Translations under genes and position numbers: made by a program | In this document: one piece after another, positions 1 through 64,000 of the stretch | Layout: every line of letters starts with the position of its first letter | Numbering within the stretch: the first letter of the stretch is position 1 | NCBI GenBank assembly: GCA_020854825.1 | Contig: JAHKLY010000001.1 | Span: 210,483 to 274,482 of the forward strand | Source: Candidatus Micrarchaeota archaeon | GTDB taxonomy: Archaea; Micrarchaeota; Micrarchaeia; Anstonellales; JAHKLY01 | Length of the DNA stretch: 64,000 nt | Direction: 5' to 3' | The notes under the pieces: model-generated | Database searches by the model: none | What the model was told of the DNA's origin: nothing | Seen by the model: the letters and a program-made list of their open reading frames with translations, nothing else

Positions 1-1
1 C

Positions 2-427
2 TCACAAATAGGAGAAGAAGTTAGAGGAAAACAAGAACCAATAAAACCTATGGTTAAAATCGCAGCAGCACACGGAATTCCCTATGCTGCATCAGCAAGC
101 ACAGGATATTTAATTGATTTAGAAAATAAAGTTAAAAAAGCACTTAATATTAAAGGCTCAAGATTTATTGATGTTTTATCTCCTTGTGTTCCAGGTTGGA
201 AATATGATCCTCAATTAACAGTTGAATTAGCTAAACTAGCTGTTGAAACAGGATTATGGAAATTAAATGAAATAGAAAATGGAGATATTAATAACGAAAA
301 AATTACAGTACAACCTTCTTTTAAACCAGTTGAAGAGTATTTAAAATTACAAGGCAGATTCAAACATTTAACTCCTGATGAAATCAAAATAATCCAAGCG
401 CGTGTAAATAAAGATTGGGGAAGATAA
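2..427 (+). CDS. porB: Pyruvate/2-oxoacid:ferredoxin oxidoreductase beta subunit, C-terminal part (truncated by window edge)
   Basis: Motifs AAHGIPYAASAS, LSPCVPGW, LAVETGLW and PVEEYLKLQGRFKHL; frame open to the left edge. Confidence 0.9.
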   Translation, partial: SQIGEEVRGKQEPIKPMVKIAAAHGIPYAASASTGYLIDLENKVKKALNIKGSRFIDVLSPCVPGWKYDPQLTVELAKLAVETGLWKLNEIENGDINNEKITVQPSFKPVEEYLKLQGRFKHLTPDEIKIIQARVNKDWGR

Positions 428-434
428 GTAGTTA

Positions 435-878
435 TTATTTTAATTTGAATTCAGAATTTAATAGTATATCTTGGAAATTATTTCTTAGGTGGGATTTTAT
501 AGTATCAGGGACTTTAATTGTTCCATTTTTTCTAAATTGTTCTGTCCACATATCTAAAAAATTCATTGATTGTTCAATTCTTTGATCCCATTCTTCTCTT
601 GGAATGTCAAAAAATATAAATATAGATTTTGTAATTTTCTTTAATTCTTCTAATCGTTCTTCTGTTGAATCTAATGAAAATATTTTACAAAAGGCGTCAA
701 TATTTATTTTAGGTAAGTCTTCTTCAGTAATTAATTTACAATATTCAAACTTAGTATTTGTTTTTAATTCACCAACAATTGAAGAACTAATTTGCGTTTC
801 GTGTTGTATAACTTTCACTACAAATTCTTTTCTACCTATTTGTATTGCATCATAAGTTATTTTATAGTTACTACACAT
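435..878 (-). CDS. Hypothetical protein
   Basis: 147-aa ORF with TATA-like TTTATAAA at 902-909, about 24-31 nt upstream of ATG. Confidence 0.6.
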   Translation of the reverse strand: MCSNYKITYDAIQIGRKEFVVKVIQHETQISSSIVGELKTNTKFEYCKLITEEDLPKINIDAFCKIFSLDSTEERLEELKKITKSIFIFFDIPREEWDQRIEQSMNFLDMWTEQFRKNGTIKVPDTIKSHLRNNFQDILLNSEFKLK

Positions 879-954
879 AAATATATTAGTACTAACAATT
901 GTTTATAAATGTTTCTTTTAACATTTAAAATCTTTTCAAAAAGTAAAAGATAGT

Positions 955-2709
955 TTAAAATATTTTCATAACAGTTAGATCAGTTATTTCTTTTAAAAGT
1001 TTTTTTTCATCTTCTGTTAAATCATCCGAAAAATTCGTTTTTATTATACGTGCTGTTTCTCTATTTATGTTAGTATATAAAATATCTTCTTCATTAAAGT
1101 CTTTCCCTGCAATTGGTTTTTCCATTGAAACAGCAACTTGCATTCCTTTTAAAGCTTCTTTAACACTTTCTCCTTTGTTTTGTATTGCTTTTATTTCTCC
1201 TAATAATTCTCCTTTAGAGTTTATTATTTTAAATCCTGTTTTTATTTTTCCTCCTAAAATTTCCACACCAAAAACCGCAGGTTTACTAACTCTGAAAATA
1301 TGATTTCTTAAAATTTGTATTTTAGCTGGCCAAATTAATCCTTTCATTACTAGTTCTTTATCTCTTTGTTTTTCTTTTTCAACCCAGTCTTTATATTTAT
1401 CGATTAAATCATAAACTATATTACTTTCAAAAATAATTATTTCATCTTCTTTTGCATATTCTTTTGCATCTTCATTTATTGAAACATTAAATCCTAAAAC
1501 AGCTCCTAAATATTTATCCATATTTTTCACAGCTTTTGCTCCTATTATATCAGTTTTTGTTATTTTGCCTATTCCTGCTTGTTTTATATTTATGTTTTCT
1601 CCTTTTAACATTTTTATTAAAGCTTCTGTTGAACCTAAAGTATCAGTTTTAACTATTACTCCTGCACCTTCTGATTCAAATAAAACTTTTTTTAATTGTT
1701 CTTCAATTTCTTTTGTTTGTTTTTCTTCATTTTCAAGTATCAAGAAAGGAGATCCAGGTATTGCATCTTCTAAATCTGGTGCAAATATTTTAAATCCAGA
1801 TGCAGCGTGAACTTCGTCAACATAAATAAATTTGTCTTTAATATTTTGTCCTGGCAAAGTTGGTTTTAGAATTCCCCTTATTTTTGTTTTTTTAACTCCT
1901 TTTAATGTCCCAAATAAAAAATCATCTCCTTTTTTTACTGTTCCGTCGTATATTATTACATCAATAGTTGTTCCTAATCCTTTTTCTTCTTTAACTTCTA
2001 AGATTGAGCCTTTACCTTTTCCTTTAACTTCAATGTTTAAGTTTTTTTCCAAGTATTTCTGGCTTATGCCTGAAATGTATAATAATAATTCTGCTAATCC
2101 TTCTCCTGTTTTGGCGCTCATGGGAACTATTAATATTTGTTTTGTCATTTCTTGTATTCTGTCAAATCTTTCAGTATCAAATCCATACTCATACATTTTT
2201 CCGACTACTTCATAAATTTTATTATCTAATAGTTCTTTTGTATATTCTGATTGCTGTTTTAAACTGTCCATAAAACAAAAACTAGTTTTAGAAGTCCATC
2301 CTTGTAATAAATCTATCTTATTTGCTGCTATTATAAAAGGAGTTTTATTTTGTTTTAATATTTTTATACTTTCAATTGTTTGTGGCTGTATTCCTTGATT
2401 AATATCAATAACTAGGACAGCTAAATCCGCTAAACTTCCCCCACGTTCTCTTAAAGATGTAAAAGCTTCATGTCCTGGTGTGTCTATGAATAAAATTCCA
2501 GGTAATTTAATTTCTAAGTTCATTTTTTCTAATTGATTTTTACAAATAGTTAATAAAACTTCTTTTGGGACTTCACTTGCAGATGTATGTTGTGTGATCG
2601 CGCCAGCTTCTTTTGAAGCTACTACTGTATTTCTAATTTTATCCAAAATAGAAGTTTTTCCATGATCTACATGACCCACGAATACACAGATACTTTGTCT
2701 TAATGCCAT
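955..2709 (-). CDS. infB: Translation initiation factor aIF5B (IF-2)
   Basis: GHVDHGKT, EAGAITQH, DTPGHEAF, NKID, SAKTGEG motifs; archaeal length. Confidence 0.97.
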   Translation of the reverse strand: MALRQSICVFVGHVDHGKTSILDKIRNTVVASKEAGAITQHTSASEVPKEVLLTICKNQLEKMNLEIKLPGILFIDTPGHEAFTSLRERGGSLADLAVLVIDINQGIQPQTIESIKILKQNKTPFIIAANKIDLLQGWTSKTSFCFMDSLKQQSEYTKELLDNKIYEVVGKMYEYGFDTERFDRIQEMTKQILIVPMSAKTGEGLAELLLYISGISQKYLEKNLNIEVKGKGKGSILEVKEEKGLGTTIDVIIYDGTVKKGDDFLFGTLKGVKKTKIRGILKPTLPGQNIKDKFIYVDEVHAASGFKIFAPDLEDAIPGSPFLILENEEKQTKEIEEQLKKVLFESEGAGVIVKTDTLGSTEALIKMLKGENINIKQAGIGKITKTDIIGAKAVKNMDKYLGAVLGFNVSINEDAKEYAKEDEIIIFESNIVYDLIDKYKDWVEKEKQRDKELVMKGLIWPAKIQILRNHIFRVSKPAVFGVEILGGKIKTGFKIINSKGELLGEIKAIQNKGESVKEALKGMQVAVSMEKPIAGKDFNEEDILYTNINRETARIIKTNFSDDLTEDEKKLLKEITDLTVMKIF

Positions 2710-2888
2710 TTTAATTACCTGAATTACTCATTAATAATAGTCATTAATTAATAAATTTTATATTAAAGTTTTAATATCAAAGAATATTTAAGCATTAGTC
2801 TTTGAATTTAAGTACTATATGAGTTTTTAATACTCTTAATGCATAATTTCTTGAATTAACGATTTTTTATTTATGTGTTTTTATCCGT

Positions 2889-4121
2889 TTAAATTATTGA
2901 ATAGAAAATATGGAAAGGCATTTTTATTATATCTTCTTTTTTGATTATGTCTACTCCTTCATATATGATTATTTTATATAATTTGGTATTTATTTCTTTA
3001 AATTGTTTAAATGTTTTATTTTTTGAACCAATTTCAATAAGATATTCGTCAAAAACAAAATCAATAGTTTCATGATAGAATATTTTTTCAAAATTAGCTA
3101 CAAATATATCTTCTCTCATAGTTCCTTTTAGTTCAGATTCTGGTATTGACATTTTTTTTGTATATAATTCACGTATTATAGGTATTGTAAAATAATATTT
3201 CCATTGTTTTCTTGCTACTGTTTTTCCTTTTTTATAAGGATAAACACGTTTTATTATTTCAACTTTTTCTAACAAATCTAACATTTCAGAGACAACACTT
3301 TTTGATATTCCTAAATCTTTTGCTATTGTTTCGTAACTGGTTTTTGTAGATACAGAAAGGATCAAAATAAGTCGTTCAAATTTAGATAAAGTTGAAGTTT
3401 CAATATTTCTAATTTTTGCAATATCTGAAAAAATTGCTTTTTCTACAAGATCTGCTAATGTTGATTTATCATTTTCAAGAAGGTATGGAGAATTAGTTTG
3501 TATATATTCATTAATAAGTTTTAATATATCCCATTCTTTAAGTTTATTTTGGATATAAATATCATAATGCATTGAGCTTCTTAATAGGTCTTCTGTATTT
3601 AATTTGAATTTATCCAGTAATATGTTATATTTTAAATATATAAATTCTCTAAAACTTAACATAGGTATTGATATGTAGATTGCTCTTCGTGCTAATAATT
3701 TTTTTGATTCTAAAAGATTAATTGAAGAAGAGCCACTTATATAAAATAACATTTTAGGATATTTATCATATGCTATTTTTATTTGTTCATCCCAATTAGA
3801 AATAGCATTTATTTCATCTAAAAAAATTACTGCATTTTGACCTATAATTCTTTCTGTTTCTTTTATCGCATCTAAGATATTTATTCTTAAAATAGATAGT
3901 TCTTCTCCGTGCAAATATATTCTATTATCTTCATTTGTTTCAAGATATTTTTGGAACATTAAAGTTGTTTTTCCACTTCCTCTCATACCATATAAAATAA
4001 TCATTCTTCCCTTGAGTTCATTATATATAAACCGTTTTTTATATTCTTTGTATGATTGGCTTGTTTTTTCATATTCTAATTTAGAATTTCTAATGAATTG
4101 TGTAATATTTGGTTTTTCCAT
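2889..4121 (-). CDS. AAA_14 ATPase with wHTH and DUF4143-like C-terminus
   Basis: Walker A GMRGSGKT, Walker B IFLDE, SGSSS, HTH YETIAKDLGISKSVVSEML; start moved to ATG 4121 because the upstream extension reads through a repeat array. Confidence 0.85.
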   Translation of the reverse strand: MEKPNITQFIRNSKLEYEKTSQSYKEYKKRFIYNELKGRMIILYGMRGSGKTTLMFQKYLETNEDNRIYLHGEELSILRINILDAIKETERIIGQNAVIFLDEINAISNWDEQIKIAYDKYPKMLFYISGSSSINLLESKKLLARRAIYISIPMLSFREFIYLKYNILLDKFKLNTEDLLRSSMHYDIYIQNKLKEWDILKLINEYIQTNSPYLLENDKSTLADLVEKAIFSDIAKIRNIETSTLSKFERLILILSVSTKTSYETIAKDLGISKSVVSEMLDLLEKVEIIKRVYPYKKGKTVARKQWKYYFTIPIIRELYTKKMSIPESELKGTMREDIFVANFEKIFYHETIDFVFDEYLIEIGSKNKTFKQFKEINTKLYKIIIYEGVDIIKKEDIIKMPFHIFYSII

Positions 4122-4153
4122 ATAATTAGTTTGATTCATTAGGTATTTAAATG

Positions 4154-4289
4154 TTTGTTCTTTTGAACGAACAAAAGTAGTTGTTTTTGTTCTTTTGAAC
4201 GAACAATTAATCAAAAAATAGATAAAATAAACTTATTTGTTCTTTTGAACGAACAAAAGTAGTTATTTTTGTTCTTTTGAACGAACAAA
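4154..4289. repeat. Four copies of a 22-bp palindromic unit TTTGTTC-TTTTGAAC-GAACAAA upstream of the AAA ATPase
   Basis: Copies start at 4154, 4186, 4236 and 4268; two pairs with 32-bp period, pairs 82 bp apart. Confidence 0.9.
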
Positions 4290-4317
4290 TTTTCTATTAA
4301 ACCAGTTTAAGTACAGA

Positions 4318-4670
4318 CTAAGATAATTTAATTGTTTTATCTATTTTCACTAAAATTGCGCCTTTAGAAGGAAGACTTTTATTCCCGGGCATATTTTTTA
4401 CAAAATCTTTCCATTTTCCTTGCTCAAAATACTGCGCTTTACCAATTAATTTAATGCCTTCTTCTCCTTTTTAAACAGCTAGACAAACATTAGTATTTTC
4501 TTTTATGTTTTTTTTGTTTGTACCATAAAATTATCAGTTATTATTAATTCATTATCTGAAATAACTCTAACTTCAGCTACTGCAATAACATTAGGATTTC
4601 CATGTTTATCTGCAGTTGCAAATGCTAATGGGTTTTTTTCAATCAATTTTTTTTGATCAGAGTTTATCAT
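4318..4670 (-). pseudogene. Pyridoxamine 5'-phosphate oxidase-like FMN-binding protein pseudogene
   Basis: Reads MINSDQKKLIEKNPLAFATADKHGNPNVIAV...ITDNFM; 1-nt frameshift in an A8 run (4508-4515), then NVCLAV, in-frame TAA, KGEEGIKLIGKAQYF...PSKGAILV. Confidence 0.8.
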
Positions 4671-4675
4671 TTTTA

Positions 4676-5980
4676 TCACTCATAATAAACTATTCTTTTG
4701 CCAATTCCCCATTTTTTAATTGCAGCGCCTAATTCTTTGTGTTCTTTTGCATATTCTAAAATATCTTGTTTTTTCATAAATGAATCTATTGCTTGGCGCA
4801 TTGCTTTAGCGCCTGATCTAACTCCATTTGGGTGGCCTGCAACTCCTCCGCCTGCTTGTAAAAATAGGTCGGTTCCGCCCCTGTTTATTGTTTCAGGTAT
4901 AACTCCTGGATATAATCCACCTGAAGAAACAGGCATTACATATTTAATGTTATGCCAATTTTGTTCTAAAACATGTTCTTTATCATTTTCATCTATTCTT
5001 TTTTTAACTAATGCGTCTCGTATGTTCAATTCTTCTTTATATTCACTTCTCATTTTTCCCATCCCAAATGTTCCAATATGTAATGAATCAGAGCCGATTA
5101 ATCTGGCTATTTTTGCAACAGCAAGCATTGTCATCCCATTTCTTGGATTATGTGTAAACATCCCATGTCCTGCTCTATGTGCATGAACTATTAGATTAGG
5201 GTGATGATTTCTCAAAGTTTCAAATCCTGCCCATCCGCATGTTAAAATATCTATCATAGTTATTCTTCCTCCATGATCATTTATAAATTGTGCCCTTCTT
5301 AGCATTTCATTAGATTCAGCAGACACATTGCAAACATATAATTTTTTCTCTCCTGTTTCACTTTCTACTTTATCTCTCATTTCTAAAGTTCTTATTACTC
5401 TTTCTTCAAATTTATTAAATTTCATATCTGTTAAGTTTTCATCATCTTTTACTAAATCTAATCCTCCACTCCATGCTTCATATGCATATTGTGCGTGTCC
5501 TTTAGCAGTTCTTCCAACTTTTGGTTTTACAATTGTACCACAAAAAGGTCTTTTTTTGATTTTAGCAATTTTTCTTATACCTTCAATTCCATGTTCTGGT
5601 CCTTTAAATGATTTTATGATATCTTTTGGAAATGAAATATCTAATAATCTTAAGTTTTTCAATTCTTTCATTCCAAAAATATTTCCTGCTATTGCACTCA
5701 TTATTTGTGACATATTTCCAGTTTCAAATAATCCAGAAGGATAAGCAATTTTTATTGTTTTATCTTTTGTATTAATATAAAATATATGTGGAGTTATTTT
5801 TTTTCTTAATGCTGGTGAAATACCCCCAACATCTGTCCATGTTCCGATTGATGATTCAGCAGTTATGTGTTCTGCTGCTTCTTTCAAAGTTAATTGTTTT
5901 TTTAATTTCCCTGGCTCAACATAAAATTTGCATATTAAATCATTTTCTTTTGGTTTGTATTTTAAATTTGTAAAGCCCAT
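4676..5980 (-). CDS. rbcL: RuBisCO large subunit, archaeal form III-type
   Basis: AESSIGTW, GTIVKPKVG, GGLDLVKDDENL, HAHRAGH, GKM loop 6, PVSSGGL, QAGGGVAGHP; GGTGA RBS before ATG 5980. Confidence 0.93.
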   Translation of the reverse strand: MGFTNLKYKPKENDLICKFYVEPGKLKKQLTLKEAAEHITAESSIGTWTDVGGISPALRKKITPHIFYINTKDKTIKIAYPSGLFETGNMSQIMSAIAGNIFGMKELKNLRLLDISFPKDIIKSFKGPEHGIEGIRKIAKIKKRPFCGTIVKPKVGRTAKGHAQYAYEAWSGGLDLVKDDENLTDMKFNKFEERVIRTLEMRDKVESETGEKKLYVCNVSAESNEMLRRAQFINDHGGRITMIDILTCGWAGFETLRNHHPNLIVHAHRAGHGMFTHNPRNGMTMLAVAKIARLIGSDSLHIGTFGMGKMRSEYKEELNIRDALVKKRIDENDKEHVLEQNWHNIKYVMPVSSGGLYPGVIPETINRGGTDLFLQAGGGVAGHPNGVRSGAKAMRQAIDSFMKKQDILEYAKEHKELGAAIKKWGIGKRIVYYE

Positions 5981-6072
5981 AAATATCACCTTAGTAATAT
6001 ATTTTATTAAGCTTTTTATTAGTTTGTGTTTGTTTTAAATAGAAATATAAATATATTACTTAAAATTAAATT

Positions 6073-7395
6073 GTGGAAATTACTTTTTATGGTGGAGCGC
6101 AGGAAGTTGGAAGAAGTTGTATTAATGTTCTTTCTAAAACAAAACAAATAATGCTTGACTGCGGCATAAAATTAGGGGATCCGATTGAATATCCAATAAT
6201 TCCTAAAAAAGATTTTAAACGCATTAAATATATTGTTCCTACTCATACACATCTAGACCATATAGGATATTTACCTCACATTATACAAAGGTCAAAAAGT
6301 GCTAAGATTTATGCTACAAAACCAACAAGGGATCTAATGCAGTTATTATTATCTGATTATCAAAGACTACAAGAAAAAAAAGAGTTTTCAACAAAAGATG
6401 TTGAAAAAGTTTTAGAAAAAACACAACAAGTAGAATATAAAGAAAAAATAAAATCAAAAGGAATGTTTTCCTTCATTTTATATAATTCTGGACATATTTT
6501 GGGGGGAGCAATGGTTAAAGTAGAGGATAAATGTGATTTATTATATACTGGTGATTTAAATTTAAGAGAAACAAAAATAACTGAAGGTGCTCAACTAGGA
6601 ATTAAAGCAAAAAATTTAATTTTAGAATCAACTTATGGGGGAAAAACTGATAAATTACCTTCTTTAAAAATAGCATCTCAAAATTTAATTGAATCAATTA
6701 AAGAAACTTTAATTGCAGGAGGGTATGTTTTAATTCCAACATTTGCTGTTGGGAGAGGACAAAACATAATGATGGTTATTGAAAGTTATATGAGATCTGG
6801 AGCTTTACCTAAGGTGCCTATTTACACAGATGGCATGGTGAATAGGGCAAATAGGATTTATAGGCATAATGTTATTTATGCAAAAGAAGAAATTAAAATG
6901 AGAATTTTAATGAGTGATGAAGATCCATTCAAAAGTCCTTTTTATAAAATACCACAAACAAGAGATAGAAGTGATGTTTTATCAGAACCTTGTATTATTT
7001 TATCAACATCTGGTATGCTAACTGGTGGCCCAGTTTTAACTTATTTACAAAAATTAATTGAAGATCCTAAAAATAAATTGATTATTGTTGGTTATCAAGT
7101 AGACGGTTCATTAGGTAGAAAATTGATAGATGGGGAAAAATATGTTGAGTTAGGACATGGAGAAGATAAAAAAGAATATGAAGTTAGAATGAAAGTTGAA
7201 ACTGTTCCATTTTCAGGACATTCTGATCATGATGAATTAGTTAAATTCACTAAATCTATTAAAGGATTAAAAAAAGTATTTTTAATGCATGGTGAACCAA
7301 GAAAAATTGATGAGTTAGCGCAGGATATTCAAAAACATCTTAAACAAGTTGAAATAATAATTCCAAAAAATGAAGAATCATTTAAAATTGATTAA
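6073..7395 (+). CDS. Beta-CASP metallo-beta-lactamase ribonuclease (aCPSF family, no KH domains)
   Basis: GGAQEVGRSC, THTHLDHIG, SGHILG, ESTYG, FAVGRGQ, FSGHSD, HGE. Confidence 0.92.
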   Translation: MEITFYGGAQEVGRSCINVLSKTKQIMLDCGIKLGDPIEYPIIPKKDFKRIKYIVPTHTHLDHIGYLPHIIQRSKSAKIYATKPTRDLMQLLLSDYQRLQEKKEFSTKDVEKVLEKTQQVEYKEKIKSKGMFSFILYNSGHILGGAMVKVEDKCDLLYTGDLNLRETKITEGAQLGIKAKNLILESTYGGKTDKLPSLKIASQNLIESIKETLIAGGYVLIPTFAVGRGQNIMMVIESYMRSGALPKVPIYTDGMVNRANRIYRHNVIYAKEEIKMRILMSDEDPFKSPFYKIPQTRDRSDVLSEPCIILSTSGMLTGGPVLTYLQKLIEDPKNKLIIVGYQVDGSLGRKLIDGEKYVELGHGEDKKEYEVRMKVETVPFSGHSDHDELVKFTKSIKGLKKVFLMHGEPRKIDELAQDIQKHLKQVEIIIPKNEESFKID

Positions 7396-8791
7396 ATAAG
7401 ATATCACAAAAGATCCATTCAGCACTTAATCCTAAACTTGAATTTCCTTCTCCTGCTGAACCTAATATTCCAAATTTTAAATGTTCATTTCCAGCAGAAA
7501 TTGATCCAAAGTATCTATTGTCTCTTGTTTGTAAAACTAAATCTACCTCAAATTTATCTTTATTTCCAATAGTTAAATCAGTTCTAATAACAGGACTTAA
7601 AACATAATATGTATATTTGGGATTTTTTTCTATTTTTCCATTTGCTCCGATTTGGATTGTTAATATTTCTGGAAATTGTAAAAATACTGTTGCCCCTCCA
7701 TGGATTTCTTCCCAGTTTGTAATAGTTATGAATTTGCTATCTGCATACATAGTTCCTAATCCCAGAAAGTATTTTCCATTTCCAAAATTGGCATTTTGAA
7801 AAACTAATTTAAAACCTAATTCTCCTCTTGATCTTGGTTTTATTTTTATTTTTTCAGTATCTTCTTTATAGTTTATTGTTTCGTCTCTATCTCTGTATTT
7901 TAAATTTTGATCTAATCCTGCAATAGCTGTAAAATATGTTTGCAAAGGAGTTATTTCAAATTGAAATTCACCTCTTAAATTTGTACATATAGTTGTTCCT
8001 ATAAATTCATTTATAATATCTTTAAATATTATATTTTCAGAAATTGGTTTGTAAATTGTTATTCCTGCATCTAAAGTTGCTTTTTCAAAAACTATTCCTT
8101 TATATTTTGGTTTTGAACCATCTGGACATAATGCTTCTGGATTTATTGTTCCTCTTAGAAAATATGAATTTGTTGGTTGCATAATAATGTCTGATTTTTC
8201 CTCGTTTATTGTTATAATTAAAGAAGAAACTAAAGGTTCTATCCCAAGATTATGGATTCTTTCACCAGTAACTGGATCTCTTCCAAATATTTCTAAAAAT
8301 GCTTGTCTCATGTTTATTTCATTATTACTTAATTTATTTATTATTTGGTTAGCTTGATTAACATAGATATTATCTATTCTAGATAATAAAGGAATAATTC
8401 CTTTTTGTATTTCTAATATAAAATTATTTTTGATATTTAAATTATTTGCAAAAAAAACATAATTGGCTGAATAACTTGCCATATTTTTTGAAGAATTTAG
8501 CAAATTATCTATTAAGGGCCCTACAAAACTATTCAAATCAGAACCAACCCCAACAAATTCAATACCTTCTGTTAATTCTAATATGTTTTCTTTATTTTGT
8601 CCTCTGTCATTCAATTCAATATCTAATTTTTTAATATCTACTTGAGAACTTGAAGTATTTGAATAATACGAATTATTTATATATTGTGCATTAGTAGTTT
8701 TGGGCATTATTCCTTTTAATAATGCAAAACCCATTCCAGTATACAACATAATGTTTCCAATAATCTTTATAGTTTTATTTTTAAGTTTCAT
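7382..8791 (-). CDS. Secreted protein with predicted C-terminal beta-barrel-like domain
   Basis: Signal peptide (basic N-terminus, TNA|QY); FGRDPVTG motif shared with 11346..15251; about 13 alternating beta-strands. Confidence 0.65.
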   Translation of the reverse strand: MKLKNKTIKIIGNIMLYTGMGFALLKGIMPKTTNAQYINNSYYSNTSSSQVDIKKLDIELNDRGQNKENILELTEGIEFVGVGSDLNSFVGPLIDNLLNSSKNMASYSANYVFFANNLNIKNNFILEIQKGIIPLLSRIDNIYVNQANQIINKLSNNEINMRQAFLEIFGRDPVTGERIHNLGIEPLVSSLIITINEEKSDIIMQPTNSYFLRGTINPEALCPDGSKPKYKGIVFEKATLDAGITIYKPISENIIFKDIINEFIGTTICTNLRGEFQFEITPLQTYFTAIAGLDQNLKYRDRDETINYKEDTEKIKIKPRSRGELGFKLVFQNANFGNGKYFLGLGTMYADSKFITITNWEEIHGGATVFLQFPEILTIQIGANGKIEKNPKYTYYVLSPVIRTDLTIGNKDKFEVDLVLQTRDNRYFGSISAGNEHLKFGILGSAGEGNSSLGLSAEWIFCDILFNQF

Positions 8792-8861
8792 GTATTATTT
8801 AGTGTCTTTTTGAGTATATAAATGTTTTGATAAAATTAAAAAAGGAAAAAACAGTTTAATT

Positions 8862-11339
8862 TTACAAATAATCTGGGCAATACCATACGAACCCACAGGT
8901 TACTGTACATTCGGCTTCTTCATACATAGGAATTCCTGTTGGATCAGTCCAATTAGCAAATATGGTGTAAGTACTTCGGTATGAATCTGCACCACAGTTC
9001 CATTTTATTCGTTTAATATAATTAGGAGGAATTCTTGTTGATTCACTAATAGGGAAATAATTAGGAATTACACTCCCCTCCCAATTTACTCCACCTACAT
9101 TTATAATTATCTCATCACCATTATATAAAACTCCCCATTCTCCCTCTGCACTTCCTCCTTCTTCAATTTCTAAATCTGTGCAAAAGACATCTATGTCTAC
9201 GGGTTCTGGAGGGACACATTCTAATAGTATATTTACACAATTATCATCTTCTCTTGATTCCATTACATTAAATCTTGAGTCAGCACAGATAGTAAGAATA
9301 TGGTCTTCTTCTTCCTCTATTAAATATGAATATTCATGTGTTACACTTGAAAAAGGAGCAGTTAATGCAGTTGCAAAATCTATACATGTTCCCCAAGTAT
9401 CTCCAAAAGGTCTTCCTGTATTCGGGGCTCTATGTGGTGCATGTAAAGGTAGATTTGGATTATTAGTATTAGGTAATGGAGGAACTGAATAATCTGTATT
9501 ATCTAATTCATACCCATCTACTCTTCTTAATACAACATTTGTCCAGCTTGAATTTTCAGAACAAATTCCATTTGAATAAGTGCTAATGTTAATCGTCTGT
9601 GTTTCATTTACAATACAAGGACCCCTAAATAAAATTAATGGCCCCACATGTATTTCTTCTACGTCAGCCCTAACTCGTAAGTTAGTTTGAGACTCACAAA
9701 CAATAGTTAAATTTCCACAATTATTATTTTCGTTTATTTCCTTTACTTTATTGTAAACATCAGCACACACAGTAAAGGTAATATTCATATTAACTCCTAC
9801 TGGACAAGTAAATTCATTAGTATTAATTTGACTTTGTCTGGGATTTAAATTAGGAACTTCATAATAAGCAGGCATAAAATAATGAGGTACATCTGATCTT
9901 AATATAGTGGTGGATGTATTTTCAGTGTTTAATGAACCAATATTTGAAGTATTTATGTTAATTAAAACAAGGTCTCTTTCTCTTGCATATATAATCCCAT
10001 TGCCTAAAGGACTCGTTAAACTTGCAATTAAATCAGGTCCTTGAATAATAGGAACTTCAACTTCCCATTCATTTATCGGGTCATTACAATAAGGGGAAGT
10101 AGTATCAAAATATAATATGAAATTTATTTCGTCTCCAGGAGTATATGTTAAAGAAGCTTCTAATGTTCCTTCAACTATAAATAAAAATTCACCTGGTCCT
10201 GAACCTGGAGGAGTAATTTCTATATTATAAGGAGTATCTGGAGTAAAAATAAAGTCATGATTATTTGGTATTATGTTTGTAATATTAAATGGCATAGTAG
10301 TTCTATTTAAGAATAAATGAATTATTACATTTTGTGTTTCTCCTGGATTTATGACAATTGGAGAGCTTCCACTTCCATCAGTCACATACACATTATTAAT
10401 TTCAATTTGTGGATCTGCAACTATAAATTGATAATTTAATGTTTCACTAGGATTAAACCTGAACAAATTATCTATACAATTTGTTGATCCTTGACTAGGA
10501 AGACAATACTTTGTTATAACTGAGTATCTACTATTTGTACATAATTGTCCATCTGCATATCTTTTAGAAAAATATAAACATTTAACTTCATCAAGATTAA
10601 TATCAATAACATGTGTACCAATTTCAGAAACTGTAAATGAATTTGAGTAATCTTCTATTGGGCCATTATAAAACAAAGCCCCATCAATATAAACTTTAAG
10701 ATTTCCTTGGCAAATTAAACTTACATTTACGCCAGAATTAGGATAATTTATTGTTTCATCTTGTTTTGGATAAAATCTTACATTTGTTAATTGATTTAAA
10801 AAATCATTAAAAGAATTATAATAACAGCCGCTTGAAGTGGGATATACATCTGCAAAACATCCTTCACTAGTAGAATAATATCTGTTAATTCCTTCTTGAT
10901 CAAAAACAATTTTTAAATTATTTGTGGTTCCTGGGGGAGCACAACAGCTACCTGGGGCAGAAGGATTACAACCCATTCCTTGTATTCCATTTAAATCTAT
11001 ATGTGCAGACATTCCTAAATACATTTGATTTGTTTGGATATTTTCATTTAGATTAACATCTATATTAACTTCACCCGCACATATAACTGCATTAATAGGT
11101 AAATCACTAGGTTCATCACCAGAAAGAACAGTAGAACTAGTAGATATTATTTCGCTCATATATACTTGAAAAGGATTTGTTTGAATATATGTGTGAGGTC
11201 CTGATACTGGAGGAGGGCCCGGGTTTCTAATTTGATATAATTTTATTTGAGGAAAATTAAAATTTTCAGATTCAACCGCAAAAATATTGCTAATTAAAAC
11301 TAATGTTAAAATTATCACAACTGTTTTATTTACTTTCAT
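8862..11339 (-). CDS. Secreted Cys-rich protein with CARDB/Ig-like domains
   Basis: Signal peptide (IFA|VE); two CARDB-type ends CADVYNKVKEINENNNC and CADSRFNVMESREDDNC; PDL start motif. Confidence 0.75.
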   Translation of the reverse strand: MKVNKTVVIILTLVLISNIFAVESENFNFPQIKLYQIRNPGPPPVSGPHTYIQTNPFQVYMSEIISTSSTVLSGDEPSDLPINAVICAGEVNIDVNLNENIQTNQMYLGMSAHIDLNGIQGMGCNPSAPGSCCAPPGTTNNLKIVFDQEGINRYYSTSEGCFADVYPTSSGCYYNSFNDFLNQLTNVRFYPKQDETINYPNSGVNVSLICQGNLKVYIDGALFYNGPIEDYSNSFTVSEIGTHVIDINLDEVKCLYFSKRYADGQLCTNSRYSVITKYCLPSQGSTNCIDNLFRFNPSETLNYQFIVADPQIEINNVYVTDGSGSSPIVINPGETQNVIIHLFLNRTTMPFNITNIIPNNHDFIFTPDTPYNIEITPPGSGPGEFLFIVEGTLEASLTYTPGDEINFILYFDTTSPYCNDPINEWEVEVPIIQGPDLIASLTSPLGNGIIYARERDLVLININTSNIGSLNTENTSTTILRSDVPHYFMPAYYEVPNLNPRQSQINTNEFTCPVGVNMNITFTVCADVYNKVKEINENNNCGNLTIVCESQTNLRVRADVEEIHVGPLILFRGPCIVNETQTINISTYSNGICSENSSWTNVVLRRVDGYELDNTDYSVPPLPNTNNPNLPLHAPHRAPNTGRPFGDTWGTCIDFATALTAPFSSVTHEYSYLIEEEEDHILTICADSRFNVMESREDDNCVNILLECVPPEPVDIDVFCTDLEIEEGGSAEGEWGVLYNGDEIIINVGGVNWEGSVIPNYFPISESTRIPPNYIKRIKWNCGADSYRSTYTIFANWTDPTGIPMYEEAECTVTCGFVWYCPDYL

Positions 11340-11345
11340 ATATAT

Positions 11346-14300
11346 CTACCTCAATATTTCTATTCCTATTCCCCATTGGTTTATTGGGTCTTCTTCTTTT
11401 ATTATGGAATTTTTAAATTCTCCTCTTAATCTAATTTCGAAGGATTCTCTTCCTATATTTATTTTTCTTGTTATACTTACTCCTAATGTGCCAGTTGCAC
11501 CCAATCCCAGTATATGTCTTTGATTAATCTCTTCTCTATTATAAACAGCTAATGCACTTGCATCTGCCCCAATTCCCCAGTTTTTACCTATTGGAACATC
11601 AATATTTAAATTCATATTTGGAGACATAGTTAAATATCCACCACCTGCAAGTACTCCTTCAGGAGTTGTATATTCTAAATGTGTTCCTATGCCAATTTTA
11701 ATATTATTATTATTTTTTATTGGATTAATTAAAATCATTCCCCCTCCATATAATCTTTCAATATTTTTTTCATCGTAGAATTTTACTCCTCCATATATTG
11801 CAGTTTTATCTAAAAGTTTTCCAAAAATGGATTCAGATTTAGTTAAGGGTTGGACAACAGCACCTATTCCATATCTTATTTTTTTTTCTATTTCTTTTTC
11901 ATTATTTAATATAGATTCTAAATCTAGATCTGATAATATTTCTTCTCTTAGTGCTTTTAATGTAAGTATAGTCTTTAAAGGAACTATATGAAATCCCATT
12001 TCTGCTATTGCTCTTGTAGTTAATGCTTTTTCTGAAAAATTAGTTATTTCTTTTATATCATCTCTAGTCACAATAATTTCTCCACTTTCTCCGAGTATTT
12101 CTGCTGCATATTCAGTAGTTTCAAAACCCGCTTTAAAACTATAAAAATTTATTCCGTTTTCAGAATATAGTGATTTTATAGTTTTTGTAGAAAACATTGC
12201 ACCATATGTGTATGACGGGACCACACGAATATTAACTCTAGATCTAGCTTTTCCAACCATTGCACCAGAAATAATTTCAAATCTTCCTTCACTTACTGGA
12301 TCTCCGGAGATTGGGTCTCTACCAAATAATAGTTTATATGCTTCATCAATTGTAATTCTGTTTGCAGTTAAATCAGTAAGTACTTCATCTAACATACCTT
12401 CATAATCTGTGTAAGGGTCTGATCTATCTATATCCTTAATCAAAGGTCGTAGATACTCTTCTATATTCGCAATAAAATTAGTTTTTAAATTATTGTAGGC
12501 AATTGTTCCTCCGAATTGATCATATGTAGATAAGTTAGCAACAATTGTAATGTTTTCTAATCCTTCTTTTAAATAATTCGCAGTTTCTTGATAAGAATTT
12601 AGATCAGCTCCCGTTTCTAATTGAGGAACAGTAAAAGCAACTAAAACGTTTTGTATCTCTGAAGGCATGTTAACTTCCGGCATTTCTGTTATTTTTTCTC
12701 TTGAACCTATTATTATTTTTCCAACTAATGTAGGATTATCTGCAGGTTCCATTAATCTGATATACTCATGTTCAAATGGAAGTGCATATATTTTATATTC
12801 AGTTGATGATCCTTCTTCAGGAACTTCTCCTATATTTCTTGCATCTAATGTGTAATCAATTTTTCCATCTTCTCCTGCTTTTGTTATTTCACAAGAAACT
12901 ATTTTCCCTTCAGAATTTACTACATAAAGATAAATCCATGAATTTTTTGCTTCTTCGTCTTTAATTTTATTTTCATTTAATTTATTATTTTTATCTGTAC
13001 TAAAAAATGTTCCTCCATAAAATATTTGAGTATTAAATTGTAGATTAAATGAATTATCTGTCAAATCATCTATAATTAATGTTTGTCGCCCATCTCTTGT
13101 TTGTCTTCTTTGGAATAATAATTGAACTGTTACTAAATTTTCTTCTTTTAAAGTTGTTAAATCTCCAGTTATAACTCCTTCACGTTTGTCTAATATAACA
13201 TTTGATTTACCAACAGATAATTGTAGTTTTGTAACTCCTTGTGTTAATTTATCAAAATCAAATTCAGGGACATAAAACCCATTTGCCCCAAGAGATTCTA
13301 AAGAGTTCTTTAATTTTTGTCCTTCTGGTTTTGTCCAAAAATCCCATTCTTTCCAAGTGCAGATTAAGGAGTAATTTAATCCTAATCTTCCGCCCGCAGC
13401 AGTATACATTAAGAAGAACATTCTCTCATCTTTCATATTTTCAAGTGAATTCCTAATATCTCTTTTTGTTATATTTGGATTTAATTGTTTATTTATGTCT
13501 TCAGAAGATCTGACTATATATATCCAAGCTAAATCTGTCATTTTATCTAATATTTCTCTTGATTCTTCTTTTCCTTCTAAAACAAGATTCCTCATTTTTT
13601 CCATTGTCCATCCTTTTGAATCAGCAAATTTTTCTAGTTCTCCAAGAAGTTTTTCTGCATTTATATATGCATTAATGTGGTTTTTGATAGGGTATTTTAT
13701 AAAATCTCCCATTTTTCCTTCTTTTGTCATTATTTCATTAAATTCAGTGGAGCTTATTTTGTGGTCTCCATATCTATTACTAACACCATAGGTTAAACCA
13801 CACAATATGAATGCCAATTTATACTGTTCTTGTAGATAATTAGGTATTGAAGAATAAGAAACTATATTTGGATTATTATAATAAGATTGGATAGCAGTTT
13901 TTAGATTATTATCCATGAAACTCAATTTATAAATATCTTGTAATGTTAAGTTTTCTTTATTTGCTAGTACATACAATTCTTGTAATCTTGAATTTGATTC
14001 ACCAAATGTATTTTTTAATTCCAATGCAATTAAAATATTTGGAAGATTGATAAAACCTTTGGTAACTATATCTATCATTTCAGTTGTGGGGTTTCTCCAA
14101 TCTACATCTGTTGTTATTCTTAAATCTTCTAAAGATTCGACGATTAATGGATGTAACGTATTCATACCTATCATCCATCGTCTAAAATTACTATCCTTTG
14201 TAAATTGGTTAAAAAATAAATCTTTATTTTCATTGTTTATTCTTAAGTCTAAAGTTAATTCTCCTTGTTCATTTTTGGTGATTTCATATTTGATCATATT

Positions 14301-15251
14301 TGTACCATAGTATATATCTGCATATCTTATTAAATCAAAAACAATTCCATTTCTAAATTGTTTAAGATAATCTTCAAAATCAAATGTTGTTTGATTTGGA
14401 TTACCAATATTTACGAGATATATCTTATCTTCAATTGAAATCTCGGTTTTATTTATTTGTTCATACGTTTTTCCTTGTATATTTTCATAAGAACTTCCAA
14501 TAATTCCAGCAGTTTTTGAAGCATTAAATGATACATTAGATAATGTTCCATCTCCAAAATCATACCCACTTATAATTGCATCTAAGCTGACTTTACCCTC
14601 TAGTGCTGAATTTAAAATATCAATAATAGGCATATTTGTAACTAAACTTGGTTCTGTTTTACTAGGAACAATTCCAGTTAATTTTTCGTGGGTTACAAAA
14701 CCCCTATCAAAAAATTGATCATATAATTTATCAATCTGTATTATATTATCTTTTTGTTGTGCATCAAATTCTTTTTTTTTACCTTGGATAATTATAGAGG
14801 TATGGTAGGTTCTCAGAAATTCTTCTTGTATTTTATTTGTTTTGATAGTTCTTGTTTCTTTATGGATTGCATTAAATCTACTTCCAGGATTTATTTGTGT
14901 TTGTAAAAGAGTGTATACAATTCTCTGTGCTTCAATTTCTAATGATTCAGAAGTATTTTCTAAGGCAGTTTTAATATCTTTTTTTAATGCGTCATTATTT
15001 CTAATAAAATTTTGGTTTTCAAAAAAATTCATCAAAATATCTATTTTTGATTCAATTGTTGAATGCTGATTTCCCATACCATAATCACCTTCATAATTAT
15101 TATAATTATCTCTCTTTAAAAAAGTATTTAATAGTTCCTTTTCAATTAAAGGTTGGGCAAAACTCAATGTGCTTTGAAAAAGCATAGCTCCAGCTGCTAG
15201 TTTTATAGTAAAATTTCTAAATTTTTGATTTTTAAAAAAGTGCTTTTTCAT
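11346..15251 (-). CDS. Large secreted protein with predicted C-terminal beta-barrel-like domain
   Basis: Signal peptide (SFA|QP); FGRDPISG motif; last ~300 aa are Gly/aromatic alternating strands ending QWGIGIEILR. Confidence 0.65.
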   Translation of the reverse strand: MKKHFFKNQKFRNFTIKLAAGAMLFQSTLSFAQPLIEKELLNTFLKRDNYNNYEGDYGMGNQHSTIESKIDILMNFFENQNFIRNNDALKKDIKTALENTSESLEIEAQRIVYTLLQTQINPGSRFNAIHKETRTIKTNKIQEEFLRTYHTSIIIQGKKKEFDAQQKDNIIQIDKLYDQFFDRGFVTHEKLTGIVPSKTEPSLVTNMPIIDILNSALEGKVSLDAIISGYDFGDGTLSNVSFNASKTAGIIGSSYENIQGKTYEQINKTEISIEDKIYLVNIGNPNQTTFDFEDYLKQFRNGIVFDLIRYADIYYGTNMIKYEITKNEQGELTLDLRINNENKDLFFNQFTKDSNFRRWMIGMNTLHPLIVESLEDLRITTDVDWRNPTTEMIDIVTKGFINLPNILIALELKNTFGESNSRLQELYVLANKENLTLQDIYKLSFMDNNLKTAIQSYYNNPNIVSYSSIPNYLQEQYKLAFILCGLTYGVSNRYGDHKISSTEFNEIMTKEGKMGDFIKYPIKNHINAYINAEKLLGELEKFADSKGWTMEKMRNLVLEGKEESREILDKMTDLAWIYIVRSSEDINKQLNPNITKRDIRNSLENMKDERMFFLMYTAAGGRLGLNYSLICTWKEWDFWTKPEGQKLKNSLESLGANGFYVPEFDFDKLTQGVTKLQLSVGKSNVILDKREGVITGDLTTLKEENLVTVQLLFQRRQTRDGRQTLIIDDLTDNSFNLQFNTQIFYGGTFFSTDKNNKLNENKIKDEEAKNSWIYLYVVNSEGKIVSCEITKAGEDGKIDYTLDARNIGEVPEEGSSTEYKIYALPFEHEYIRLMEPADNPTLVGKIIIGSREKITEMPEVNMPSEIQNVLVAFTVPQLETGADLNSYQETANYLKEGLENITIVANLSTYDQFGGTIAYNNLKTNFIANIEEYLRPLIKDIDRSDPYTDYEGMLDEVLTDLTANRITIDEAYKLLFGRDPISGDPVSEGRFEIISGAMVGKARSRVNIRVVPSYTYGAMFSTKTIKSLYSENGINFYSFKAGFETTEYAAEILGESGEIIVTRDDIKEITNFSEKALTTRAIAEMGFHIVPLKTILTLKALREEILSDLDLESILNNEKEIEKKIRYGIGAVVQPLTKSESIFGKLLDKTAIYGGVKFYDEKNIERLYGGGMILINPIKNNNNIKIGIGTHLEYTTPEGVLAGGGYLTMSPNMNLNIDVPIGKNWGIGADASALAVYNREEINQRHILGLGATGTLGVSITRKINIGRESFEIRLRGEFKNSIIKEEDPINQWGIGIEILR

Positions 15252-15392
15252 ACTTAATATTTGTTAAGAAGTATATAAAAATGTTTATGAATTTGTAATT
15301 ATATTCATTTGTAATTGGTTTAAATTTTAAACTAACCTTTATAAAGTTTATTTTAGTAGATTGTTTATAAAACTTATTAAAATAGAGGTGAT

Positions 15393-16082
15393 ATGGTGGT
15401 AGATACTTCAATCATTATGACTGAATTAGCAACAAAATTCGGTGCAAATGCATTAAACGTGATTTATGCTATCCTTTGGGTAATAGTAGGATTATTAATA
15501 GCTAAAATTATTGGAATTGCATTAAGACATGCATTTGAAAAGTTAGGAATAGAAAGAAAAATTAAAGAAAAGCGATTACATAATGCATTATTAGGATTTA
15601 CAATAACAGGAACAATAGCATTCTTATTTGAATTAGCAGTATTTATTGTATTCCTAGGTTTTGCAGCAGAAACATTGAATGTATTATTCTTTACAAATCT
15701 AGTTCTTACTTCAATAGAATGGATTAGAATGATTGGAATGGCAATAATAATAATTTTCATAGGTATGTTTGTAGGGGAATTATTAAGCAATAAAGTTGAA
15801 AGTAGTAAAATTGCATTTTCCAATTGGTGGAGTATTGCATTAGAAGTCTTTATTGTTTATATAACAATAATAATGGCATTAGGAGTATTTGTAGATCCAA
15901 GCACAAATACAAGAGTTTTTGAAGGAGCGATTAATCTATTGATTTATTCATTTACAATAGCAATTGCAGCAGTATTTATTGCAGTAGGATTAGGAATGGG
16001 AATTGCAATAGGTCTTGGAGGCCAAGATATTGTTAAATCTGTTTTGAAAAAGAAACAGACCGATATTGAAAAACTTTTCTAA
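15393..16082 (+). CDS. Conserved TM-helix (MscS N-terminal-like/CmpX-like) membrane protein
   Basis: Multiple TM helices; typical C-terminal GIAIGLGG motif; GAGGTGA RBS. Confidence 0.7.
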   Translation: MVVDTSIIMTELATKFGANALNVIYAILWVIVGLLIAKIIGIALRHAFEKLGIERKIKEKRLHNALLGFTITGTIAFLFELAVFIVFLGFAAETLNVLFFTNLVLTSIEWIRMIGMAIIIIFIGMFVGELLSNKVESSKIAFSNWWSIALEVFIVYITIIMALGVFVDPSTNTRVFEGAINLLIYSFTIAIAAVFIAVGLGMGIAIGLGGQDIVKSVLKKKQTDIEKLF

Positions 16083-16109
16083 GTTTTCTTCTTTTTTTAT
16101 TTTTATGAA

Positions 16110-16225
16110 TCTTTCTTTTTGGTTGAGCTTTTGACATCTTTGATGTCAAATTTTTAAACATTTTTCAAATGTTTAAAAGCTTTTACTTTCTTTTCTAAAG
16201 AAAGAAAAAGGTTAAAAGTAAAAAA
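16110..16225. repeat. Hairpin/mirror-repeat module with nested double-hairpin insert
   Basis: TTTGACATC-TTT-GATGTCAAA and TTTTAAACATTT-TTC-AAATGTTTAAAA hairpins between AGCTTTT direct repeats (16126-16132, 16178-16184); TTTCTTT/AAAGAAA tracts. Confidence 0.7.
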
Positions 16226-16422
16226 TGGACCTGGGGGGAATTGTTCTGCGAATCAAAATTGAAGTCAAAATTCTTCGAATTTTGAGATCCTTTTTGAACG
16301 CGTTGCGTTCAAAATCTCAACGCTTCGCGTTGAACCCCCGGCCTCCTGCATTCCCGAGTCCTTTCTTTTCCCTAAAAGAAAGGCTATGCCAAGCAGGCGC
16401 GCTACCGCTGCGCCACAGGCCC
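16226..16422 (-). tRNA. tRNA-Ala(GGC) with two introns (37/38 and 58/59)
   Basis: Exons 16422-16387, 16350-16330 and 16240-16226 join to a 72-nt cloverleaf GGGCCTG...CCTGC-TTGGCAT-GCAGG...GGGGG-TTCAATT-CCCCC-CAGGTCC-A with G3:U70; introns 36 and 89 nt. Confidence 0.92.
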
Positions 16423-16455
16423 ATATCAATATTATTCTTAGTTTATTTTAAAAGA

Positions 16456-16798
16456 TTAACTTATAATTTTAAATTCAATTACAAGCACACCAAACTTTTT
16501 TCATCTTTTCTTGAATAGTATTTATACATTGAGTTATTAGCAGATTCAATAGTTTTATGTCCTTTTTCATATTTTTTGAGATCATAATTTTCATAAGCTT
16601 CTTCAAAAGTTTTGAATTTATCCAGTTCAATAGCATCTACTTTTAGACTTTCTTTATTTTCCGGGCTTCTATAGAAAACAATAGTTATTTTATATTTAGA
16701 TTCTGCCTTTTTTCATCAAAAAGCCATATTTCTATTTTTTTATCACCTTTCCTTATCTGCTCAAATGGAATAGGATTAAGATGCATTATGTGTTGTAT
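16456..16798 (-). pseudogene. ASCH domain protein pseudogene
   Basis: HIMHLNPIPFEQIRKGDKKIEIWLFDEKRQ, frameshift, TIVFY...FKTFEEAY...MYKYYSRKDEK, frameshift, FGVLVIEF; ATA at the expected start position. Confidence 0.75.
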
Positions 16799-16828
16799 TT
16801 CAATTACCTAATTAGAATAAAAAGAAAG

Positions 16829-17059
16829 TTATGAAGGAGAAATGTAAACTACAGAATCTCCTCTTAATAATATTGTTCCAAATCCTTTCTGAACTTCACC
16901 ATCTTTTAAAAATTCAGCTTTTTCTAAAACAATATTCATGTGTATATCATAAGATACCATCACTCCTCTAAATTCAACATGACCTTTTAAACCAATAACC
17001 ACTGTGTTGTTTAATGCTGTGTTTAAAACATCAAATGGTCTTCTTTTTTGTTCCTCCAT
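16829..17059 (-). CDS. Sm-like archaeal protein (SmAP/Lsm)
   Basis: RPFDVL, YDIHMNIVL (Sm1), LLRGDSVVYIS (Sm2). Confidence 0.95.
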   Translation of the reverse strand: MEEQKRRPFDVLNTALNNTVVIGLKGHVEFRGVMVSYDIHMNIVLEKAEFLKDGEVQKGFGTILLRGDSVVYISPS

Positions 17060-17122
17060 TTAATCACCTCTAAAAAAACAAAAGTTTTCTTATTATTAAT
17101 TTTTATGTAAAACAATTTAAAC

Positions 17123-17581
17123 TTATAGGTTATCCATTTTGATTACAGTATCAGCAGTATTTTTTAATGCGATACTAAATCCAGGCTCTCCTCCTATTAC
17201 AATTGTTTCTTTTCCATGTTCTTTTGCTTTAACTAAAACAGGCCTGAAATCTGTATCTCTTGTCATTAATGCAATAACATCAATATGTGGATTAAATATT
17301 TGTTCAATGGCCTCACATGCCATAGTTACATCTACATCTCCAGAAGTTATTACTGGTTGATATCCTTGATTAATCATTGCTTCAATTAATTTATCTGATG
17401 CATATTGGTCAAGAAATACCTTTCCTATTTTAATTTTTCCATATTTCTTTAATTCTTTTTTTAATGCGTCTAAATCTAAATGCATATCTTTTCTTATAAC
17501 ATTTGGACCGTCTATAAAAAGAGCAATATTTTTATCATTTTTCTTTTTAAGTAAATGTCCGATCTTTTCTAGAACTGTCAT
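17123..17581 (-). CDS. NYN domain protein (TIGR00288-like)
   Basis: IDGPNV, GDVDV, TRDTDF, ALKNTAD. Confidence 0.9.
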
Positions 17582-17593
17582 TATTATTACCTC

Positions 17594-18295
17594 CTATATA
17601 TTGAAGAAATTTTTTGCATTTTCGTATGTTTTTTCTTCAACTTTTTCTTCTGAAACACCGAGGGCATCTGATATAATTGAAATACTTTTATAAATGTCAA
17701 ATAAATTTTTGCCCAAATAAGGTGCATCAGTTTCTATTACTAGATTATGCAAGCCAACATCTTTTATTACTTTCTTTTTTAAGTCTGATTTAATTGGAGG
17801 AATTGAAATTAACATATTATGTTTAACTGCTTTTTTAGCAGAATCTCTATTACCAGAATAACAATGCAATAGAACAGGTAATTCAAAATTTATCAATCGA
17901 TCTATGACTTCATCTTCTGCTTTTCTTGAATGTATTAGAACTGGAAGTTTTAATTCTTCTGCTAAACACAACATTTTTTCAAAAACAATTTTTTCATTTT
18001 TTATTTGTTCTTTAGTTTTACCCCAATGATAATCTAATCCGATTTCTCCTATTGCTATTGGTTTTTGATGTTTTATAAATTCAATCCATTCATCAACGAT
18101 TGTTAAATCATTTAAATCTAATACTGTATGTGGGGCAATACCTAATGCACAATATACGGATTTATATATTTTACCTATTTCAACAGCCTTTTGATTAGCT
18201 TCGTGTGAATACCCACAGGTAACTGCAATTTGATTATTTATAAATTCTATTTTATTAAATTTATCTAAATGACAGTGTGTATCAAAAATAACCAT
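17594..18295 (-). CDS. tatD: TatD family nuclease
   Basis: DTHCHL, IGEIGLDY, IHSRKA, HCYSG, ETDAPY; true start at 18295, the longer ORF is antisense to aIF5A. Confidence 0.92.
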   Translation of the reverse strand: MVIFDTHCHLDKFNKIEFINNQIAVTCGYSHEANQKAVEIGKIYKSVYCALGIAPHTVLDLNDLTIVDEWIEFIKHQKPIAIGEIGLDYHWGKTKEQIKNEKIVFEKMLCLAEELKLPVLIHSRKAEDEVIDRLINFELPVLLHCYSGNRDSAKKAVKHNMLISIPPIKSDLKKKVIKDVGLHNLVIETDAPYLGKNLFDIYKSISIISDALGVSEEKVEEKTYENAKNFFNI

Positions 18296-18368
18296 GCTAA
18301 AATAAGCAATCATTAACTTTATAAAGTCTAACCTATAATAAGATTTACTTATTCTTCTAGGTGATAAT

Positions 18369-18770
18369 ATGACAGGGGAAAAATTATATGTGGACTCAAA
18401 AAGTTTAAAAGTAGGAAAATACATGTTGATTGAAGACATCCCATGTAGGATAGTTAATATTGAAACTTCCAGACCAGGGAAACACGGGCATGCAAAAATG
18501 AGAATAACTGGAGTGGGAATATTTGATGGACAAAAAAAACAATGGCTTGGAGCAGGAGGACATGATGTTGAAGTTCCAATTATTACAAGGAGTAATGCAC
18601 AAGTTGTTTCTGTATCTGGAAATAGTGCACAATTAATGGATGTTAAAACATATGAAATATTTGAATTGCCAATTCCAGAAGAAATGATGTCAGAGGCAGA
18701 AGCAGGAGCAGAAGCTGAATTATTAGAGGCCATGGGCAGAAAAACAATTCAAAGAATTAAGAAAGCATAG
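18369..18770 (+). CDS. eif5A: Translation factor aIF5A
   Basis: Hypusine loop SRPGKHGHAK. Confidence 0.96.
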   Translation: MTGEKLYVDSKSLKVGKYMLIEDIPCRIVNIETSRPGKHGHAKMRITGVGIFDGQKKQWLGAGGHDVEVPIITRSNAQVVSVSGNSAQLMDVKTYEIFELPIPEEMMSEAEAGAEAELLEAMGRKTIQRIKKA

Positions 18771-18779
18771 GTGGGAGTT

Positions 18780-19085
18780 ATGGATATTAATATTAAAAAT
18801 AAAAAAGAAAATAAATTGTTAAACAGAACAGAAGTAGAATTTGAAGTTAGTTATGAATCATCAACCCCGAGTAGACAACAAGTTATACAAAAGTTAGCAG
18901 CATTATTAAAAGTAAAATCAAATTTAGTTATATTGAGTGAATTAAGAAGTGATTTTGGGAACAAAAAAGCAAAAGCAAAAGCAAATATTTATGTTGATGA
19001 AGAGACAATGCAAGACATAGAAAGAGAGTATTTAATCAAAAGATCTCATAAGGAAGAATCTAAAAAAGAGGAAGCAAAAGAATGA
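18780..19085 (+). CDS. rps24e: 30S ribosomal protein S24e
   Basis: ENKLLNRTEV, STPSR, FG...AKANIY; followed by S27ae. Confidence 0.93.
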   Translation: MDINIKNKKENKLLNRTEVEFEVSYESSTPSRQQVIQKLAALLKVKSNLVILSELRSDFGNKKAKAKANIYVDEETMQDIEREYLIKRSHKEESKKEEAKE

Positions 19086-19095
19086 GGTGTGATTA

Positions 19096-19275
19096 ATGGG
19101 TAAGAAAAAGAGAAAAGTAAAGAAAACTGGAAAAAAACCAAAAAAACCAGTTAAAAAAGAGATTAAAACATACAAAAAAATAAAATCTTGTCCTAAATGT
19201 GGGCCTGGAGTTAAGTTAGCGGACCATAAAGATAGATTATCATGTGGAAAATGTGGATATTACGAGAAAAAGTAA
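19096..19275 (+). CDS. rps27ae: 30S ribosomal protein S27ae (missing from the ORF track, 59 aa)
   Basis: Translates MGKKKRK...[30 protein letters not shown]; GAGGTG RBS. Confidence 0.93.
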
Positions 19276-20003
19276 ATGATATTCTCCTTATTTTATTATT
19301 TTCCTCCTTTTTATTAATTTTATTTACTCTTCCAGAAATTAATTCATATTCCTTTAATGAATATATTATAGGTATTAGTATCATATTTTTATTATCATTA
19401 TTTATTTTAAGCAAATATGGATTTAAACTTTGGTCAATAACTATGATTTTTTTTCTAATTTTTTCTTTAATAAGAGATAATATGATTTTATTAGCGCCTT
19501 CATTGATTTTTTTATGTTTTCCATTTTATTGGGAATCACAAAAAGGGAAAAAATATACAAAAGTACTATCTGAATATGGATTATATTTTAAAAACAAATT
19601 TTCTCTTTTAATTTATGGAATTGTTGGTTTTTTTGGCATTGTTTTTTTGGTTGTTTTAATTGGATTAGTATTTTATCTTTTTGGGCTGAATGATCAACAG
19701 AATGTTAAAGAAGTAGTTAAATCTTTACCTTTAATTTCTATTCCTTTAGCTATTATTCTTGCTCCATTAGCAGAAGAGATTTTTTTTAGGGGGTTTTTAT
19801 ATAAAAAAATAGGAATTTGGATATCTGCAGTAATTTTTGCATTATTACATTTTTCTTATGGATCTATTGTTGAAATTGCTGTTGCTTTTGCAATTGCATT
19901 GTTTTTAACATATTTATTTATTAAAACAAAATCTTTATGGCCTTCAATAATCGCACACAGTCTTTTTAATTTATTTGCATTAGGAGTAATGTGGTTATTA
20001 TGA
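19242..20003 (+). CDS. CPBP (CAAX protease-like) intramembrane metalloprotease
   Basis: [24 protein letters not shown]; multiple TM helices; start uncertain. Confidence 0.88.
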
Positions 20004-20953
20004 ATGTTTTAGGAATAGAAAGCACAGCACATACATTGGGAATTGGATTATTTGATGGTAAAAACCTATTTCATTCTAAAGATATGTATAAACCAAAAAA
20101 TGAAGGAATTATACCTAGAAAAGCAGCAGACCATCATTTAGAAGTTTTTAACTTTTTAATCGAAAATGTGTTAGATGAATCTAATTTAAATTTAAATAAA
20201 ATAACTGGGATTGCGTTTTCACAAGGTCCAGGCATAGGACAAACATTACAATTTGGATGTTCATTAGCAAGATATTTGGCATTAAAATATAAAAAACCTT
20301 TAATTCCTGTTAATCATTGTCAAGCACATATTGAGATAGGTAAATGGAATTGTAATCTTAAAGATCCTTTAACAATTTATGTTTCTGGTGGAAATACGCA
20401 ATTAATAATAGAAAGAAATAGTAAATACTATGTATTAGGTGAAACTTTAGATATTGGTATGGGTAATTTATTTGATACTTTTGGTAGAATAATGGGTTTG
20501 GAATTTGCTCATGGATCTGTTTTATCTGAAATGGCAGAAAAAGGAAAATATATAGATCTACCATATTCAGTTAAAGGAATGAATATTGTTTTTGGTGGGT
20601 TGTTAACTGCTTCTAAAAAAGCACTTAAGAATCATAAGAAAGAAGATATTGTATATTCAATGATGCATAATGCTTTTGCATCTTTAACAGAAGCTTCTGA
20701 AAGAGCGTTATGTTTAACACATAAACACGAAATTCTGCTTTGTGGAGGAGTTGCACAAAATGTTATGTTTCAAAATATGCTTAAAAAAATGGCATATCTG
20801 CATGAGGTTAAATTTGCAGTTCCTAAGAATGAATATAATGCAGATAATGGAGCTATGATCGCATTATTAGGGCATAAACTATTAAAAAATAAAAAAACAA
20901 TTCCAGTTAAAAATTCAGTGCCTAGACAAAGATGGCGTGTTGATAAAGAATAG
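20000..20953 (+). CDS. kae1: KEOPS t6A synthase Kae1
   Basis: GIESTAHT, VNHCQAHIE, YVSGGNT, GETLDI, DNGAMIA. Confidence 0.96.
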   Translation: MNVLGIESTAHTLGIGLFDGKNLFHSKDMYKPKNEGIIPRKAADHHLEVFNFLIENVLDESNLNLNKITGIAFSQGPGIGQTLQFGCSLARYLALKYKKPLIPVNHCQAHIEIGKWNCNLKDPLTIYVSGGNTQLIIERNSKYYVLGETLDIGMGNLFDTFGRIMGLEFAHGSVLSEMAEKGKYIDLPYSVKGMNIVFGGLLTASKKALKNHKKEDIVYSMMHNAFASLTEASERALCLTHKHEILLCGGVAQNVMFQNMLKKMAYLHEVKFAVPKNEYNADNGAMIALLGHKLLKNKKTIPVKNSVPRQRWRVDKE

Positions 20954-20988
20954 TAAGCAATAAATACTTTTTCTAATTAATCAAGTAT

Positions 20989-21615
20989 ATGACACAAAAT
21001 ATTTTAGCACAAATCGGAATCGGAGGGATAGGTAGTTTATTAAATGAAATAGAAAAAGCTACATCTAATGAAATATTTTATTTATTTTTTTTAATCCTAG
21101 TAATTTCAATAGGTATGCTTATTATCTGGTATTTATATAGAAAATTAGCAAAAAGAGATATGTTTGAATTAAAATTACATGCTAAAAATGGTGAAAAATT
21201 ATCAATAGGAAAAGAATTATTTTCAACATTAGTTTATCTTTTTAAGTATGTATTATTATTTCCTTTGTTTGTTATGTTAATGTTTGTGCTAGTATCATTA
21301 GGATTTATATTTTTATCTTCTGGATTAGACCTTTCAACAGTTTTCTTTTTTTCAATCGCATTAATCTGTGTAGTTAGATTATTAGCATATATTAAAGAAG
21401 ATACAGCACAAGAAATTGCAAAATTAATCCCTTTTGCATTAGTGTCTTCGATTTTATTAAATCCAAATCTTTCAGACGGGTATATATTTCCGGCTATGTC
21501 AGATATAGAACTAGGGTTAGCAGGCATATGGTATTATTTTATTTTTATTTTTGTGTTTGAAATAAGTTTAAGGGTTATATATAGAATTACAAGTGTATTT
21601 AAGAGAAATGATTAA
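20989..21615 (+). CDS. Hypothetical multi-pass membrane protein
   Basis: About 5 hydrophobic helices. Confidence 0.7.
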   Translation: MTQNILAQIGIGGIGSLLNEIEKATSNEIFYLFFLILVISIGMLIIWYLYRKLAKRDMFELKLHAKNGEKLSIGKELFSTLVYLFKYVLLFPLFVMLMFVLVSLGFIFLSSGLDLSTVFFFSIALICVVRLLAYIKEDTAQEIAKLIPFALVSSILLNPNLSDGYIFPAMSDIELGLAGIWYYFIFIFVFEISLRVIYRITSVFKRND

Positions 21616-21965
21616 TTTTCTCCTCCTTTAAATGCTTTTTTTCCTAATAATACTAATAAGATTACACATATAATTCCAACAATTATTGATTGTTGAATGT
21701 CTTTAAATTGAGAATACCACATATATCCTAAGAAGACACCAAAACCTGTAAATACAATGGTTCTTAAATTATTGGCTAACCCTCCAGAGATATTTTTTTC
21801 TTTGAAAAATAAAAATGAAGCACCGAATACAAAAAGACCTATTCCTATTGAATAATATATTGGATCTGTTGGGTAATTATAATACCAAATATATCCTGCT
21901 CCAGAACCAATTAATAATGCAGCCAAAACCCGCCCAATTTTTACTAATTCTTTTGTAATTGCCAT
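21612..21965 (-). CDS. Small 4-TM membrane protein with internal duplication
   Basis: GYIWY and GYMWY halves; GGTGA RBS before ATG 21965. Confidence 0.65.
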   Translation of the reverse strand: MAITKELVKIGRVLAALLIGSGAGYIWYYNYPTDPIYYSIGIGLFVFGASFLFFKEKNISGGLANNLRTIVFTGFGVFLGYMWYSQFKDIQQSIIVGIICVILLVLLGKKAFKGGEN

Positions 21966-22027
21966 TTTCGTCACCAATAATTTTAATGGATATATTTAAA
22001 AAGACAAATAATATAAAACTAATACAT

Positions 22028-22287
22028 CCCGCGGTAGCTCAAAGCTTTGAATTATTTTATTTTAAAGCGAGCAATGGTAGAGCGATCGGCTGTAACTTTT
22101 TTCTTTCTTTAAAAAGAAAGAAAAAAATTAACAAAAAAGAAAGAAACAAGTGGTCAAAGTACGATGCACAATTTTGTGTTGGAAATCGCTCTGAAACCGA
22201 TAGGTTGGGATTTCGAAACACTTTTTTCTGTTTTAAGAAAAAAGAGAACCCATACTAAAAATATGGACGAAGATATCTCCCGCGGGA
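22028..22287 (+). tRNA. tRNA-Tyr(GTA) with three introns (15/16, 37/38, 59/60)
   Basis: Exons 22028-22042, 22075-22095, 22196-22217 and 22274-22287; acceptor CCCGCGG/CCGCGGG with C1:G72; BHB-like helices GCTC/GAGC and TTCG/CGAA; introns 32, 100 and 56 nt. Confidence 0.92.
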
Positions 22288-22312
22288 TATTCTTTTTTAT
22301 AAGGTAATCAGA

Positions 22313-22546
22313 ATGAATAAAGTAATTATTGCAGGATATAATTTAAATGGAAAATCAAAAATATCAAAAGAGGTATTGGGCCGAGAAGTTTTTCAAGTAC
22401 TATCCGGAAGATTTTGTTGTATTGGTATTGTAGAAAGTATTACTAAATCTAGGGGAGGGTTCAGAGTTCAATCACCAAAAAAAACATTATTTTTCTCAAT
22501 TAATTCAATAAGTGATGGTTCAAAGGTCTATTCTGAACACAGATGA
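22313..22546 (+). CDS. Hypothetical small protein
   Basis: 77-aa ORF with AGGT RBS-like site; no family recognised. Confidence 0.45.
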   Translation: MNKVIIAGYNLNGKSKISKEVLGREVFQVLSGRFCCIGIVESITKSRGGFRVQSPKKTLFFSINSISDGSKVYSEHR

Positions 22547-22574
22547 TTTAAATTTAACTATATTAATAATTATT

Positions 22575-23288
22575 ATGGATTTTTTTAATTTTTGGGATGT
22601 ATCTAAAATAATAGGAGCAACAATAATTATTGGGTTTTTATTAATTTTAGTTTTATCAGTTATTTCTTTATTTTTATTATCTAGATTTCATAAGAAAGGA
22701 AAAATAATTTTTCCGTATGTTATTTTAAGCATGGTGAGTACCTTAGAAGTTCCAATTGAAAGAATACTTAATTTCTTTCAAATAAAAGAAATTGATTTAG
22801 ATTTAATAATAACTAAATTAAGAAATAAATTAAATAAAAAAGCTTTTTCTAAAGTTCCTTTAAATGAAAGAGCGATTTTTTTCCCTCAATGTTTAAGAAG
22901 TTTTGAATGCCCGGCAAGAACAGGGGAAGAAGGAATTTATTGTATAAATTGCAGAAAATGTGGCTTAGGACACATAATAAAAGAAGCAGAGCAATTAGGA
23001 TATAGGGTGTTTATAGCACCAGGAAGTTCATTAGTTAAAAGGATGGTTAAACAATATAAACCAAAAGCAGTTTTAGGTGTTGGATGTTCGATGGAAGTCA
23101 AAGAAGGAACTGCATTAATAGAATCTTATGGTATACCTGTCCAAGCGGTTTCATTATTAAGAGGAGGATGTGTAAATACAAGAATTGATTGTTTTGAATT
23201 ATTAAAAACTATTTATTTAGGTGTTGATATATCAGAAAAAGAACTTAGAAAAAAAGCAGAAGAAGCAAATAAGTTTTGGAAAGATTAA
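22575..23288 (+). CDS. DUF116 family protein (Cys-rich, N-terminal TM)
   Basis: FFPQCLRS..CPA, CINCRKC, IAPGSS, GVGC, GCVNT. Confidence 0.85.
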   Translation: MDFFNFWDVSKIIGATIIIGFLLILVLSVISLFLLSRFHKKGKIIFPYVILSMVSTLEVPIERILNFFQIKEIDLDLIITKLRNKLNKKAFSKVPLNERAIFFPQCLRSFECPARTGEEGIYCINCRKCGLGHIIKEAEQLGYRVFIAPGSSLVKRMVKQYKPKAVLGVGCSMEVKEGTALIESYGIPVQAVSLLRGGCVNTRIDCFELLKTIYLGVDISEKELRKKAEEANKFWKD

Positions 23289-23761
23289 ACAAAATTATTT
23301 GCAACAAATGTTCCAACTAAATGTGTTATTATGATTACTAAAACTGCAATTAATAAATGTTCTCCAATAACTTTCCAGGGATTTGATTTTCTTTTTTTTG
23401 CAATTTTATAACTTAAGATACTTAATACTGATAATCCCCAAATTATACTTATTATAATTGCAGTAGTGAGATCAAATATTATAATTGGTATAACAAATGT
23501 CAATGCAAAAAGTAATTTACATAAGAAAGTAGAGAGTGTAGATTCCCATACATGATTATCTTTATTTTGTTTATCAGATTCTTCAGATATGTGTATTCCT
23601 AATGCATCTGAAAATGAGTCAGCAATTGCAATTGTTAATATCCCTCCTAATACGACTAATTTAGAATGTGTTCCTGCACTAAGTCCAACCATTAATCCAA
23701 GAGTTGTAATAACTGCAGAAGTTAATCCAAAAGATAAACCTGTTTTAATAGATGATTTCAT
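23285..23761 (-). CDS. VIT1/CCC1-like membrane protein
   Basis: FGLTSAVITTLGLMVG, IAIADSFSDALGIHISEES. Confidence 0.82.
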   Translation of the reverse strand: MKSSIKTGLSFGLTSAVITTLGLMVGLSAGTHSKLVVLGGILTIAIADSFSDALGIHISEESDKQNKDNHVWESTLSTFLCKLLFALTFVIPIIIFDLTTAIIISIIWGLSVLSILSYKIAKKRKSNPWKVIGEHLLIAVLVIIITHLVGTFVANNFV

Positions 23762-23850
23762 TCTTTAATATCAAAAGAGCAATATAAAATACTTTGCCCG
23801 GAAATCTACTCTCTAAAAACCCTTTTAAACTAAAAGACAGTAATAGTTAA

Positions 23851-26529
23851 ATGGCCAAATTATTAGATATGCGCATAGAACGATTAATTACTGAGCGCTT
23901 TAAGGATTTAACTGAAATACAAAAAAAATCTTTTGAAGCAATACTTAATGAAAATAATACTTTAATAATAGCACCAACAGGACACGGAAAAACTTTAGCA
24001 GTTATGCTCCCAGTATTCCATAATATAATAGATACTGAAAATAAAGGTATTCAGGTATTATATATAACTCCATTAAAGGCTTTAAATAGAGATTTATTGG
24101 AAAGAATTGAATGGTGGTGTAATAAATTAGGTATTTCCCATGCAGTAAGGCATGGGGATACATCAATATCTGAAAGAGCAAAACAAACAAGAAAACCTCC
24201 AAAATTATTGATTGTAACTCCAGAAACATTTGGGGCAATATTAGCAGCACCAAGATTAGGTCAGGCGTTAAAGAATTGTAAGTATGTAATTATTGATGAA
24301 GTTCATAGTATTTGTGATAATAAAAGAGGCGCACAATTAAGTTTAGCACTTGAAAGATTAAAACAAAAAACAAATCCCCAGATAATAGGTCTAAGCGCAA
24401 CTATAGGTTCTCCAGAAAGTATAGCAAAGTATTTATCCCCAAATAAAGAATGTCAGATAGTATCATTAACTGAACCAAAAAAAACAGAAATTTTTGTAGA
24501 AAAACCAAAACCAGCTATAAATGTACCTAAAAATTTAGATTTAGATGCAGAGGCAGTTGGTAGATTATATAGAGTAAAAGAAATAATTGAAAAAGATAAA
24601 ACCTTAATTTTTGTTAATACGCGCCAAGTAGCAGAAGCATTATCTTCTAGACTGCATTTATTAAAAGTTAAAATAGGGATTCATCATGGTTCTTTAGCAA
24701 AACAAGTTAGATTGAGAGCTGAAAAAGATTTTAAAGCAAATCAAACAGAAGCACTTTTAGCTACGAGTTCTTTAGAATTAGGTATAGATATTGGAGATAT
24801 CGAGAATGTGATACAGTATATGTCTCCAAGACAGGTTTCTCGGCTTATTCAAAGAATAGGGAGAAGCGGACATGGAATAAATAGAATTTCTAGAGGCCAT
24901 ATAATAGTTTCAGATATGTATGATACACTTGAATCTTTAGCAGTGTCATTACTTTTAAAACAAGGAATCCAAGAAAAAAATAATATAGAATCTAAAGCAA
25001 TAGATGTTATTGCACACCAATTAGTTGGACTTCTTTTAGAAAACGAACAAATTGAGTTAATGAAAGCACATAAGATTTTAGAAAAAGCTGCAGCATATAA
25101 TATTTCTTATGGGGAATTAGAAGAAGTTGCAGAGCAATTGAGCAAACAACGAATATTATATTTAGATAAATCTGATAATACTTTGAAAAAATCTTTGAAT
25201 ACTAGAACTTATTATTATACTAGATTATCAACAATTCCAATAACTGTTCGCAGATTAGTTAAAGATATTGAATTAAATAAAGTTGTATCTACATTAGATG
25301 AAGCATTTGCTTCTTCCTTAGAAATTGGAGAAACATTTATTACAAAAGGACTTCCTTGGAGAATAGTTGAATTAACAGAAGAAGAAGTATTAGTAGAAGC
25401 AGGCGATGATTTTTCACTATCGTTACCAGATTGGGAAGGAGAACAAATCCCAGTACCATTTATAGTTTCTCAAAAAGTAGGAGAGTTAATGGATTTATAT
25501 TATAATAAAAAGATTTTAGAAATAAATAAATATATAAATTTTGTTGGAACTCTGGACTTACCAGATGAAAAATGGTATCCAAAAAAAGATGAATTGATTA
25601 TAGAATGTTTTGCAGATTTAATAGTTATACATTCATTATTTGGTACAAAAACAAATGAAACAATTGGCAGATGTTTATCATATTTATTAACAATAAAACA
25701 AGGCACAAGCAATCAGTTAATAGTAGACCCTTATAGTATTATTATTAATACTTCCAAGGTTGTTAAATCACAAGAGATCAAAGATTTGATTGAAAATTTG
25801 GAAGATATAAGAGCATTAATAGAAAATTCTTTAGCTGACTCAAAGTTATTTTTATTTAAGTTTAATCATATTGCATATAATTTTGGATTAGTAAATCAAA
25901 AACAAGGAGTTTCAAAAAGAGCAGTCAAATATTTAACTCAAACACCGATTTATAAAGAAACAATGCGGGTTTTACTTTCTGATTATTTTGATGTTCCAAA
26001 TGCAATCAAAATTATTGAATTGGTAAAAGCAAATAAAATAATAATAAAATGCAAAAATCCAAAGGAATTAAGTGAATGGAGCAGGCAAGTTTTGACAAAA
26101 GTGCATGCAGGAGAATTAATGGCACCTATAGAGCCACACAGTGAAATAATGAAAGCGTTTGCAAAACACCTTTTAGAAAAACGCATTAAATTAATATGTT
26201 CAAATTGTAACAGACCGTTCTACATTAAAATAGATGATGCAGATGAAAAGATAAAATGTTTAAATTGTAAAGGGTCTGTTATTGGATATGCAGGATTTTT
26301 TAAAGACGGAAAATTAGTAGAAAAAAACAAAAAGTTTATAGATGAAAGTGCACCCCTTATACAAGCATATGGTAAACGTGCATTAATTGCTTTAAGTGTT
26401 TATGGGATAGGACCAGAAACAGCAAGAAGAATATTACAAAAAATACATAAAGAAGAAGATCATTTTTTCTATGATTTATTAGAAGCGCAAAAGAATTTTA
26501 TAAAGAATAAAAAATACTGGCGCATGTAG
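23851..26529 (+). CDS. lhr: Lhr family DEAD/H helicase with C-terminal Zn finger and HhH
   Basis: APTGHGKT, TPLKALNRD, DEVH, SAT, HHGSL, LELGIDIG, QRIGRSGH, CxxC pairs, YGIGPETA. Confidence 0.93.
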   Translation: MAKLLDMRIERLITERFKDLTEIQKKSFEAILNENNTLIIAPTGHGKTLAVMLPVFHNIIDTENKGIQVLYITPLKALNRDLLERIEWWCNKLGISHAVRHGDTSISERAKQTRKPPKLLIVTPETFGAILAAPRLGQALKNCKYVIIDEVHSICDNKRGAQLSLALERLKQKTNPQIIGLSATIGSPESIAKYLSPNKECQIVSLTEPKKTEIFVEKPKPAINVPKNLDLDAEAVGRLYRVKEIIEKDKTLIFVNTRQVAEALSSRLHLLKVKIGIHHGSLAKQVRLRAEKDFKANQTEALLATSSLELGIDIGDIENVIQYMSPRQVSRLIQRIGRSGHGINRISRGHIIVSDMYDTLESLAVSLLLKQGIQEKNNIESKAIDVIAHQLVGLLLENEQIELMKAHKILEKAAAYNISYGELEEVAEQLSKQRILYLDKSDNTLKKSLNTRTYYYTRLSTIPITVRRLVKDIELNKVVSTLDEAFASSLEIGETFITKGLPWRIVELTEEEVLVEAGDDFSLSLPDWEGEQIPVPFIVSQKVGELMDLYYNKKILEINKYINFVGTLDLPDEKWYPKKDELIIECFADLIVIHSLFGTKTNETIGRCLSYLLTIKQGTSNQLIVDPYSIIINTSKVVKSQEIKDLIENLEDIRALIENSLADSKLFLFKFNHIAYNFGLVNQKQGVSKRAVKYLTQTPIYKETMRVLLSDYFDVPNAIKIIELVKANKIIIKCKNPKELSEWSRQVLTKVHAGELMAPIEPHSEIMKAFAKHLLEKRIKLICSNCNRPFYIKIDDADEKIKCLNCKGSVIGYAGFFKDGKLVEKNKKFIDESAPLIQAYGKRALIALSVYGIGPETARRILQKIHKEEDHFFYDLLEAQKNFIKNKKYWRM

Positions 26530-26767
26530 GCCTTTTTCTTTCTTTTAAAAAAAGAAAGAAAAACTCCTGGGAAAAAGAAAGAAAAAGAAAACAAGACAAA
26601 AAGAACAAAGAAAAGGCCTTAGGAAAACGGAGAATTTTCAAAAACTATTCTAGATTGAATAATTCTAAACAGAATAGTTTCTTAAAAAGTGTTCATAAAA
26701 CGTGAACGTAATTTATTATTCTGATTTTCTTTCTTTCCCAAGGGTTTCTATCAAAAGAAAGAAAGGC
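26530..26767. mobile_element. 238-bp MITE-like/structured intergenic element with imperfect terminal inverted repeats
   Basis: Fills the gap between convergent stops: TAG|GCCTTTTTCTTTCTTTT...AAAAGAAAGAAAGGC|TTA; several internal hairpins; no transposase in window. Confidence 0.5.
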
Positions 26768-27361
26768 TTATTCTTTAAAATTAGTTGAAACGTTTATTAA
26801 TTCTGCATTTCTTGTTAATTCTACAATATAATAAAAATCAGCAGTTTCTGAATTCCATTCAACGATCCAATTATCTTGACTATTTGTAGGTGATTTAACA
26901 TTAGATTTTGCGTTGAGATACTGGTCTAAATATTGTTTAACATTTTCTGTTCCCTCAATTGTGTGCGAAGCTATAATTGCCTCTTCATTAAATATTAAAT
27001 AACAAATTGATTGTCCAACACAAATTTCGCAATTTTTAGTAATATAATCTGGAGGCTGAGTTACAAAACCTTGTTCAGGATAGTTATAATATAAATGAAT
27101 TCTTTCAGGACAAGGAGAGGTAGGATTAACAGTAACTCTTGCTTTTAAAGTATAATATTTGCCCTTTCCTTCTTCTATCGGTTGATTTTCAGCAATAGAA
27201 ATAATCTCAAATTCAGCAGTATTTCCATATTTTGCTTTTAAATCTTCTAATACGGATGTTTCTGCATCTTTTTCAGTAAGTGGTGAAGTCCAATTATATA
27301 AAAATAATAAGCAAACAGAAATTATTATTAATAATGATACTATCCACCCAATTGTATTCAT
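26768..27361 (-). CDS. Membrane-anchored hypothetical protein
   Basis: N-terminal TM; CPER and EEAIIASH segments. Confidence 0.7.
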   Translation of the reverse strand: MNTIGWIVSLLIIISVCLLFLYNWTSPLTEKDAETSVLEDLKAKYGNTAEFEIISIAENQPIEEGKGKYYTLKARVTVNPTSPCPERIHLYYNYPEQGFVTQPPDYITKNCEICVGQSICYLIFNEEAIIASHTIEGTENVKQYLDQYLNAKSNVKSPTNSQDNWIVEWNSETADFYYIVELTRNAELINVSTNFKE

Positions 27362-27393
27362 AGTATCTCATTATGAAGAAAGAATTTAAATTC

Positions 27394-27933
27394 TTATCTA
27401 TGTTTAAATTTCAAGTTTTTTTGATTGGCTCCATATTTTTTAAGAACCATACTGCTTGTTAAATTACATGTATCATCCATTTCAAATCCTAATTTTTTTA
27501 CTAATTTTTCTATATCTTTAGGTTTTCCTTCAATTTCCATATATGCAGGTATTTTAGGGTGTTGGTCTAATTCAATTTTAACTTTTCCAAGAACATATGA
27601 AGTTCTTATTTTTTCACATTCATTAATACATTTTAAACCTATTTTTTTGAATATTTTTTTTGTACTTCCAAAATCACTTACTTTGGTTTCTGTTTCTTCC
27701 CTAACTTTGAATTTACCTTTGTTCTTTCGTTTAGTTTTATGTGTTATTTCTACAGTGTTTCCATATTTTCTTAGTCGTAAAATAGATTTACTTTTTGATA
27801 TTTTTTGATCTTCAAAATCAAAGAAATTAATAGTTACTAACCCTTTATATGTTTGTTTTGCACCTAATGTTTTAAGTTTAGATTTAATTGTGTTAATATT
27901 AATGTTTAATATCTTTATTTCTGTTTCATCCAT
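27394..27933 (-). CDS. CYTH domain protein (class IV adenylate cyclase-like/triphosphatase)
   Basis: ETEIK, LRLRK, REETET, EKIRTSY, YMEIEG. Confidence 0.9.
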   Translation of the reverse strand: MDETEIKILNININTIKSKLKTLGAKQTYKGLVTINFFDFEDQKISKSKSILRLRKYGNTVEITHKTKRKNKGKFKVREETETKVSDFGSTKKIFKKIGLKCINECEKIRTSYVLGKVKIELDQHPKIPAYMEIEGKPKDIEKLVKKLGFEMDDTCNLTSSMVLKKYGANQKNLKFKHR

Positions 27934-27958
27934 AAAAAAATATATATTCAAAATATTT

Positions 27959-29125
27959 TTAAATTAGTAGTAGAATAGAAGGAATAATTATAACCCCCAT
28001 TACATGAACTCTTTTTGTTCCTAAAAACAAAGGTAAAGAACCAATAGCTGTACCTGCAACTAAAGTTGCAATTCCTAAGGGGCCAGAAATCACGATTATT
28101 AATATACTTAAATATAATATCAATGCAATATACAAATGTTGGGTATTAATTTCAAATAATTTTCCTAATTTTTTATAAATGAACAAAAGAAAAATTGCGG
28201 ACAAACTTATAGATATTACAAATCCAAACATTAAAGGAAATAGGTTATTTAATGAAGGTTCAATTAATTGTGAGACATAAGATAAAGCACCAACTCTTGC
28301 CTTTCCAATTGTTTCTAAAGATGCAAAAGCAAAAATGATGTGGCTTACTGCGATTGAAGAAGTGAACACTAAATATTTTTTTGGGCACGCTAATAAAAGT
28401 GGAGATGCAAAAACAGCTAATTGTGCAGGTGTAGCTATACCTGGGAATAAATCTGCAATGAACCCTAAAACAATTCCTGCTAATAAGGGAACCCAGAAAT
28501 TAAATTCAATTTCTTCATCTTTTTGTTTTGGTATTTTTGGTTTTGACCATAAAGTTGCAATTAACGTACTAAATGCAAACAACCCTGTAAAAATTGGAAA
28601 TAAAGGCTCTCTTATAGGTGCATTTATTGTTAAAATTCCAAGGATTCCTGCTAAAATAAAGATTGCACTTGCAAATATTATTTTTTTTATTTCTTTTTCT
28701 GATAATATCATAAATACAGAAGCAAATAGTAAAATAAAAATAAGATACGGAGAGATAATATTAAAAGAAATAGGAAACAGAATTAACACAATTGGGAATA
28801 AACATAAAGATAAAAATATACTTATTAATGATGAAATAATTACTAATTTTATTGCACTCAATCCATTGCCCTCTAGTACTAATTTTTGTCCAGGCAATAC
28901 GGATATATATGTGGAATCCTCAGGAACTCCAAAAAATATTGCAGGGACAAAAGAGATTAAAGTATGGGATCCTAATCCTGCCATAATCACAAAACTTAAA
29001 AAACTAGGATCTAAATTAGTTTCCATTAATATTGCGCTTATTGTATTTGAATGGATTCCTGGAATAAATCCTGAAAAAGCTCCTAATAAAAACCCAATAA
29101 TAATTGAGAATAATTTTTCAATCAT
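27959..29125 (-). CDS. TctA-like (DUF112) membrane transporter
   Basis: GFIPGIHSN, PAIFFGVP, SVLPG; about 11 TM helices. Confidence 0.85.
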   Translation of the reverse strand: MIEKLFSIIIGFLLGAFSGFIPGIHSNTISAILMETNLDPSFLSFVIMAGLGSHTLISFVPAIFFGVPEDSTYISVLPGQKLVLEGNGLSAIKLVIISSLISIFLSLCLFPIVLILFPISFNIISPYLIFILLFASVFMILSEKEIKKIIFASAIFILAGILGILTINAPIREPLFPIFTGLFAFSTLIATLWSKPKIPKQKDEEIEFNFWVPLLAGIVLGFIADLFPGIATPAQLAVFASPLLLACPKKYLVFTSSIAVSHIIFAFASLETIGKARVGALSYVSQLIEPSLNNLFPLMFGFVISISLSAIFLLFIYKKLGKLFEINTQHLYIALILYLSILIIVISGPLGIATLVAGTAIGSLPLFLGTKRVHVMGVIIIPSILLLI

Positions 29126-29139
29126 GTTAATCACAGTAA

Positions 29140-29631
29140 TTATGAGAAAGTTAATTCTTCAATAATTTTAACTGGTAATCTAAATTCTATCTCTAATTTG
29201 TATTTGGTAAAACCTAAACACCCACATCCAAACTCATCTGTTTTTGAAAAGAGTCCTCCTATTAATTGTATGCTGTTTTTTTCATCCCAAAGTTCTCTAA
29301 TAAATTGGGCAACATTTAACCACCCAGTTCTAGAAGGTTGGGGATCATATTCTATAGTTGGAATGACAATGGGATTAGAAATATAAAATCTAGATATTTC
29401 TTCAAGTGTATTTAGAACACTGTCTTCCTCTTCAAGAATAATCAGATAATTTTTTAATTTTCTTAATGTTTCTTGTAATCCTAATTCATAGCTACGATTT
29501 TTTTCATCATTTTTTTTAAAAAAGAAAGGATGAACTGCTACAGTTACTCCTCTTTTTTCAGAAATTAGTTTATCGTAGTCTGTTGTTGAATATATCCCCT
29601 GTTTTAATTTATATATTTGATCAATTGACAT
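29140..29631 (-). CDS. Hypothetical protein
   Basis: 163-aa ORF with TATA-like element upstream. Confidence 0.6.
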   Translation of the reverse strand: MSIDQIYKLKQGIYSTTDYDKLISEKRGVTVAVHPFFFKKNDEKNRSYELGLQETLRKLKNYLIILEEEDSVLNTLEEISRFYISNPIVIPTIEYDPQPSRTGWLNVAQFIRELWDEKNSIQLIGGLFSKTDEFGCGCLGFTKYKLEIEFRLPVKIIEELTFS

Positions 29632-29689
29632 GATATATTTATTTTTTCTTAGTTTAAAAACCTATTGTTTAATTAAATACCACGTATCT

Positions 29690-30046
29690 TTATGGATAAG
29701 TTATCTCATTTGCATAAACAGTAATTCCTTGATAATAGGATTTTGTTACTCCTATAACCTTTACAAAATCTTTTTCAGATAAAATTTTTAAAATTTCTAA
29801 ATCATTTTGACATATAACAGTTAAACAATTACCATCACATATTCTTAATGAAACAGTTTTTTCATTAAATGTTATTTTTTCTATTGTTCCTTGAAATTCA
29901 ATTAATGTATCTCTAGGAATTTTGTTAGTAGGTGTAGAATATAAAGAAATTTGAGTTGCAATTGTAGTATTTATAAATATAAATAATAATACAATTGATA
30001 AAACAGCAATTGAAAGTGCTAATAATATAATTTTTTTATTATCCAT
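29690..30046 (-). CDS. Membrane-anchored OB-fold protein
   Basis: N-terminal TM; FQGTIEKI...VKVIGVTKSYYQG pattern. Confidence 0.6.
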   Translation of the reverse strand: MDNKKIILLALSIAVLSIVLLFIFINTTIATQISLYSTPTNKIPRDTLIEFQGTIEKITFNEKTVSLRICDGNCLTVICQNDLEILKILSEKDFVKVIGVTKSYYQGITVYANEITYP

Positions 30047-30050
30047 TTAA

Positions 30051-30434
30051 TCATCTTATTAGATTTTCAAAAAGCATTGTATTTTCAGCAATTTTCCAAG
30101 AGACACTATATCCTTTTGGAGTTTTATTTAGTAAATGTAAGGGTATAAATCTCCAGCCTTTTCTTGAAACTCTCCATGCTACCATCGTAGTAATTCCAGT
30201 TATTTCTTCCCATTTTTTTAATCCATTTATTTGATCTGGTTTTAAAGATAAAGAAGTAGTATCCCAAGCTTTACATTCAAGTGCATATTGTTTTCCTTTT
30301 CTAAAAACTAGAATATCTGGAGATAATGAATTCCCTCCGGATCCGGCTGCGCGTATTACTTCAAAACCTTGTTCTGAAAACCATTTAATTAATTCTCTTT
30401 CAGCTCTTGCGCCTTTTCTATATTTGCTAACCAT
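30051..30434 (-). CDS. hjc: Holliday junction resolvase Hjc
   Basis: KGARAEREL, RAAGSG, PDI, ECK. Confidence 0.95.
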   Translation of the reverse strand: MVSKYRKGARAERELIKWFSEQGFEVIRAAGSGGNSLSPDILVFRKGKQYALECKAWDTTSLSLKPDQINGLKKWEEITGITTMVAWRVSRKGWRFIPLHLLNKTPKGYSVSWKIAENTMLFENLIR

Positions 30435-30537
30435 AATTTGATTTAAATTATGTAATTTTTAATATTATCTATTCCACAAAAAGACTTAAAGGACAAAAGA
30501 AGAGCGCTTTTAAATATTATCATTTATAGTATTTAAC

Positions 30538-31083
30538 ATGGAAACGCAAATCAAAGTGGGAGACTGTATGACTAAGGGAATCTTAGTTTTATCAACTTCC
30601 AGTAATGCTAAAGAAGCAGCAGAAGTTATGACAAATGCTAATGTTGGTAGTGTTATAGTTATGGATAAAGGAAAGGCAGTGGGTATAGTAACTGAAAGAG
30701 ATATTGTTAGAAAAGTAGTAGGAACAAATAAAGATCCTGCTAAAATAAAATTAAACAAAATAATGGGCCAACCTTTAAGAGTAATCAAAGCAGATACTTC
30801 AATTGGTGATGCTGCATTAGCAATGAGAAAATATAGAATAAAAAAACTTCCTGTTATTGATAAAAAAGCAATGGTCATAGGAATGATTACTGAAACAGAT
30901 ATTATTAGTGCTTATCCAGGATTAGTAGATGTATTAATTGAAGTTGCTTTACAAAATAGATTTACTGGCGGTGAAAGATTTAGTGGAGTTTGTGAACACT
31001 GCGGTGCGTATTCTGAACATTTAAAAAGAGTTGGTGGTTTTCTTCTTTGCAGTGAATGCAGAGAAAAGGATGAAATTGTATAA
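30538..31083 (+). CDS. CBS-pair protein with C-terminal Zn ribbon
   Basis: GIVTERDIV, GMITETDI, CEHCG...CSEC. Confidence 0.9.
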   Translation: METQIKVGDCMTKGILVLSTSSNAKEAAEVMTNANVGSVIVMDKGKAVGIVTERDIVRKVVGTNKDPAKIKLNKIMGQPLRVIKADTSIGDAALAMRKYRIKKLPVIDKKAMVIGMITETDIISAYPGLVDVLIEVALQNRFTGGERFSGVCEHCGAYSEHLKRVGGFLLCSECREKDEIV

Positions 31084-31192
31084 AGATACATTTATAAATA
31101 CAAAAAACCACAAGATAGATGTTAAAACATCAAAAAATTAATAAAATCACAACTTACTGCTCATTTATATCAAAAGCAGCAGAAAATAGTGA

Positions 31193-31462
31193 ATGTCAAT
31201 GGAAATAGAAGCAAAAGTAATAACCAATGCAAAGAAAGATAATATACAAATGGAAAATGGCAAACTTAAAATACGAATAGGTGAACAGCCATTAAAAGGA
31301 AAAGCAAATAAAGCAATTGAGAAATTGATAAAACAAGAAATAGGGTTTACTGTGCAAATTATTTCCGGGACAAAAGATCGCAATAAAGTATTGCAAATAG
31401 ATTGCAGTGAGCAGGAGTTAGTGAACAAAATAGGTGATATAAATGGGAAAAACATACATTGA
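31193..31462 (+). CDS. DUF167 (UPF0235) protein
   Basis: KVITNAK, PLKGKANK, IISGTKDRNK. Confidence 0.8.
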   Translation: MSMEIEAKVITNAKKDNIQMENGKLKIRIGEQPLKGKANKAIEKLIKQEIGFTVQIISGTKDRNKVLQIDCSEQELVNKIGDINGKNIH

Positions 31463-32693
31463 TACTTTGAAATATGTAGTTTATGCAGATTTAGAAATAC
31501 GCGGGCTTGTTGAAAAGCCGGATGTTGTTGGTGCTATTTTTGGTCAAACAGAAGGATTACTTGGTGATGAATTAGATTTAAGAGACCTTCAAAAAAATGG
31601 AAGAATTGGAAGAATTGAAGTAGAATTAAATGCAAAATCAGGTAAGACTACAGGAAACATAAAATTACCATCAAGCTTAGATATGGTTGAAACTTGTATC
31701 TTAGCTGCAGCTTTAGAAACAGTTGATAGGGTAGGACCATGCGAAGCATTTATTAAAGTTGAAAAAGTTGAAGATACAAGAAATCTTAAAAGAAAAACAA
31801 TTATTGATAGGGCAAAGAATTTACTTAGGAATTTACTCAATACTGAGATTCCTGAAAGTAAAGTTATTTCTGATACAGTTAGAAATGAAGTTAAAACCGC
31901 AGAGATAATTGAATATGGGAAAGACAGATTAGCAGCAGGACCAAATATTGATAAATTTGATTCAATAATTCTTGTAGAAGGCAGAGCAGATGTATTAAAT
32001 TTATTGAGAAGTGATATACCAAATGTTGTTGCTGTTGGTGGCGCAAAAATAAATGACACCATTATAAAATTAGGAAGAGAAAAAGAATTAACTGTATTTT
32101 TAGATGGAGACAGAGGAGGAGACATAATATTAACTCAATTAAAAGAAGTACTTGAGATAGATTTTGTCGCAAGAGCTCCAACTGGGAAAGAAGTAGAAGA
32201 ATTAACAAGAAAAGAGATAATTAAAGCATTAAGAAATAAACTTCCAGTAGAACAAGTAGATGCACACAAACCAAACGATACTAAAATGAATTATGAAAGA
32301 ACAGAAGAAGAAATTAAAAAACCTATGCGGTCCTCAACGTCTTCCCAATCAAGGTCTTCAAAGATTACAACAACTCCAGTTAAAAAATTTGAAAAACCAG
32401 ATTACAGTGATAAACCCCCAAAGGAATTAGAGGATAGTTTAAAGCATCTTGAAAATACTTTGAAAGCTAAATTCTATGACAAAACATATGCTCAGATAAA
32501 AGAATTACCTGTAAGAGATGTTATTAAAACATTAGAAAACGAAAAAGAAGTAGAAGCAGTAGTTTTTGATGGGATTGTAACACAAAGATTAGTTGATTTA
32601 GCAGAATCTCAAGGAGTTAAATATTTAATAGGGATAAAAGCAGGAAATATATTTAAAAAACCAGAGAATTTAGTAATAATTACAAAGGATTAG
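31443..32693 (+). CDS. dnaG: Archaeal DnaG (exosome-associated, TOPRIM)
   Basis: VVGAIFGQTEGLLG, VEGRADV, DGDRGG, FDGIVTQRL. Confidence 0.96.
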   Translation: MGKTYIDTLKYVVYADLEIRGLVEKPDVVGAIFGQTEGLLGDELDLRDLQKNGRIGRIEVELNAKSGKTTGNIKLPSSLDMVETCILAAALETVDRVGPCEAFIKVEKVEDTRNLKRKTIIDRAKNLLRNLLNTEIPESKVISDTVRNEVKTAEIIEYGKDRLAAGPNIDKFDSIILVEGRADVLNLLRSDIPNVVAVGGAKINDTIIKLGREKELTVFLDGDRGGDIILTQLKEVLEIDFVARAPTGKEVEELTRKEIIKALRNKLPVEQVDAHKPNDTKMNYERTEEEIKKPMRSSTSSQSRSSKITTTPVKKFEKPDYSDKPPKELEDSLKHLENTLKAKFYDKTYAQIKELPVRDVIKTLENEKEVEAVVFDGIVTQRLVDLAESQGVKYLIGIKAGNIFKKPENLVIITKD

Positions 32694-32739
32694 TTTCCTT
32701 TCCTTTTATTTTTTAAATATTCGTATTCTATATTATCAA

Positions 32740-33522
32740 ATGGATTTCTTAACTGCGATAATTCTAGGTATAATTCAAGGAATAACTGAATGGCTACCTA
32801 TAAGTTCTTCTGCGATGGTTACTTTAGCTGGAAAATTAATTTTTAATTTTAATTATTCAGAAGCATTAGGTAATGCGATTTGGCTGCATGGGGGTACTTC
32901 ATTAGCAGCCATAATTTATTTTAGAAATGAAATAATCAATCTTTTCAAAAGCATTTATAAAAAAGATAGAAGCAAAGATTTATTGGTTTTTTTAAGTATA
33001 ACAACACTTTTTAGTTTTATAATCGCAGGGATATTAAGTTTATTTTTATTTTCAATTCATATTCCTGAAGTAATTTTTACATTATTTATTGGATTTTTTT
33101 TATTAATAATTGCGTTTTTACATAAAAATAGAAAAGAATCTAAAATAGAAGAAGCACTAACAAAAACAAAAGCAACAGTGGTGGGGGTATTGCAAGGAGT
33201 ATCAGTTTTACCTGGGATAAGTAGATCTGGAGTTACAGTTTCTGTGTTATTAATTCAAAATTTTTCTTTGAAAAGTTCATTTAAATTAAGTTTTTTAATG
33301 AGTATCCCTGCAACATTAGGTGCATCTATTTTTCTTCCATTACTAAAACAAGATTTTGTTATAACTGGGCCTTTAGTTTTAGGAGGAATTGTTGCATTTA
33401 TAACTGGGTTGTTAACTATAAGAATGTTGATGACTTTTGCTGAAAAAGTTAATTTTTATAAAGCAACATTTATTTTAGGTTTAGTTGTTGTATTATTAGG
33501 TTTATTTCAATTGTTTTTCTGA
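32740..33522 (+). CDS. uppP: Undecaprenyl-diphosphate phosphatase family
   Basis: QGITEWLPISSS, LPGISRSG, SFLMSIP. Confidence 0.9.
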   Translation: MDFLTAIILGIIQGITEWLPISSSAMVTLAGKLIFNFNYSEALGNAIWLHGGTSLAAIIYFRNEIINLFKSIYKKDRSKDLLVFLSITTLFSFIIAGILSLFLFSIHIPEVIFTLFIGFFLLIIAFLHKNRKESKIEEALTKTKATVVGVLQGVSVLPGISRSGVTVSVLLIQNFSLKSSFKLSFLMSIPATLGASIFLPLLKQDFVITGPLVLGGIVAFITGLLTIRMLMTFAEKVNFYKATFILGLVVVLLGLFQLFF

Positions 33523-33563
33523 GTTTCAGAAGCTTTTTAAAGGGTGACTACCTTAATTAATCT

Positions 33564-34022
33564 ATGTTGGTAATCCTTGTTGAGGGTAAAGGACCTAAAA
33601 TACGTTCAAATAAATCGGATATAGTATTCAAATTATTGCGAGCATATTTTGGAAAATCGCTTGAAAAACATAAACTCGAATTAATATTAGAAAAATATAA
33701 TAAAGGAATGTTAAAATCTTCTAAAAAATATAAGGTTGATAAATTAATATTAATAGTTAATCCATTAGAATATGCAGAAGATGGTGCAACTTTTGAAATC
33801 ATATTTGAAGGTAAGATGAATCTCAAAAAATTACTTGAAGAAGCATTTATTTTACAAGGATTTAGAGACAATATAAAAGATCATTATAAAATGGATAAAA
33901 TTAAAAAATTAATATTTACTACTGAAGTAAGGTTGCATATAGATTCGTTTGATGAAACGAAAATAAAAAAGAGTAGTTTAAGGGATATTAAAGAAGTCGC
34001 GATGACATATTATGATATTTAA
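33564..34022 (+). CDS. Hypothetical protein
   Basis: 152-aa ORF co-oriented with its neighbours. Confidence 0.55.
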   Translation: MLVILVEGKGPKIRSNKSDIVFKLLRAYFGKSLEKHKLELILEKYNKGMLKSSKKYKVDKLILIVNPLEYAEDGATFEIIFEGKMNLKKLLEEAFILQGFRDNIKDHYKMDKIKKLIFTTEVRLHIDSFDETKIKKSSLRDIKEVAMTYYDI

Positions 34023-34031
34023 GTGATAAAT

Positions 34032-34559
34032 ATGGCATTTAAAAATGAGATCCAATTTAAACATAAAAGTGATTCATATACATTAACTCAAGTAATTAAT
34101 ATGTTAAACTCATTAGGATATACTAGTGATAAGTTATCAAGAGATGAAAAAGCAGGCATAATTTTAGGAGAAGGGATAAAAGAGATGATACAACAATTTA
34201 ATAGAGATTTTGATATTAAAGATCAAAGTGGAAATTTAACTGATTTTGTTTTAAGTAAGATTATAGAAGCAGGTAAAATAATTAAAGCACAAAGTCAATT
34301 AAAAACTTTAAATTATTTTAAAGGAGAACCAAATGGGATGTTAGATGAAGAAACAGAATTAGCTATAAATAAATTTAAAGTGGATAATAACATCTCAAAA
34401 ATTGACGGGAAATTAGATAAAGAAACAATAAACTTATTAGATGAAAAAATAGATGTTTTAATGTCTTTAAAAGGGTATGTTCCAGTTAAGATAGATAATT
34501 CTGAATTTACTAATTTTTATTATGTAGATCAAGATGGGACATTGACTGTTTCAAGATAA
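34032..34559 (+). CDS. Peptidoglycan-binding (PG_binding_1-like) domain protein
   Basis: AQSQLKTLNYFKGEPNGMLDEETELAINKFKVDNNISKIDGKLDKET, plus a degenerate N-terminal copy (MLNSLGY...GILGEGIKEMIQQFNRD). Confidence 0.75.
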   Translation: MAFKNEIQFKHKSDSYTLTQVINMLNSLGYTSDKLSRDEKAGIILGEGIKEMIQQFNRDFDIKDQSGNLTDFVLSKIIEAGKIIKAQSQLKTLNYFKGEPNGMLDEETELAINKFKVDNNISKIDGKLDKETINLLDEKIDVLMSLKGYVPVKIDNSEFTNFYYVDQDGTLTVSR

Positions 34560-34560
34560 A

Positions 34561-34752
34561 TGGGCCCGCCCGGATTGTCAGCTTGCTGGTAAATTTTGTT
34601 TCTGCAATTCTTTTGAACCGGGGACCTTCTGCATTTTGAACTTTTTTTGGTGCAGCTTTTTAGGATGACCAAAAAAGGTGCGTCAAGCAGACGTCTTAAC
34701 CATTATCCACTTTCTAATACTTTGATATTAAAAAGTTCTGGACCACGGGCCC
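34561..34752 (-). tRNA. tRNA-Val(GAC) with three introns (15/16, 37/38, about 59/60)
   Basis: Exons 34752-34738, 34702-34681, 34633-34612 and 34574-34561; acceptor GGGCCCG/CGGGCCC; BHB helices GTCC/GGAT and TTGA/TCAA; introns 35, 47 and 37 nt. Confidence 0.92.
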
Positions 34753-34794
34753 TTTATAGAAATATTTAAGTTGCATTACCTTTTTAAGAGTTGT

Positions 34795-36189
34795 TTATAA
34801 TATTTCTCTGCCTGTTTGGTTCTTTTTAAAAGCAAAATCGCTCATTTCTGTTGAATACCAATTAGAATGTTTGATGCTTAGTTGTTCTTCAATTGTTTTA
34901 TTTTCTTCTATAGCTTTTTTAACATGTGTTTTATCTATTAGTTCTGCATCTTCAGAAACTGCAATATCTCCTGCCATTCTAATTATCCCATTAAGTATCC
35001 TAAATCTAAGTGAATATCCATTTTCATTATCAATTTTTTTAGCTAATTCTTTTGATTTTTCAATTATAATTTCTGCTGCGTCTAAATTCATATCTGGTAT
35101 TTTTCCATCTTTTTTTATTTCTTGAGCAATGAATTGAAATAGTTTTTTCTTATTTTCTTCGTTTTCTTCCATAACTGTATCAAAAAGAATTTCATACCCT
35201 TGGCCTCGAATTCTGTTTCTTAATGCAGGAAGAATGTTAGGTAAATCATTAATATTTGCGGATGCAATTAAAATAAAATCACAAGGCACATTTTCCACCT
35301 TTATTGATGCTCCTGAACTTGTTGGGTTTTTACTTGTAATTGAAAATTTTTTATCCTGCATAGCAGTCAACAAATATCTTTGGATTTCTCCTAAGGATGA
35401 TAATTCATCTAAATATAATACTCCTTCATGTGCTTCATGCACCGCGCCTGGTAGAACTCTTAAATAAGAAGGAGTACCAATTTTTTTATGATTTCCATAG
35501 GGATCATGTTGTATATCTCCTAAAAGTTCAGTTTCGCTTGCTCCAATTGCTTGTACAAACGGATTTCTATCTAATGGAATAAGTGTTTTTTCTTTTAACT
35601 TTAATTCTATTTCCTTTACTTTTTTTTCTTCTTTTTCCGTCAAGCTTAAAATTCTATTTCCTTCTCTTTTGAATATAATTCTTTCCTCCTTTCCATTTGT
35701 TATTCGTGTTGAATCAATACTGTCTTTTCTTGTTGTTTTTAACCCTAGGATGTCATGAGCTAGTTGGTATTTTTGAGCACCACAATATGGACAAACCCAT
35801 TCTTCTGCGTTACTTAATTTTGAACATCTTTTACATTTAAATCCAAGCGCTTCAGATACAAAATAAGGAACATAAATAGGATCAATGTAAGTTCCCACTT
35901 TTTCTTTTTTCTTATTTTTTTTGATTTCTGTTATAGTTTTAATTTTTATTAATGGTTTGTTTTCGTTTTTTTCATTATGTGTAACTACTATCTCTTCTTT
36001 TGGTTTTGGTATTAGGTTAGAAATAGATTGTGCTATCATTGATTTACCTGTTCCGGGGGGGCCAATTAGTAATAAATGTCTTTTTTGCTTTACACAAATT
36101 TTTGCATAATTTACAGCTCTTTCTTGTCCAATAACTGTATCTATTGGATTTTTAGGAATCAAAATATCTTTAGTAGTTTCACAACCCAT
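34795..36189 (-). CDS. Lon-related AAA+ ATPase with Zn-ribbon insert, lacking the protease domain
   Basis: VIGQE, GPPGTGKS, CKRC/CPYC, LLGDIQHDPYG, PGAVHEAHEGVLYLDE, LRNRIRGQGYE; ends without an S16 domain. Confidence 0.85.
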   Translation of the reverse strand: MGCETTKDILIPKNPIDTVIGQERAVNYAKICVKQKRHLLLIGPPGTGKSMIAQSISNLIPKPKEEIVVTHNEKNENKPLIKIKTITEIKKNKKKEKVGTYIDPIYVPYFVSEALGFKCKRCSKLSNAEEWVCPYCGAQKYQLAHDILGLKTTRKDSIDSTRITNGKEERIIFKREGNRILSLTEKEEKKVKEIELKLKEKTLIPLDRNPFVQAIGASETELLGDIQHDPYGNHKKIGTPSYLRVLPGAVHEAHEGVLYLDELSSLGEIQRYLLTAMQDKKFSITSKNPTSSGASIKVENVPCDFILIASANINDLPNILPALRNRIRGQGYEILFDTVMEENEENKKKLFQFIAQEIKKDGKIPDMNLDAAEIIIEKSKELAKKIDNENGYSLRFRILNGIIRMAGDIAVSEDAELIDKTHVKKAIEENKTIEEQLSIKHSNWYSTEMSDFAFKKNQTGREIL

Positions 36190-36212
36190 ATTAAAATTAC
36201 ATAAAATAAGCT

Positions 36213-37466
36213 TTAAACACTTTCTCCTATTAAACAACTTTGAGTATAATCAGTAATTTTTATTTTAAGAATTTTACCTATGTTTAAATTTTTAGTTTTA
36301 ACTGCGATTTGTTTGTAATTAATATCTCTGCCTGTCCATGTTTTTTGTTTTTCTGTTATTAAAATTTCACAAATTTTATTTTTTTGTTGTTTGTTTTTTT
36401 CTAAAGATATATTACTAAATAATTCGCTGGTTTTTTTAGTTCTTTTTTTAATTATATGATTATCCAACTGTTTCATATTTTTAGCAGGAGTTCCTGGTCT
36501 AGGAGTAAATCTTGAAATATTTAATACTTCAAATTTAAATTCTTTAATTAAATTTAATGTTTCTTGAAAATCTTTTTCTGTTTCAGTAGGAAAACCGATA
36601 ATTACATCTGTTGCAATTGTCATATTGGGAATTTTTTTTTTAAATTTTTTCCATATTTTTTTATATTCCTGAAGGGTATAATATCTATTCATACTCTTTA
36701 GTATTTTATTACTCCCAGATTGTAAAGGAATGTGTAAAAATTTATACATTTTTTTATTTTTATAAATTTCAATAAGTTCATCTAAAAAAGTATAAACATG
36801 ATTTGGATTAATCATTCCTAATCTAATATAATAATCTCCTTTAATCTTTAAAATTTCATTCAATAGTTCAATTAGATTTGTGTTAATATCAATACCATAA
36901 GCACCAGTATCTTGTGCTGTTAATTGAATTTCTTTTGCCCCGTGTTTTACTGCTTTTTCAACTTCTAATTTTATTTTTCTTATTGTATAACTTTTTAATT
37001 TTCCTCTTGCTAAATGTGTTTCACAATATGTACAATTTCCTAAACATCCTTCTGCAAGAGGAACTGATGCAATAATCCCCGAATAAATAGTTGGTAATTC
37101 AGATTTATCATATTTTTTGATATTGGTATATTTTTTTCCTTTTAATGCATTAGTGCATGCAGTATATATTTTAGAAATAGAACTTGTTGATAATATAGGG
37201 ATATTTGGATATTTTTCTCTAATTAAAGGTTCTCTTAAATATAAACATCCTGTTAAAACAGCAGGTTTTTTTTCTTTGTATAAATCTTGTATTTTTTTTA
37301 AAATTCTATTTTCAGTTTGATGTTTAACAGTGCAAGAATTAAGTATTATTACGTTTGCATTTTTCTCATTAGTTTCTTTACAATTTTTAGAATTTAGGAT
37401 TGCTCGCATTTTATTTGAATCTGTTTTATTTAACGTACATCCATAAGTGATTATATGATATTTCAT
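36213..37466 (-). CDS. mtaB: tRNA t6A methylthiotransferase (MtaB/CDKAL1-like radical SAM)
   Basis: TYGCTLN, NSCTVK, GCLGNCTYC, AQDTGAYG, QSGS, GFPTET, FTPRPGT. Confidence 0.9.
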   Translation of the reverse strand: MKYHIITYGCTLNKTDSNKMRAILNSKNCKETNEKNANVIILNSCTVKHQTENRILKKIQDLYKEKKPAVLTGCLYLREPLIREKYPNIPILSTSSISKIYTACTNALKGKKYTNIKKYDKSELPTIYSGIIASVPLAEGCLGNCTYCETHLARGKLKSYTIRKIKLEVEKAVKHGAKEIQLTAQDTGAYGIDINTNLIELLNEILKIKGDYYIRLGMINPNHVYTFLDELIEIYKNKKMYKFLHIPLQSGSNKILKSMNRYYTLQEYKKIWKKFKKKIPNMTIATDVIIGFPTETEKDFQETLNLIKEFKFEVLNISRFTPRPGTPAKNMKQLDNHIIKKRTKKTSELFSNISLEKNKQQKNKICEILITEKQKTWTGRDINYKQIAVKTKNLNIGKILKIKITDYTQSCLIGESV

Positions 37467-37489
37467 AATTAAAATAAGAAACACACAAT

Positions 37490-37912
37490 TTATATTAGTT
37501 GGTCAAATTCATGTAGGTCTGCATTTATTTTAGTAAATAATCTTTCTTTTTCTTCTTTTTCAAAATACCTATCAATTAATCTTCTAATATTAAAATAGAT
37601 AAAATGTGCTAATGTGTCTCTTTTTACTTGTATATTTTCAGGCCATAAATTTGAATTTTCTGCAAAACAAGGAAAAACTTCATAAGCTAAATACTCTAAT
37701 AATTGTTTTTTATATTCTAATCCTTCTGTTTTTTCTATTATTCTATCAATTTCTTCTAAATTTTCTAAACCTTTAAAACAAAAGTCTTGAATTGTCTTGA
37801 ATATCTCTTGTTTTTCAGGATCTCTAGTATTTGTTTTAGAGACAGGAAATTCAATGGTTCTTTTAATTCCCTTTTCTGTTAATTTTACAGGTAATACTTT
37901 TGGTGTTGGCAT
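37490..37912 (-). CDS. Hypothetical protein divergent from the GGDEF gene
   Basis: Likely start ATG 37912 with TTTATAAA at 37935-37942; the longer ORF overlaps the GGDEF gene antisense. Confidence 0.55.
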   Translation of the reverse strand: MPTPKVLPVKLTEKGIKRTIEFPVSKTNTRDPEKQEIFKTIQDFCFKGLENLEEIDRIIEKTEGLEYKKQLLEYLAYEVFPCFAENSNLWPENIQVKRDTLAHFIYFNIRRLIDRYFEKEEKERLFTKINADLHEFDQLI

Positions 37913-38000
37913 GTTTATTTTGTGTTTTTCTGTCTTTATAAATGTTTTTATTGAATACTCAACAGAAAGGTTTAAAAATGAAAAACACAGCAACTGATAC

Positions 38001-39062
38001 ATGCAAAAAGAAATACTTTCAACCTTACAAGCTTTAAAAAAAGCTTTAGAAACAAGTCCAGAAGATGTAGTGGTTGAATTATTAGAAATGGTTATAAAAA
38101 CTACAAATGCAGACACAGCTAGATTATGGATTGAAGACCCTGAAAAAAGAGATTATGTTAAATGTGTAGCAAGTGTTCCAATTGATTATGAAAAATGGAA
38201 AAAAATTAAAGAATTACGAGTAAGAAAATCTTTAAAAATTGTGAGTGATTCTTTGAAAAATCCAGCAAAGGTTTATGAAAAATTGATCAATGGAAATTCA
38301 AAAACAAAAGATAGTTATGCTAAAGTAACAGAACAAAAAGGAGTAAATTTAGTATGTGGTATTGAATTAGGAGGAAAACATAATACTGGATTAATAGCAA
38401 TTGATTTTGGAGAAAAACAAGTTTCTAAACAAGAGTTGGTACATGCAAAAGAAGCATTAGAAACTTCAACTACTTTAATTGGTTTATTATTTACAAATGA
38501 GAATTGGTTGACGAATTTAGAAAAATTATCCAAAATGGATGAATTAACAAGAATATATAATGTTAGAGAATATAGAACACAATTAGATAGTGAGATAAAT
38601 AAAAGAAAAAAAGGAAAAGATAAAAGTCCATTATTTTTAGCTGAATTTGATATTGATGATTTTAAACAAATAAATGATAATTATGAAAGTCATGTTGTGG
38701 GAGATATAGTTTTAGAAAGATTAGGGAAAAGAATAACAAAATTTATTGATGATAATAATCTTTCTGAATTTATGCATGCATATAGGAGAGGAGGAGACGA
38801 ATTTGCTATACTAATATGGGCTAAAAATAGAAATGAATGCAGAGATATTATATCAGAGTTATTTAAAAATTTAACAAGGAATATGAGTATAAAAAGAGAA
38901 AAAGAAACATTAACCATTCCTATAAGTATAAGTATGGGTTGTGGTATGTTTGAAGATAGATATACTTCTCAAGATTTTAAAAATACAATTGATGCACGAG
39001 TATATTATGCTAAAAAAACAGGTAAAAATAAAATTATAGGTCAAAAAGAACACAATATTTAA
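38001..39062 (+). CDS. Diguanylate cyclase (GAF-like sensor plus GGDEF)
   Basis: DELTRIYN, DIDDFKQINDNYESHVVGD, RRGGDEFAI, SISMG, YYAKKTGKN. Confidence 0.92.
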   Translation: MQKEILSTLQALKKALETSPEDVVVELLEMVIKTTNADTARLWIEDPEKRDYVKCVASVPIDYEKWKKIKELRVRKSLKIVSDSLKNPAKVYEKLINGNSKTKDSYAKVTEQKGVNLVCGIELGGKHNTGLIAIDFGEKQVSKQELVHAKEALETSTTLIGLLFTNENWLTNLEKLSKMDELTRIYNVREYRTQLDSEINKRKKGKDKSPLFLAEFDIDDFKQINDNYESHVVGDIVLERLGKRITKFIDDNNLSEFMHAYRRGGDEFAILIWAKNRNECRDIISELFKNLTRNMSIKREKETLTIPISISMGCGMFEDRYTSQDFKNTIDARVYYAKKTGKNKIIGQKEHNI

Positions 39063-39520
39063 TAAGTACGTTTTAATGCTTTCATGACTTTTGTTATTTG
39101 TTTAAAAGAGGATTCAACTTTTTTGGTATACATTTCTTCAAGTGAAATATTTAATTCATTATTTTCAGGTAAGGACCCGGTTATAAAATAATATTTTCTT
39201 TGTTTTGAATCAATTAGACCTTTATTTTTTAATTGTAATAAATGATATCTAACTGCTTTTGGATTTGGTTCTTCTTTTTTATTTTTTTCAAGTTCATCTA
39301 GTATGTTATGGATATCTGGATTTTTATTTTTAAAGTGGAAATGCAACAGAACTTCTAATATATCTAACATTAAAGTTCTTGTTTCATTTGGGGAGATTAA
39401 TCCTAAAGATAATGCTAACCATCTAACCATCGCTTTTCTAGTTAGTAAAACATCTTGAGAAATTTTAATATCTCTCAAAACAATTTCATCTTTTATTAAT
39501 TCTGCTTCTGGAAATCCCAT
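39059..39520 (-). CDS. Winged-helix domain protein
   Basis: SLGLISPNETR; PKAVRYHLLQLKNKGLI HTH. Confidence 0.7.
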   Translation of the reverse strand: MGFPEAELIKDEIVLRDIKISQDVLLTRKAMVRWLALSLGLISPNETRTLMLDILEVLLHFHFKNKNPDIHNILDELEKNKKEEPNPKAVRYHLLQLKNKGLIDSKQRKYYFITGSLPENNELNISLEEMYTKKVESSFKQITKVMKALKRTY

Positions 39521-39579
39521 AAAAACCAAAAATCTTTTTCCCTTAAGATATTTAAACTTATTGTGAATAATTACAATTA

Positions 39580-39954
39580 ATGACTAATAAATTATTATCA
39601 ATCAAAGCATCTTTTTTTCCGATTAGACTTATTGCATATACACAAAATGATGTTGAAATTGAAGTAACAATTCAAAATAATACCGAAGATATTTATTGGA
39701 CAGAATGTGACGTAGAACTTCCAGAGGCTATTTCATTATCAAAAGATAAAAAATTAATAAAAGGAAGAAGCAGAGTAGGAATAGTTGGTCCTGATGCTAG
39801 TGTAACAAAGCGCATAAAGATATATGGTAGAGAAAGTTCTTATCCAGATCTTTATACCATAAAATTAACTGCATATGGTTTTGATCAGGAAGGAAAGATT
39901 CAAACCCATTCAAATAAAAGTGTTAAATTACGATGCGAAAAATTAGATCATTAA
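39580..39954 (+). CDS. Hypothetical Ig-like beta-sandwich protein
   Basis: All-beta pattern IEVTIQN...YTIKLTAY. Confidence 0.55.
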   Translation: MTNKLLSIKASFFPIRLIAYTQNDVEIEVTIQNNTEDIYWTECDVELPEAISLSKDKKLIKGRSRVGIVGPDASVTKRIKIYGRESSYPDLYTIKLTAYGFDQEGKIQTHSNKSVKLRCEKLDH

Positions 39955-39968
39955 AAAGAGGTTGTTAA

Positions 39969-40526
39969 ATGGCAAAGAAAAATAAAAAAGTTTCAAACTC
40001 ATTCATGATTTTAATATGTGTTTTCTTTTCAGTCTTCGTATTTTTATCATATTTATCGTTTATTGACAATGTAAAAACAGAAATAGTAGAAAGTGAACTT
40101 ATTGAAGGATCTAAAGAATATACTTGTAATTGTGAAACTTTATCCTTAGGTGCAGCAGTTAATTTTTATTATAATTCTTCTTATTCTGGTCTTGCGTTAA
40201 CTAATACGTTTTTATTTTATATTTTATTTATGGTTTTAGGATATTCCTGCTTTAGAGAAAAATTAGATTATAAAACAACTTTAAAGTATGCAGGTTTAGG
40301 AGCAATTATTGCAGTTATATTGATTTCTATATACATGATAAATTTTGAAAATGTTTTGGTAAATATGGAAACATATTATCCAATGAAATATTGTGTTGAA
40401 CAATGTAATTGGCATTTTAATGTATTATTAGATGGATATATTGTTCCTATGATTGGCGCAATAATATTGGCATTAATCTGGTCAACATTGGGTTTTGGAA
40501 TTGCTAAATATAAATCAAAAATTTAA
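39969..40526 (+). CDS. Hypothetical membrane protein
   Basis: Four hydrophobic helices with extracellular Cys. Confidence 0.65.
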   Translation: MAKKNKKVSNSFMILICVFFSVFVFLSYLSFIDNVKTEIVESELIEGSKEYTCNCETLSLGAAVNFYYNSSYSGLALTNTFLFYILFMVLGYSCFREKLDYKTTLKYAGLGAIIAVILISIYMINFENVLVNMETYYPMKYCVEQCNWHFNVLLDGYIVPMIGAIILALIWSTLGFGIAKYKSKI

Positions 40527-42271
40527 AAAGAATAATAATAATCTCCTTTTTGTTTTTGTTCTCTGTCTAAAGCGCTGTCTTGTTTATTTATTCTTGGTCT
40601 TAAAGTATCTTTGTCTCTGCGCATAGTTATATTCATGCTTTTTAAGAATTGATTCATACCTTGTTTTTTCTTTAAAGGTGCGCTTGCATTTCCTTGTGTA
40701 CTGCTTTCACCGTCAAAAATCATTAATCTATCTGAAATTAGATCAATCAAAACAATATCATGGTCAACAACAAAAGCGCTTTTTGTTTCTGAATTTCCAA
40801 TAACACTTCTTATTAAATGAACAAAATGTAATCTTTGCTCAATATCTAAAAATGCAGAAGGTTCGTCAAATAAATAGATATCTGCTTCTTGTGATAAAGT
40901 TAACGTAATTGCAACTCTTTGCAACTCTCCTCCGCTTAATTGAGATAAAAATCTATCCATTAATTTTTCAATTCCTAATCTTCTTTGAGCTTCTTTGAAA
41001 ATAAAATTATCTAATTTTTTAGATTCAAATAATTCTCTTACTTGCATATCTTCTTCTACTCTTACATATTGAGGTTTATATGCAATTTTCAAATCCATAT
41101 CATATTCAGTATTTTCTGGTTTTTCTACTCCTGCTAGCATTTTAATAAATAAAGTTTTTCCAATAGCATTCCTACCTAAAATTCCGACTGTTTCTCCTAA
41201 ATATATTTGTCCTTTTTCACTTTTAAAATTAAAATTTTCAAAAGATTTTTCAAATTCAGGATATTCAATTCCTACTACTGATTTTTTAGTATCTGAAGCA
41301 GATCGTTTTTCAAATGTAATTTCATAATTTCTAAATCTAACATTTTCATCTTTTAAATATCCTTGTAAATATTCATTTACTCCTAATCTTGCAGCTTTTA
41401 TATTAGATATGATACCATATGCATTTTCTGTTCCGTAAAATACATTTACGTGGTCACACATATAATCTAATAATGCCATATCATGCTCAATTACAACTAC
41501 TTTTTTTGTTTTGCTTAATTCTTTTATTTTTGTAGATATTGACATTCTTTGTTCTATATCAAGATAAGAAGCAGGTTCATCAAAATAATATATATCTGCT
41601 TTTTTCATATATGCAGCAGCAATTGCTATTCTTTGCAACTCTCCTCCGCTTAATTTACTTACTTCCCTATTAATTATTTTATCTAATTGAAATTCTTTAA
41701 TTGCTTCTTTTAAATTTTCTCCATCTACTTTACTTAAAAGTTCTTTTACAGTTCCTTTGAAAACATCAGATATTTTATCAACATGTTGTGGTTTATGAGA
41801 TACTTCTATTTCTCCTATTTTTAAAGATTTGAAATATGCTTGTTGAATAATAGACATTTTTTCTATTGCTAGATCTAATGTATACTCTTTTTCATATTCT
41901 CCAAAATTCGGGATTATTTGTTTTGATAAAATCTTTAATGCAGTTGATTTTCCTATCCCATTTTTTCCAATTAATCCTAATACTCCTTCTCTAGGTAAGG
42001 GTAATTTATATAATCTAAATGAGTTAGCACCATATTGATAGATTGGTTCTCCTATTTCTTCTGCTAAATTAATGATTTCTATTGCACCTTCTGGGCATTT
42101 ATTCGCGCATATTCCACAGCCAGTACATAGTTCTTCTGATATTTCTGGATATTCGTCTTCTCCTATTGTAACTGTTTCTTCACCCATTCTAACTCCTGGG
42201 CAGAATTTCTGGCATATGTACCCGCACACTTTTTTGGTACATTTAGTTTTATCAATAATTGCAAGTCTCAT
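40523..42271 (-). CDS. rli1: Ribosome recycling ATPase ABCE1/Rli1
   Basis: N-terminal 2x[4Fe-4S] Cys motifs, two ABC domains (GKNGIGKS, LSGGELQR twice), RPRINK. Confidence 0.97.
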   Translation of the reverse strand: MRLAIIDKTKCTKKVCGYICQKFCPGVRMGEETVTIGEDEYPEISEELCTGCGICANKCPEGAIEIINLAEEIGEPIYQYGANSFRLYKLPLPREGVLGLIGKNGIGKSTALKILSKQIIPNFGEYEKEYTLDLAIEKMSIIQQAYFKSLKIGEIEVSHKPQHVDKISDVFKGTVKELLSKVDGENLKEAIKEFQLDKIINREVSKLSGGELQRIAIAAAYMKKADIYYFDEPASYLDIEQRMSISTKIKELSKTKKVVVIEHDMALLDYMCDHVNVFYGTENAYGIISNIKAARLGVNEYLQGYLKDENVRFRNYEITFEKRSASDTKKSVVGIEYPEFEKSFENFNFKSEKGQIYLGETVGILGRNAIGKTLFIKMLAGVEKPENTEYDMDLKIAYKPQYVRVEEDMQVRELFESKKLDNFIFKEAQRRLGIEKLMDRFLSQLSGGELQRVAITLTLSQEADIYLFDEPSAFLDIEQRLHFVHLIRSVIGNSETKSAFVVDHDIVLIDLISDRLMIFDGESSTQGNASAPLKKKQGMNQFLKSMNITMRRDKDTLRPRINKQDSALDREQKQKGDYYYSF

Positions 42272-42301
42272 ACAATTCTTTTCTAGCTATGTTTTTTTAA
42301 A

Positions 42302-42925
42302 TTAAACCCTACTAGAGGGACAGAGGTTATTTAATTTACATTCTTTACATTTTGGTCTTCTTGCAATACAAATTTTTCTTCCATGTAAAATAAGTGCAAT
42401 TGAAATAAAACTCCAATCTTTTTTATCAAATACGTTTATTAAATCTTTTTCAATTTTTTCAGGATTTTTATTTTTAGTAAAACCTAGTAGATTAGATAAA
42501 CGAGTTACGTGTGTATCTACAACTATACCTTGAGTTTTATTAAAAAAAGATTGTAAAACAACATTTGCTGTTTTTCTTCCAACTCCTGGTAATTTAGTTA
42601 AATTTATCATATTGTTTGGTATTTTTCCATTAAATTCTTTAACCACTGTTTGAGCCATTGATTTTAGTCGTTTAGCTTTTGTTTTATAATATCCAGAGGA
42701 ATAAATTAATTTTTCTAATTCATCTAATTTTGTATTTGCTAATTTTTTAACATTTGGATATTTTTTAAAAAGCGCAGGAGTTATTTTATTAATTTGAACA
42801 TCGGTAGCTTGCGCAGATAACATAGTTGCGACTAATAATTGATAAGCGTTTTTATGCTTAAGCGCTGTTTTTGCTTCTGGATATTCTTTTTTTAAGATTT
42901 TTATTATTTTTTCATGTTTTTTCAT
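42302..42925 (-). CDS. nth: Endonuclease III
   Basis: LSAQATD, HhH LPGVGRKTAN, VDTHV, CIARRPKCKEC...C. Confidence 0.95.
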   Translation of the reverse strand: MKKHEKIIKILKKEYPEAKTALKHKNAYQLLVATMLSAQATDVQINKITPALFKKYPNVKKLANTKLDELEKLIYSSGYYKTKAKRLKSMAQTVVKEFNGKIPNNMINLTKLPGVGRKTANVVLQSFFNKTQGIVVDTHVTRLSNLLGFTKNKNPEKIEKDLINVFDKKDWSFISIALILHGRKICIARRPKCKECKLNNLCPSSRV

Positions 42926-43985
42926 ATTGTTCTTCTCCAAAATGTTTAAAACATGTATTATACCAATGACTTTCTTTATCAATATTTTTACAAATTGTTA
43001 GATTATTTTTATTTCTTGCTAAAGTGTATATACATGCATTTCTTGCTGATCCATAATCACAAATAGATACATTATTCATTATTTTTGCAAGAGAATTATA
43101 ACAACTATCTTTACTATAATCTGTTATTTTATTACAAATACTTACATTTTGTTGTTTTTCTGCAACTCTTGAATAACATACGTTTTTATAAAACTCAATT
43201 TCTTCACAAATACTATCGTTTCCTGAATTTACCGCCAAATTTAAATAACATTTTTCAATATCTAATCTATTAGTTGTTAAATTTAAATTTTGACAATAAA
43301 CAATATGTTCTGGTAAATATATCGAATTACTTATACAATATTCATATTCTTCGCCTTTCAAATAATTACAAAAACTAATATTTTTATTATTTAAAGCAAG
43401 AGTAGCATAACAATCTTTTTTTCTATAGTTACTTAAATTATGGCAATATACAATATGTTCCTTTTTGAAAACATTTTGTATTATGCAGTATTCTTCATTT
43501 TCTAAAAGATGGCAATATTTTGGATTTTTAACTGTTTTATAATCAAAAGTTATATGACAAGGCATTTCTTGTGTTTTATATTTTTCTTCTAAATCATTAT
43601 TTTTACATTCTGATCCATTTGTGTGAACACATCTTACAATCGTACCTAATTCAAAAGAATTATTATTATAATGTATAATTAATGAATAATTTGAACTGCT
43701 AACCGTTCCCCAACAAACTTGTATTCCTCCGGGGATAAAATCGTAATATGGTGAATAAGAGATATTTTCTAAAGTTGTTTCCTGGATTTTAATTTGCGTG
43801 TTGTTTTTAAAATAATTATCTAATGTTTTTTGCGCGCTTAAATTATATGTTTCATTACTAATCTCTTTTATCGGAAAATTTTTAGATAACCTGTATTTAT
43901 CATCTGCTGTTCTATCATAGAATATACACCCAAATAAAAATAGTAAAACAAATCCACAATATATTATTTTTTTATAGTTTTTCAT
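42912..43985 (-). CDS. Cys-repeat surface lipoprotein-like protein
   Basis: LFLFGC lipobox-like signal; tandem ~25-aa repeats CY..A....N.SIC. Confidence 0.75.
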   Translation of the reverse strand: MKNYKKIIYCGFVLLFLFGCIFYDRTADDKYRLSKNFPIKEISNETYNLSAQKTLDNYFKNNTQIKIQETTLENISYSPYYDFIPGGIQVCWGTVSSSNYSLIIHYNNNSFELGTIVRCVHTNGSECKNNDLEEKYKTQEMPCHITFDYKTVKNPKYCHLLENEEYCIIQNVFKKEHIVYCHNLSNYRKKDCYATLALNNKNISFCNYLKGEEYEYCISNSIYLPEHIVYCQNLNLTTNRLDIEKCYLNLAVNSGNDSICEEIEFYKNVCYSRVAEKQQNVSICNKITDYSKDSCYNSLAKIMNNVSICDYGSARNACIYTLARNKNNLTICKNIDKESHWYNTCFKHFGEEQYEKT

Positions 43986-43993
43986 AATCTCAC

Positions 43994-44326
43994 TTATTCC
44001 TCAATAATTTTATAATCAGTAGAATCCATGCCTAATTTTTCAGCTTCTTCTACTTGTTTTAAACCTGTTTTTTTATTGTATTTAAGAAAAACGTCCTCTC
44101 CTGAGTTTTCTATAATCAATTTATGCGCAGCATGGCCTATTGATACTATGTCTGAACTTAATAATATGCCAATATTTTGTGCTATTATATCTCCAGGATT
44201 GTCTTCACAATCACATTTTTTAGTAATATTTTTAACATATGAAATACAATAGGATTTTTTAAAATTAGAATATGCAGCATTTGCACCTTCTGCTAATAAT
44301 GTATCAAAATAATATACTTCAGACAT
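43994..44326 (-). pseudogene. DUF362 Fe-S protein remnant (internal deletion)
   Basis: N-terminal MSEVYYF joined directly to C-terminal NITKKCDC...IGILLSSDIVSI...QVEEAEKLGM; core apparently missing. Confidence 0.6.
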
Positions 44327-44351
44327 TAAATTACCTATTGGTTTGAATTCC

Positions 44352-44398
44352 ATCGTCAAACTTTACTATTATTTTGACGATACACAAAGTAAACTTTA
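44352..44398. repeat. 47-bp direct repeat copy 1 containing palindrome ATCGTCAAA-N12-TTTGACGAT
   Basis: ATCGTCAAACTTTACTATTATTTTGACGATACACAAAGTAAACTTTA; ends 1 bp from the ATPase stop codon. Confidence 0.85.
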
Positions 44399-44399
44399 A

Positions 44400-45641
44400 T
44401 TATAAATTAATTGCCCATTTATAAAATGGAATAACATTAATTCCATTTATCTTTTTTTCTTCATTCCATGTTATTATATATTTATTTTTTGCCTTTATTT
44501 TATTTAATGCATTAACCTCTCTTTCAGTAGCTCCATTAAGTTCATAACAAACCTGAACTGCAGTGTTTTTATAATAAAAATCAATTTCATAACCATTTTT
44601 TTGATAATATGGAGTTATTCCATTAAATAATAAATGAAGAAAAACTGCGTTTTCTAATCTTTTATCCACATCCTTCATAAATAAAAATCCCTTCGCTTCT
44701 ATTAGACCATTATCTATACAATACACTTTTTTCGGATTCACACTTTGTTGTTTTAATGAAAAAGCAAACATTTTAACAAATAAAAACAAATATGTTTCTT
44801 GAAAATATGAAGAAAATCTTTCGATTGTATCGTGGGATACTTTCATAAATTTTGAGATTCTATTAAATACATGAAGGTTTGCAGTATTACTTAAATAATA
44901 TATGGCAAGTTCATTTAATTTATCAAATTCTTTTATTTTGTACCTTGAAATTATATCTCTATTTATTAAATCTAAAAAATAAGTTTCAAGAATTATTTTT
45001 TTTTCATTAGATAATACAATTTTTGGAAATCCTCCCCATTTTAAATATTCTTTTGTTTCATTTAAAATTTCATTTTTCTTAAAGATTAATTCATTTTTTT
45101 CTCCTGTTAAAATTCCCTTAAAATTAAGAAATTCCTTTAAGTCTAAAGGATAAACAGTCATATTAATATGTCTCCCTGTGAGCAGTGTTCCATATTCTTT
45201 ACTTATAAAATTAGAAACTGAAGCAGTGATTATAATTGTTTCATAATCTCCTTTTTCATGAATAGAACGCACAAATTTTTCCCAACCCGAAATTTTTTGT
45301 ACTTCATCTAAAAAAAGATAAGTTTTATTTTTTGGATTTATATTTATTTTATATGTTTCATATATTTTGTGTAAAAATTCAAGATTTAAATTTAAAAATC
45401 TTGATTCTTCAAAATTTATATACAAAATTTTTTTTGTCTCTTTTTTTGATAAAGAATTAATGAACTGTTTTATTAATGTGCTTTTACCTGATCTTCTTGG
45501 CCCCGTAATTGTTACTATCTGCCCTGTTTTTGATAATTTTTTAAGTTTTTTTAAATATTTTAGTCTTGGGACTCCACTGTCTATCTTATTTTTCCAAGGG
45601 TTCCATTCATATAGTATTTCTAAAATTTTATTTTCTTTCAT
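44400..45641 (-). CDS. AAA_14 ATPase with DUF4143 (nuclease-like) C-terminus
   Basis: EWNPW, GPRRSGKS, FLDEVQ, LLTGR, GGFP, PKKVYCIDNG, LENAVF, EIDF, QV. Confidence 0.9.
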   Translation of the reverse strand: MKENKILEILYEWNPWKNKIDSGVPRLKYLKKLKKLSKTGQIVTITGPRRSGKSTLIKQFINSLSKKETKKILYINFEESRFLNLNLEFLHKIYETYKININPKNKTYLFLDEVQKISGWEKFVRSIHEKGDYETIIITASVSNFISKEYGTLLTGRHINMTVYPLDLKEFLNFKGILTGEKNELIFKKNEILNETKEYLKWGGFPKIVLSNEKKIILETYFLDLINRDIISRYKIKEFDKLNELAIYYLSNTANLHVFNRISKFMKVSHDTIERFSSYFQETYLFLFVKMFAFSLKQQSVNPKKVYCIDNGLIEAKGFLFMKDVDKRLENAVFLHLLFNGITPYYQKNGYEIDFYYKNTAVQVCYELNGATEREVNALNKIKAKNKYIITWNEEKKINGINVIPFYKWAINL

Positions 45642-45699
45642 TTTAACACCGAATTATTTTACTTCATGACTTATATTATCTAAAAAGATTTATATTCCT

Positions 45700-45746
45700 A
45701 TCGTCAAGATATAACTATACTTTGACGATACATAAGGCAAACTTTA
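45700..45746. repeat. 47-bp direct repeat copy 2 containing palindrome ATCGTCAAG-N12-TTTGACGAT
   Basis: ATCGTCAAGATATAACTATACTTTGACGATACATAAGGCAAACTTTA; immediately upstream of the ATPase TATA-like element. Confidence 0.85.
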
Positions 45747-45817
45747 TCATGTTAATAAGAACTATCTGATTATTAAAAACACATTATTTTTAAAGGCGCG
45801 TTGTCTAAATAAATTAT

Positions 45818-46855
45818 ATGAGAATTATTCACCAAGACAGAAAAACAGGAGAAATTAAACTTATGCCTGAAAATTTAGATGATCTGTGGCATTTAGATAA
45901 GATTATTGAAGATGGAGATATATTAGAAGCGCGGTCATATCGTGTTTATAAGCCCACAGAAGATTCTAAAGGTGAGCGCAAGCCAATTACTGTTAAAATA
46001 AAAGGTGAAAAAATTGAATTTTCAAAATATGGTAATTCTTTAAGAGTTACTGGAAAAATAGTAAATGGTAGCCCAGAAGAATTTGTTCAAATAGGTAGTT
46101 ATCATACAATAAATGTAGAGATAGAAAACCCACTTAAAATAATAAAAGAAAAATGGCAAAAATATCAAATAGATAGGCTGCAAAAAGCTGTTTCTGAAAC
46201 AAAAAGGCCCAAATTAGGAATAATTTTATTAGATAATGAAAAAGCATTAGTATCTTATTTGAAAGGATATGGAGTAGAACATTCACATGAAATATATTCT
46301 GGAAGATCTAAGAGAGATAAAAATCCAGAAGAAAAACTAAATCAATTTTATGCAGAGTTAATGAAACAAATAGAACATATAGATGCTGAAAAAATTATTA
46401 TCGCTGGACCAGGTTTTGCAAAAGAAGAGTTAAAAGAACATATCCAACAAAAATATCCTAATTTATTAAAAAAATTAATATTTGAAAAAGCATCAAGTGC
46501 AGAAAGAAGTGCAATAAAAGAATTAATGACTTCTGGTGCTATTTCACAAGCCATAGGGGAGCATCAAATAGAAAAAGAAAGTTTATTAGTTGAAAAATTA
46601 AAGGAACATTTAGGTAAAGGGACAGGATTAGCTATTTATGGATTTAAAGAAATTGAAACAGCATTAGAATGTAAAGCTGTTTCTCAAGTATTAGTTATTG
46701 ATGATTTAATAAGACAAAAACCAGAAATAAAACAAATATTAGAAAAAGCAGAACAAAACAAGGTAGAAATAGAGATATTTTCTTCTGAAAGCGACCCAGG
46801 GCATGAATTGAAAGGATTTGGAGGATTTGCTGCTTTTTTATACTATAAAATCTAA
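45818..46855 (+). CDS. pelA: Pelota (Dom34) ribosome rescue factor
   Basis: PENLDDLWHL, LRVTGKI, GSYHT, AGPGFAK, LKGFGGFAA. Confidence 0.96.
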   Translation: MRIIHQDRKTGEIKLMPENLDDLWHLDKIIEDGDILEARSYRVYKPTEDSKGERKPITVKIKGEKIEFSKYGNSLRVTGKIVNGSPEEFVQIGSYHTINVEIENPLKIIKEKWQKYQIDRLQKAVSETKRPKLGIILLDNEKALVSYLKGYGVEHSHEIYSGRSKRDKNPEEKLNQFYAELMKQIEHIDAEKIIIAGPGFAKEELKEHIQQKYPNLLKKLIFEKASSAERSAIKELMTSGAISQAIGEHQIEKESLLVEKLKEHLGKGTGLAIYGFKEIETALECKAVSQVLVIDDLIRQKPEIKQILEKAEQNKVEIEIFSSESDPGHELKGFGGFAAFLYYKI

Positions 46856-46906
46856 GTGTATTACAGACGGAATAGATTTAAAAAGTATAACTTCTCTTAT
46901 ATTTAT

Positions 46907-49900
46907 ATGAAAAATTATTTTGTTGCAGTTGCTTTATGTTTAGTTTTAATTTCATTATTCTTTGGTTGTGTTCAATCTGGACTAAAAGAAGATTCTTCTT
47001 TTAAAGTAACGACAACAGAAGATTTATCTACTAAACTAAATATGCCTTTGGAAGAATCTATAAAACCTGTAGAAAGTAGCTCAGTAAATATTTTAAATAA
47101 TGTTTTTAAAGCAGAATTAAAAGTAGATGCCTCTTATCCTTCTATGAAGAATGCATTTGAATACATTGGCTTATCAATACAAGGGTTATCAGATGTTCGT
47201 TATTTGGGAGGATTAGAAAGTGCAACTTATGAAGAATATGCAACAGGATATTTATTAGAGGATATAACAATCATAAGTGAATTTAAAAAAACAACAACGC
47301 CCATAGTGAAACTAGATAATATAAGACCTAAAGATAGTTTAAAACACACAGTTAAAATTAAGAATAATAAAAATACTCCTGAAAATATTATTATTGAATT
47401 AATTTATGAACTACCAGACGCAAAAGAAATAATTTGGAATAATGAAATATATTACCTAGAAGAGAGCAAAGTATTAGAGTTTACTGCCTTTGAAAAAGAA
47501 ATTGAATATTCAGATGGTTTTTCAGCAACATATTCAATACCTATTGCAGAAATAGAAGCAAAATTAGAAGATGGAAGTAAATCAATCATAGATTTTTCAG
47601 ATATTATGTTTGAAAAACATAGGGCAATAGTTACGTATGATGGAAAAAAGGCATTAATAAAATTACAAGTTAGTGTTTTTGTAAATTCAAATACAGAGTA
47701 TGTAATTGATCCTTATTTAATTTATGTTCCTTCAGATTATACTGAATTATCAAATACAATTCAAAAAGAAAATATTAAATTTTTAGAAATTTTAGATTTT
47801 AATAAAGATAAAAAAAATGACCTAGTTTTGTCATCAAATAATCAAATATATATTTTTTATGATTATTTAAACAGAAAAGATTTTGAAAATCCAGATGAAG
47901 TAATAGTATTTGATGGTTATTTAAATCAGATTTTATCTTTAAGTACACATAATACTGAATTAGCAGTGGGAGTTTTTCCAGAAGGAACATATTTTATTAA
48001 TTCAGAAGGTCAAAAGAGGATAAATAAAGCAGGAGCTAATTTTTATGGAGGCTATATTGAAGAAAGATTATACTTTTCAACAGTTCCAAATTACGCTCAA
48101 CTGGGGGGAATTTCATATATAACATTAGATTTTGAAAATTATGCAGTTTTATATACGGATTATGAATTAAGAACTTCTTCTCCAAAAATAACCTGTGATA
48201 AAGATATATGCTGTTTTGGAATTTCTTATGAGTCAAAAGTTTATTGTATAGATAAACAAGATTTAAAATTTGATAATAGTTTATTTAGATATTCAGATAT
48301 TGCATTTGTTACATTAACTGGGAGAAGTCAAGAGTTGGGAAAACAAGTAAACTTAATAGAAGATTCATTAGTTATTTCTGCTCAAAATGAGGTTTACTAT
48401 ATTAGCAATATCAAAAACTTAAGGGGAAATTTAGAAGTTGAAAATTATCCTATGACATATGAAAAAGAAAAGTATGGTAGTTCACTTTTGGAGTATTCTA
48501 ATAATTTATTCGTGTTATCTCCATCTGGTTTGTATAAAGTAGGTCCAATGGACCAAGGAAATATTGCAGACACAAATGATAAATATGAGATTTCAAATAG
48601 TTTTCAATCATTTGTAATTCTAGATAATGGAGAATATGCTGCATTAGATAATTTAGATCAAATTTATTTTGGTGCTGAATTACCAGAAGGATTATTTAGT
48701 ATTATGGATGCGTCTTCAATATCCTCTTGTGGAACATATGGAGAAGGATCTTATATTTTAACATCAGATTTAACAGTGAACAATAATGTTTGTTTAAATT
48801 TTGAGGAAATCTCTTCGTCCTCATTTATTTTAGATTGTCAAGGACACACAATTACTGCAATAGGAGACAATGCAGAAGCAATTAGAGTTTATTTTGCAAA
48901 TTTATTAGATGTAAAAAATTGTAATTTTATAATTGAAAACTCAAATAGTATTGGGGTTAATACTTTAGATGTAAGAGAAATTATATCTGAAAATTGTGCT
49001 TTTTCAGTTTCAAATGGTGAATATTCATATGCAATAAAATCAAATATAATAAATCCATTATTAAATGGAAAAATTACTTTTTCTGATTTAGACATAATTA
49101 TGAGTAATACAATTCATTCAAATGCAGTTCAATTAGAAAATATGAGGAATTCAATAAGTATAACCGAAGTAAATATTCAATTTGATGAAGTTGTTGATAC
49201 TGCAGGAATTGCAATAAAAAATTCTAAAGATGTTTCTTTAAATGCATGTGATGTAAATTCAGTTGGTGAATCATCCGAACAAGTAGTTGGTTATTCATTA
49301 GATACGATTACCAAGTTGAATATAAATAATATAAATGCGAATTTACTTGGAAAAGGTGCAACAGGTATTGCTATGTATGGAGATTCAAATGATATATTAA
49401 TATCAAATAGTAATTATTATGTAAAAGGAAGAGGAGTAATTGGAGTACATTTAACAGATATTTATGATTTTGAAGTAATTAATATAGGATCAAATGCAGA
49501 AGGAGAAGTAAGTATTGATGATACCCCAAGTTTTGACCCCCAAAATAATTTTGTTAAATCTGCTTTACTTGTTGATATTCCCTTAAAATATAATTGGATT
49601 TATGCTTTATTATCAAAAGACACAGACATTTCAAATATTAGAAATAGTGAATTTTATTCAAAATGTTTTGAATTGACTGGTGGATCTATTGGAGGAGGAG
49701 GAGGAGATTGGAGTACATATAATAGTTTTGCAGTGAAGCTTAGTAATACATATCAAACTGTATTTGAGAGTAATGAGGTATTATCAGAATATTGTGTTGC
49801 ACTAGGGTCAGAGAATGTTTATGGCCAAATTAAAGACAATAATATAGTTAGAAGTTTAGATGTTTATGGTGGAGAACCAATTTCTTCAAGTGTTTCTTCT

Positions 49901-52900
49901 TCAGCAACGTTTATTGGAGATATATCAATGTCTTTAAGAACTTTAACTATTGATTCAAATAATTTTACTTCTTCATTAATAGGGGTTGTATTTTATGAAG
50001 GTTCCAACTATAATATTTTTGATTTTAGAAACAACAGAATAACCGATTGTCCTTTAAATGGATTAGAAAATTTCGATTCAAATTCTATTTACGGATTTTC
50101 AAACAATTATATTTGTAATAATGGATTTTATAGTTATGTTCATTATGATATATATGGACTTTATATTAGTAATTTTCCATCATTAGATTTTGATACAACA
50201 ACATGTACTGATTATAGTTTTCTATTTGGTGGATCAGGGAATTGTTTATTGCAATGTTTTGACTGCCCATCAATCGATAATTTTGATATGACTGCAAATT
50301 GTCCTGATTTTGATGATCCTAATTTTGCAGGAACACAAAGTATATGGGGCTTAGACATCCCAACTGTATATTCAGACGATACAATTTGTTTAACTGCATT
50401 TTTTACCAATCCATATATAACAGATTTAACTGCATACATGACTTGTTATAATTTAGGAACAACCCCAACACGAATATTAGATCCTGGAATGGCACTTTTT
50501 GATCCATCATATATTCCAGTTCCTATGGGAGGACACGCAGATTTTGTCAATGTATTTGCAGGAAATGATTTAACATATGATAGAAGTATATCAAATACTT
50601 TTATTTCATCTTGTGATTATTATCAATGTTTTGCTTATTGGGATCCACAAACTGCTCCCCCTCCACCATGTACAAATGATTGGGAAGAATTATTTTTCTT
50701 TGTTGAAAACAGAGAACCAACAATTTCAGTTGCACCAACAATAACAGATATGGGCACTAGTTTATTTTGCGATATAACACGAACACGAGCATTATTTTAT
50801 GATCCTGATGGAGATTCACCAGGAACTCCAATAAGATATACTTGGTATGTAAATGGTGTTTTACAAACTGAAGAAATAGGAAATACCTTATCTGATTTGT
50901 ATTATTCTCCAGGAGACACAATTATTTGTGAAGTTTCAATTCCAGATAATTCAAATTGTCCTCAATTATATTCAAATATATTATCAAATTCAATATTTAT
51001 TCAAGCAGTAGGCTGGATAGCAGTAGATCCGCATCCTGAAGGATATACAGATACAACTTATTATTGTGATTTTGAGTATCAAATGCCTTTAGCCAGCAAT
51101 TATCAGATAGAGATTAAGTGGTATGCATTTGATTCATGGACTGATGATTGGTCAACAAGTATTCCAAATGACCCCTTCATAATTTATACAAATTCATATA
51201 CTGCTTCATCAACAACAGCAGATGAGGATTTAAGAACCTCTTTAGATTATTCAATAGAAAAATGCCATTACCTTGCATGTGAAGCAAATATAACTGCTTT
51301 AGATGGAGATTATTCAGGATATTCATTAGTTGGTAATTCAACAATGAGTACTACAGATTTTCCAATATCTGGCCAAGGAAGCCCAACATATATAATTAAT
51401 AGACCTCCAGTGTTAACAAATATTCCTACATTAAATGTACTTTCTTCATTCCCTTTGATTATACGTTGTGATATTTCGAGAGTAGGGTTTACAGATTTAG
51501 ATTATAATGATATACAAGATTTATCTTCAAGAAGATATTCCTGGTATGATGCAGGAAGTTTAATTACAGGTCAAACTGGATTTTCACTTGTAGTTTCTTC
51601 TCCACCTTCAGCAGGAACAACATATACTTGTTGTGTTGATATGTTTGATTCAATTGTAAATGGAAATTGTCAAGATAGTGCACGTGTTTGTAATGATATT
51701 ATAATACCACCAAGAACTTTAAGTTTTGATATTAATTTATCTGCAGATTCAATATCAGACTATTTAGCTCCTCCAGGATTAAGAATAACTCCAAGTTATG
51801 ATGATGATTGTGAGCCAATAAAATATGGAGACACAAGAGTAAATAATTGTGCTTATGAGGATTCTAATTTCACATGTACAGTTCATAATATTATTTATAC
51901 TGGGGTTGGTGCTGGACCAACAACAAAAGATGTAGTAATTTATGATAATGAAGAAAATATGTTTGTTGTTAAAACAGGAATTGGCTATAATGAGATAGTT
52001 TATTATAATAATGAAGATCCAGGAGGTTGTTTAGAAAATCCAAACTGCCAAAAAGGAGATATTTTATATTGTAATGTAACTTTATATGATGCTTATGGTC
52101 CATTAGAAACATTTACAAGTAATCCAGTTCAGATACACAATTTTATTCCAGAAATTTCAAAACCAAAAGTTTATGTTATAACAGACTCTTTCCCAGATAG
52201 TGCCTTAATTGGAGATTATACTGGAGAATATTTGAAAGCAAATTATGAAAATCAATTTATATGTGTACCAAGTGATGAATGGCAGAATGGATATATTTTA
52301 CCAGATTATAATAATGATTCATGGGACGAAATTTCATACTATTGGGAATGGTCTGCTGTTGATACCGGTTATGTAGATACAACAACAGATTGTGATTATA
52401 CAGATTATGGATTAAAATGTTCAAATAATGAATGTTTTGAAAATACAATTAAAGAGTATTTATGTGCATTAAAAATTGAAAGAGAAGATGAAGAAGTATG
52501 TGATGACCCAGAAAATATATTATGCTGGGGTCCAGATATAGATGATATTTCTCATTGGCTTCCTTTTGTTCCAATGGCACAATTAAGAAATTTAGATGGT
52601 TTTAAGTATATCCCAAATATGAATGTGACTTATGGTGTATGTGATTGGGCATCTTTAGGAGGTTTAACAGGTTGTCCCCCATCTGGAGAATTTGAGATCG
52701 AATGTATAAATGGAGGTTGGATAGGAACAGATACATGTAGAACTGATTTATATACTGCTGAAATGAATATTTTAAAACAATGTGCTCAAGGAACAAGACA
52801 GTGTTATGAATTATTAGAATCTTGTTCATTTGATAATAGTTATATTCCCCCAGGAATTGTTAGTCCAACTGGAAGCTGTCCTTCTACGGGGATTGTAGCA

Positions 52901-55900
52901 GTAGCAGGTTTTGATATTACACCCGAAGATATTGATTGGGATGATCCATGGGGAACTGGAAGTATTACAGAATGGAATTATGATTGTTTAGGAGAATATT
53001 TAGGAATATATAGATTCTGGCACACTTCATGGTATCTAAGAGGCCCATATATTTCATTCTCCACTCCATATGAAACAGAATCATACCCCTGTAGTGCTAA
53101 TGATTATTTTGGAATTAAAACAAATCCAGATATTCCTTCATTTAGTATGTGGAATACATATTTAAGTGATATTCATGGATTATTTTATGAGAAAGATAAA
53201 CCTTATGGAATACCTATAAGATGTTGTATAAATCAAAGTGATGTAGGTTTTGAATCAACATATTCTGATATGGCATGTTCAGATCCAACTTGCGGAAATT
53301 ATTTAGACTGTGGCCCATGTTATTATGATGAAGATGGAGAAAAAGTATGTTATTCAAAATCAAATTGTATATCTAATGATGAAGAACAGTGTTATGTTTA
53401 TTTACAGGATTCATGTAATGAAGAAATTTTATGGAATACAAATATAGAAGCATGTTCTGGTGTTGATACTTCAATAAGATGTTATTATAATTATACATAT
53501 GGAACTGCATTTGATGTTGAAAGACATATTGATATAATAACTGGCGAAATAACAATAGAGCAAACTGATAATGTACAACAATGTTATCCATGTATGCAAT
53601 ATTGGCCTATGCTAGGTGATGATGATTTTTATGCAACAGACTTTAATGAAGAATGGGGATATTATTACAACCCTTGGTGGTTAAGAGATTTATTATTTAA
53701 TGAATCCTATGTACCAAATTCAACTGAAGATCCAGAAGAGTATCCAATACCAAATAAAGTTAGTTTATTTGATGACACAATTTCATATGAAAATATAACT
53801 ATTGATACTGCAGGTAATATTGTTGAACCATGCAATCCAAATACAGATCCTACATGTGAAATATCGTTACGTGAATGGTGGTCAGGACCTTATGGTGCAC
53901 AACAAAATAATACATTTAACGCAGACTCATATGATTCTGCTTGGGCAGAGGAGTATAGGACAAAATTAAAAACAGAGTTAGCAGATGAATTTGATATTCC
54001 AGAAGAGAATATTGTTGGAAGATTTTTTGCAACTGCTTTTAAATATTGCAATCAGTGGGATGAAGAATTTGTAAAAGATATTATTGACTATGAAGATAAA
54101 GAAAGTATTGATTCAAGATTTTCAAATGAATGGCCAAATGTTGAATTAGGAATATCATCAGTTGATAATTCAGAATATCCTTTTGCAGGAAGAGAAGGAA
54201 ATGATAATTATTTAACATCAGGTATTTTTAGTCATGAAAATGGAATAGGTTCTTCACAATATTTAGTATGGAATGCTCAATGGCCTGATGAATATGCACA
54301 ATATAATGAATTAGAATGTGATAATTATGAACAATGCAGAAAACACGCAAGAATTTCAGCAGATTATGTTTTTGGAATTGTATATAATACAACATATAAA
54401 CATATTACATGTGAATGTCCAGATGATTTAACAACAGGAGATTGTACTGATAATTTTGGAGATGCTAATTCTGTTGGTCTTCCAGGAGACAGGGTTTGGC
54501 AATTTAACAGAAATACTTGTAGTTGTGTTGCAGTTTGCGGCGCAAGACCTATTGCACCTAACTGTGAGGAAATAGAACCAGGAACAGTAGCACATTATAA
54601 TGATAATTTATGCCAATGGGAATGTAGAGTACCTATTACTCCAAGACCAATTATTCCAGGAGTTGCTGGAGGTTCAGGTTATGGAACAGGAATACATTGG
54701 TCAGGAATTGACAGCGAATTTGGAGAAATAATTGAAGAAGAATTAACATATGTATTATTAGCAGAAGATGATTATTATCCAGAAGCAAGATTTGGTCTTC
54801 CAGGATCAGATAGTTTTCCAACTTGTAGTATAGATGAAATACAAACAGAAGACAGCAATTGTTTTGTATCAGATGAGTATTATAATAAGCTTTATGATTA
54901 TTCAATATCTCACGACATTTCGGATTTAATTATTGGAACTAGTTCTGAAGATATAAGTTTAGATTGTAGTGATTTAGAAGATTATTCAGATTATTCAAAT
55001 GTAAGAAGTTTCTGTCATTATTCTTATTCATTATGGGATTTAGATTCTTGTCAAACACATGATGAAGAAAGGATTGGATTTAGATTTGATAATAATTATC
55101 AAAATGAAACAGAAAACGAAGGATGTGGTTTTTGTCAAGGATTATTAATTAATAATACAGCACCAAGTATTGAGTATTTAGGCATAATAGCAAATGATGA
55201 TCCATCAGTTGATCCACCAACAAACTTTACATGCACAATAGACGGCTTTAATGATATTGATACCAATCCAGCTGATTTAATTAAAAATGCAACATTCAGA
55301 TGGTGCAATAATGAAGATTGTACTATTGAATACACAAGAGAAACTATTGATTATTCAGAACCAGTTTTAGGTGAAAATGCAAATTCAACATATGTAAATT
55401 CAGCATTACCAACAGATCCAATAACAGGAGACCCAATTATTTACTGCTGTGCACAAGTTTATGACACTGATTGGCAATCTAAACAATCAGAAGAATATTG
55501 TCAAGCATTTAACGCTGAAGCAACAGAACCTAGTTCATGTAGTATAATATTAGAAGGAATCGAAAATATGTATATTTGGACAGATATTCTTATAGCAGAA
55601 TTTGATTTAAGTGATGATTATACATTTAATGAAATAGAACTCCCATATAGAATTGCAGATGTACATTTAATACACGAAGGAGAAGATATAGGAACATATT
55701 CATGTTATCAAACATCAGGTGGAATTGAATGTTTTTCATCTACTGGATATCCAGAGATTGTTATTGGTGAATTAGAGTATGGAAATTATCAAATAATAGC
55801 AAACAATAGTGAAAAAGACTGCACTCCAGATTCAAAATCTTTTGTTATAAGAGATTCTGGAATACCCATAACAGATTGTGGGATTTTAGAAATATCAGAT

Positions 55901-58900
55901 GCATATTATTATTTAGCTAATGACTTAATTGTTAATGGAAATATGGGCAGTGAAATTTGTACTCCTACATTAACTTCAACCTCTCCCAATTTAGATAGAT
56001 TTGTTTCAAATTATCCAGATTGTCTGCATTGTTGTTTAATCGTAAACGCAGATAATGTTATGATTAATTTAAATGGATATTCAATTATCTCAAATGTTAA
56101 TTATAATCCAAGCTCCTTAGATAGATTAGGAGGGATATGTGCTAAAGATAAAACAGATGTAGAAATTTATAACTCAGATACTTTAAACGGCGGATTATTC
56201 AGCTGGGATAGGGGAATTACTTTCTTAAAATCAAAAAATACAAATATTAATCATATTGAAATTGATTCATTAGCATTAGCAGGAACAAGTAGAGCGAATG
56301 AGTATTATATGTCAGGTATATCTTTATCTGGATGTCAAAACACAACAGTAGAGGATAATAGAATAGCTAGATATACAAGTGGAACTGAAGTATTTTATTC
56401 AAAAGATACTAATATCAAAAATAATATTTTTTCAACAAATAGTTTTGGAGTTAGTACTAGTTGGTTAGGAGATAGGGCAGGGCCTTTATCAGCTTACAGG
56501 ATGCCTATTGAAGGTAGGTATTGTGATTATATTGTTTCAGATATATATATTGAAAATAATAAATTCTTGGATTGTGGAACAGGAATTAAAGGATTAAAAA
56601 CAGGTAATCTATTTGCAGTTAATAATAATTTTACAAATAATAGATATGTTGGAGTTGAATTAAGAGGTTGTGGAATTACAAATATAATTTTTAATAATAA
56701 GTTTGATACAATAACTGATCCATCTGGTTCAGCTATTAGGACAATGTATTTGAATTCTGGATATAATTTTGTATTTGCAAATAATGAAATTGTAAATTCA
56801 AAAAATGGAATTTCAATACAAAAAACTTCAAATTTACAAATTGAAATATCTTCTAATCAAATTACAGATTGTGGAACTGGATTACGATTATCAGAATCAA
56901 ATGATATAGATTTACAATTATTAAATAATATAATCGAAGATAATCAAAGAGGAGTTTTATTAAATTATTCATTAGATACTTTTGCATTTGATTTAATACC
57001 AGATATTGATACAACTGGATGGGTAGAAGGAACAGCAAGAATAGAATTGTGTGATTCAAATACATTAATCGGTTGTTATGATCATTATATCCCAGTTTCA
57101 TTAGATTGCTCAAACAAAATAGATTTATGGACTTCAAAAGAATGTTATATCTCTTCTGAAAATATAAATATAAATGTGCAAAGAGTTTGTAAAGCAAAAA
57201 GGAATGCTATGGGAGATATTGAATATCCTATATCTAATATTAATTTAAATATAATTAATACAGGAAGTATAGTTTTCACACATAATGAAATTATAACTAC
57301 TTTGTTTGGACCATATTTATTTTCAATTGCAAACCCAATAGATAATGGGAGATATAATATAGAAGGAACAGTAGAATGTGAATATTTAGATTCTGATTTA
57401 GATGAAATATATCAAATAGTAAATGAAACATTTGAAGTTTCATCAACATGCCCTGATAATTATTATCATTTTGAAAATAATGGATTTAATTCAAATCCAT
57501 CTTATTGTTGGCCAATAGATGATACAATAACTGAGAATTGGATAACTTATCATACAGTTTCAAGTGGAATTGTAGAATTTAATCCAAGATTAGAAATTTA
57601 TGATTCATCAGGTGCTTTAGCATTATCTTCAGATGGAACGGGCACATGTTTTGAAAGTGATGAAATAACTTTAGATAATAATGAGATATGTGATAACACA
57701 ATTTATGATATAAATGATACTTTAATTTACTGCAGTGTGCCAAGCATAACAGAAACAACTTATACAAGTAATACATGCGATGATGCAACTTCATATTCAG
57801 TAGATGATAATTTAATATGCGCAGATATTTGTGGAACAGGAGGGGGCGGAAATACTTGTAATTGTATTATAGAAATAGAAAGTATTACCTGGCCTGCTCA
57901 TGAGGATTTATTACCTGATGCTGTTTGTGGTGGAGAAGAAGTGAGGATTAAAGTTAAATTTGAAAATGAAAACCATTGTTCTGATTTAAATTTAGAAGAT
58001 ATTTCAATAAGTATTTCAAATACTGATATTTTATCTTCAGTTATATCAAGTGGAAACGCAAATTCAATTGGGGATTATACATATTTATTTGATAGATTTA
58101 ATACTAATTTTGGAGATTATAGAGTAACTGCAACACATAGTGAATGTAGCAGAACAACAGGAGAATTTCCATTTGGTCAGTGCTATGGGGAAGACGCATG
58201 TCAATTACTTAATAGTGTATGTGATAATACATTAGTTTGTTGTGATCCAGACACAGAAACCGTATTTGGATACGAATTTAATTTAGTGTGTGTTGGATTC
58301 TGCTGTGTTCCAGAAGGAGCAACTTGTTATCCAGATATTGAAGAACGTACAGGAACACAATGCTGTCCTGAATTATCATGTATAGGTGGAAAATGTACAA
58401 AAGATGATGAAACTACAATAAGAAATGGAACAGAAGATGGAGATGGAAATGATTTATTATTAAATATTACAAACTTATTTAATTATCCAAATTGCAGTTT
58501 TGATGAATGTAATAGAACATCAGATTGTTGCGTAGGATACTGTTATAGAAACATGTGTATGGGCGCACCAGCATCAATGTGGTTATTTGGTTTATATCCA
58601 AGGCCTGGGTGTGAAGGACTTCCAATTGAACCAATAGGGATTTTAGGATTCATAATTTGTGATTTAATGTGGTTATGGGTTTTAATAACTGCGTTAATAG
58701 CAGGGTATAAAGCAAAACAAAGTTATAGAATGCCCATACCCATATTTGCATTTATATTTCCATTTATAGTAGCCTTATTTTTATACCCCTATTTAGGAGT
58801 ATTAGTAGGAGTATTTGAGATATTAATATTTTTAAGGAAAAAAGAAGAAGAGGAGTTAGAATATGAAGAACAAGAAGCAAGAGGAGAATTCACAGATGGA

Positions 58901-58930
58901 AGTTTCGGTAATAATTCCGACGTTGAATGA
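46907..58930 (+). CDS. Giant (~4007 aa) Cys-rich cell-surface protein
   Basis: LFFGC lipobox-like signal; FG-GAP-like DFNKDKKNDL; two NosD/pectin-lyase-like beta-helix regions; repeated Ig-like modules; C-terminal Cys knots, TM helices and acidic tail. Confidence 0.85.
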   Translation: MKNYFVAVALCLVLISLFFGCVQSGLKEDSSFKVTTTEDLSTKLNMPLEESIKPVESSSVNILNNVFKAELKVDASYPSMKNAFEYIGLSIQGLSDVRYLGGLESATYEEYATGYLLEDITIISEFKKTTTPIVKLDNIRPKDSLKHTVKIKNNKNTPENIIIELIYELPDAKEIIWNNEIYYLEESKVLEFTAFEKEIEYSDGFSATYSIPIAEIEAKLEDGSKSIIDFSDIMFEKHRAIVTYDGKKALIKLQVSVFVNSNTEYVIDPYLIYVPSDYTELSNTIQKENIKFLEILDFNKDKKNDLVLSSNNQIYIFYDYLNRKDFENPDEVIVFDGYLNQILSLSTHNTELAVGVFPEGTYFINSEGQKRINKAGANFYGGYIEERLYFSTVPNYAQLGGISYITLDFENYAVLYTDYELRTSSPKITCDKDICCFGISYESKVYCIDKQDLKFDNSLFRYSDIAFVTLTGRSQELGKQVNLIEDSLVISAQNEVYYISNIKNLRGNLEVENYPMTYEKEKYGSSLLEYSNNLFVLSPSGLYKVGPMDQGNIADTNDKYEISNSFQSFVILDNGEYAALDNLDQIYFGAELPEGLFSIMDASSISSCGTYGEGSYILTSDLTVNNNVCLNFEEISSSSFILDCQGHTITAIGDNAEAIRVYFANLLDVKNCNFIIENSNSIGVNTLDVREIISENCAFSVSNGEYSYAIKSNIINPLLNGKITFSDLDIIMSNTIHSNAVQLENMRNSISITEVNIQFDEVVDTAGIAIKNSKDVSLNACDVNSVGESSEQVVGYSLDTITKLNINNINANLLGKGATGIAMYGDSNDILISNSNYYVKGRGVIGVHLTDIYDFEVINIGSNAEGEVSIDDTPSFDPQNNFVKSALLVDIPLKYNWIYALLSKDTDISNIRNSEFYSKCFELTGGSIGGGGGDWSTYNSFAVKLSNTYQTVFESNEVLSEYCVALGSENVYGQIKDNNIVRSLDVYGGEPISSSVSSSATFIGDISMSLRTLTIDSNNFTSSLIGVVFYEGSNYNIFDFRNNRITDCPLNGLENFDSNSIYGFSNNYICNNGFYSYVHYDIYGLYISNFPSLDFDTTTCTDYSFLFGGSGNCLLQCFDCPSIDNFDMTANCPDFDDPNFAGTQSIWGLDIPTVYSDDTICLTAFFTNPYITDLTAYMTCYNLGTTPTRILDPGMALFDPSYIPVPMGGHADFVNVFAGNDLTYDRSISNTFISSCDYYQCFAYWDPQTAPPPPCTNDWEELFFFVENREPTISVAPTITDMGTSLFCDITRTRALFYDPDGDSPGTPIRYTWYVNGVLQTEEIGNTLSDLYYSPGDTIICEVSIPDNSNCPQLYSNILSNSIFIQAVGWIAVDPHPEGYTDTTYYCDFEYQMPLASNYQIEIKWYAFDSWTDDWSTSIPNDPFIIYTNSYTASSTTADEDLRTSLDYSIEKCHYLACEANITALDGDYSGYSLVGNSTMSTTDFPISGQGSPTYIINRPPVLTNIPTLNVLSSFPLIIRCDISRVGFTDLDYNDIQDLSSRRYSWYDAGSLITGQTGFSLVVSSPPSAGTTYTCCVDMFDSIVNGNCQDSARVCNDIIIPPRTLSFDINLSADSISDYLAPPGLRITPSYDDDCEPIKYGDTRVNNCAYEDSNFTCTVHNIIYTGVGAGPTTKDVVIYDNEENMFVVKTGIGYNEIVYYNNEDPGGCLENPNCQKGDILYCNVTLYDAYGPLETFTSNPVQIHNFIPEISKPKVYVITDSFPDSALIGDYTGEYLKANYENQFICVPSDEWQNGYILPDYNNDSWDEISYYWEWSAVDTGYVDTTTDCDYTDYGLKCSNNECFENTIKEYLCALKIEREDEEVCDDPENILCWGPDIDDISHWLPFVPMAQLRNLDGFKYIPNMNVTYGVCDWASLGGLTGCPPSGEFEIECINGGWIGTDTCRTDLYTAEMNILKQCAQGTRQCYELLESCSFDNSYIPPGIVSPTGSCPSTGIVAVAGFDITPEDIDWDDPWGTGSITEWNYDCLGEYLGIYRFWHTSWYLRGPYISFSTPYETESYPCSANDYFGIKTNPDIPSFSMWNTYLSDIHGLFYEKDKPYGIPIRCCINQSDVGFESTYSDMACSDPTCGNYLDCGPCYYDEDGEKVCYSKSNCISNDEEQCYVYLQDSCNEEILWNTNIEACSGVDTSIRCYYNYTYGTAFDVERHIDIITGEITIEQTDNVQQCYPCMQYWPMLGDDDFYATDFNEEWGYYYNPWWLRDLLFNESYVPNSTEDPEEYPIPNKVSLFDDTISYENITIDTAGNIVEPCNPNTDPTCEISLREWWSGPYGAQQNNTFNADSYDSAWAEEYRTKLKTELADEFDIPEENIVGRFFATAFKYCNQWDEEFVKDIIDYEDKESIDSRFSNEWPNVELGISSVDNSEYPFAGREGNDNYLTSGIFSHENGIGSSQYLVWNAQWPDEYAQYNELECDNYEQCRKHARISADYVFGIVYNTTYKHITCECPDDLTTGDCTDNFGDANSVGLPGDRVWQFNRNTCSCVAVCGARPIAPNCEEIEPGTVAHYNDNLCQWECRVPITPRPIIPGVAGGSGYGTGIHWSGIDSEFGEIIEEELTYVLLAEDDYYPEARFGLPGSDSFPTCSIDEIQTEDSNCFVSDEYYNKLYDYSISHDISDLIIGTSSEDISLDCSDLEDYSDYSNVRSFCHYSYSLWDLDSCQTHDEERIGFRFDNNYQNETENEGCGFCQGLLINNTAPSIEYLGIIANDDPSVDPPTNFTCTIDGFNDIDTNPADLIKNATFRWCNNEDCTIEYTRETIDYSEPVLGENANSTYVNSALPTDPITGDPIIYCCAQVYDTDWQSKQSEEYCQAFNAEATEPSSCSIILEGIENMYIWTDILIAEFDLSDDYTFNEIELPYRIADVHLIHEGEDIGTYSCYQTSGGIECFSSTGYPEIVIGELEYGNYQIIANNSEKDCTPDSKSFVIRDSGIPITDCGILEISDAYYYLANDLIVNGNMGSEICTPTLTSTSPNLDRFVSNYPDCLHCCLIVNADNVMINLNGYSIISNVNYNPSSLDRLGGICAKDKTDVEIYNSDTLNGGLFSWDRGITFLKSKNTNINHIEIDSLALAGTSRANEYYMSGISLSGCQNTTVEDNRIARYTSGTEVFYSKDTNIKNNIFSTNSFGVSTSWLGDRAGPLSAYRMPIEGRYCDYIVSDIYIENNKFLDCGTGIKGLKTGNLFAVNNNFTNNRYVGVELRGCGITNIIFNNKFDTITDPSGSAIRTMYLNSGYNFVFANNEIVNSKNGISIQKTSNLQIEISSNQITDCGTGLRLSESNDIDLQLLNNIIEDNQRGVLLNYSLDTFAFDLIPDIDTTGWVEGTARIELCDSNTLIGCYDHYIPVSLDCSNKIDLWTSKECYISSENININVQRVCKAKRNAMGDIEYPISNINLNIINTGSIVFTHNEIITTLFGPYLFSIANPIDNGRYNIEGTVECEYLDSDLDEIYQIVNETFEVSSTCPDNYYHFENNGFNSNPSYCWPIDDTITENWITYHTVSSGIVEFNPRLEIYDSSGALALSSDGTGTCFESDEITLDNNEICDNTIYDINDTLIYCSVPSITETTYTSNTCDDATSYSVDDNLICADICGTGGGGNTCNCIIEIESITWPAHEDLLPDAVCGGEEVRIKVKFENENHCSDLNLEDISISISNTDILSSVISSGNANSIGDYTYLFDRFNTNFGDYRVTATHSECSRTTGEFPFGQCYGEDACQLLNSVCDNTLVCCDPDTETVFGYEFNLVCVGFCCVPEGATCYPDIEERTGTQCCPELSCIGGKCTKDDETTIRNGTEDGDGNDLLLNITNLFNYPNCSFDECNRTSDCCVGYCYRNMCMGAPASMWLFGLYPRPGCEGLPIEPIGILGFIICDLMWLWVLITALIAGYKAKQSYRMPIPIFAFIFPFIVALFLYPYLGVLVGVFEILIFLRKKEEEELEYEEQEARGEFTDGSFGNNSDVE

Positions 58931-59594
58931 AGAAAAAAATATCAAAAATTTATTAAACTCTTTAAAAAAACAAACATACAAAGGAAAATATGAAATAATA
59001 GTTGCAGATGGGAATAGTGAAGACAAGACACGAGAAATAGCAAAAAAATACACAAACAAAGTATTAATAGAAAAAATACGAAATGCAGCAGCAGAAAGAC
59101 AAGCAGGTGCAAAATCAGCAGAAGGCAAAATATTATTATTTGTAGATGCAGATTCAATTGCAGATGAAAATTGGATACAAGAAATAGTTAATTGTTTTGA
59201 ACATAAAGATGTAGTTTCAGCAGGAGGTAAAATCGGTCCATTGGAAGAGGATACCTTAATTCAAGTAGGAAGTAAGTTTTGGTCATTAGCAGTTTATGCT
59301 TCTTTATTAGTCAGACTTCCTTTAGTTGTAGGAAGTAATCTTGCAATTAAAAAAGAAGTTTTTGATAAGATAGGTGGATTCGAAACAAATAAAATTTCTG
59401 GAGAAGATACAACTCTTATACGAAGCGCATCAAAATATGGTAAATATAAATATAATCCAAAAGCAAAAGTGTATGTTTCAATAAGAAGAATTAAGAGAAT
59501 GGGCAGAATAAATTACTTATTTTTTCATATTAAAAATCATTTTAACACATATTTATTTAACAAACCAAGTATTAATTATGAACCAATAAGGTAG
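58896..59594 (+). CDS. Glycosyltransferase family 2
   Basis: VSVIIPTLNEE, VADGNSEDKT, FVDAD, GGF...GED. Confidence 0.92.
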   Translation: MEVSVIIPTLNEEKNIKNLLNSLKKQTYKGKYEIIVADGNSEDKTREIAKKYTNKVLIEKIRNAAAERQAGAKSAEGKILLFVDADSIADENWIQEIVNCFEHKDVVSAGGKIGPLEEDTLIQVGSKFWSLAVYASLLVRLPLVVGSNLAIKKEVFDKIGGFETNKISGEDTTLIRSASKYGKYKYNPKAKVYVSIRRIKRMGRINYLFFHIKNHFNTYLFNKPSINYEPIR

Positions 59595-59639
59595 TTATTT
59601 AAATACAATTATCTAATAGTATTTAGTAGAGAGGAGTGT

Positions 59640-60845
59640 ATGTCATACGCGACAGATGTAAAATATGAACTTAAAAAGAAATTAAATTTTTTACGTGAGC
59701 TTAAAGGTAGTGGAACTGAGTTAATCTCTGTTTATATCCCTCCCGGAATTCAGATTTCAGATATTTCAAATAAATTAAAACAAGAAGCGAGTCAAGCAAC
59801 GAATATCAAATCAAGAACTACAAAAAATAATGTTGGAGAAGCTTTAACCAAATTAATTCACCATTTAAAAATTTATAATAAACCTCCAGAAAATGGATTA
59901 GCATTATTTTGTGGAAATGTATCAGAAGACCCTTCTAAGACAACAGTAGAATTATATTCTGTTATTCCGCCAGAACCTATTGATATACAAGCATATAGAT
60001 GCGATTCTAAATTCTTTTTAGAACCATTAGAAAGACTTATTGAAATAAAGGATGTATATGGAGTAGTAGTTTTAGATGGTAAAGATGCAACTTTAGCATA
60101 TGTTAAAGGGACAGTTATAACTATTTTGAAAAGAGTACATTCATTAGCCCCTTCAAAAACACATAAAGGAGGACAAAGCAGTGCAAGATATGATAGATTA
60201 GCAGAAGAAGGTAGGGAACAGTATTTTAAAAGAGTAAGCGAAGAAATGGATCATTTTTTTGTTAAAGAGGGGATAAAAGGAGTTATTGTTGGAGGTCCTG
60301 GTCCAGCAAAAGAAGATTTATTAAAATTAAATGCATTTAATTATCAAATAAAAATATTAGGAAAAGTTAATACTGGATATAATGATGAATATGGAGTTAG
60401 AGAAGTATTAGCTCAAAGTGAAGATTTATTGAAAGAGCATGAAATAATATTAGAAAAGAAATTAGTAGATAGGTTTATCAAAGGAATAGTTACAAATGGA
60501 TTAGTTGCATATGGTGAAAAAGAAGTTAGAGAATCGATCGAGATTAAAAAAGCAGATATGTTATTAATTTCAGAAGGTATAAAATATAAAAGATTAACTT
60601 TAGTTTGTGAAAATTGTAAAGAAGAAAAGTTTATAACTGTAAAACCAGATCAGCTAATACCAGATATTTCATGTAAATGCGGGGGAAGAGTAGTAAAAGA
60701 AAGAGAAGAAGATTTAATTGATAATTTAATTGATTTAGCGCATTCTAATAATATTGAAGTATTTGTTGTATCAACAGATACGGCAGAAGGAGCGCAATTT
60801 TTAAATTCATTTTATGGAATCGGTGCATTTTTAAGATATAAATAA
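59640..60845 (+). CDS. prf1: Peptide chain release factor aRF1
   Basis: GTELISVY, NIKS, YRCDSKF, GGQS. Confidence 0.97.
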   Translation: MSYATDVKYELKKKLNFLRELKGSGTELISVYIPPGIQISDISNKLKQEASQATNIKSRTTKNNVGEALTKLIHHLKIYNKPPENGLALFCGNVSEDPSKTTVELYSVIPPEPIDIQAYRCDSKFFLEPLERLIEIKDVYGVVVLDGKDATLAYVKGTVITILKRVHSLAPSKTHKGGQSSARYDRLAEEGREQYFKRVSEEMDHFFVKEGIKGVIVGGPGPAKEDLLKLNAFNYQIKILGKVNTGYNDEYGVREVLAQSEDLLKEHEIILEKKLVDRFIKGIVTNGLVAYGEKEVRESIEIKKADMLLISEGIKYKRLTLVCENCKEEKFITVKPDQLIPDISCKCGGRVVKEREEDLIDNLIDLAHSNNIEVFVVSTDTAEGAQFLNSFYGIGAFLRYK

Positions 60846-61316
60846 TTATTGAATTTGTAGCATACAACTTCCTTCATATGTTTCAGAAATATATATTTTC
60901 ATTTTATTTGCTTCAAAAATCGTTTTATCTTCTTTTCCAGACTGTATATGAATTTGTATTTTATTTTTTATCTCATTTTCACATTCTTGTATTGTTGCAT
61001 TAGCATTATGTGTGTCATTAGGATATGAGATATAACATATAGTATCTTCTATTCCATAAATTGTTGTTTGTTTTCCAACTAATCCATTTCCTTGTGCTAT
61101 TCCAATACCACAGGTCATTATTTTGTGATTTAATTCTAAAGAATTAGATTCTCTAGTGTCCATAATTAATGCAACCTCCTTAGATTCTTTTAGATTACTC
61201 AAAAAACCATCTATGTTATTAGAAGAATTTGAGGAGTAGATATAAATAGCAATAATTAATGCCAATATTGCAAGAACTATAATAATAGCCCACCTAGTTC
61301 TTCTTTCCAATTTCAT
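60846..61316 (-). CDS. Membrane-anchored protein paralogous to the C-terminal domain of the upstream gene
   Basis: N-terminal TM; IMTC...IC...TIQECENEI versus MDKC...QC...SIEECEMEF. Confidence 0.65.
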   Translation of the reverse strand: MKLERRTRWAIIIVLAILALIIAIYIYSSNSSNNIDGFLSNLKESKEVALIMDTRESNSLELNHKIMTCGIGIAQGNGLVGKQTTIYGIEDTICYISYPNDTHNANATIQECENEIKNKIQIHIQSGKEDKTIFEANKMKIYISETYEGSCMLQIQ

Positions 61317-61317
61317 A

Positions 61318-63423
61318 TTACTCCTCTAAATAAATTGCATAACCAATTTCACATTTATCAAATATATCTATTTGTCCAAATGTTGTTGCATCATTTCCAT
61401 ATGTATTTTGGAATGAATATCCACTTGTATCTGTATTGTATTCAAATACATATGTGGGTATTAATCCAAATTCCATTTCACATTCTTCTATTGATTTAAT
61501 ACCAGTTGGGGATGCACATTGAGTTCCACTAAATCTGTATTCCTTTATATTTTTATTTTCTAATTGTGCTTTAACTAAATCTGCACATTTATCCATACTA
61601 GTTATTACTCCTGTGTACGCTCCCCTTTCATCTATCACAATATTTATTTGTTCAGTATCTTTTAATGAATATTCAAAAGACTCATAATCACCTATTCCTG
61701 TTGTTCCAGTCATTATATTATACACTGCAATAGAACCAATTATTAATATTCCTATAAATAGGATAAATAAAATAACCCAACTTGTCATAACAATTTTTTT
61801 TCTAAAAATATGTGCATTTGCTTTTGCAATAGATAAAAATACCATAATAGATAATCCAATCAATATAAAATTAACAATTACTATTAATAATGCAGGTATT
61901 ACTGGGGTTAATGAATTATCTTCTACCATTGAAGCCCCTATTAATGAATACACAGTTTTTGTTGTTTCTCTACCTGTTGTTTTTATTACTCCTGTTAAAC
62001 TTCCCCTCCCATTTGGTGATTTTGAAATAACAGAATCTAATCTATCTGCTAATTCATTAAATCTAATTTCTTGTGATTCATATTGTGTATCACTTAAAGG
62101 AAGTATATATCCTGCTAGATATTGGTTATATAAAACACCTATTTCATTTAATTCAGATACTAATTCTTCATTAGAGTCATCTACATACCATCTTGCTCTT
62201 ATTAATCTATTTGTTGTTTTTAATCTTGCTTCTTCTGCATTATCATAAGCTAAGGTTAAACTTTGATTCTGTAATTCTTCAATTGATTCTAATTGTGTTT
62301 TTAATTGATGTATTTGTTGTTCAAATTCTCCTTTGAATCTATATGTATCTAATTGATTTTCTAAATCATCTTTTAATAATTTAGCAGAATTATATTTTCC
62401 TGCTAATTCTCCATTTACTACTGTTTTTAATGTTTCTTCTGCCCAGTTAAATATTTCTCCTTGTTCTGTTATAAGTTCTTTATATTTTTGATTATATTTT
62501 GGATATAAAGTTTTTCCTTCAGAATACCATATTCTATCTTCTGTATTTTCTGATATTAATTTTACTTTTTCATCCTCGTCTTTTAAAGGTACTACTTTTA
62601 ATTTTAATTCTTTAACTTTCTCTCTTGCTTCTTCTATTACTTCAAAATTTAAAGGAATTTCAGGACAAAAACCAACGCAATCTTTACATTCTAATATATT
62701 ACCAGTTGGAAGTCTTAGAGAGTTTTTTACTAATGTTTCACCAGCATCTTCTATTTCATCTAATAGACTTTCATATTTATTTAATCTTTCAGCAATATTT
62801 GATGAACTTATTCCATCAAATAAAGTCATAATTTCTTTATAACTTTCATCCATCTCATTTTTACCTTTAGAATATTGATGAAACCCTTTTCCTAATACAC
62901 TAGCATCACAACCCATTTGGTGTGTTGGGTCTATCATATTACACATTAAATTTGCTAATTGTATACATTCTGTTTCTCCAATACACCCTTTATGTCCAGG
63001 GAATATTTCTTGATCCATATATGTTACTTTATCACAATATCCTTCTGCATCACTGAAACTTAATGGGGGTGCTTTGTATTGAACACCTTCATGTCTTCCT
63101 GCATTAAAATTTATAATATAATTTTTTAGTTCTTCTACTTCTTTTTCTGATGGATAATATAATTTTTTCCAACAATCGCATGCTAAATCTTTAACTTCAT
63201 TTTTATCTGTTATTAGGTTTCCTTCTTTTAAAATAAAAATAGGATCCTCTTTTATATATACTAATCTGTATTCTATATTATCTATTTCTACAGAAACATA
63301 AGTAACATCATCAATTTTTTCATCTTCAAATAAATATTTATTCATATTGAATGCTTCTGCGCTTACTAAACCGGTTAACAGCAAAGCGCCAATTAGTCCA
63401 AATAGTAAAATGGTGGGTTTCAT
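61318..63423 (-). CDS. Membrane protein with signal peptide, Cys-rich/coiled-coil ectodomain and two TM helices
   Basis: Signal peptide VSA|EA; heptad-rich middle; TM hairpin at about aa 510-570. Confidence 0.75.
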   Translation of the reverse strand: MKPTILLFGLIGALLLTGLVSAEAFNMNKYLFEDEKIDDVTYVSVEIDNIEYRLVYIKEDPIFILKEGNLITDKNEVKDLACDCWKKLYYPSEKEVEELKNYIINFNAGRHEGVQYKAPPLSFSDAEGYCDKVTYMDQEIFPGHKGCIGETECIQLANLMCNMIDPTHQMGCDASVLGKGFHQYSKGKNEMDESYKEIMTLFDGISSSNIAERLNKYESLLDEIEDAGETLVKNSLRLPTGNILECKDCVGFCPEIPLNFEVIEEAREKVKELKLKVVPLKDEDEKVKLISENTEDRIWYSEGKTLYPKYNQKYKELITEQGEIFNWAEETLKTVVNGELAGKYNSAKLLKDDLENQLDTYRFKGEFEQQIHQLKTQLESIEELQNQSLTLAYDNAEEARLKTTNRLIRARWYVDDSNEELVSELNEIGVLYNQYLAGYILPLSDTQYESQEIRFNELADRLDSVISKSPNGRGSLTGVIKTTGRETTKTVYSLIGASMVEDNSLTPVIPALLIVIVNFILIGLSIMVFLSIAKANAHIFRKKIVMTSWVILFILFIGILIIGSIAVYNIMTGTTGIGDYESFEYSLKDTEQINIVIDERGAYTGVITSMDKCADLVKAQLENKNIKEYRFSGTQCASPTGIKSIEECEMEFGLIPTYVFEYNTDTSGYSFQNTYGNDATTFGQIDIFDKCEIGYAIYLEE

Positions 63424-63531
63424 AAAGAGATTATACAGAGAAAACTTTATAAAACATATCCCATAGGTTCGTTTAAGATGTGTTTAAAAAAGAAAAAGTG
63501 TTTTACAAATAAAGAAGAAAAAGAAAAGGAA

Positions 63532-63966
63532 TTATGGACTAATTGCACTACAATCTAAAGCACTTCCTGCGCTTAATGAGCAAGTACTAGGACAGTTACT
63601 GAAATTAATAGCAGTTGTACTATACATTGCTCCAATTAAAGCAGGTCCTAACATTGCAATTACAAATGCCATTATAGCACCTACTAATGCCCATACTGCC
63701 CATCCTTGAGATTTTCCTCTCATTTCAGCATTTCCTACTTGTCCACCCGCGTAAATAACTGCAGCTGCAACTACTAATAAAAATCCAATTGGTATTAATA
63801 GTTTGTGAATATCACAAGCTAATGCTAAGAATACATTAGTTAAATTATCTATTCCATTTGCAAATGCAAAATTCATTACAAACAACATTCCTAAAATCAT
63901 TAAAGGAATTGTTTTTATATCTAACATAGTTGTTAAATACAACTTTGCTCTTCTTATTTTATCCAT
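63532..63966 (-). CDS. TrbC/VirB2-like pilin candidate
   Basis: Signal ending FAFA, two hydrophobic helices linked by YAGGQVGNAEMRGKSQGW; GAGGTG RBS. Confidence 0.65.
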   Translation of the reverse strand: MDKIRRAKLYLTTMLDIKTIPLMILGMLFVMNFAFANGIDNLTNVFLALACDIHKLLIPIGFLLVVAAAVIYAGGQVGNAEMRGKSQGWAVWALVGAIMAFVIAMLGPALIGAMYSTTAINFSNCPSTCSLSAGSALDCSAISP

Positions 63967-64000
63967 AAATACACCTCTGTTTTAAACATTTTTTTAATAA

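Follow-up and report, generated by a model that had tools for sequence, protein, structure and literature searches.

A lineage-restricted family of exported archaeal proteins with a helical FGRDP module and a candidate β-barrel domain

Main finding

The protein P0001 (469 aa) and the C-terminal third of the protein P0002 (1301 aa), both encoded in the 64-kb stretch of archaeal DNA analysed here (referred to as the window), are paralogues as judged by their sequences, and their likeness is far beyond chance. They represent a real, unrecognised and lineage-restricted family of exported proteins, in which a helical module with an FGRDP motif is followed by a β-rich domain (Table 1). It is plausible, with a probability of roughly 0.45, that this β-rich domain of both proteins is a membrane β-barrel. 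This reading derives from the signal peptides in proteins without a transmembrane helix, the density of amphipathic strands and weak language-model neighbours. The more far-reaching claim, that P0001 and the P0002 tail are genuine transmembrane β-barrels native to a DPANN-type archaeon and lack a detectable bacterial ancestor, is rather unlikely.

Table 1. Positions of the genes, protein regions and promoter-like elements in the window.
Feature	Position	Strand	Evidence and remarks
Gene for P0001, 469 aa	7382..8791	minus	ORF list and translation; orthologues
Predicted signal peptide of P0001, residues 1-35, then Gln36	8687..8791	minus	Hydropathy; putative cleavage site
Helical FGRDP module of P0001, residues about 82-185	8237..8548	minus	AlphaFold2 helices; paralogue alignment
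FGRDP motif of P0001, residues 169-173	8273..8287	minus	Translation
β-rich C-terminal domain of P0001, residues 186-469	7385..8236	minus	About 11-12 candidate amphipathic strands; last strand SLGLSAEWIF
Promoter-like element AACATTTATATACT, archaeal BRE/TATA-like	8813..8826	minus	21 nt upstream of P0001 ATG; putative promoter
Middle gene P0003, 825-aa Cys-rich exported protein with CARDB domains	8862..11339	minus	Pfam CARDB
Gene for P0002, 1301-aa paralogue	11346..15251	minus	ORF list and translation; orthologues
P0002 region homologous to P0001, residues 880-1301	11349..12614	minus	hhalign; AlphaFold2; strand signal
FGRDP motif of P0002, residues 976-980	12312..12326	minus	Translation
Second promoter-like copy AACATTTTTATATACT	15270..15285	minus	18 nt upstream of P0002 ATG

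Paralogy and extent of the family

The original prediction had aligned the 469-aa protein with the C-terminal third of the 1301-aa protein and had asked for a profile comparison. Both BLASTP (composition-adjusted E = 1e-12; 25% identity over 312 columns) and hhalign (probability 96%; E = 4.6e-9; 307 columns) bore out this alignment. The hhalign comparison used one alignment of three orthologous sequences per paralogue and joined residues 82–407 of P0001 to residues 880–1218 of P0002, so that the final 60–80 residues of both proteins are left out of the significant alignment. All peptides quoted in support of the relationship were found at the partner positions given for them (P0001 154–177 and P0002 961–984; 274–285 and 1083–1094; 361–369 and 1165–1173; 396–402 and 1207–1213), and the last strand, SLGLSAEWIF, corresponds to residues 452–461 of P0001. 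In reciprocal HMM searches of the 282 stop-to-stop ORFs of the window, the sole match of each paralogue was the other one (E = 4.8e-13 and 4.1e-10), and the next-best ORF had an E-value of 0.13 or worse. The homologous region of P0002 comprises the helical FGRDP module (about 880–990) and the β-rich domain (about 991–1301); 845 extra residues precede this module.

Each paralogue possesses two full-length orthologues with 63–78% identity in two other assemblies, which amounts to two paralogues in three related genomes. The orthologues of P0001 (77% and 63% identity) have the same length as P0001, those of P0002 consist of 1318 and 1311 amino acids, and the orthologues of both paralogues apparently lie on the same two contigs. 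An exhaustive phmmer search of 1.84 billion representatives with a single-sequence query returned only the protein's own cluster, and word-seeded searches with P0001, with residues 860–1301 of P0002 and with a joint profile yielded the same orthologues only (three proteins listed each). Scans of species-representative genomes gave 380 and 122 pattern matches, none of which was confirmed; because the scans relied on a small number of degenerate peptide patterns, their negative outcome is weak evidence. The family is real, but the survey suggested in the original prediction yielded, in archaeal and bacterial genomes, no member beyond the three related genomes.

The assumption that the family is an unrecognised one holds, since no known family, soluble or otherwise, matched in Pfam, NCBIfam, PDB or PHROGs. 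Pfam gave no family for whole P0001 or P0002 at E ≤ 1, and the only match among four sub-segments at E ≤ 10 (ResT/TelK, E = 0.054) was irrelevant. NCBIfam and PHROGs were without a match, phmmer and profile searches of the PDB revealed no relevant match, and tblastn against phages and plasmids gave none. No paper containing 'FGRDP' was found, and the literature searched on barrels, outer membranes and porins of DPANN archaea yielded no account of such a family.

The helical FGRDP module

Within the paralogue alignment, conservation is highest in the helical module. In the window translated in all six frames, the motif FGRDP appears at two places only; together with G176 it is invariant in 6 of 6 family sequences. 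Four to five helices were predicted for both paralogues in two independent AlphaFold2 runs. In P0001, they span residues 83–109, 118–137, 141–155 and 161–169 (block pLDDT 64–91 over residues 100–170); in the P0002 tail, the block pLDDT was 75–90 over residues 41–100 of the 422-residue query. The amphipathic-helix signal, compared to shuffled sequences, reached z = 2.4 in P0001 and 4.0 in the other paralogue. With its invariant motif and pLDDT values of 75–91, the conserved helical module postulated for both proteins is supported. A complex prediction for residues 82–190 of P0001 and 880–1000 of P0002 had a score of 0.01, which weighs neither way.

DUF4214 (PF13946) has an LGRxPDxxG-like motif in surface proteins. 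We take the peptides IFGRDPVTG and LFGRDPISG to resemble the hydrophobic-G-R-D/E-P...G turn of this short helical domain. Membership in DUF4214 is not supported, as Pfam gave no match for the whole proteins at E ≤ 1 or for the helical modules (P0001 82–190 and P0002 880–998) at E ≤ 10.

Export signals

The N-termini of P0001 and P0002 consist of basic residues, a moderately hydrophobic stretch and the residues A-Q (TNA-Q36 and SFA-Q33), an arrangement kept in all orthologues. The glutamine directly behind the predicted cleavage site, which had been pointed out for both proteins, is therefore conserved along with the preceding alanine; the cleavage sites were predicted by eye, and the export signal was judged by hydropathy alone. 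After the basic n-region, the N-terminal 10-mer KD maximum was 1.6–2.2 in 6 of 6 family sequences (1.6–2.1 in the P0001 group, whose N-terminus MKLK.KTIK is conserved). Past residue 40, the maximal 19-mer KD was 0.94–1.54 in the six sequences, and no value above 1.2 occurred in P0001 outside the signal peptide. A hydrophobic transmembrane helix (19-mer KD > 1.6, sought outside the N-terminus) was not found in the family. By hydropathy, both proteins thus combine a signal peptide with the lack of a transmembrane helix, as outer-membrane proteins do.

Strand statistics of the β-rich domain

The predicted strands comprise 9–16 residues, are rich in Gly and aromatic residues and are connected by tight turns, and the candidate strands of both paralogues recur in the orthologues. 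Their density was estimated as coverage by amphipathic 9-mers, a crude, home-made metric calibrated on three positives only. By this coverage, P0001 ranked first among 41 ORFs of the window. The best 180-aa segments reached 0.489 in P0001, which is the highest value of 407 window segments, and 0.472–0.483 in P0002. The top six of these segments all lie within the two C-terminal domains (0.40–0.49), and the next best reached 0.367. At an E. coli control locus, OmpF (0.456), OmpA (0.433) and the usher ElfC (0.383) occupied ranks 1–3 of 37 proteins, and these three true barrels ranked above the Ig-like fimbrial proteins. On this home-made scale, P0001 and P0002 have a high density of long amphipathic strands, equal to that of OmpF and OmpA. 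In a shuffle test of β-amphipathicity, the signal was weak for P0001 (z = 1.6) and stronger for the P0002 tail (z = 3.6–3.9), and the CARDB protein, clearly a non-barrel protein, reached z = 3.3.

The β-signal has the pattern polar-x-G-x-x-hydrophobic-x-hydrophobic. All six family members have a similar pattern within their final 22 residues, versus 2 of 39 other ORFs. The C-terminal residue is F in P0001 only, N in its two orthologues and R in the three sequences of the P0002 group. Furthermore, C222, C269 and C462 of P0001 are invariant among the orthologues; invariant Cys residues are unusual for bacterial barrels. When the profile of the β domain was compared to the 37 E. coli proteins with hhalign, all probabilities were ≤ 3.4%, and those of OmpF, OmpA and ElfC were ≤ 0.2%.

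Structure models and language-model neighbours

AlphaFold2 was applied to P0001 with a six-row alignment and separately to residues 880–1301 of P0002. The mean pLDDT was 36.9 and 38.6, respectively, with values of 20–38 in the β region, so that the β domain has no confident fold in either paralogue. Strands of low confidence appeared in P0001 between residues 323 and 388 (9–16 residues) and, as long strands, in the last 175 residues of P0002. Foldseek searches of both models against the PDB gave no match at E ≤ 0.001; fructose bisphosphatases and small soluble barrels headed the lists (TM 0.06–0.30) and were regarded as meaningless. Structure prediction, which had been named as a check, consequently upheld the helical module, but not the barrel. 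Likewise, of the proposal that the FGRDP module precedes a barrel, the β-rich domain behind the module was supported, whereas its closure into a barrel and its place in a membrane gained no support from AlphaFold2 and the fold searches.

In the ESM Atlas, the feature neighbours of P0001 belong to 'Outer membrane protein' clusters (score 0.91), and those of residues 985–1301 of P0002 (0.90–0.91) include the Tsx channel. These scores are weak, since shuffled proteins reach the same range 4–10% of the time, and 112–142 of 256 features were shared. For the ESM Atlas model of P0001 (pLDDT 0.46), all ten listed structure neighbours are bacterial outer-membrane barrels, with TM values of 0.33–0.45 by query and up to 0.63 by target.

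Comparison with known systems

OmpM/SlpA-type proteins consist of a helical stalk plus a barrel. Together with general porins, Tsx, PorP/SprF and autotransporter β-domains, they form the bacterial outer-membrane barrels with an N-terminal non-barrel module to which P0001 and P0002 can be compared. Like these, both proteins possess a Sec-type signal peptide, no transmembrane helix and a soluble helical module, behind which lie many long amphipathic strands rich in Gly and aromatic residues. The final strand shows the β-signal-like pattern, the strand density equals that of OmpF and OmpA, and such barrels are the nearest language-model and low-confidence-model neighbours of P0001 and the P0002 tail. 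In contrast to this superfamily, no sequence or profile homology is detectable and the terminal residue is mostly non-aromatic. Unlike bacterial barrels, the proteins occur in an archaeal host, and no BAM or other outer-membrane biogenesis gene was seen in the window; unlike the OmpM/SlpA type, neither P0001 nor P0002 has an SLH domain (Pfam).

A possible distant relative of the PopA-like lipid-trapping porin superfamily is mentioned for archaeal Altiarchaeales in the available part of one report (Nat Commun 2025, PMC12228718). Likened by its description only, this porin-like β-barrel family is a precedent for considering outer-membrane-like barrels in archaea reported as double-membraned. It occurs in organisms different from the host of P0001 and P0002. 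To our knowledge, PopA has no counterpart to the helical FGRDP module.

The two proteins also resemble the lineage-specific surface proteins that DPANN archaea secrete (giants with CARDB, β-helix or adhesin domains): they adjoin a CARDB protein, share the window with a NosD-like ORF, are exported, evolve fast and are restricted to few genomes. They differ from them by the absence of their typical domains and by barrel-like strand statistics. No match to aerolysin, leukocidin or MACPF/CDC was found for P0001 or P0002 in Pfam, and sequence and profile searches of the PDB gave no relevant one.

Possible function and alternative explanations

According to the barrel reading, P0001 and P0002 would be Sec-exported envelope proteins of a presumably DPANN-like archaeon, belonging to a lineage-restricted family and carrying a cleavable signal peptide. 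Behind the signal peptide, a bundle of about 100 residues would end, with its last helix, in the invariant FGRDPxxG turn. The following domain of about 290 residues would contribute a dozen or more long amphipathic β-strands that may close into a membrane-inserting β-barrel, serving as an anchor or channel, with the helical module as connector on the aqueous side. The target of insertion could be the outer layer of the archaeon itself or a partner's membrane. P0001, P0002 and the CARDB protein P0003 might act as one cell-surface, host-contact assembly; this joint function is as conjectural as barrel closure and membrane insertion themselves. The barrel reading is favoured by reports of two membranes in some archaea, ARMAN included, in the accessible part of a review (PMC4243693). 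Against it weigh the low-confidence β models, the absence of fold matches and of any sequence or profile match to outer-membrane proteins, the non-aromatic ends, the three invariant Cys residues and the absence of Omp85/BamA among the window ORFs. The S-layer over a single membrane described for the imaged cultured DPANN member ARM-1, as far as the available text of that study goes (PMC11329633), likewise counts against a barrel.

It is quite possible that the β domain is instead all-β but lies outside any membrane, as part of the cell surface, for example in an S-layer-like lattice, a stalk or an adhesin scaffold. The exported proteins would then be held at the surface by protein-protein or glycan contacts, the FGRDP module would serve in oligomerisation or attachment, and the operon would, even without a barrel, specify an assembly for the surface or for host contact. 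Such a domain fits the usual archaeal envelope of a single membrane and an S-layer, to which the ARM-1 observation conforms (PMC11329633, same part of the text). AlphaFold2 gave no barrel, the CARDB protein is β-amphipathic as well (z = 3.3), outer-membrane biogenesis genes are missing in the window, and the invariant Cys residues of P0001 and the 27 Cys residues of P0003 fit extracellular disulfide-bonded proteins. However, no S-layer, Ig-like, β-helix or adhesin family matched in Pfam or NCBIfam, and the strands are long, Gly- and aromatic-rich and linked by tight turns. They are as dense as in OmpF and OmpA and denser than in the CARDB protein or the Ig-like fimbrial proteins of E. coli, and the language-model neighbours are outer-membrane proteins rather than S-layer proteins.

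It is improbable that the proteins are soluble secreted monomers similar to β-pore formers, whose hairpins would insert on contact into a host or partner membrane and yield a conduit or attachment. This would agree with the host dependence and cell-cell connections of DPANN archaea, taken from the accessible parts of two reports (PMC6349945, PMC11329633), with export without an anchor, with the amphipathic, hairpin-rich domain and with the adjoining CARDB adhesin-like protein. A likeness to pore-former families was found neither in Pfam nor in the PDB. Moreover, each subunit of the known β-pore formers supplies one or two hairpins and not a dozen strands, and the connecting nanotubes of the imaged DPANN system are attributed to the host in the available text (PMC11329633). 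Finally, an artefact of the AT-rich composition, or ORFs that are no real genes, is highly improbable. A G+C content of 27–29% enriches Ile, Asn and Lys and makes low-complexity similarity conceivable, but the composition-adjusted BLASTP E-value, the hhalign probability, the mutual HMM match confined to 2 of 282 ORFs, the full-length orthologues (63–78% identity) in two other assemblies and the promoter-like elements at both genes speak against it. The BLASTP, hhalign and HMM searches and the orthologues refute this explanation in practice.

Membrane β-barrels are regarded as a hallmark of the outer membrane in bacteria and in organelles of bacterial descent, and we know of no archaeal barrel porin that has been characterised. 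The part of the review of archaeal double membranes available to us names no barrel proteins (PMC4243693). If a native archaeal barrel family were confirmed, it would bear on how archaeal outer membranes are built, on whether barrels can be inserted without BAM and on how symbionts with reduced genomes attach to their hosts and draw on them. The archaeon would then have either an outer membrane of its own, with native barrels inserted without a recognisable BAM, or barrels planted in the host membrane. In the latter case, the barrel would be the anchor or conduit, and the helical FGRDP module and the CARDB protein the exposed contact apparatus. On the ordinary reading, too, the locus is useful: its three genes make up a compact surface module in which two paralogous scaffolds enclose a CARDB adhesin-like protein and have a promoter-like element in common. 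It may provide access to the envelope of a lineage that has not been cultured.

Gene order and promoter-like elements

P0001 is composed of the signal peptide, a short linker, the helical FGRDP module and the β-rich domain, and its gene and that of P0002 flank P0003 in this AT-rich genome (27–29% G+C). Only 6 nt separate the end of P0002 from the start of P0003, and both genes appear to be co-transcribed; a T-rich run follows the stop codon of P0003. Two stretches of P0003 matched CARDB (PF07705, E = 4.2e-11) with 43.4 bits, above the gathering score of 22.7, and no CARDB match was detected by Pfam in P0001 or P0002. P0003 has a strongly hydrophobic signal peptide (KD 3.68), 27 Cys residues and no anchor of its own. 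The Pfam families matched by the ORFs of the window mark it as archaeal. None of the 40 ORFs searched with Pfam in these 64 kb of the genome matched Omp85/BamA or lipid-transport families.

The pattern AACATT(N0-2)TATATACT occurs twice in the window, where 0.01 matches are expected. The position of the putative element, 21 nt from the P0001 start codon, implies a leaderless or near-leaderless mRNA, and the matching TATA-like elements upstream of P0001 and P0002, if they act as promoters, suggest that both are natively expressed archaeal genes. A scan for sigma-70 promoters with terminators showed no enrichment (65 sites, 57.2 ± 6.2 expected) and is irrelevant for an archaeon. The same window also contains an ORF of 4024 aa with a NosD-like stretch.

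Paralogy and distribution of the FGRDP proteins

The likeness between P0001, a protein with an FGRDP module and a β-rich tail, and the C-terminal part of its longer paralogue P0002 is, at the sequence level, statistically solid (BLASTP E=1e-12, 25% identity, 312 columns). The original prediction had aligned both proteins by eye; all of its peptide pairs were found at collinear positions, and the relationship was borne out by hhalign of the two orthologue alignments (96% probability, E=4.6e-9, 307 columns; P0001 82-407 versus P0002 880-1218). The significant alignment stops short of the last 60-80 residues. When HMMs of the two groups were run against the 282 stop-to-stop ORFs of the window, the other paralogue was in each case the sole match (4.8e-13 and 4.1e-10). 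The six-frame translation contains FGRDP at exactly two places; together with the following Gly, the motif is invariant in 6/6 family sequences.

Two orthologues each were found for P0001 (77% and 63% identity) and the P0002 tail (78% and 74%), apparently on the same two contigs. An exhaustive phmmer search of 1.84 billion representatives recovered only the query protein's own cluster, and two pattern-seeded scans of species-representative genomes revealed no relative. Because each paralogue has two orthologues and these surveys added none, the family is, judged from its sequences, real and known from only three related genomes; that it is an artefact is essentially excluded. It is lineage-restricted and, as had been claimed, unrecognised, with no match in Pfam, NCBIfam, PHROGs, PDB sequences, phage or plasmid records. 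The term 'FGRDP' was not mentioned in the published literature searched.

Between the end of P0002 and the start of P0003, a CARDB protein, lie 6 nt. The stop codon of P0003 is followed by a T-rich run, and P0001 starts 70 nt further on. The element AACATT(N0-2)TATATACT occurs in exactly 2 copies in the window versus 0.01 expected; it is a putative archaeal BRE/TATA element that may drive leaderless or near-leaderless transcripts, and it favours translation of P0001 from Met1.

Features of the locus and its surroundings
Feature	Position	Strand	Remarks
P0001 gene	7382-8791	minus	ORF, 469 aa
P0003 gene	8862-11339		ORF, 825 aa; between P0002 and P0001
P0002 gene	11346-15251	minus	ORF, 1301 aa; two genes upstream of P0001
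AACATT(N0-2)TATATACT, copy 1	18 nt upstream of P0002 ATG		
AACATT(N0-2)TATATACT, copy 2	21 nt upstream of P0001 ATG		
Membrane protein gene	15393-16082	plus	229 aa, multi-pass; divergent from P0002; no Pfam or PHROGs match
tRNA-Ala(GGC) gene	16226-16422	minus	1 kb from locus
RuBisCO large-subunit homologue	4676-5989	minus	Pfam E=1.5e-81; no small subunit nearby
AAA_14 + DUF4143 ATPase genes	2889-4214; 44400-45641	minus	two paralogue-like genes
BacA-type undecaprenyl-diphosphatase	32740-33522	plus	
PG_binding_1 (peptidoglycan-binding) protein	34023-34559	plus	small; two genes past BacA-type gene
GGDEF diguanylate-cyclase protein	38001-39062	plus	353 aa; E=2.1e-24; among archaeal genes
Giant ORF	46856-58930	plus	4024 aa; directly after Pelota-like gene; only Pfam match NosD (β-helix), residues 3296-3372
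ORF without Pfam match	61318-63423	minus	701 aa; polar-x-G-x-x-Hy-x-Hy in last 22 residues; amphipathic-strand coverage low (0.126)

Domain structure and possible function

In both paralogues and their orthologues the N-terminus is at first basic, then moderately hydrophobic, and is followed by A-Q, in agreement with the predicted Gln after the signal cleavage site; beyond it, no hydrophobic 19-mer of transmembrane strength was found in any of them. P0003 possesses a strong signal peptide, 27 cysteines and two CARDB stretches (E=4.2e-11), and no anchor was detected.

AlphaFold2, supplied with the 6-row alignment, placed 4-5 helices (pLDDT 64-91) at about residues 95-180 of P0001 and in the corresponding stretch of P0002, with FGRDP as the turn following the last helix in both. 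Everything downstream was of low confidence (pLDDT 20-38; strands of 9-16 residues with tight turns), and fold searches gave 0 matches at E<=0.001. Of the proposed helical module preceding a barrel, the module was recovered in these models, a closed barrel not.

Our preferred reading (probability about 0.45) is an exported envelope family, in which a signal peptide would be followed by the helical FGRDP module as connector and by a β domain that would insert into the membrane as a barrel, acting as anchor or channel. The genes are placed around the anchorless, adhesin-like P0003, and a surface assembly with it for host contact is plausible. The main rival, a non-membrane all-β surface domain, is a serious candidate, somewhat less probable. 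Hydrophobic-moment shuffles gave z=3.6-3.9 for the P0002 tail, only 1.6 for P0001 and a likewise high 3.3 for the CARDB protein. A crude home-made metric scored how much of a sequence is covered by 9-mers of which one face is apolar throughout. P0001 ranks first of 41 ORFs, and the top 6 of 407 180-aa segments all lie in the P0001/P0002 tails (0.40-0.49; next 0.367), whose candidate strands are also present in the orthologues. At an E. coli control locus OmpF (0.456), OmpA (0.433) and the usher ElfC (0.383) ranked first to third of 37 proteins, above the Ig-like fimbrial proteins.

A β-signal-like pattern of the kind described in the literature was present in the last 22 residues of 6/6 family members versus 2/39 other ORFs; only P0001 among them has an aromatic terminal residue. 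ESM Atlas feature neighbours were 'Outer membrane protein' clusters for P0001 (0.91) and included Tsx for the P0002 tail (0.90-0.91), scores that occur by chance in 4-10%; all 10 structural neighbours listed for its own, poor P0001 model (pLDDT 0.46) were bacterial outer-membrane barrels. This indirect evidence is weakly consistent with a barrel. A host-directed pore-former is improbable, less likely than the non-membrane surface domain. That these are membrane barrels native to an archaeon would be the most exciting interpretation; it is less likely than not. The literature allows for archaeal double membranes in Ignicoccus, ARMAN and SM1 (PMC4243693) and mentions, for Altiarchaeales, what may be a porin-like relative (PMC12228718). 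Imaged DPANN ARM-1, by contrast, has an S-layer, and a barrel-shaped docking complex whose composition is not established (PMC11329633).

Genomic context

Genes of archaeal or eukaryotic type (IF-2/aIF5B-type GTPase, Kae1/TsaD, β-CASP RNase, DnaG-like Toprim protein, RLI/ABCE1-type ATPase, two eRF1-family proteins, Lhr helicase, RuBisCO large subunit) flank the locus on both sides, which therefore sits in an archaeal chromosome. Low G+C (25-31%), RuBisCO and the 4024-aa ORF, probably a giant surface protein, would fit a DPANN-like organism. c-di-GMP signalling, to which the GGDEF domain relates, is uncommon in archaea. The BacA-type and PG_binding_1 genes are unusual in an archaeon; they may be relevant to its envelope or to the biology of a partner. 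The RuBisCO is presumably of the archaeal form III and would belong to the nucleoside-salvage pathway that is mentioned for DPANN (PMC6349945).

The tRNA-Ala(GGC) gene forms a G+C-rich island (54% versus about 27% background) and is interrupted by two introns: one of 36 nt occupies the canonical site in the anticodon loop, the other, of about 90 nt, lies within the T-loop. The gene fits an archaeon. ARAGORN and Rfam missed the intact sequence; with the T-loop insert removed in silico, ARAGORN called it in 26/30 variants. By eye, a G3:U70 pair can be made out, and the RNA fold gave z=-4.8.

Follow-up and report, generated by a model that had tools for sequence, protein, structure and literature searches.

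Transposition of tRNA introns has been described in the Thermoproteales (Fujishima et al. 2010, Mol Biol Evol 27:2233, as cited in passages of PMC4090602, 10.64898/2026.10.13.758758 and PMC10714607), and its mechanism is called unknown in a passage of PMC4090602. According to passages of PMC3239211, 56% of the tRNA genes of Candidatus Micrarchaeum acidiphilum ARMAN-2 are disrupted, two assayed introns measured 13 and 25 nt, and the epsilon2 splicing endonuclease of this archaeon has broad specificity, cutting canonical as well as relaxed bulge–helix–bulge (BHB) motifs. A census of Asgard archaea reports, in the portion available, heavily interrupted tRNA genes that standard tools miss and repeated gains at BHB-competent sites, with almost no intron families across tRNA types and no general route of arrival (10.64898/2026.10.13.758758).

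The window analyzed here (the whole stretch of 64,000 nucleotides) comes from a genome, rated 97.6% complete, in which predicted tRNA introns share a cassette of ∼60 nt made up of a pyrimidine arm (Y), a complementary purine arm (R1), a 6–8-nt spacer and a second purine block (R2). On balance, this cassette is probably the shared unit from which a lineage-specific family of archaeal BHB tRNA introns is built, a family that spreads and turns over among tRNA genes. The best reading is of a new, cassette-based case of the "transposing" archaeal tRNA introns known from the Thermoproteales, with splicing, movement and the route of movement predicted from sequence. As there, introns more than 70% alike occur in distinct tRNA genes and at differing tRNA positions, and presence, absence or replacement between congeners was seen (three genes). 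The present case differs from the Thermoproteales in lineage, in its ARMAN-2-like epsilon2 endonuclease and in its 0.83-Mb genome of 28% GC; a single cassette predominates (26 of the 59 introns of at least 30 nt); it also lies at gene 3′ ends, extragenic copies being unmentioned in the passages of the citing literature (PMC4090602, PMC10714607, 10.64898/2026.10.13.758758); and it is present in several families of the order, GC-rich genomes included. The genome resembles ARMAN-2, as far as the passages of PMC3239211 describe it, in endonuclease type, in introns at 59/60 and other non-canonical sites and in having strict and relaxed BHBs, but here 33 of 34 predicted tRNA genes are interrupted, mostly by introns of 30–100 nt, and the shared cassette is a feature that those passages do not mention. 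Heavily interrupted genes missed by standard tools, and what look like recurrent gains at sites fit for a BHB, recall the Asgard census in its available portion, whereas two thirds of the introns here fall into families crossing tRNA types. As short palindromic multi-copy DNA with copies right behind genes and T-rich tracts, the cassette is also like REP/RAYT elements, MITEs and archaeal oligo-T terminators; in contrast to these, no cognate transposase was found in the search given below, and most copies lie at splice sites within tRNA genes and share one orientation.

ARAGORN and Rfam (gathering score) found none of the three tRNA genes of the window, and standard tools gave 11 tRNA calls in the whole genome, so that the tRNA sets of such genomes must be regarded as badly under-annotated. 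A home-made exon-chaining finder yielded 34 credible tRNA genes genome-wide with one to three introns in each interrupted gene, and most of the joined products were recognized by ARAGORN; because at least two genes were mis-modeled (C1:36768 and C2:5184), counts of tRNA genes and introns are approximate. Exon chaining placed tRNA-Tyr(GTA) at 22028..22286 on the plus strand with three introns, tRNA-Ala(GGC) at 16227..16422 on the minus strand with two, and tRNA-Val(GAC) at 34562..34752 on the minus strand with three, and removal of the predicted introns gave cloverleaf tRNAs. In tRNA-Tyr, a D-loop intron (22043-22074, 32 nt) and a T-loop intron at 59/60 (22218-22273, 56 nt), both with a strict 4-bp central helix, flank intron 2 of the anticodon loop (about 22096-22195, 100 nt), which was put at 37/38 by tRNA structure and has a relaxed central helix. 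The T-loop intron belongs to the 26-intron family and carries a degenerate Y/R hairpin at 22219-22246. Intron 1 of tRNA-Ala at 37/38 (16351-16386, 36 nt, relaxed central helix) is a miniature cassette of TAGCC type, and intron 2 in the T loop at 58/59 (16241-16329, 89 nt) belongs to a separate intron family. The tRNA-Val gene has a D-loop intron (34703-34737), an anticodon-loop intron 2 (34634-34680, 47 nt) consisting of a looser cassette with a strict central helix, and a T-loop intron (34575-34611); its intron 2 shares over 70% identity with the T-loop intron C4:96577-96624. The exon chains thus agree with the sequence-only reading in assigning Tyr intron 2, Ala intron 1 and Val intron 2 to the anticodon loop.

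The cassette starts with T and (A/G)(A/G)CC, followed by the Y arm. At the 5′ end of Tyr intron 2 it occupies 22093..22151 on the plus strand (nhmmer E=1.7e-10; covariance model match 22090-22153), with Y TTTTTTCTTTCTTT at 22097-22110, R1 AAAGAAAGAAAAAA at 22113-22126, the spacer ATTAAC and R2 AAAAAAGAAAGAAA at 22133-22146. Profile and model matches located a second copy at 26525..26620 (plus strand), directly 3′ of an Lhr-type helicase ORF (23851-26529) whose TAG stop is the opening triplet of the cassette's TAGGCC-Y; here the order is Y, R1, spacer CTCCTGGG, R2, more purine blocks and a closing AAAAGGCCT. All six 14-mers that had been reported for these two elements were recovered in place, those of the latter at 26533-26546, 26550-26563 and 26572-26585. 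The motif AAACAAG, said to follow the third block in both, does so directly in Tyr only; in the intergenic element, AAAACAAG lies five bases further on. A second, looser Y/R hairpin at 26727..26770 (no strand assigned), adjoining the stop of the minus-strand ORF 26768-27361, gave a weak nhmmer match (E 0.016-0.095). The tRNA-Ala 3′ trailer holds another copy (16110..16217, minus strand; nhmmer E=2.9e-8; model match 16153-16217); the stretch 16110-16213, earlier taken for a looser version, is a cassette in which two other small hairpins split the hairpin (16159-16213) from spacer and R2 (about 16110-16135). Across cassette copies the Y:R1 hairpin shows strong covariation, its arms carrying compensatory changes that reach the outer T(A/G)A:T(T/C)A pairs as well (10 of 17 pairs; 0 of 500 shuffles). 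Generic pyrimidine/purine hairpins of at least 10 bp numbered 48 in the real genome as against 0 and 1 in two shuffles, and the exact hairpin pattern occurred 11 times as against 0 in the reversed control.

A cassette profile built from 15 seed copies (E≤0.01) detected 41 loci in the 828-kb genome, compared with 0, 1, 0 and 0 in four block-shuffled genomes. They comprise 29 loci in tRNA genes (24 in predicted genes and five in genes recognized by eye), five behind or between tRNA genes, six at ORF stop codons and one unknown; the 34 predicted tRNA genes, which hold the 24, total 6,450 nt and make up 0.8% of the genome. The proposal of a multi-copy module common to tRNA introns and intergenic elements, enriched in the former, was borne out by these counts, and similar matches did not arise at an equal rate in shuffled sequence. 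Cassettes were present in 25 of the 65 predicted introns (15 in the T loop, seven in the D loop and three in the anticodon loop); they are co-oriented with the tRNA in 23 of the 25 and start a few bases past the 5′ splice site; in 23 of 29 introns with a cassette or hairpin, the first T-run begins 4–8 nt into the intron. At 70% identity, 39 of the 59 introns of at least 30 nt grouped into six families, as against 2, 0 and 0 introns in three shuffles, and the largest, of 26 introns, has members in D, anticodon and T loops. One cassette pair, C4:81093 in a D loop and C4:96488 in an anticodon loop, is identical over ∼55 nt and differs in the last ∼10 nt, which are the exon-pairing part. Identity of 75–95% between copies in different tRNAs and positions, loops and spacers included, points to common descent rather than convergence.

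In 40 of the 65 introns the 4-bp central helix is fully paired and so placed that a normal mature loop is left; the other 25, Tyr intron 2 and Ala intron 1 among them, lack a strict central helix. The inner helix formed with the intron's own 3′ end averaged 5.5 pairs, compared with 2.9 pairs with the ends of other introns (0 of 2000 permutations as high). In the proposed mechanism, two pairings would be open to the Y arm: with the adjacent R1 it would form a local hairpin, whereas pairing with a purine block further on, just before GGT(T), would provide a long inner BHB helix. Beside this helix would lie a 4-bp exon–intron helix whose sequence suits the individual site (GAAC or TGAA in T loops). 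Among 18 cassette introns folded computationally, Y paired with the distal purine block in 11, with R1 in six and in a mixed fashion in one; in the 11 predicted folds with distal pairing, this helix is the inner one of the BHB motif and closes the intron. What speaks against this reading is that Y:R2 pairing in a fixed-column alignment was 75%, which does not surpass shuffled sequence (a value as high in 87 of 500 shuffles) and is only slightly above the 67–71% of slid controls. The splicing endonuclease ORF (414 aa) gave three domain matches, two catalytic and one N-terminal, and it aligned over its full length with the ARMAN-2 epsilon2 enzyme (PDB 4fz2, E=2e-136); by homology, the genome encodes an ARMAN-2-like epsilon2 endonuclease, which would excise the cassette introns. 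The structure of this enzyme type has been solved, and for ARMAN-2 an in vitro assay is established.

Comparison with one congener (G001), at about 80% DNA identity, covered the three tRNA genes. In its tRNA-Tyr the T-loop intron 3 is absent exactly at the predicted junctions, leaving the T loop uninterrupted, and the cassette of intron 2 is conserved nearly base for base, with the rest of the intron diverged and carrying a 25-nt indel. Ala intron 1 of G001 has an extra 66-nt cassette inside, flanked by TAG...TAGA; an unrelated cassette-type intron occupies the T-loop site of intron 2, and the trailer cassette is degenerate. In tRNA-Val, intron 2 is a full 81-nt cassette, and an unrelated intron of cassette type has taken the place of the T-loop intron. 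Gain, loss or replacement in all three genes fits the mechanism of intron gain that the sequence-only reading had suggested. The two congeners and several other genera of the order offer a compact test bed for the arrival of archaeal tRNA introns, having one recognizable cassette in most introns, copies outside tRNA genes and congeners that already differ.

The copies outside tRNA genes bear on an alternative in which the cassette is foremost a transcription terminator or 3′-stabilizing hairpin, with an oligo-T readable on both strands. Its presence in introns would be secondary and mobility unnecessary; the introns would have arisen from trailer sequence or have converged on U-rich and A-rich arms as a cheap means of closing a BHB where the genome is AT-rich. 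All six post-ORF cassettes are co-oriented with the upstream ORF and five of the six begin 0 to 3 nt from the end of the stop codon, as this alternative expects, and the same placement at the stop of a co-oriented ORF, or behind a tRNA 3′ end, speaks against convergent gaps as the habitat proposed before. Copies follow tRNA 3′ ends in this genome, in G001 and in genomes of other families, and G001 has a diverged cassette with an internal insertion at the matching place behind the Lhr-type helicase ORF. The density of T5 runs per 10-nt bin rises from 0.03–0.04 within ORFs to 0.11–0.14 just past stops, and the AT-rich cassette is retained in genomes whose sampled loci have 58–60% GC, which suggests selection. 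A T5CT3CT4 tract within a tRNA gene should promote archaeal termination, which counts against the intron reading. Nevertheless, we regard termination as an unlikely primary role: with cassettes behind only six of 627 ORFs of at least 150 aa, it is not a general terminator; 29 of the 41 copies lie within tRNA genes, where termination would be harmful; the identity extending through loops and spacers argues for common descent; and introns have been replaced at identical sites between congeners. For the extragenic copies themselves, which are without BHB flanks, the T-rich palindrome is most likely a terminator or 3′-end hairpin, and they are possible donors or sinks of the intronic ones, with which they share 75–92% identity over 63 columns. 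Tentatively, the tRNA introns of the order may have been born from such a free-standing, enzyme-less palindromic cassette living at gene 3′ ends: a copy landing in a conserved tRNA loop would need just a 4-nt exon-complementary tail, because the cassette brings its own pyrimidine arm and a slippage-prone complementary purine array. If so, this would be the first system with a nameable donor of archaeal tRNA introns, whose birth could be traced between congeners.

Movement by a transposase (HUH/RAYT, IS200/IS605 or DDE), with a MITE- or REP-like element inserting wherever tolerated, behind genes or in tRNA genes whose flanks allow BHB excision, appears quite improbable. Palindromic arms with compensatory changes reaching the outer pairs, the extra cassette within Ala intron 1 of G001, and a multi-copy, patchy distribution (by covariance model scan, 26 of 121 genomes of the order, with seven of seven in one genus and 0 of 44 in one family) would suit such an element. 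A search of this nearly complete genome for four transposase and reverse transcriptase families, however, gave no Y1_Tnp (PF01797), DDE_Tnp_1 or RVT_1 match and an OrfB-type (PF07282) match of 16.8 bits, under the 26.3 cut-off; the HUH/RAYT or IS200/IS605 enzymes looked for on the earlier suggestion are thus not represented above cut-off. Inspection by eye revealed no consistent target-site duplication at cassettes, and random insertion leaves the site-fitted exon-pairing 4 nt at the intron 3′ end unexplained.

The mirror repeat had been read as a triplex-capable module. Such an element could fold R2 back onto Y:R1 in RNA, adding a third purine strand, or form H-DNA from R1-spacer-R2 in DNA, and it could serve in replication, recombination or RNA stability. 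Both purine blocks, R1 and R2, are homopurine, 6–8 nt apart and mirror-related, which fits the H-DNA sequence criterion (a homopurine–homopyrimidine mirror repeat with a short spacer), and in fixed 14-nt windows the mirror match exceeds the direct match (0.86 versus 0.79; higher in 19 of 23 copies). However, the R2 core AAAGAAAGAAA is itself a mirror sequence, so the core cannot distinguish a mirror from a direct repeat, which R1-spacer-R2 also is, and the difference in match, as we read it, arises because the register is shifted by one base where the windows end. R2 behaves as the first unit of a tandem array, Y pairs with it or a later block in the predicted folds, and the copy number of [spacer+R] units varies, as slippage yields; one contig of run X6 carries an insertion of a 23-nt [R+spacer] unit at 26548. 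Judged from BHB geometry, laying R2 back on the hairpin of an intron would take its 3′ end away from the base of the helix, the place required for the 4 nt that pair with the exon. Purine-motif RNA triplexes are in general weak, and a triplex function of the cassette, very improbable on these grounds, is unsupported. Equally hard to credit is a cis-encoded split tRNA, modeled on those of Nanoarchaeum and Caldivirga, whose exons would be transcribed separately, ending at the Y arm, and anneal in trans via Y and R2. Such a gene would account for the terminator-like tract directly behind every 5′ exon, and for the complementary purine leader ahead of the exon that follows, and a passage of PMC10714607 relates tri-split tRNA leaders to introns in relatives, but the cassette appears to hold no conserved TATA-like box, because its hairpin loops are A/T-rich in this genome and GC-rich (GCGA, TTCGGG and similar) in the relatives.

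The best-supported reading of the repeats in this window is that they belong to a cassette-based family of bulge–helix–bulge (BHB) introns, spreading among the conserved tRNA loops of an ARMAN-2-like lineage. The source genome, of which the window is part, comprises 828 kb at 28% GC in seven contigs (C1–C7) and is rated 97.6% complete. All six 14-mers from which the sequence-only reading had assembled a hairpin plus mirror-repeat module were present in the window at exactly the coordinates assigned to them, and a genome-wide listing of the 11-mer core and its complement revealed one longer unit at many loci. This cassette of ~60 nt opens with T(A/G)(A/G)CC and a pyrimidine arm, Y (consensus TTTTTCTTTCTTTT), followed by a loop of 2–7 nt, the complementary purine arm R1, a spacer of 6–8 nt (CGTTAACG, CCTCAACG, GCTTAACC, CTCCTGGG among others) and then R2, a further block of purines. 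Searching the source genome with a profile of 15 copies gave 41 separate loci (E ≤ 0.01). That the module forms a genuine repeat family was borne out by searches of four block-shuffled genomes, which gave 0, 1, 0 and 0 loci; shuffling was within blocks of 15 or 60 nt, so that local composition was preserved. Hairpins of at least 10 bp with a 5′ arm of at least 90% pyrimidine numbered 48 in the genome, and two shuffled versions had 0 and 1. The exact hairpin pattern occurred 11 times in the source genome, four times in a congener and once in each of two other genomes, and was absent from the other 37 relatives searched; a reversed control pattern had no occurrence in the same genomes.

Neither ARAGORN, with its intron option off or on, nor the Rfam tRNA model reported a tRNA gene in the window, and across the genome ARAGORN with the intron option made only 11 calls, some of them wrong. 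A depth-first finder demanding strict BHBs solved one of four test genes and was dropped. In the finder that replaced it, acceptor-stem pairs served as anchors and the D, anticodon and T arms were chained, with one unconstrained intron allowed per third of the molecule. Its raw output held many AT-rich false positives, which were cleared by requiring a stem GC content of at least 55% and by four removals by eye, leaving 34 credible tRNA genes. All but one of these (33/34) are interrupted, 10 by one intron, 14 by two and nine by three, giving 65 introns in total (T loop, 26; anticodon loop, 20; D loop, 19). These counts are approximate: the finder is a custom one, it mis-modelled at least two genes (C1:36768 and C2:5184), and at least five more that it missed were seen by eye only. 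Within the window it returned tRNA-Ala(GGC) at 16227–16422 (minus strand), tRNA-Tyr(GTA) at 22028–22286 (plus strand) and tRNA-Val(GAC) at 34562–34752 (minus strand), with introns where the sequence-only reading had placed them; the splice junctions predicted for tRNA-Tyr are 22042|22075, 22095|22196 and 22217|22274. For 40 of the 65 introns, a junction placement that leaves a normal mature loop also gives a 4-bp central helix that is paired throughout, in 3-4-3 BHB geometry. T-loop introns are highly regular, with GTTCAA before the first cut and GAAC AA before the second (58/59), or TTCAAA and TGAA AA, respectively (59/60). A further predicted T-loop intron is that of tRNA-Ile(TAT) (C3:60250–60315). 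The T stem of tRNA-Tyr (within 22204–22286) reads GGGAT/ATCTC, which places a U:A pair at 53:61, and is almost the same in the congener; to our knowledge, G:C at this position is nearly universal.

A first count placed 26 of the 41 cassette loci inside predicted tRNA genes. Reading of the sequence showed that the copies at C1:36830 and C1:36952 actually lie downstream of a tRNA-Gly with a contiguous T arm, and both were moved out of the gene tally because the prediction that contains them is mis-modelled towards its 3′ end, where they lie. Among the other 15 loci, five lie in tRNA genes that the finder had missed, three behind or between tRNA genes, six at ORF ends and one in an unidentified non-coding stretch. 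The corrected tally (n = 41) is thus 29 in tRNA genes, five in trailers or between tRNA genes, six behind ORFs and one of unknown context. The 34 predicted tRNA genes occupy 6,450 nt, which corresponds to 0.8% of the genome and to 3.8% of what remains once ORFs of at least 150 amino acids are excluded. Intronic cassettes lie on the strand of their tRNA in 23 of 25 cases, and in 23 of 29 introns with a cassette or hairpin the first T-run begins 4–8 nt past the 5′ splice site. A T5CT3CT4 tract in such a position, within a tRNA gene, would itself be expected to promote termination of transcription.

When introns of at least 30 nt were clustered by single linkage at 70% identity, 39 of 59 fell into six families; three shuffles treated in the same way placed 2, 0 and 0 introns in families. 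The cassette family comprises 26 introns and draws on D, anticodon and T loops. Two of its introns, one in a D loop (C4:81093) and one in an anticodon loop (C4:96488), share ~55 identical nt, and their differences are confined to the final ~10 nt, the part that pairs with the exon. By site, 15 of the cassette-bearing introns are in T loops, seven in D loops and three in anticodon loops, a bias that fits an intron able to move unchanged only between sites sharing exon sequence. A second family, of two members and without the cassette, consists of 89-nt T-loop introns starting CGCGAAGCG; its nearly identical copies lie in tRNA-Ala(GGC) (window 16241–16329) and in a tRNA-Leu (C4:81265–81353).

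The pairing of Y was then evaluated for its two possible partners. In a 23-copy alignment, the Y:R1 hairpin with its outer T(A/G)A:T(T/C)A pairs is 93.9% paired, and 10 of the 17 pairs of this extended hairpin show changes on both sides; none of 500 shuffles reached any of these measures, and slid controls gave 62–78%. Y against R2 in fixed columns was 75% paired, a value reached by 87 of 500 shuffles, so the fixed-column alignment lends no support to that pairing. For 31 strict-BHB introns of at least 40 nt, the 5′ end of the intron formed a mean of 5.5 pairs with the segment preceding the 4 nt that pair with the exon, compared with 2.9 when ends from different introns were combined (0 of 2000 permutations reached 5.5). 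Minimum-energy folding of 18 cassette introns predicted that Y pairs with a distal purine block in 11 of them, R1 in six and both in one. The 11 distal folds take the textbook form of outer helix, bulge, 4-bp helix, bulge and long inner helix. In these, GGT or GGTT follows the distal block and its complement, AACC or GACC, lies 5′ of Y; this asymmetry fits pairing rather than a mirror. R1 persists in the cassette despite its competition with the closing helix.

The sequence-only reading had taken R2 as a mirror of R1 and hence the module as capable of forming an intrastrand triplex. That geometry is possible, and in fixed 14-nt segments the mirror match does exceed the direct one (0.86 versus 0.79; higher in 19 of 23 copies), an excess due to an offset of one base at the segment edges. 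The core AAAGAAAGAAA is, like any two-G motif of this kind, its own reverse reading, so mirror and direct repeat are inseparable on it. Relatives carry two, three or more tandem units of spacer plus R behind a single hairpin, and in one contig from a sludge sequencing run (X6) a further unit of 23 nt, made up of R and spacer, is inserted at window position 26548. A purine-rich tandem repeat with the 11-nt unit AACAAAAGAAC also directly follows the cassette behind a thermosome-like gene (C3:138,900–138,990). Together these favour R2 as a direct repeat of the slippage type, and nothing in them indicates a triplex.

Comparison with the congener G001, at 78–84% DNA identity over the stretches compared with the window, showed gain, loss and replacement side by side. 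The Tyr T-loop intron is missing from the congener precisely at the predicted junctions, and the cassette of Tyr intron 2 is kept there at nearly every base. Ala intron 1 holds an additional 66-nt cassette, and the 89-nt Ala T-loop intron has an unrelated cassette-type intron in its place. Val intron 2 is a full cassette intron of 81 nt, and the Val T-loop intron is likewise replaced. Twenty fetched regions of this genome contained 37 cassette loci, in contexts of the same kinds. In the sludge data, one contig in each of four runs has positions 22095–22185 (most of Tyr intron 2 with its cassette) swapped for a different stretch of 36 letters; the shorter matching flank spans just 23 letters, which makes this a hint only, and the contigs may originate from another, related organism. 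Many long skips in the sludge contigs were discarded: with sides of only 20–29 letters, they resemble joins to repeats or to foreign sequence.

A covariance model of the cassette matched 26 of 121 genomes of the order, the source genome included, with a patchy spread: seven of seven genomes in one genus, four of five in another, none of 44 in one family and none of 23 in one genus. Eleven inspected matches fall within tRNA introns (D loop and 37/38), immediately downstream of tRNA 3′ ends, after an ORF or in intergenic sequence. At four of the inspected loci the GC content is 58–60%, and there the cassette arms are still AT-rich and the loops GC-rich. At one locus (genome G040, C3 ~56,700–56,900), 16 nt copied from the 3′ end of a tRNA flank an insert of ~125 nt that begins with a cassette and is followed by the full tRNA end, which looks like a duplication from integration or cassette insertion.

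The REP/MITE-like reading had pointed to HUH or IS200/IS605 enzymes, of which the source genome offers no Y1 transposase and only an OrfB-type match of 16.8 bits; domain searches likewise found no DDE_Tnp_1 or reverse transcriptase in it. Its single splicing-endonuclease gene is a 414-amino-acid ORF that matches the catalytic domain twice and the N-terminal domain once, and that aligns over its full length with the ARMAN-2 epsilon2 enzyme (PDB 4fz2; E = 2e-136). From this endonuclease, the source is probably a Micrarchaeota-like archaeon. According to PMC3239211, the ARMAN-2 enzyme cleaves both strict and relaxed motifs, including an intron at 59/60.

Transposition of tRNA introns, the phenomenon proposed here, has been described for Thermoproteales (PMC4090602, PMC10714607), and disrupted tRNA genes are known in ARMAN-2 and other DPANN lineages (PMC5829648). 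An Asgard genome census (preprint 10.64898/2026.10.13.758758) found almost no such intron families. New relative to the known cases is that copies of the cassette also sit beyond tRNA genes, immediately at ORF and tRNA 3′ ends. No description of the cassette or of extragenic tRNA-intron copies was found in the passages of the literature that the search covered.

Extragenic cassettes are 75–92% identical to intronic copies. All six post-ORF copies are co-oriented with their ORF, and five begin no more than 3 nt from where the stop codon ends (0–3 nt); in those five, TAA, TAG or TGA is the first triplet of the cassette or adjoins it. From their C-terminal sequences, we take five of the ORFs to encode ribosomal protein S10, the large subunit of DNA polymerase D, DnaK, a thermosome subunit and a 105-amino-acid protein; the sixth is an Lhr-type helicase by Pfam, and the cassette behind it occupies the same place in G001, diverged and interrupted. 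A search for relatives of this helicase returned a single match, distant and bacterial. Outside tRNA genes the T-rich palindrome of the cassette resembles a terminator or 3′ hairpin, and the extragenic copies may be a source of introns, a by-product or an independent use.

Several further observations were made at these loci. A hairpin of ~35 nt with the stem CATTTGAT...ATCAAATAG and ends GCACG and CGTGGC-like is conserved in both congeners (C1 ~36,990–37,030 and ~37,395–37,440; G001, locus L055, ~440–513), immediately 5′ of cassettes between tRNA genes. Two cassette-type hairpins (C7:6427–6477 and ~6380–6410) break up GC-rich segments that resemble a small structured RNA, non-tRNA by the exon-chaining finder. 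Rfam returned one meaningless weak match for C7:5900–7000; one possibility is that a non-coding RNA other than tRNA carries an intron of the cassette type here. The congener has ~1.1 kb more than the source genome between the helicase gene and the next (C7 of G001, locus L011, 2130–3500), apparently including an extra ORF. At window 22340–22973, the start of the DUF116 gene region, summed contig depth in each of the four sludge runs is 2–4 times the depth of adjacent bins, perhaps reflecting a conserved or repeated stretch common to other organisms.
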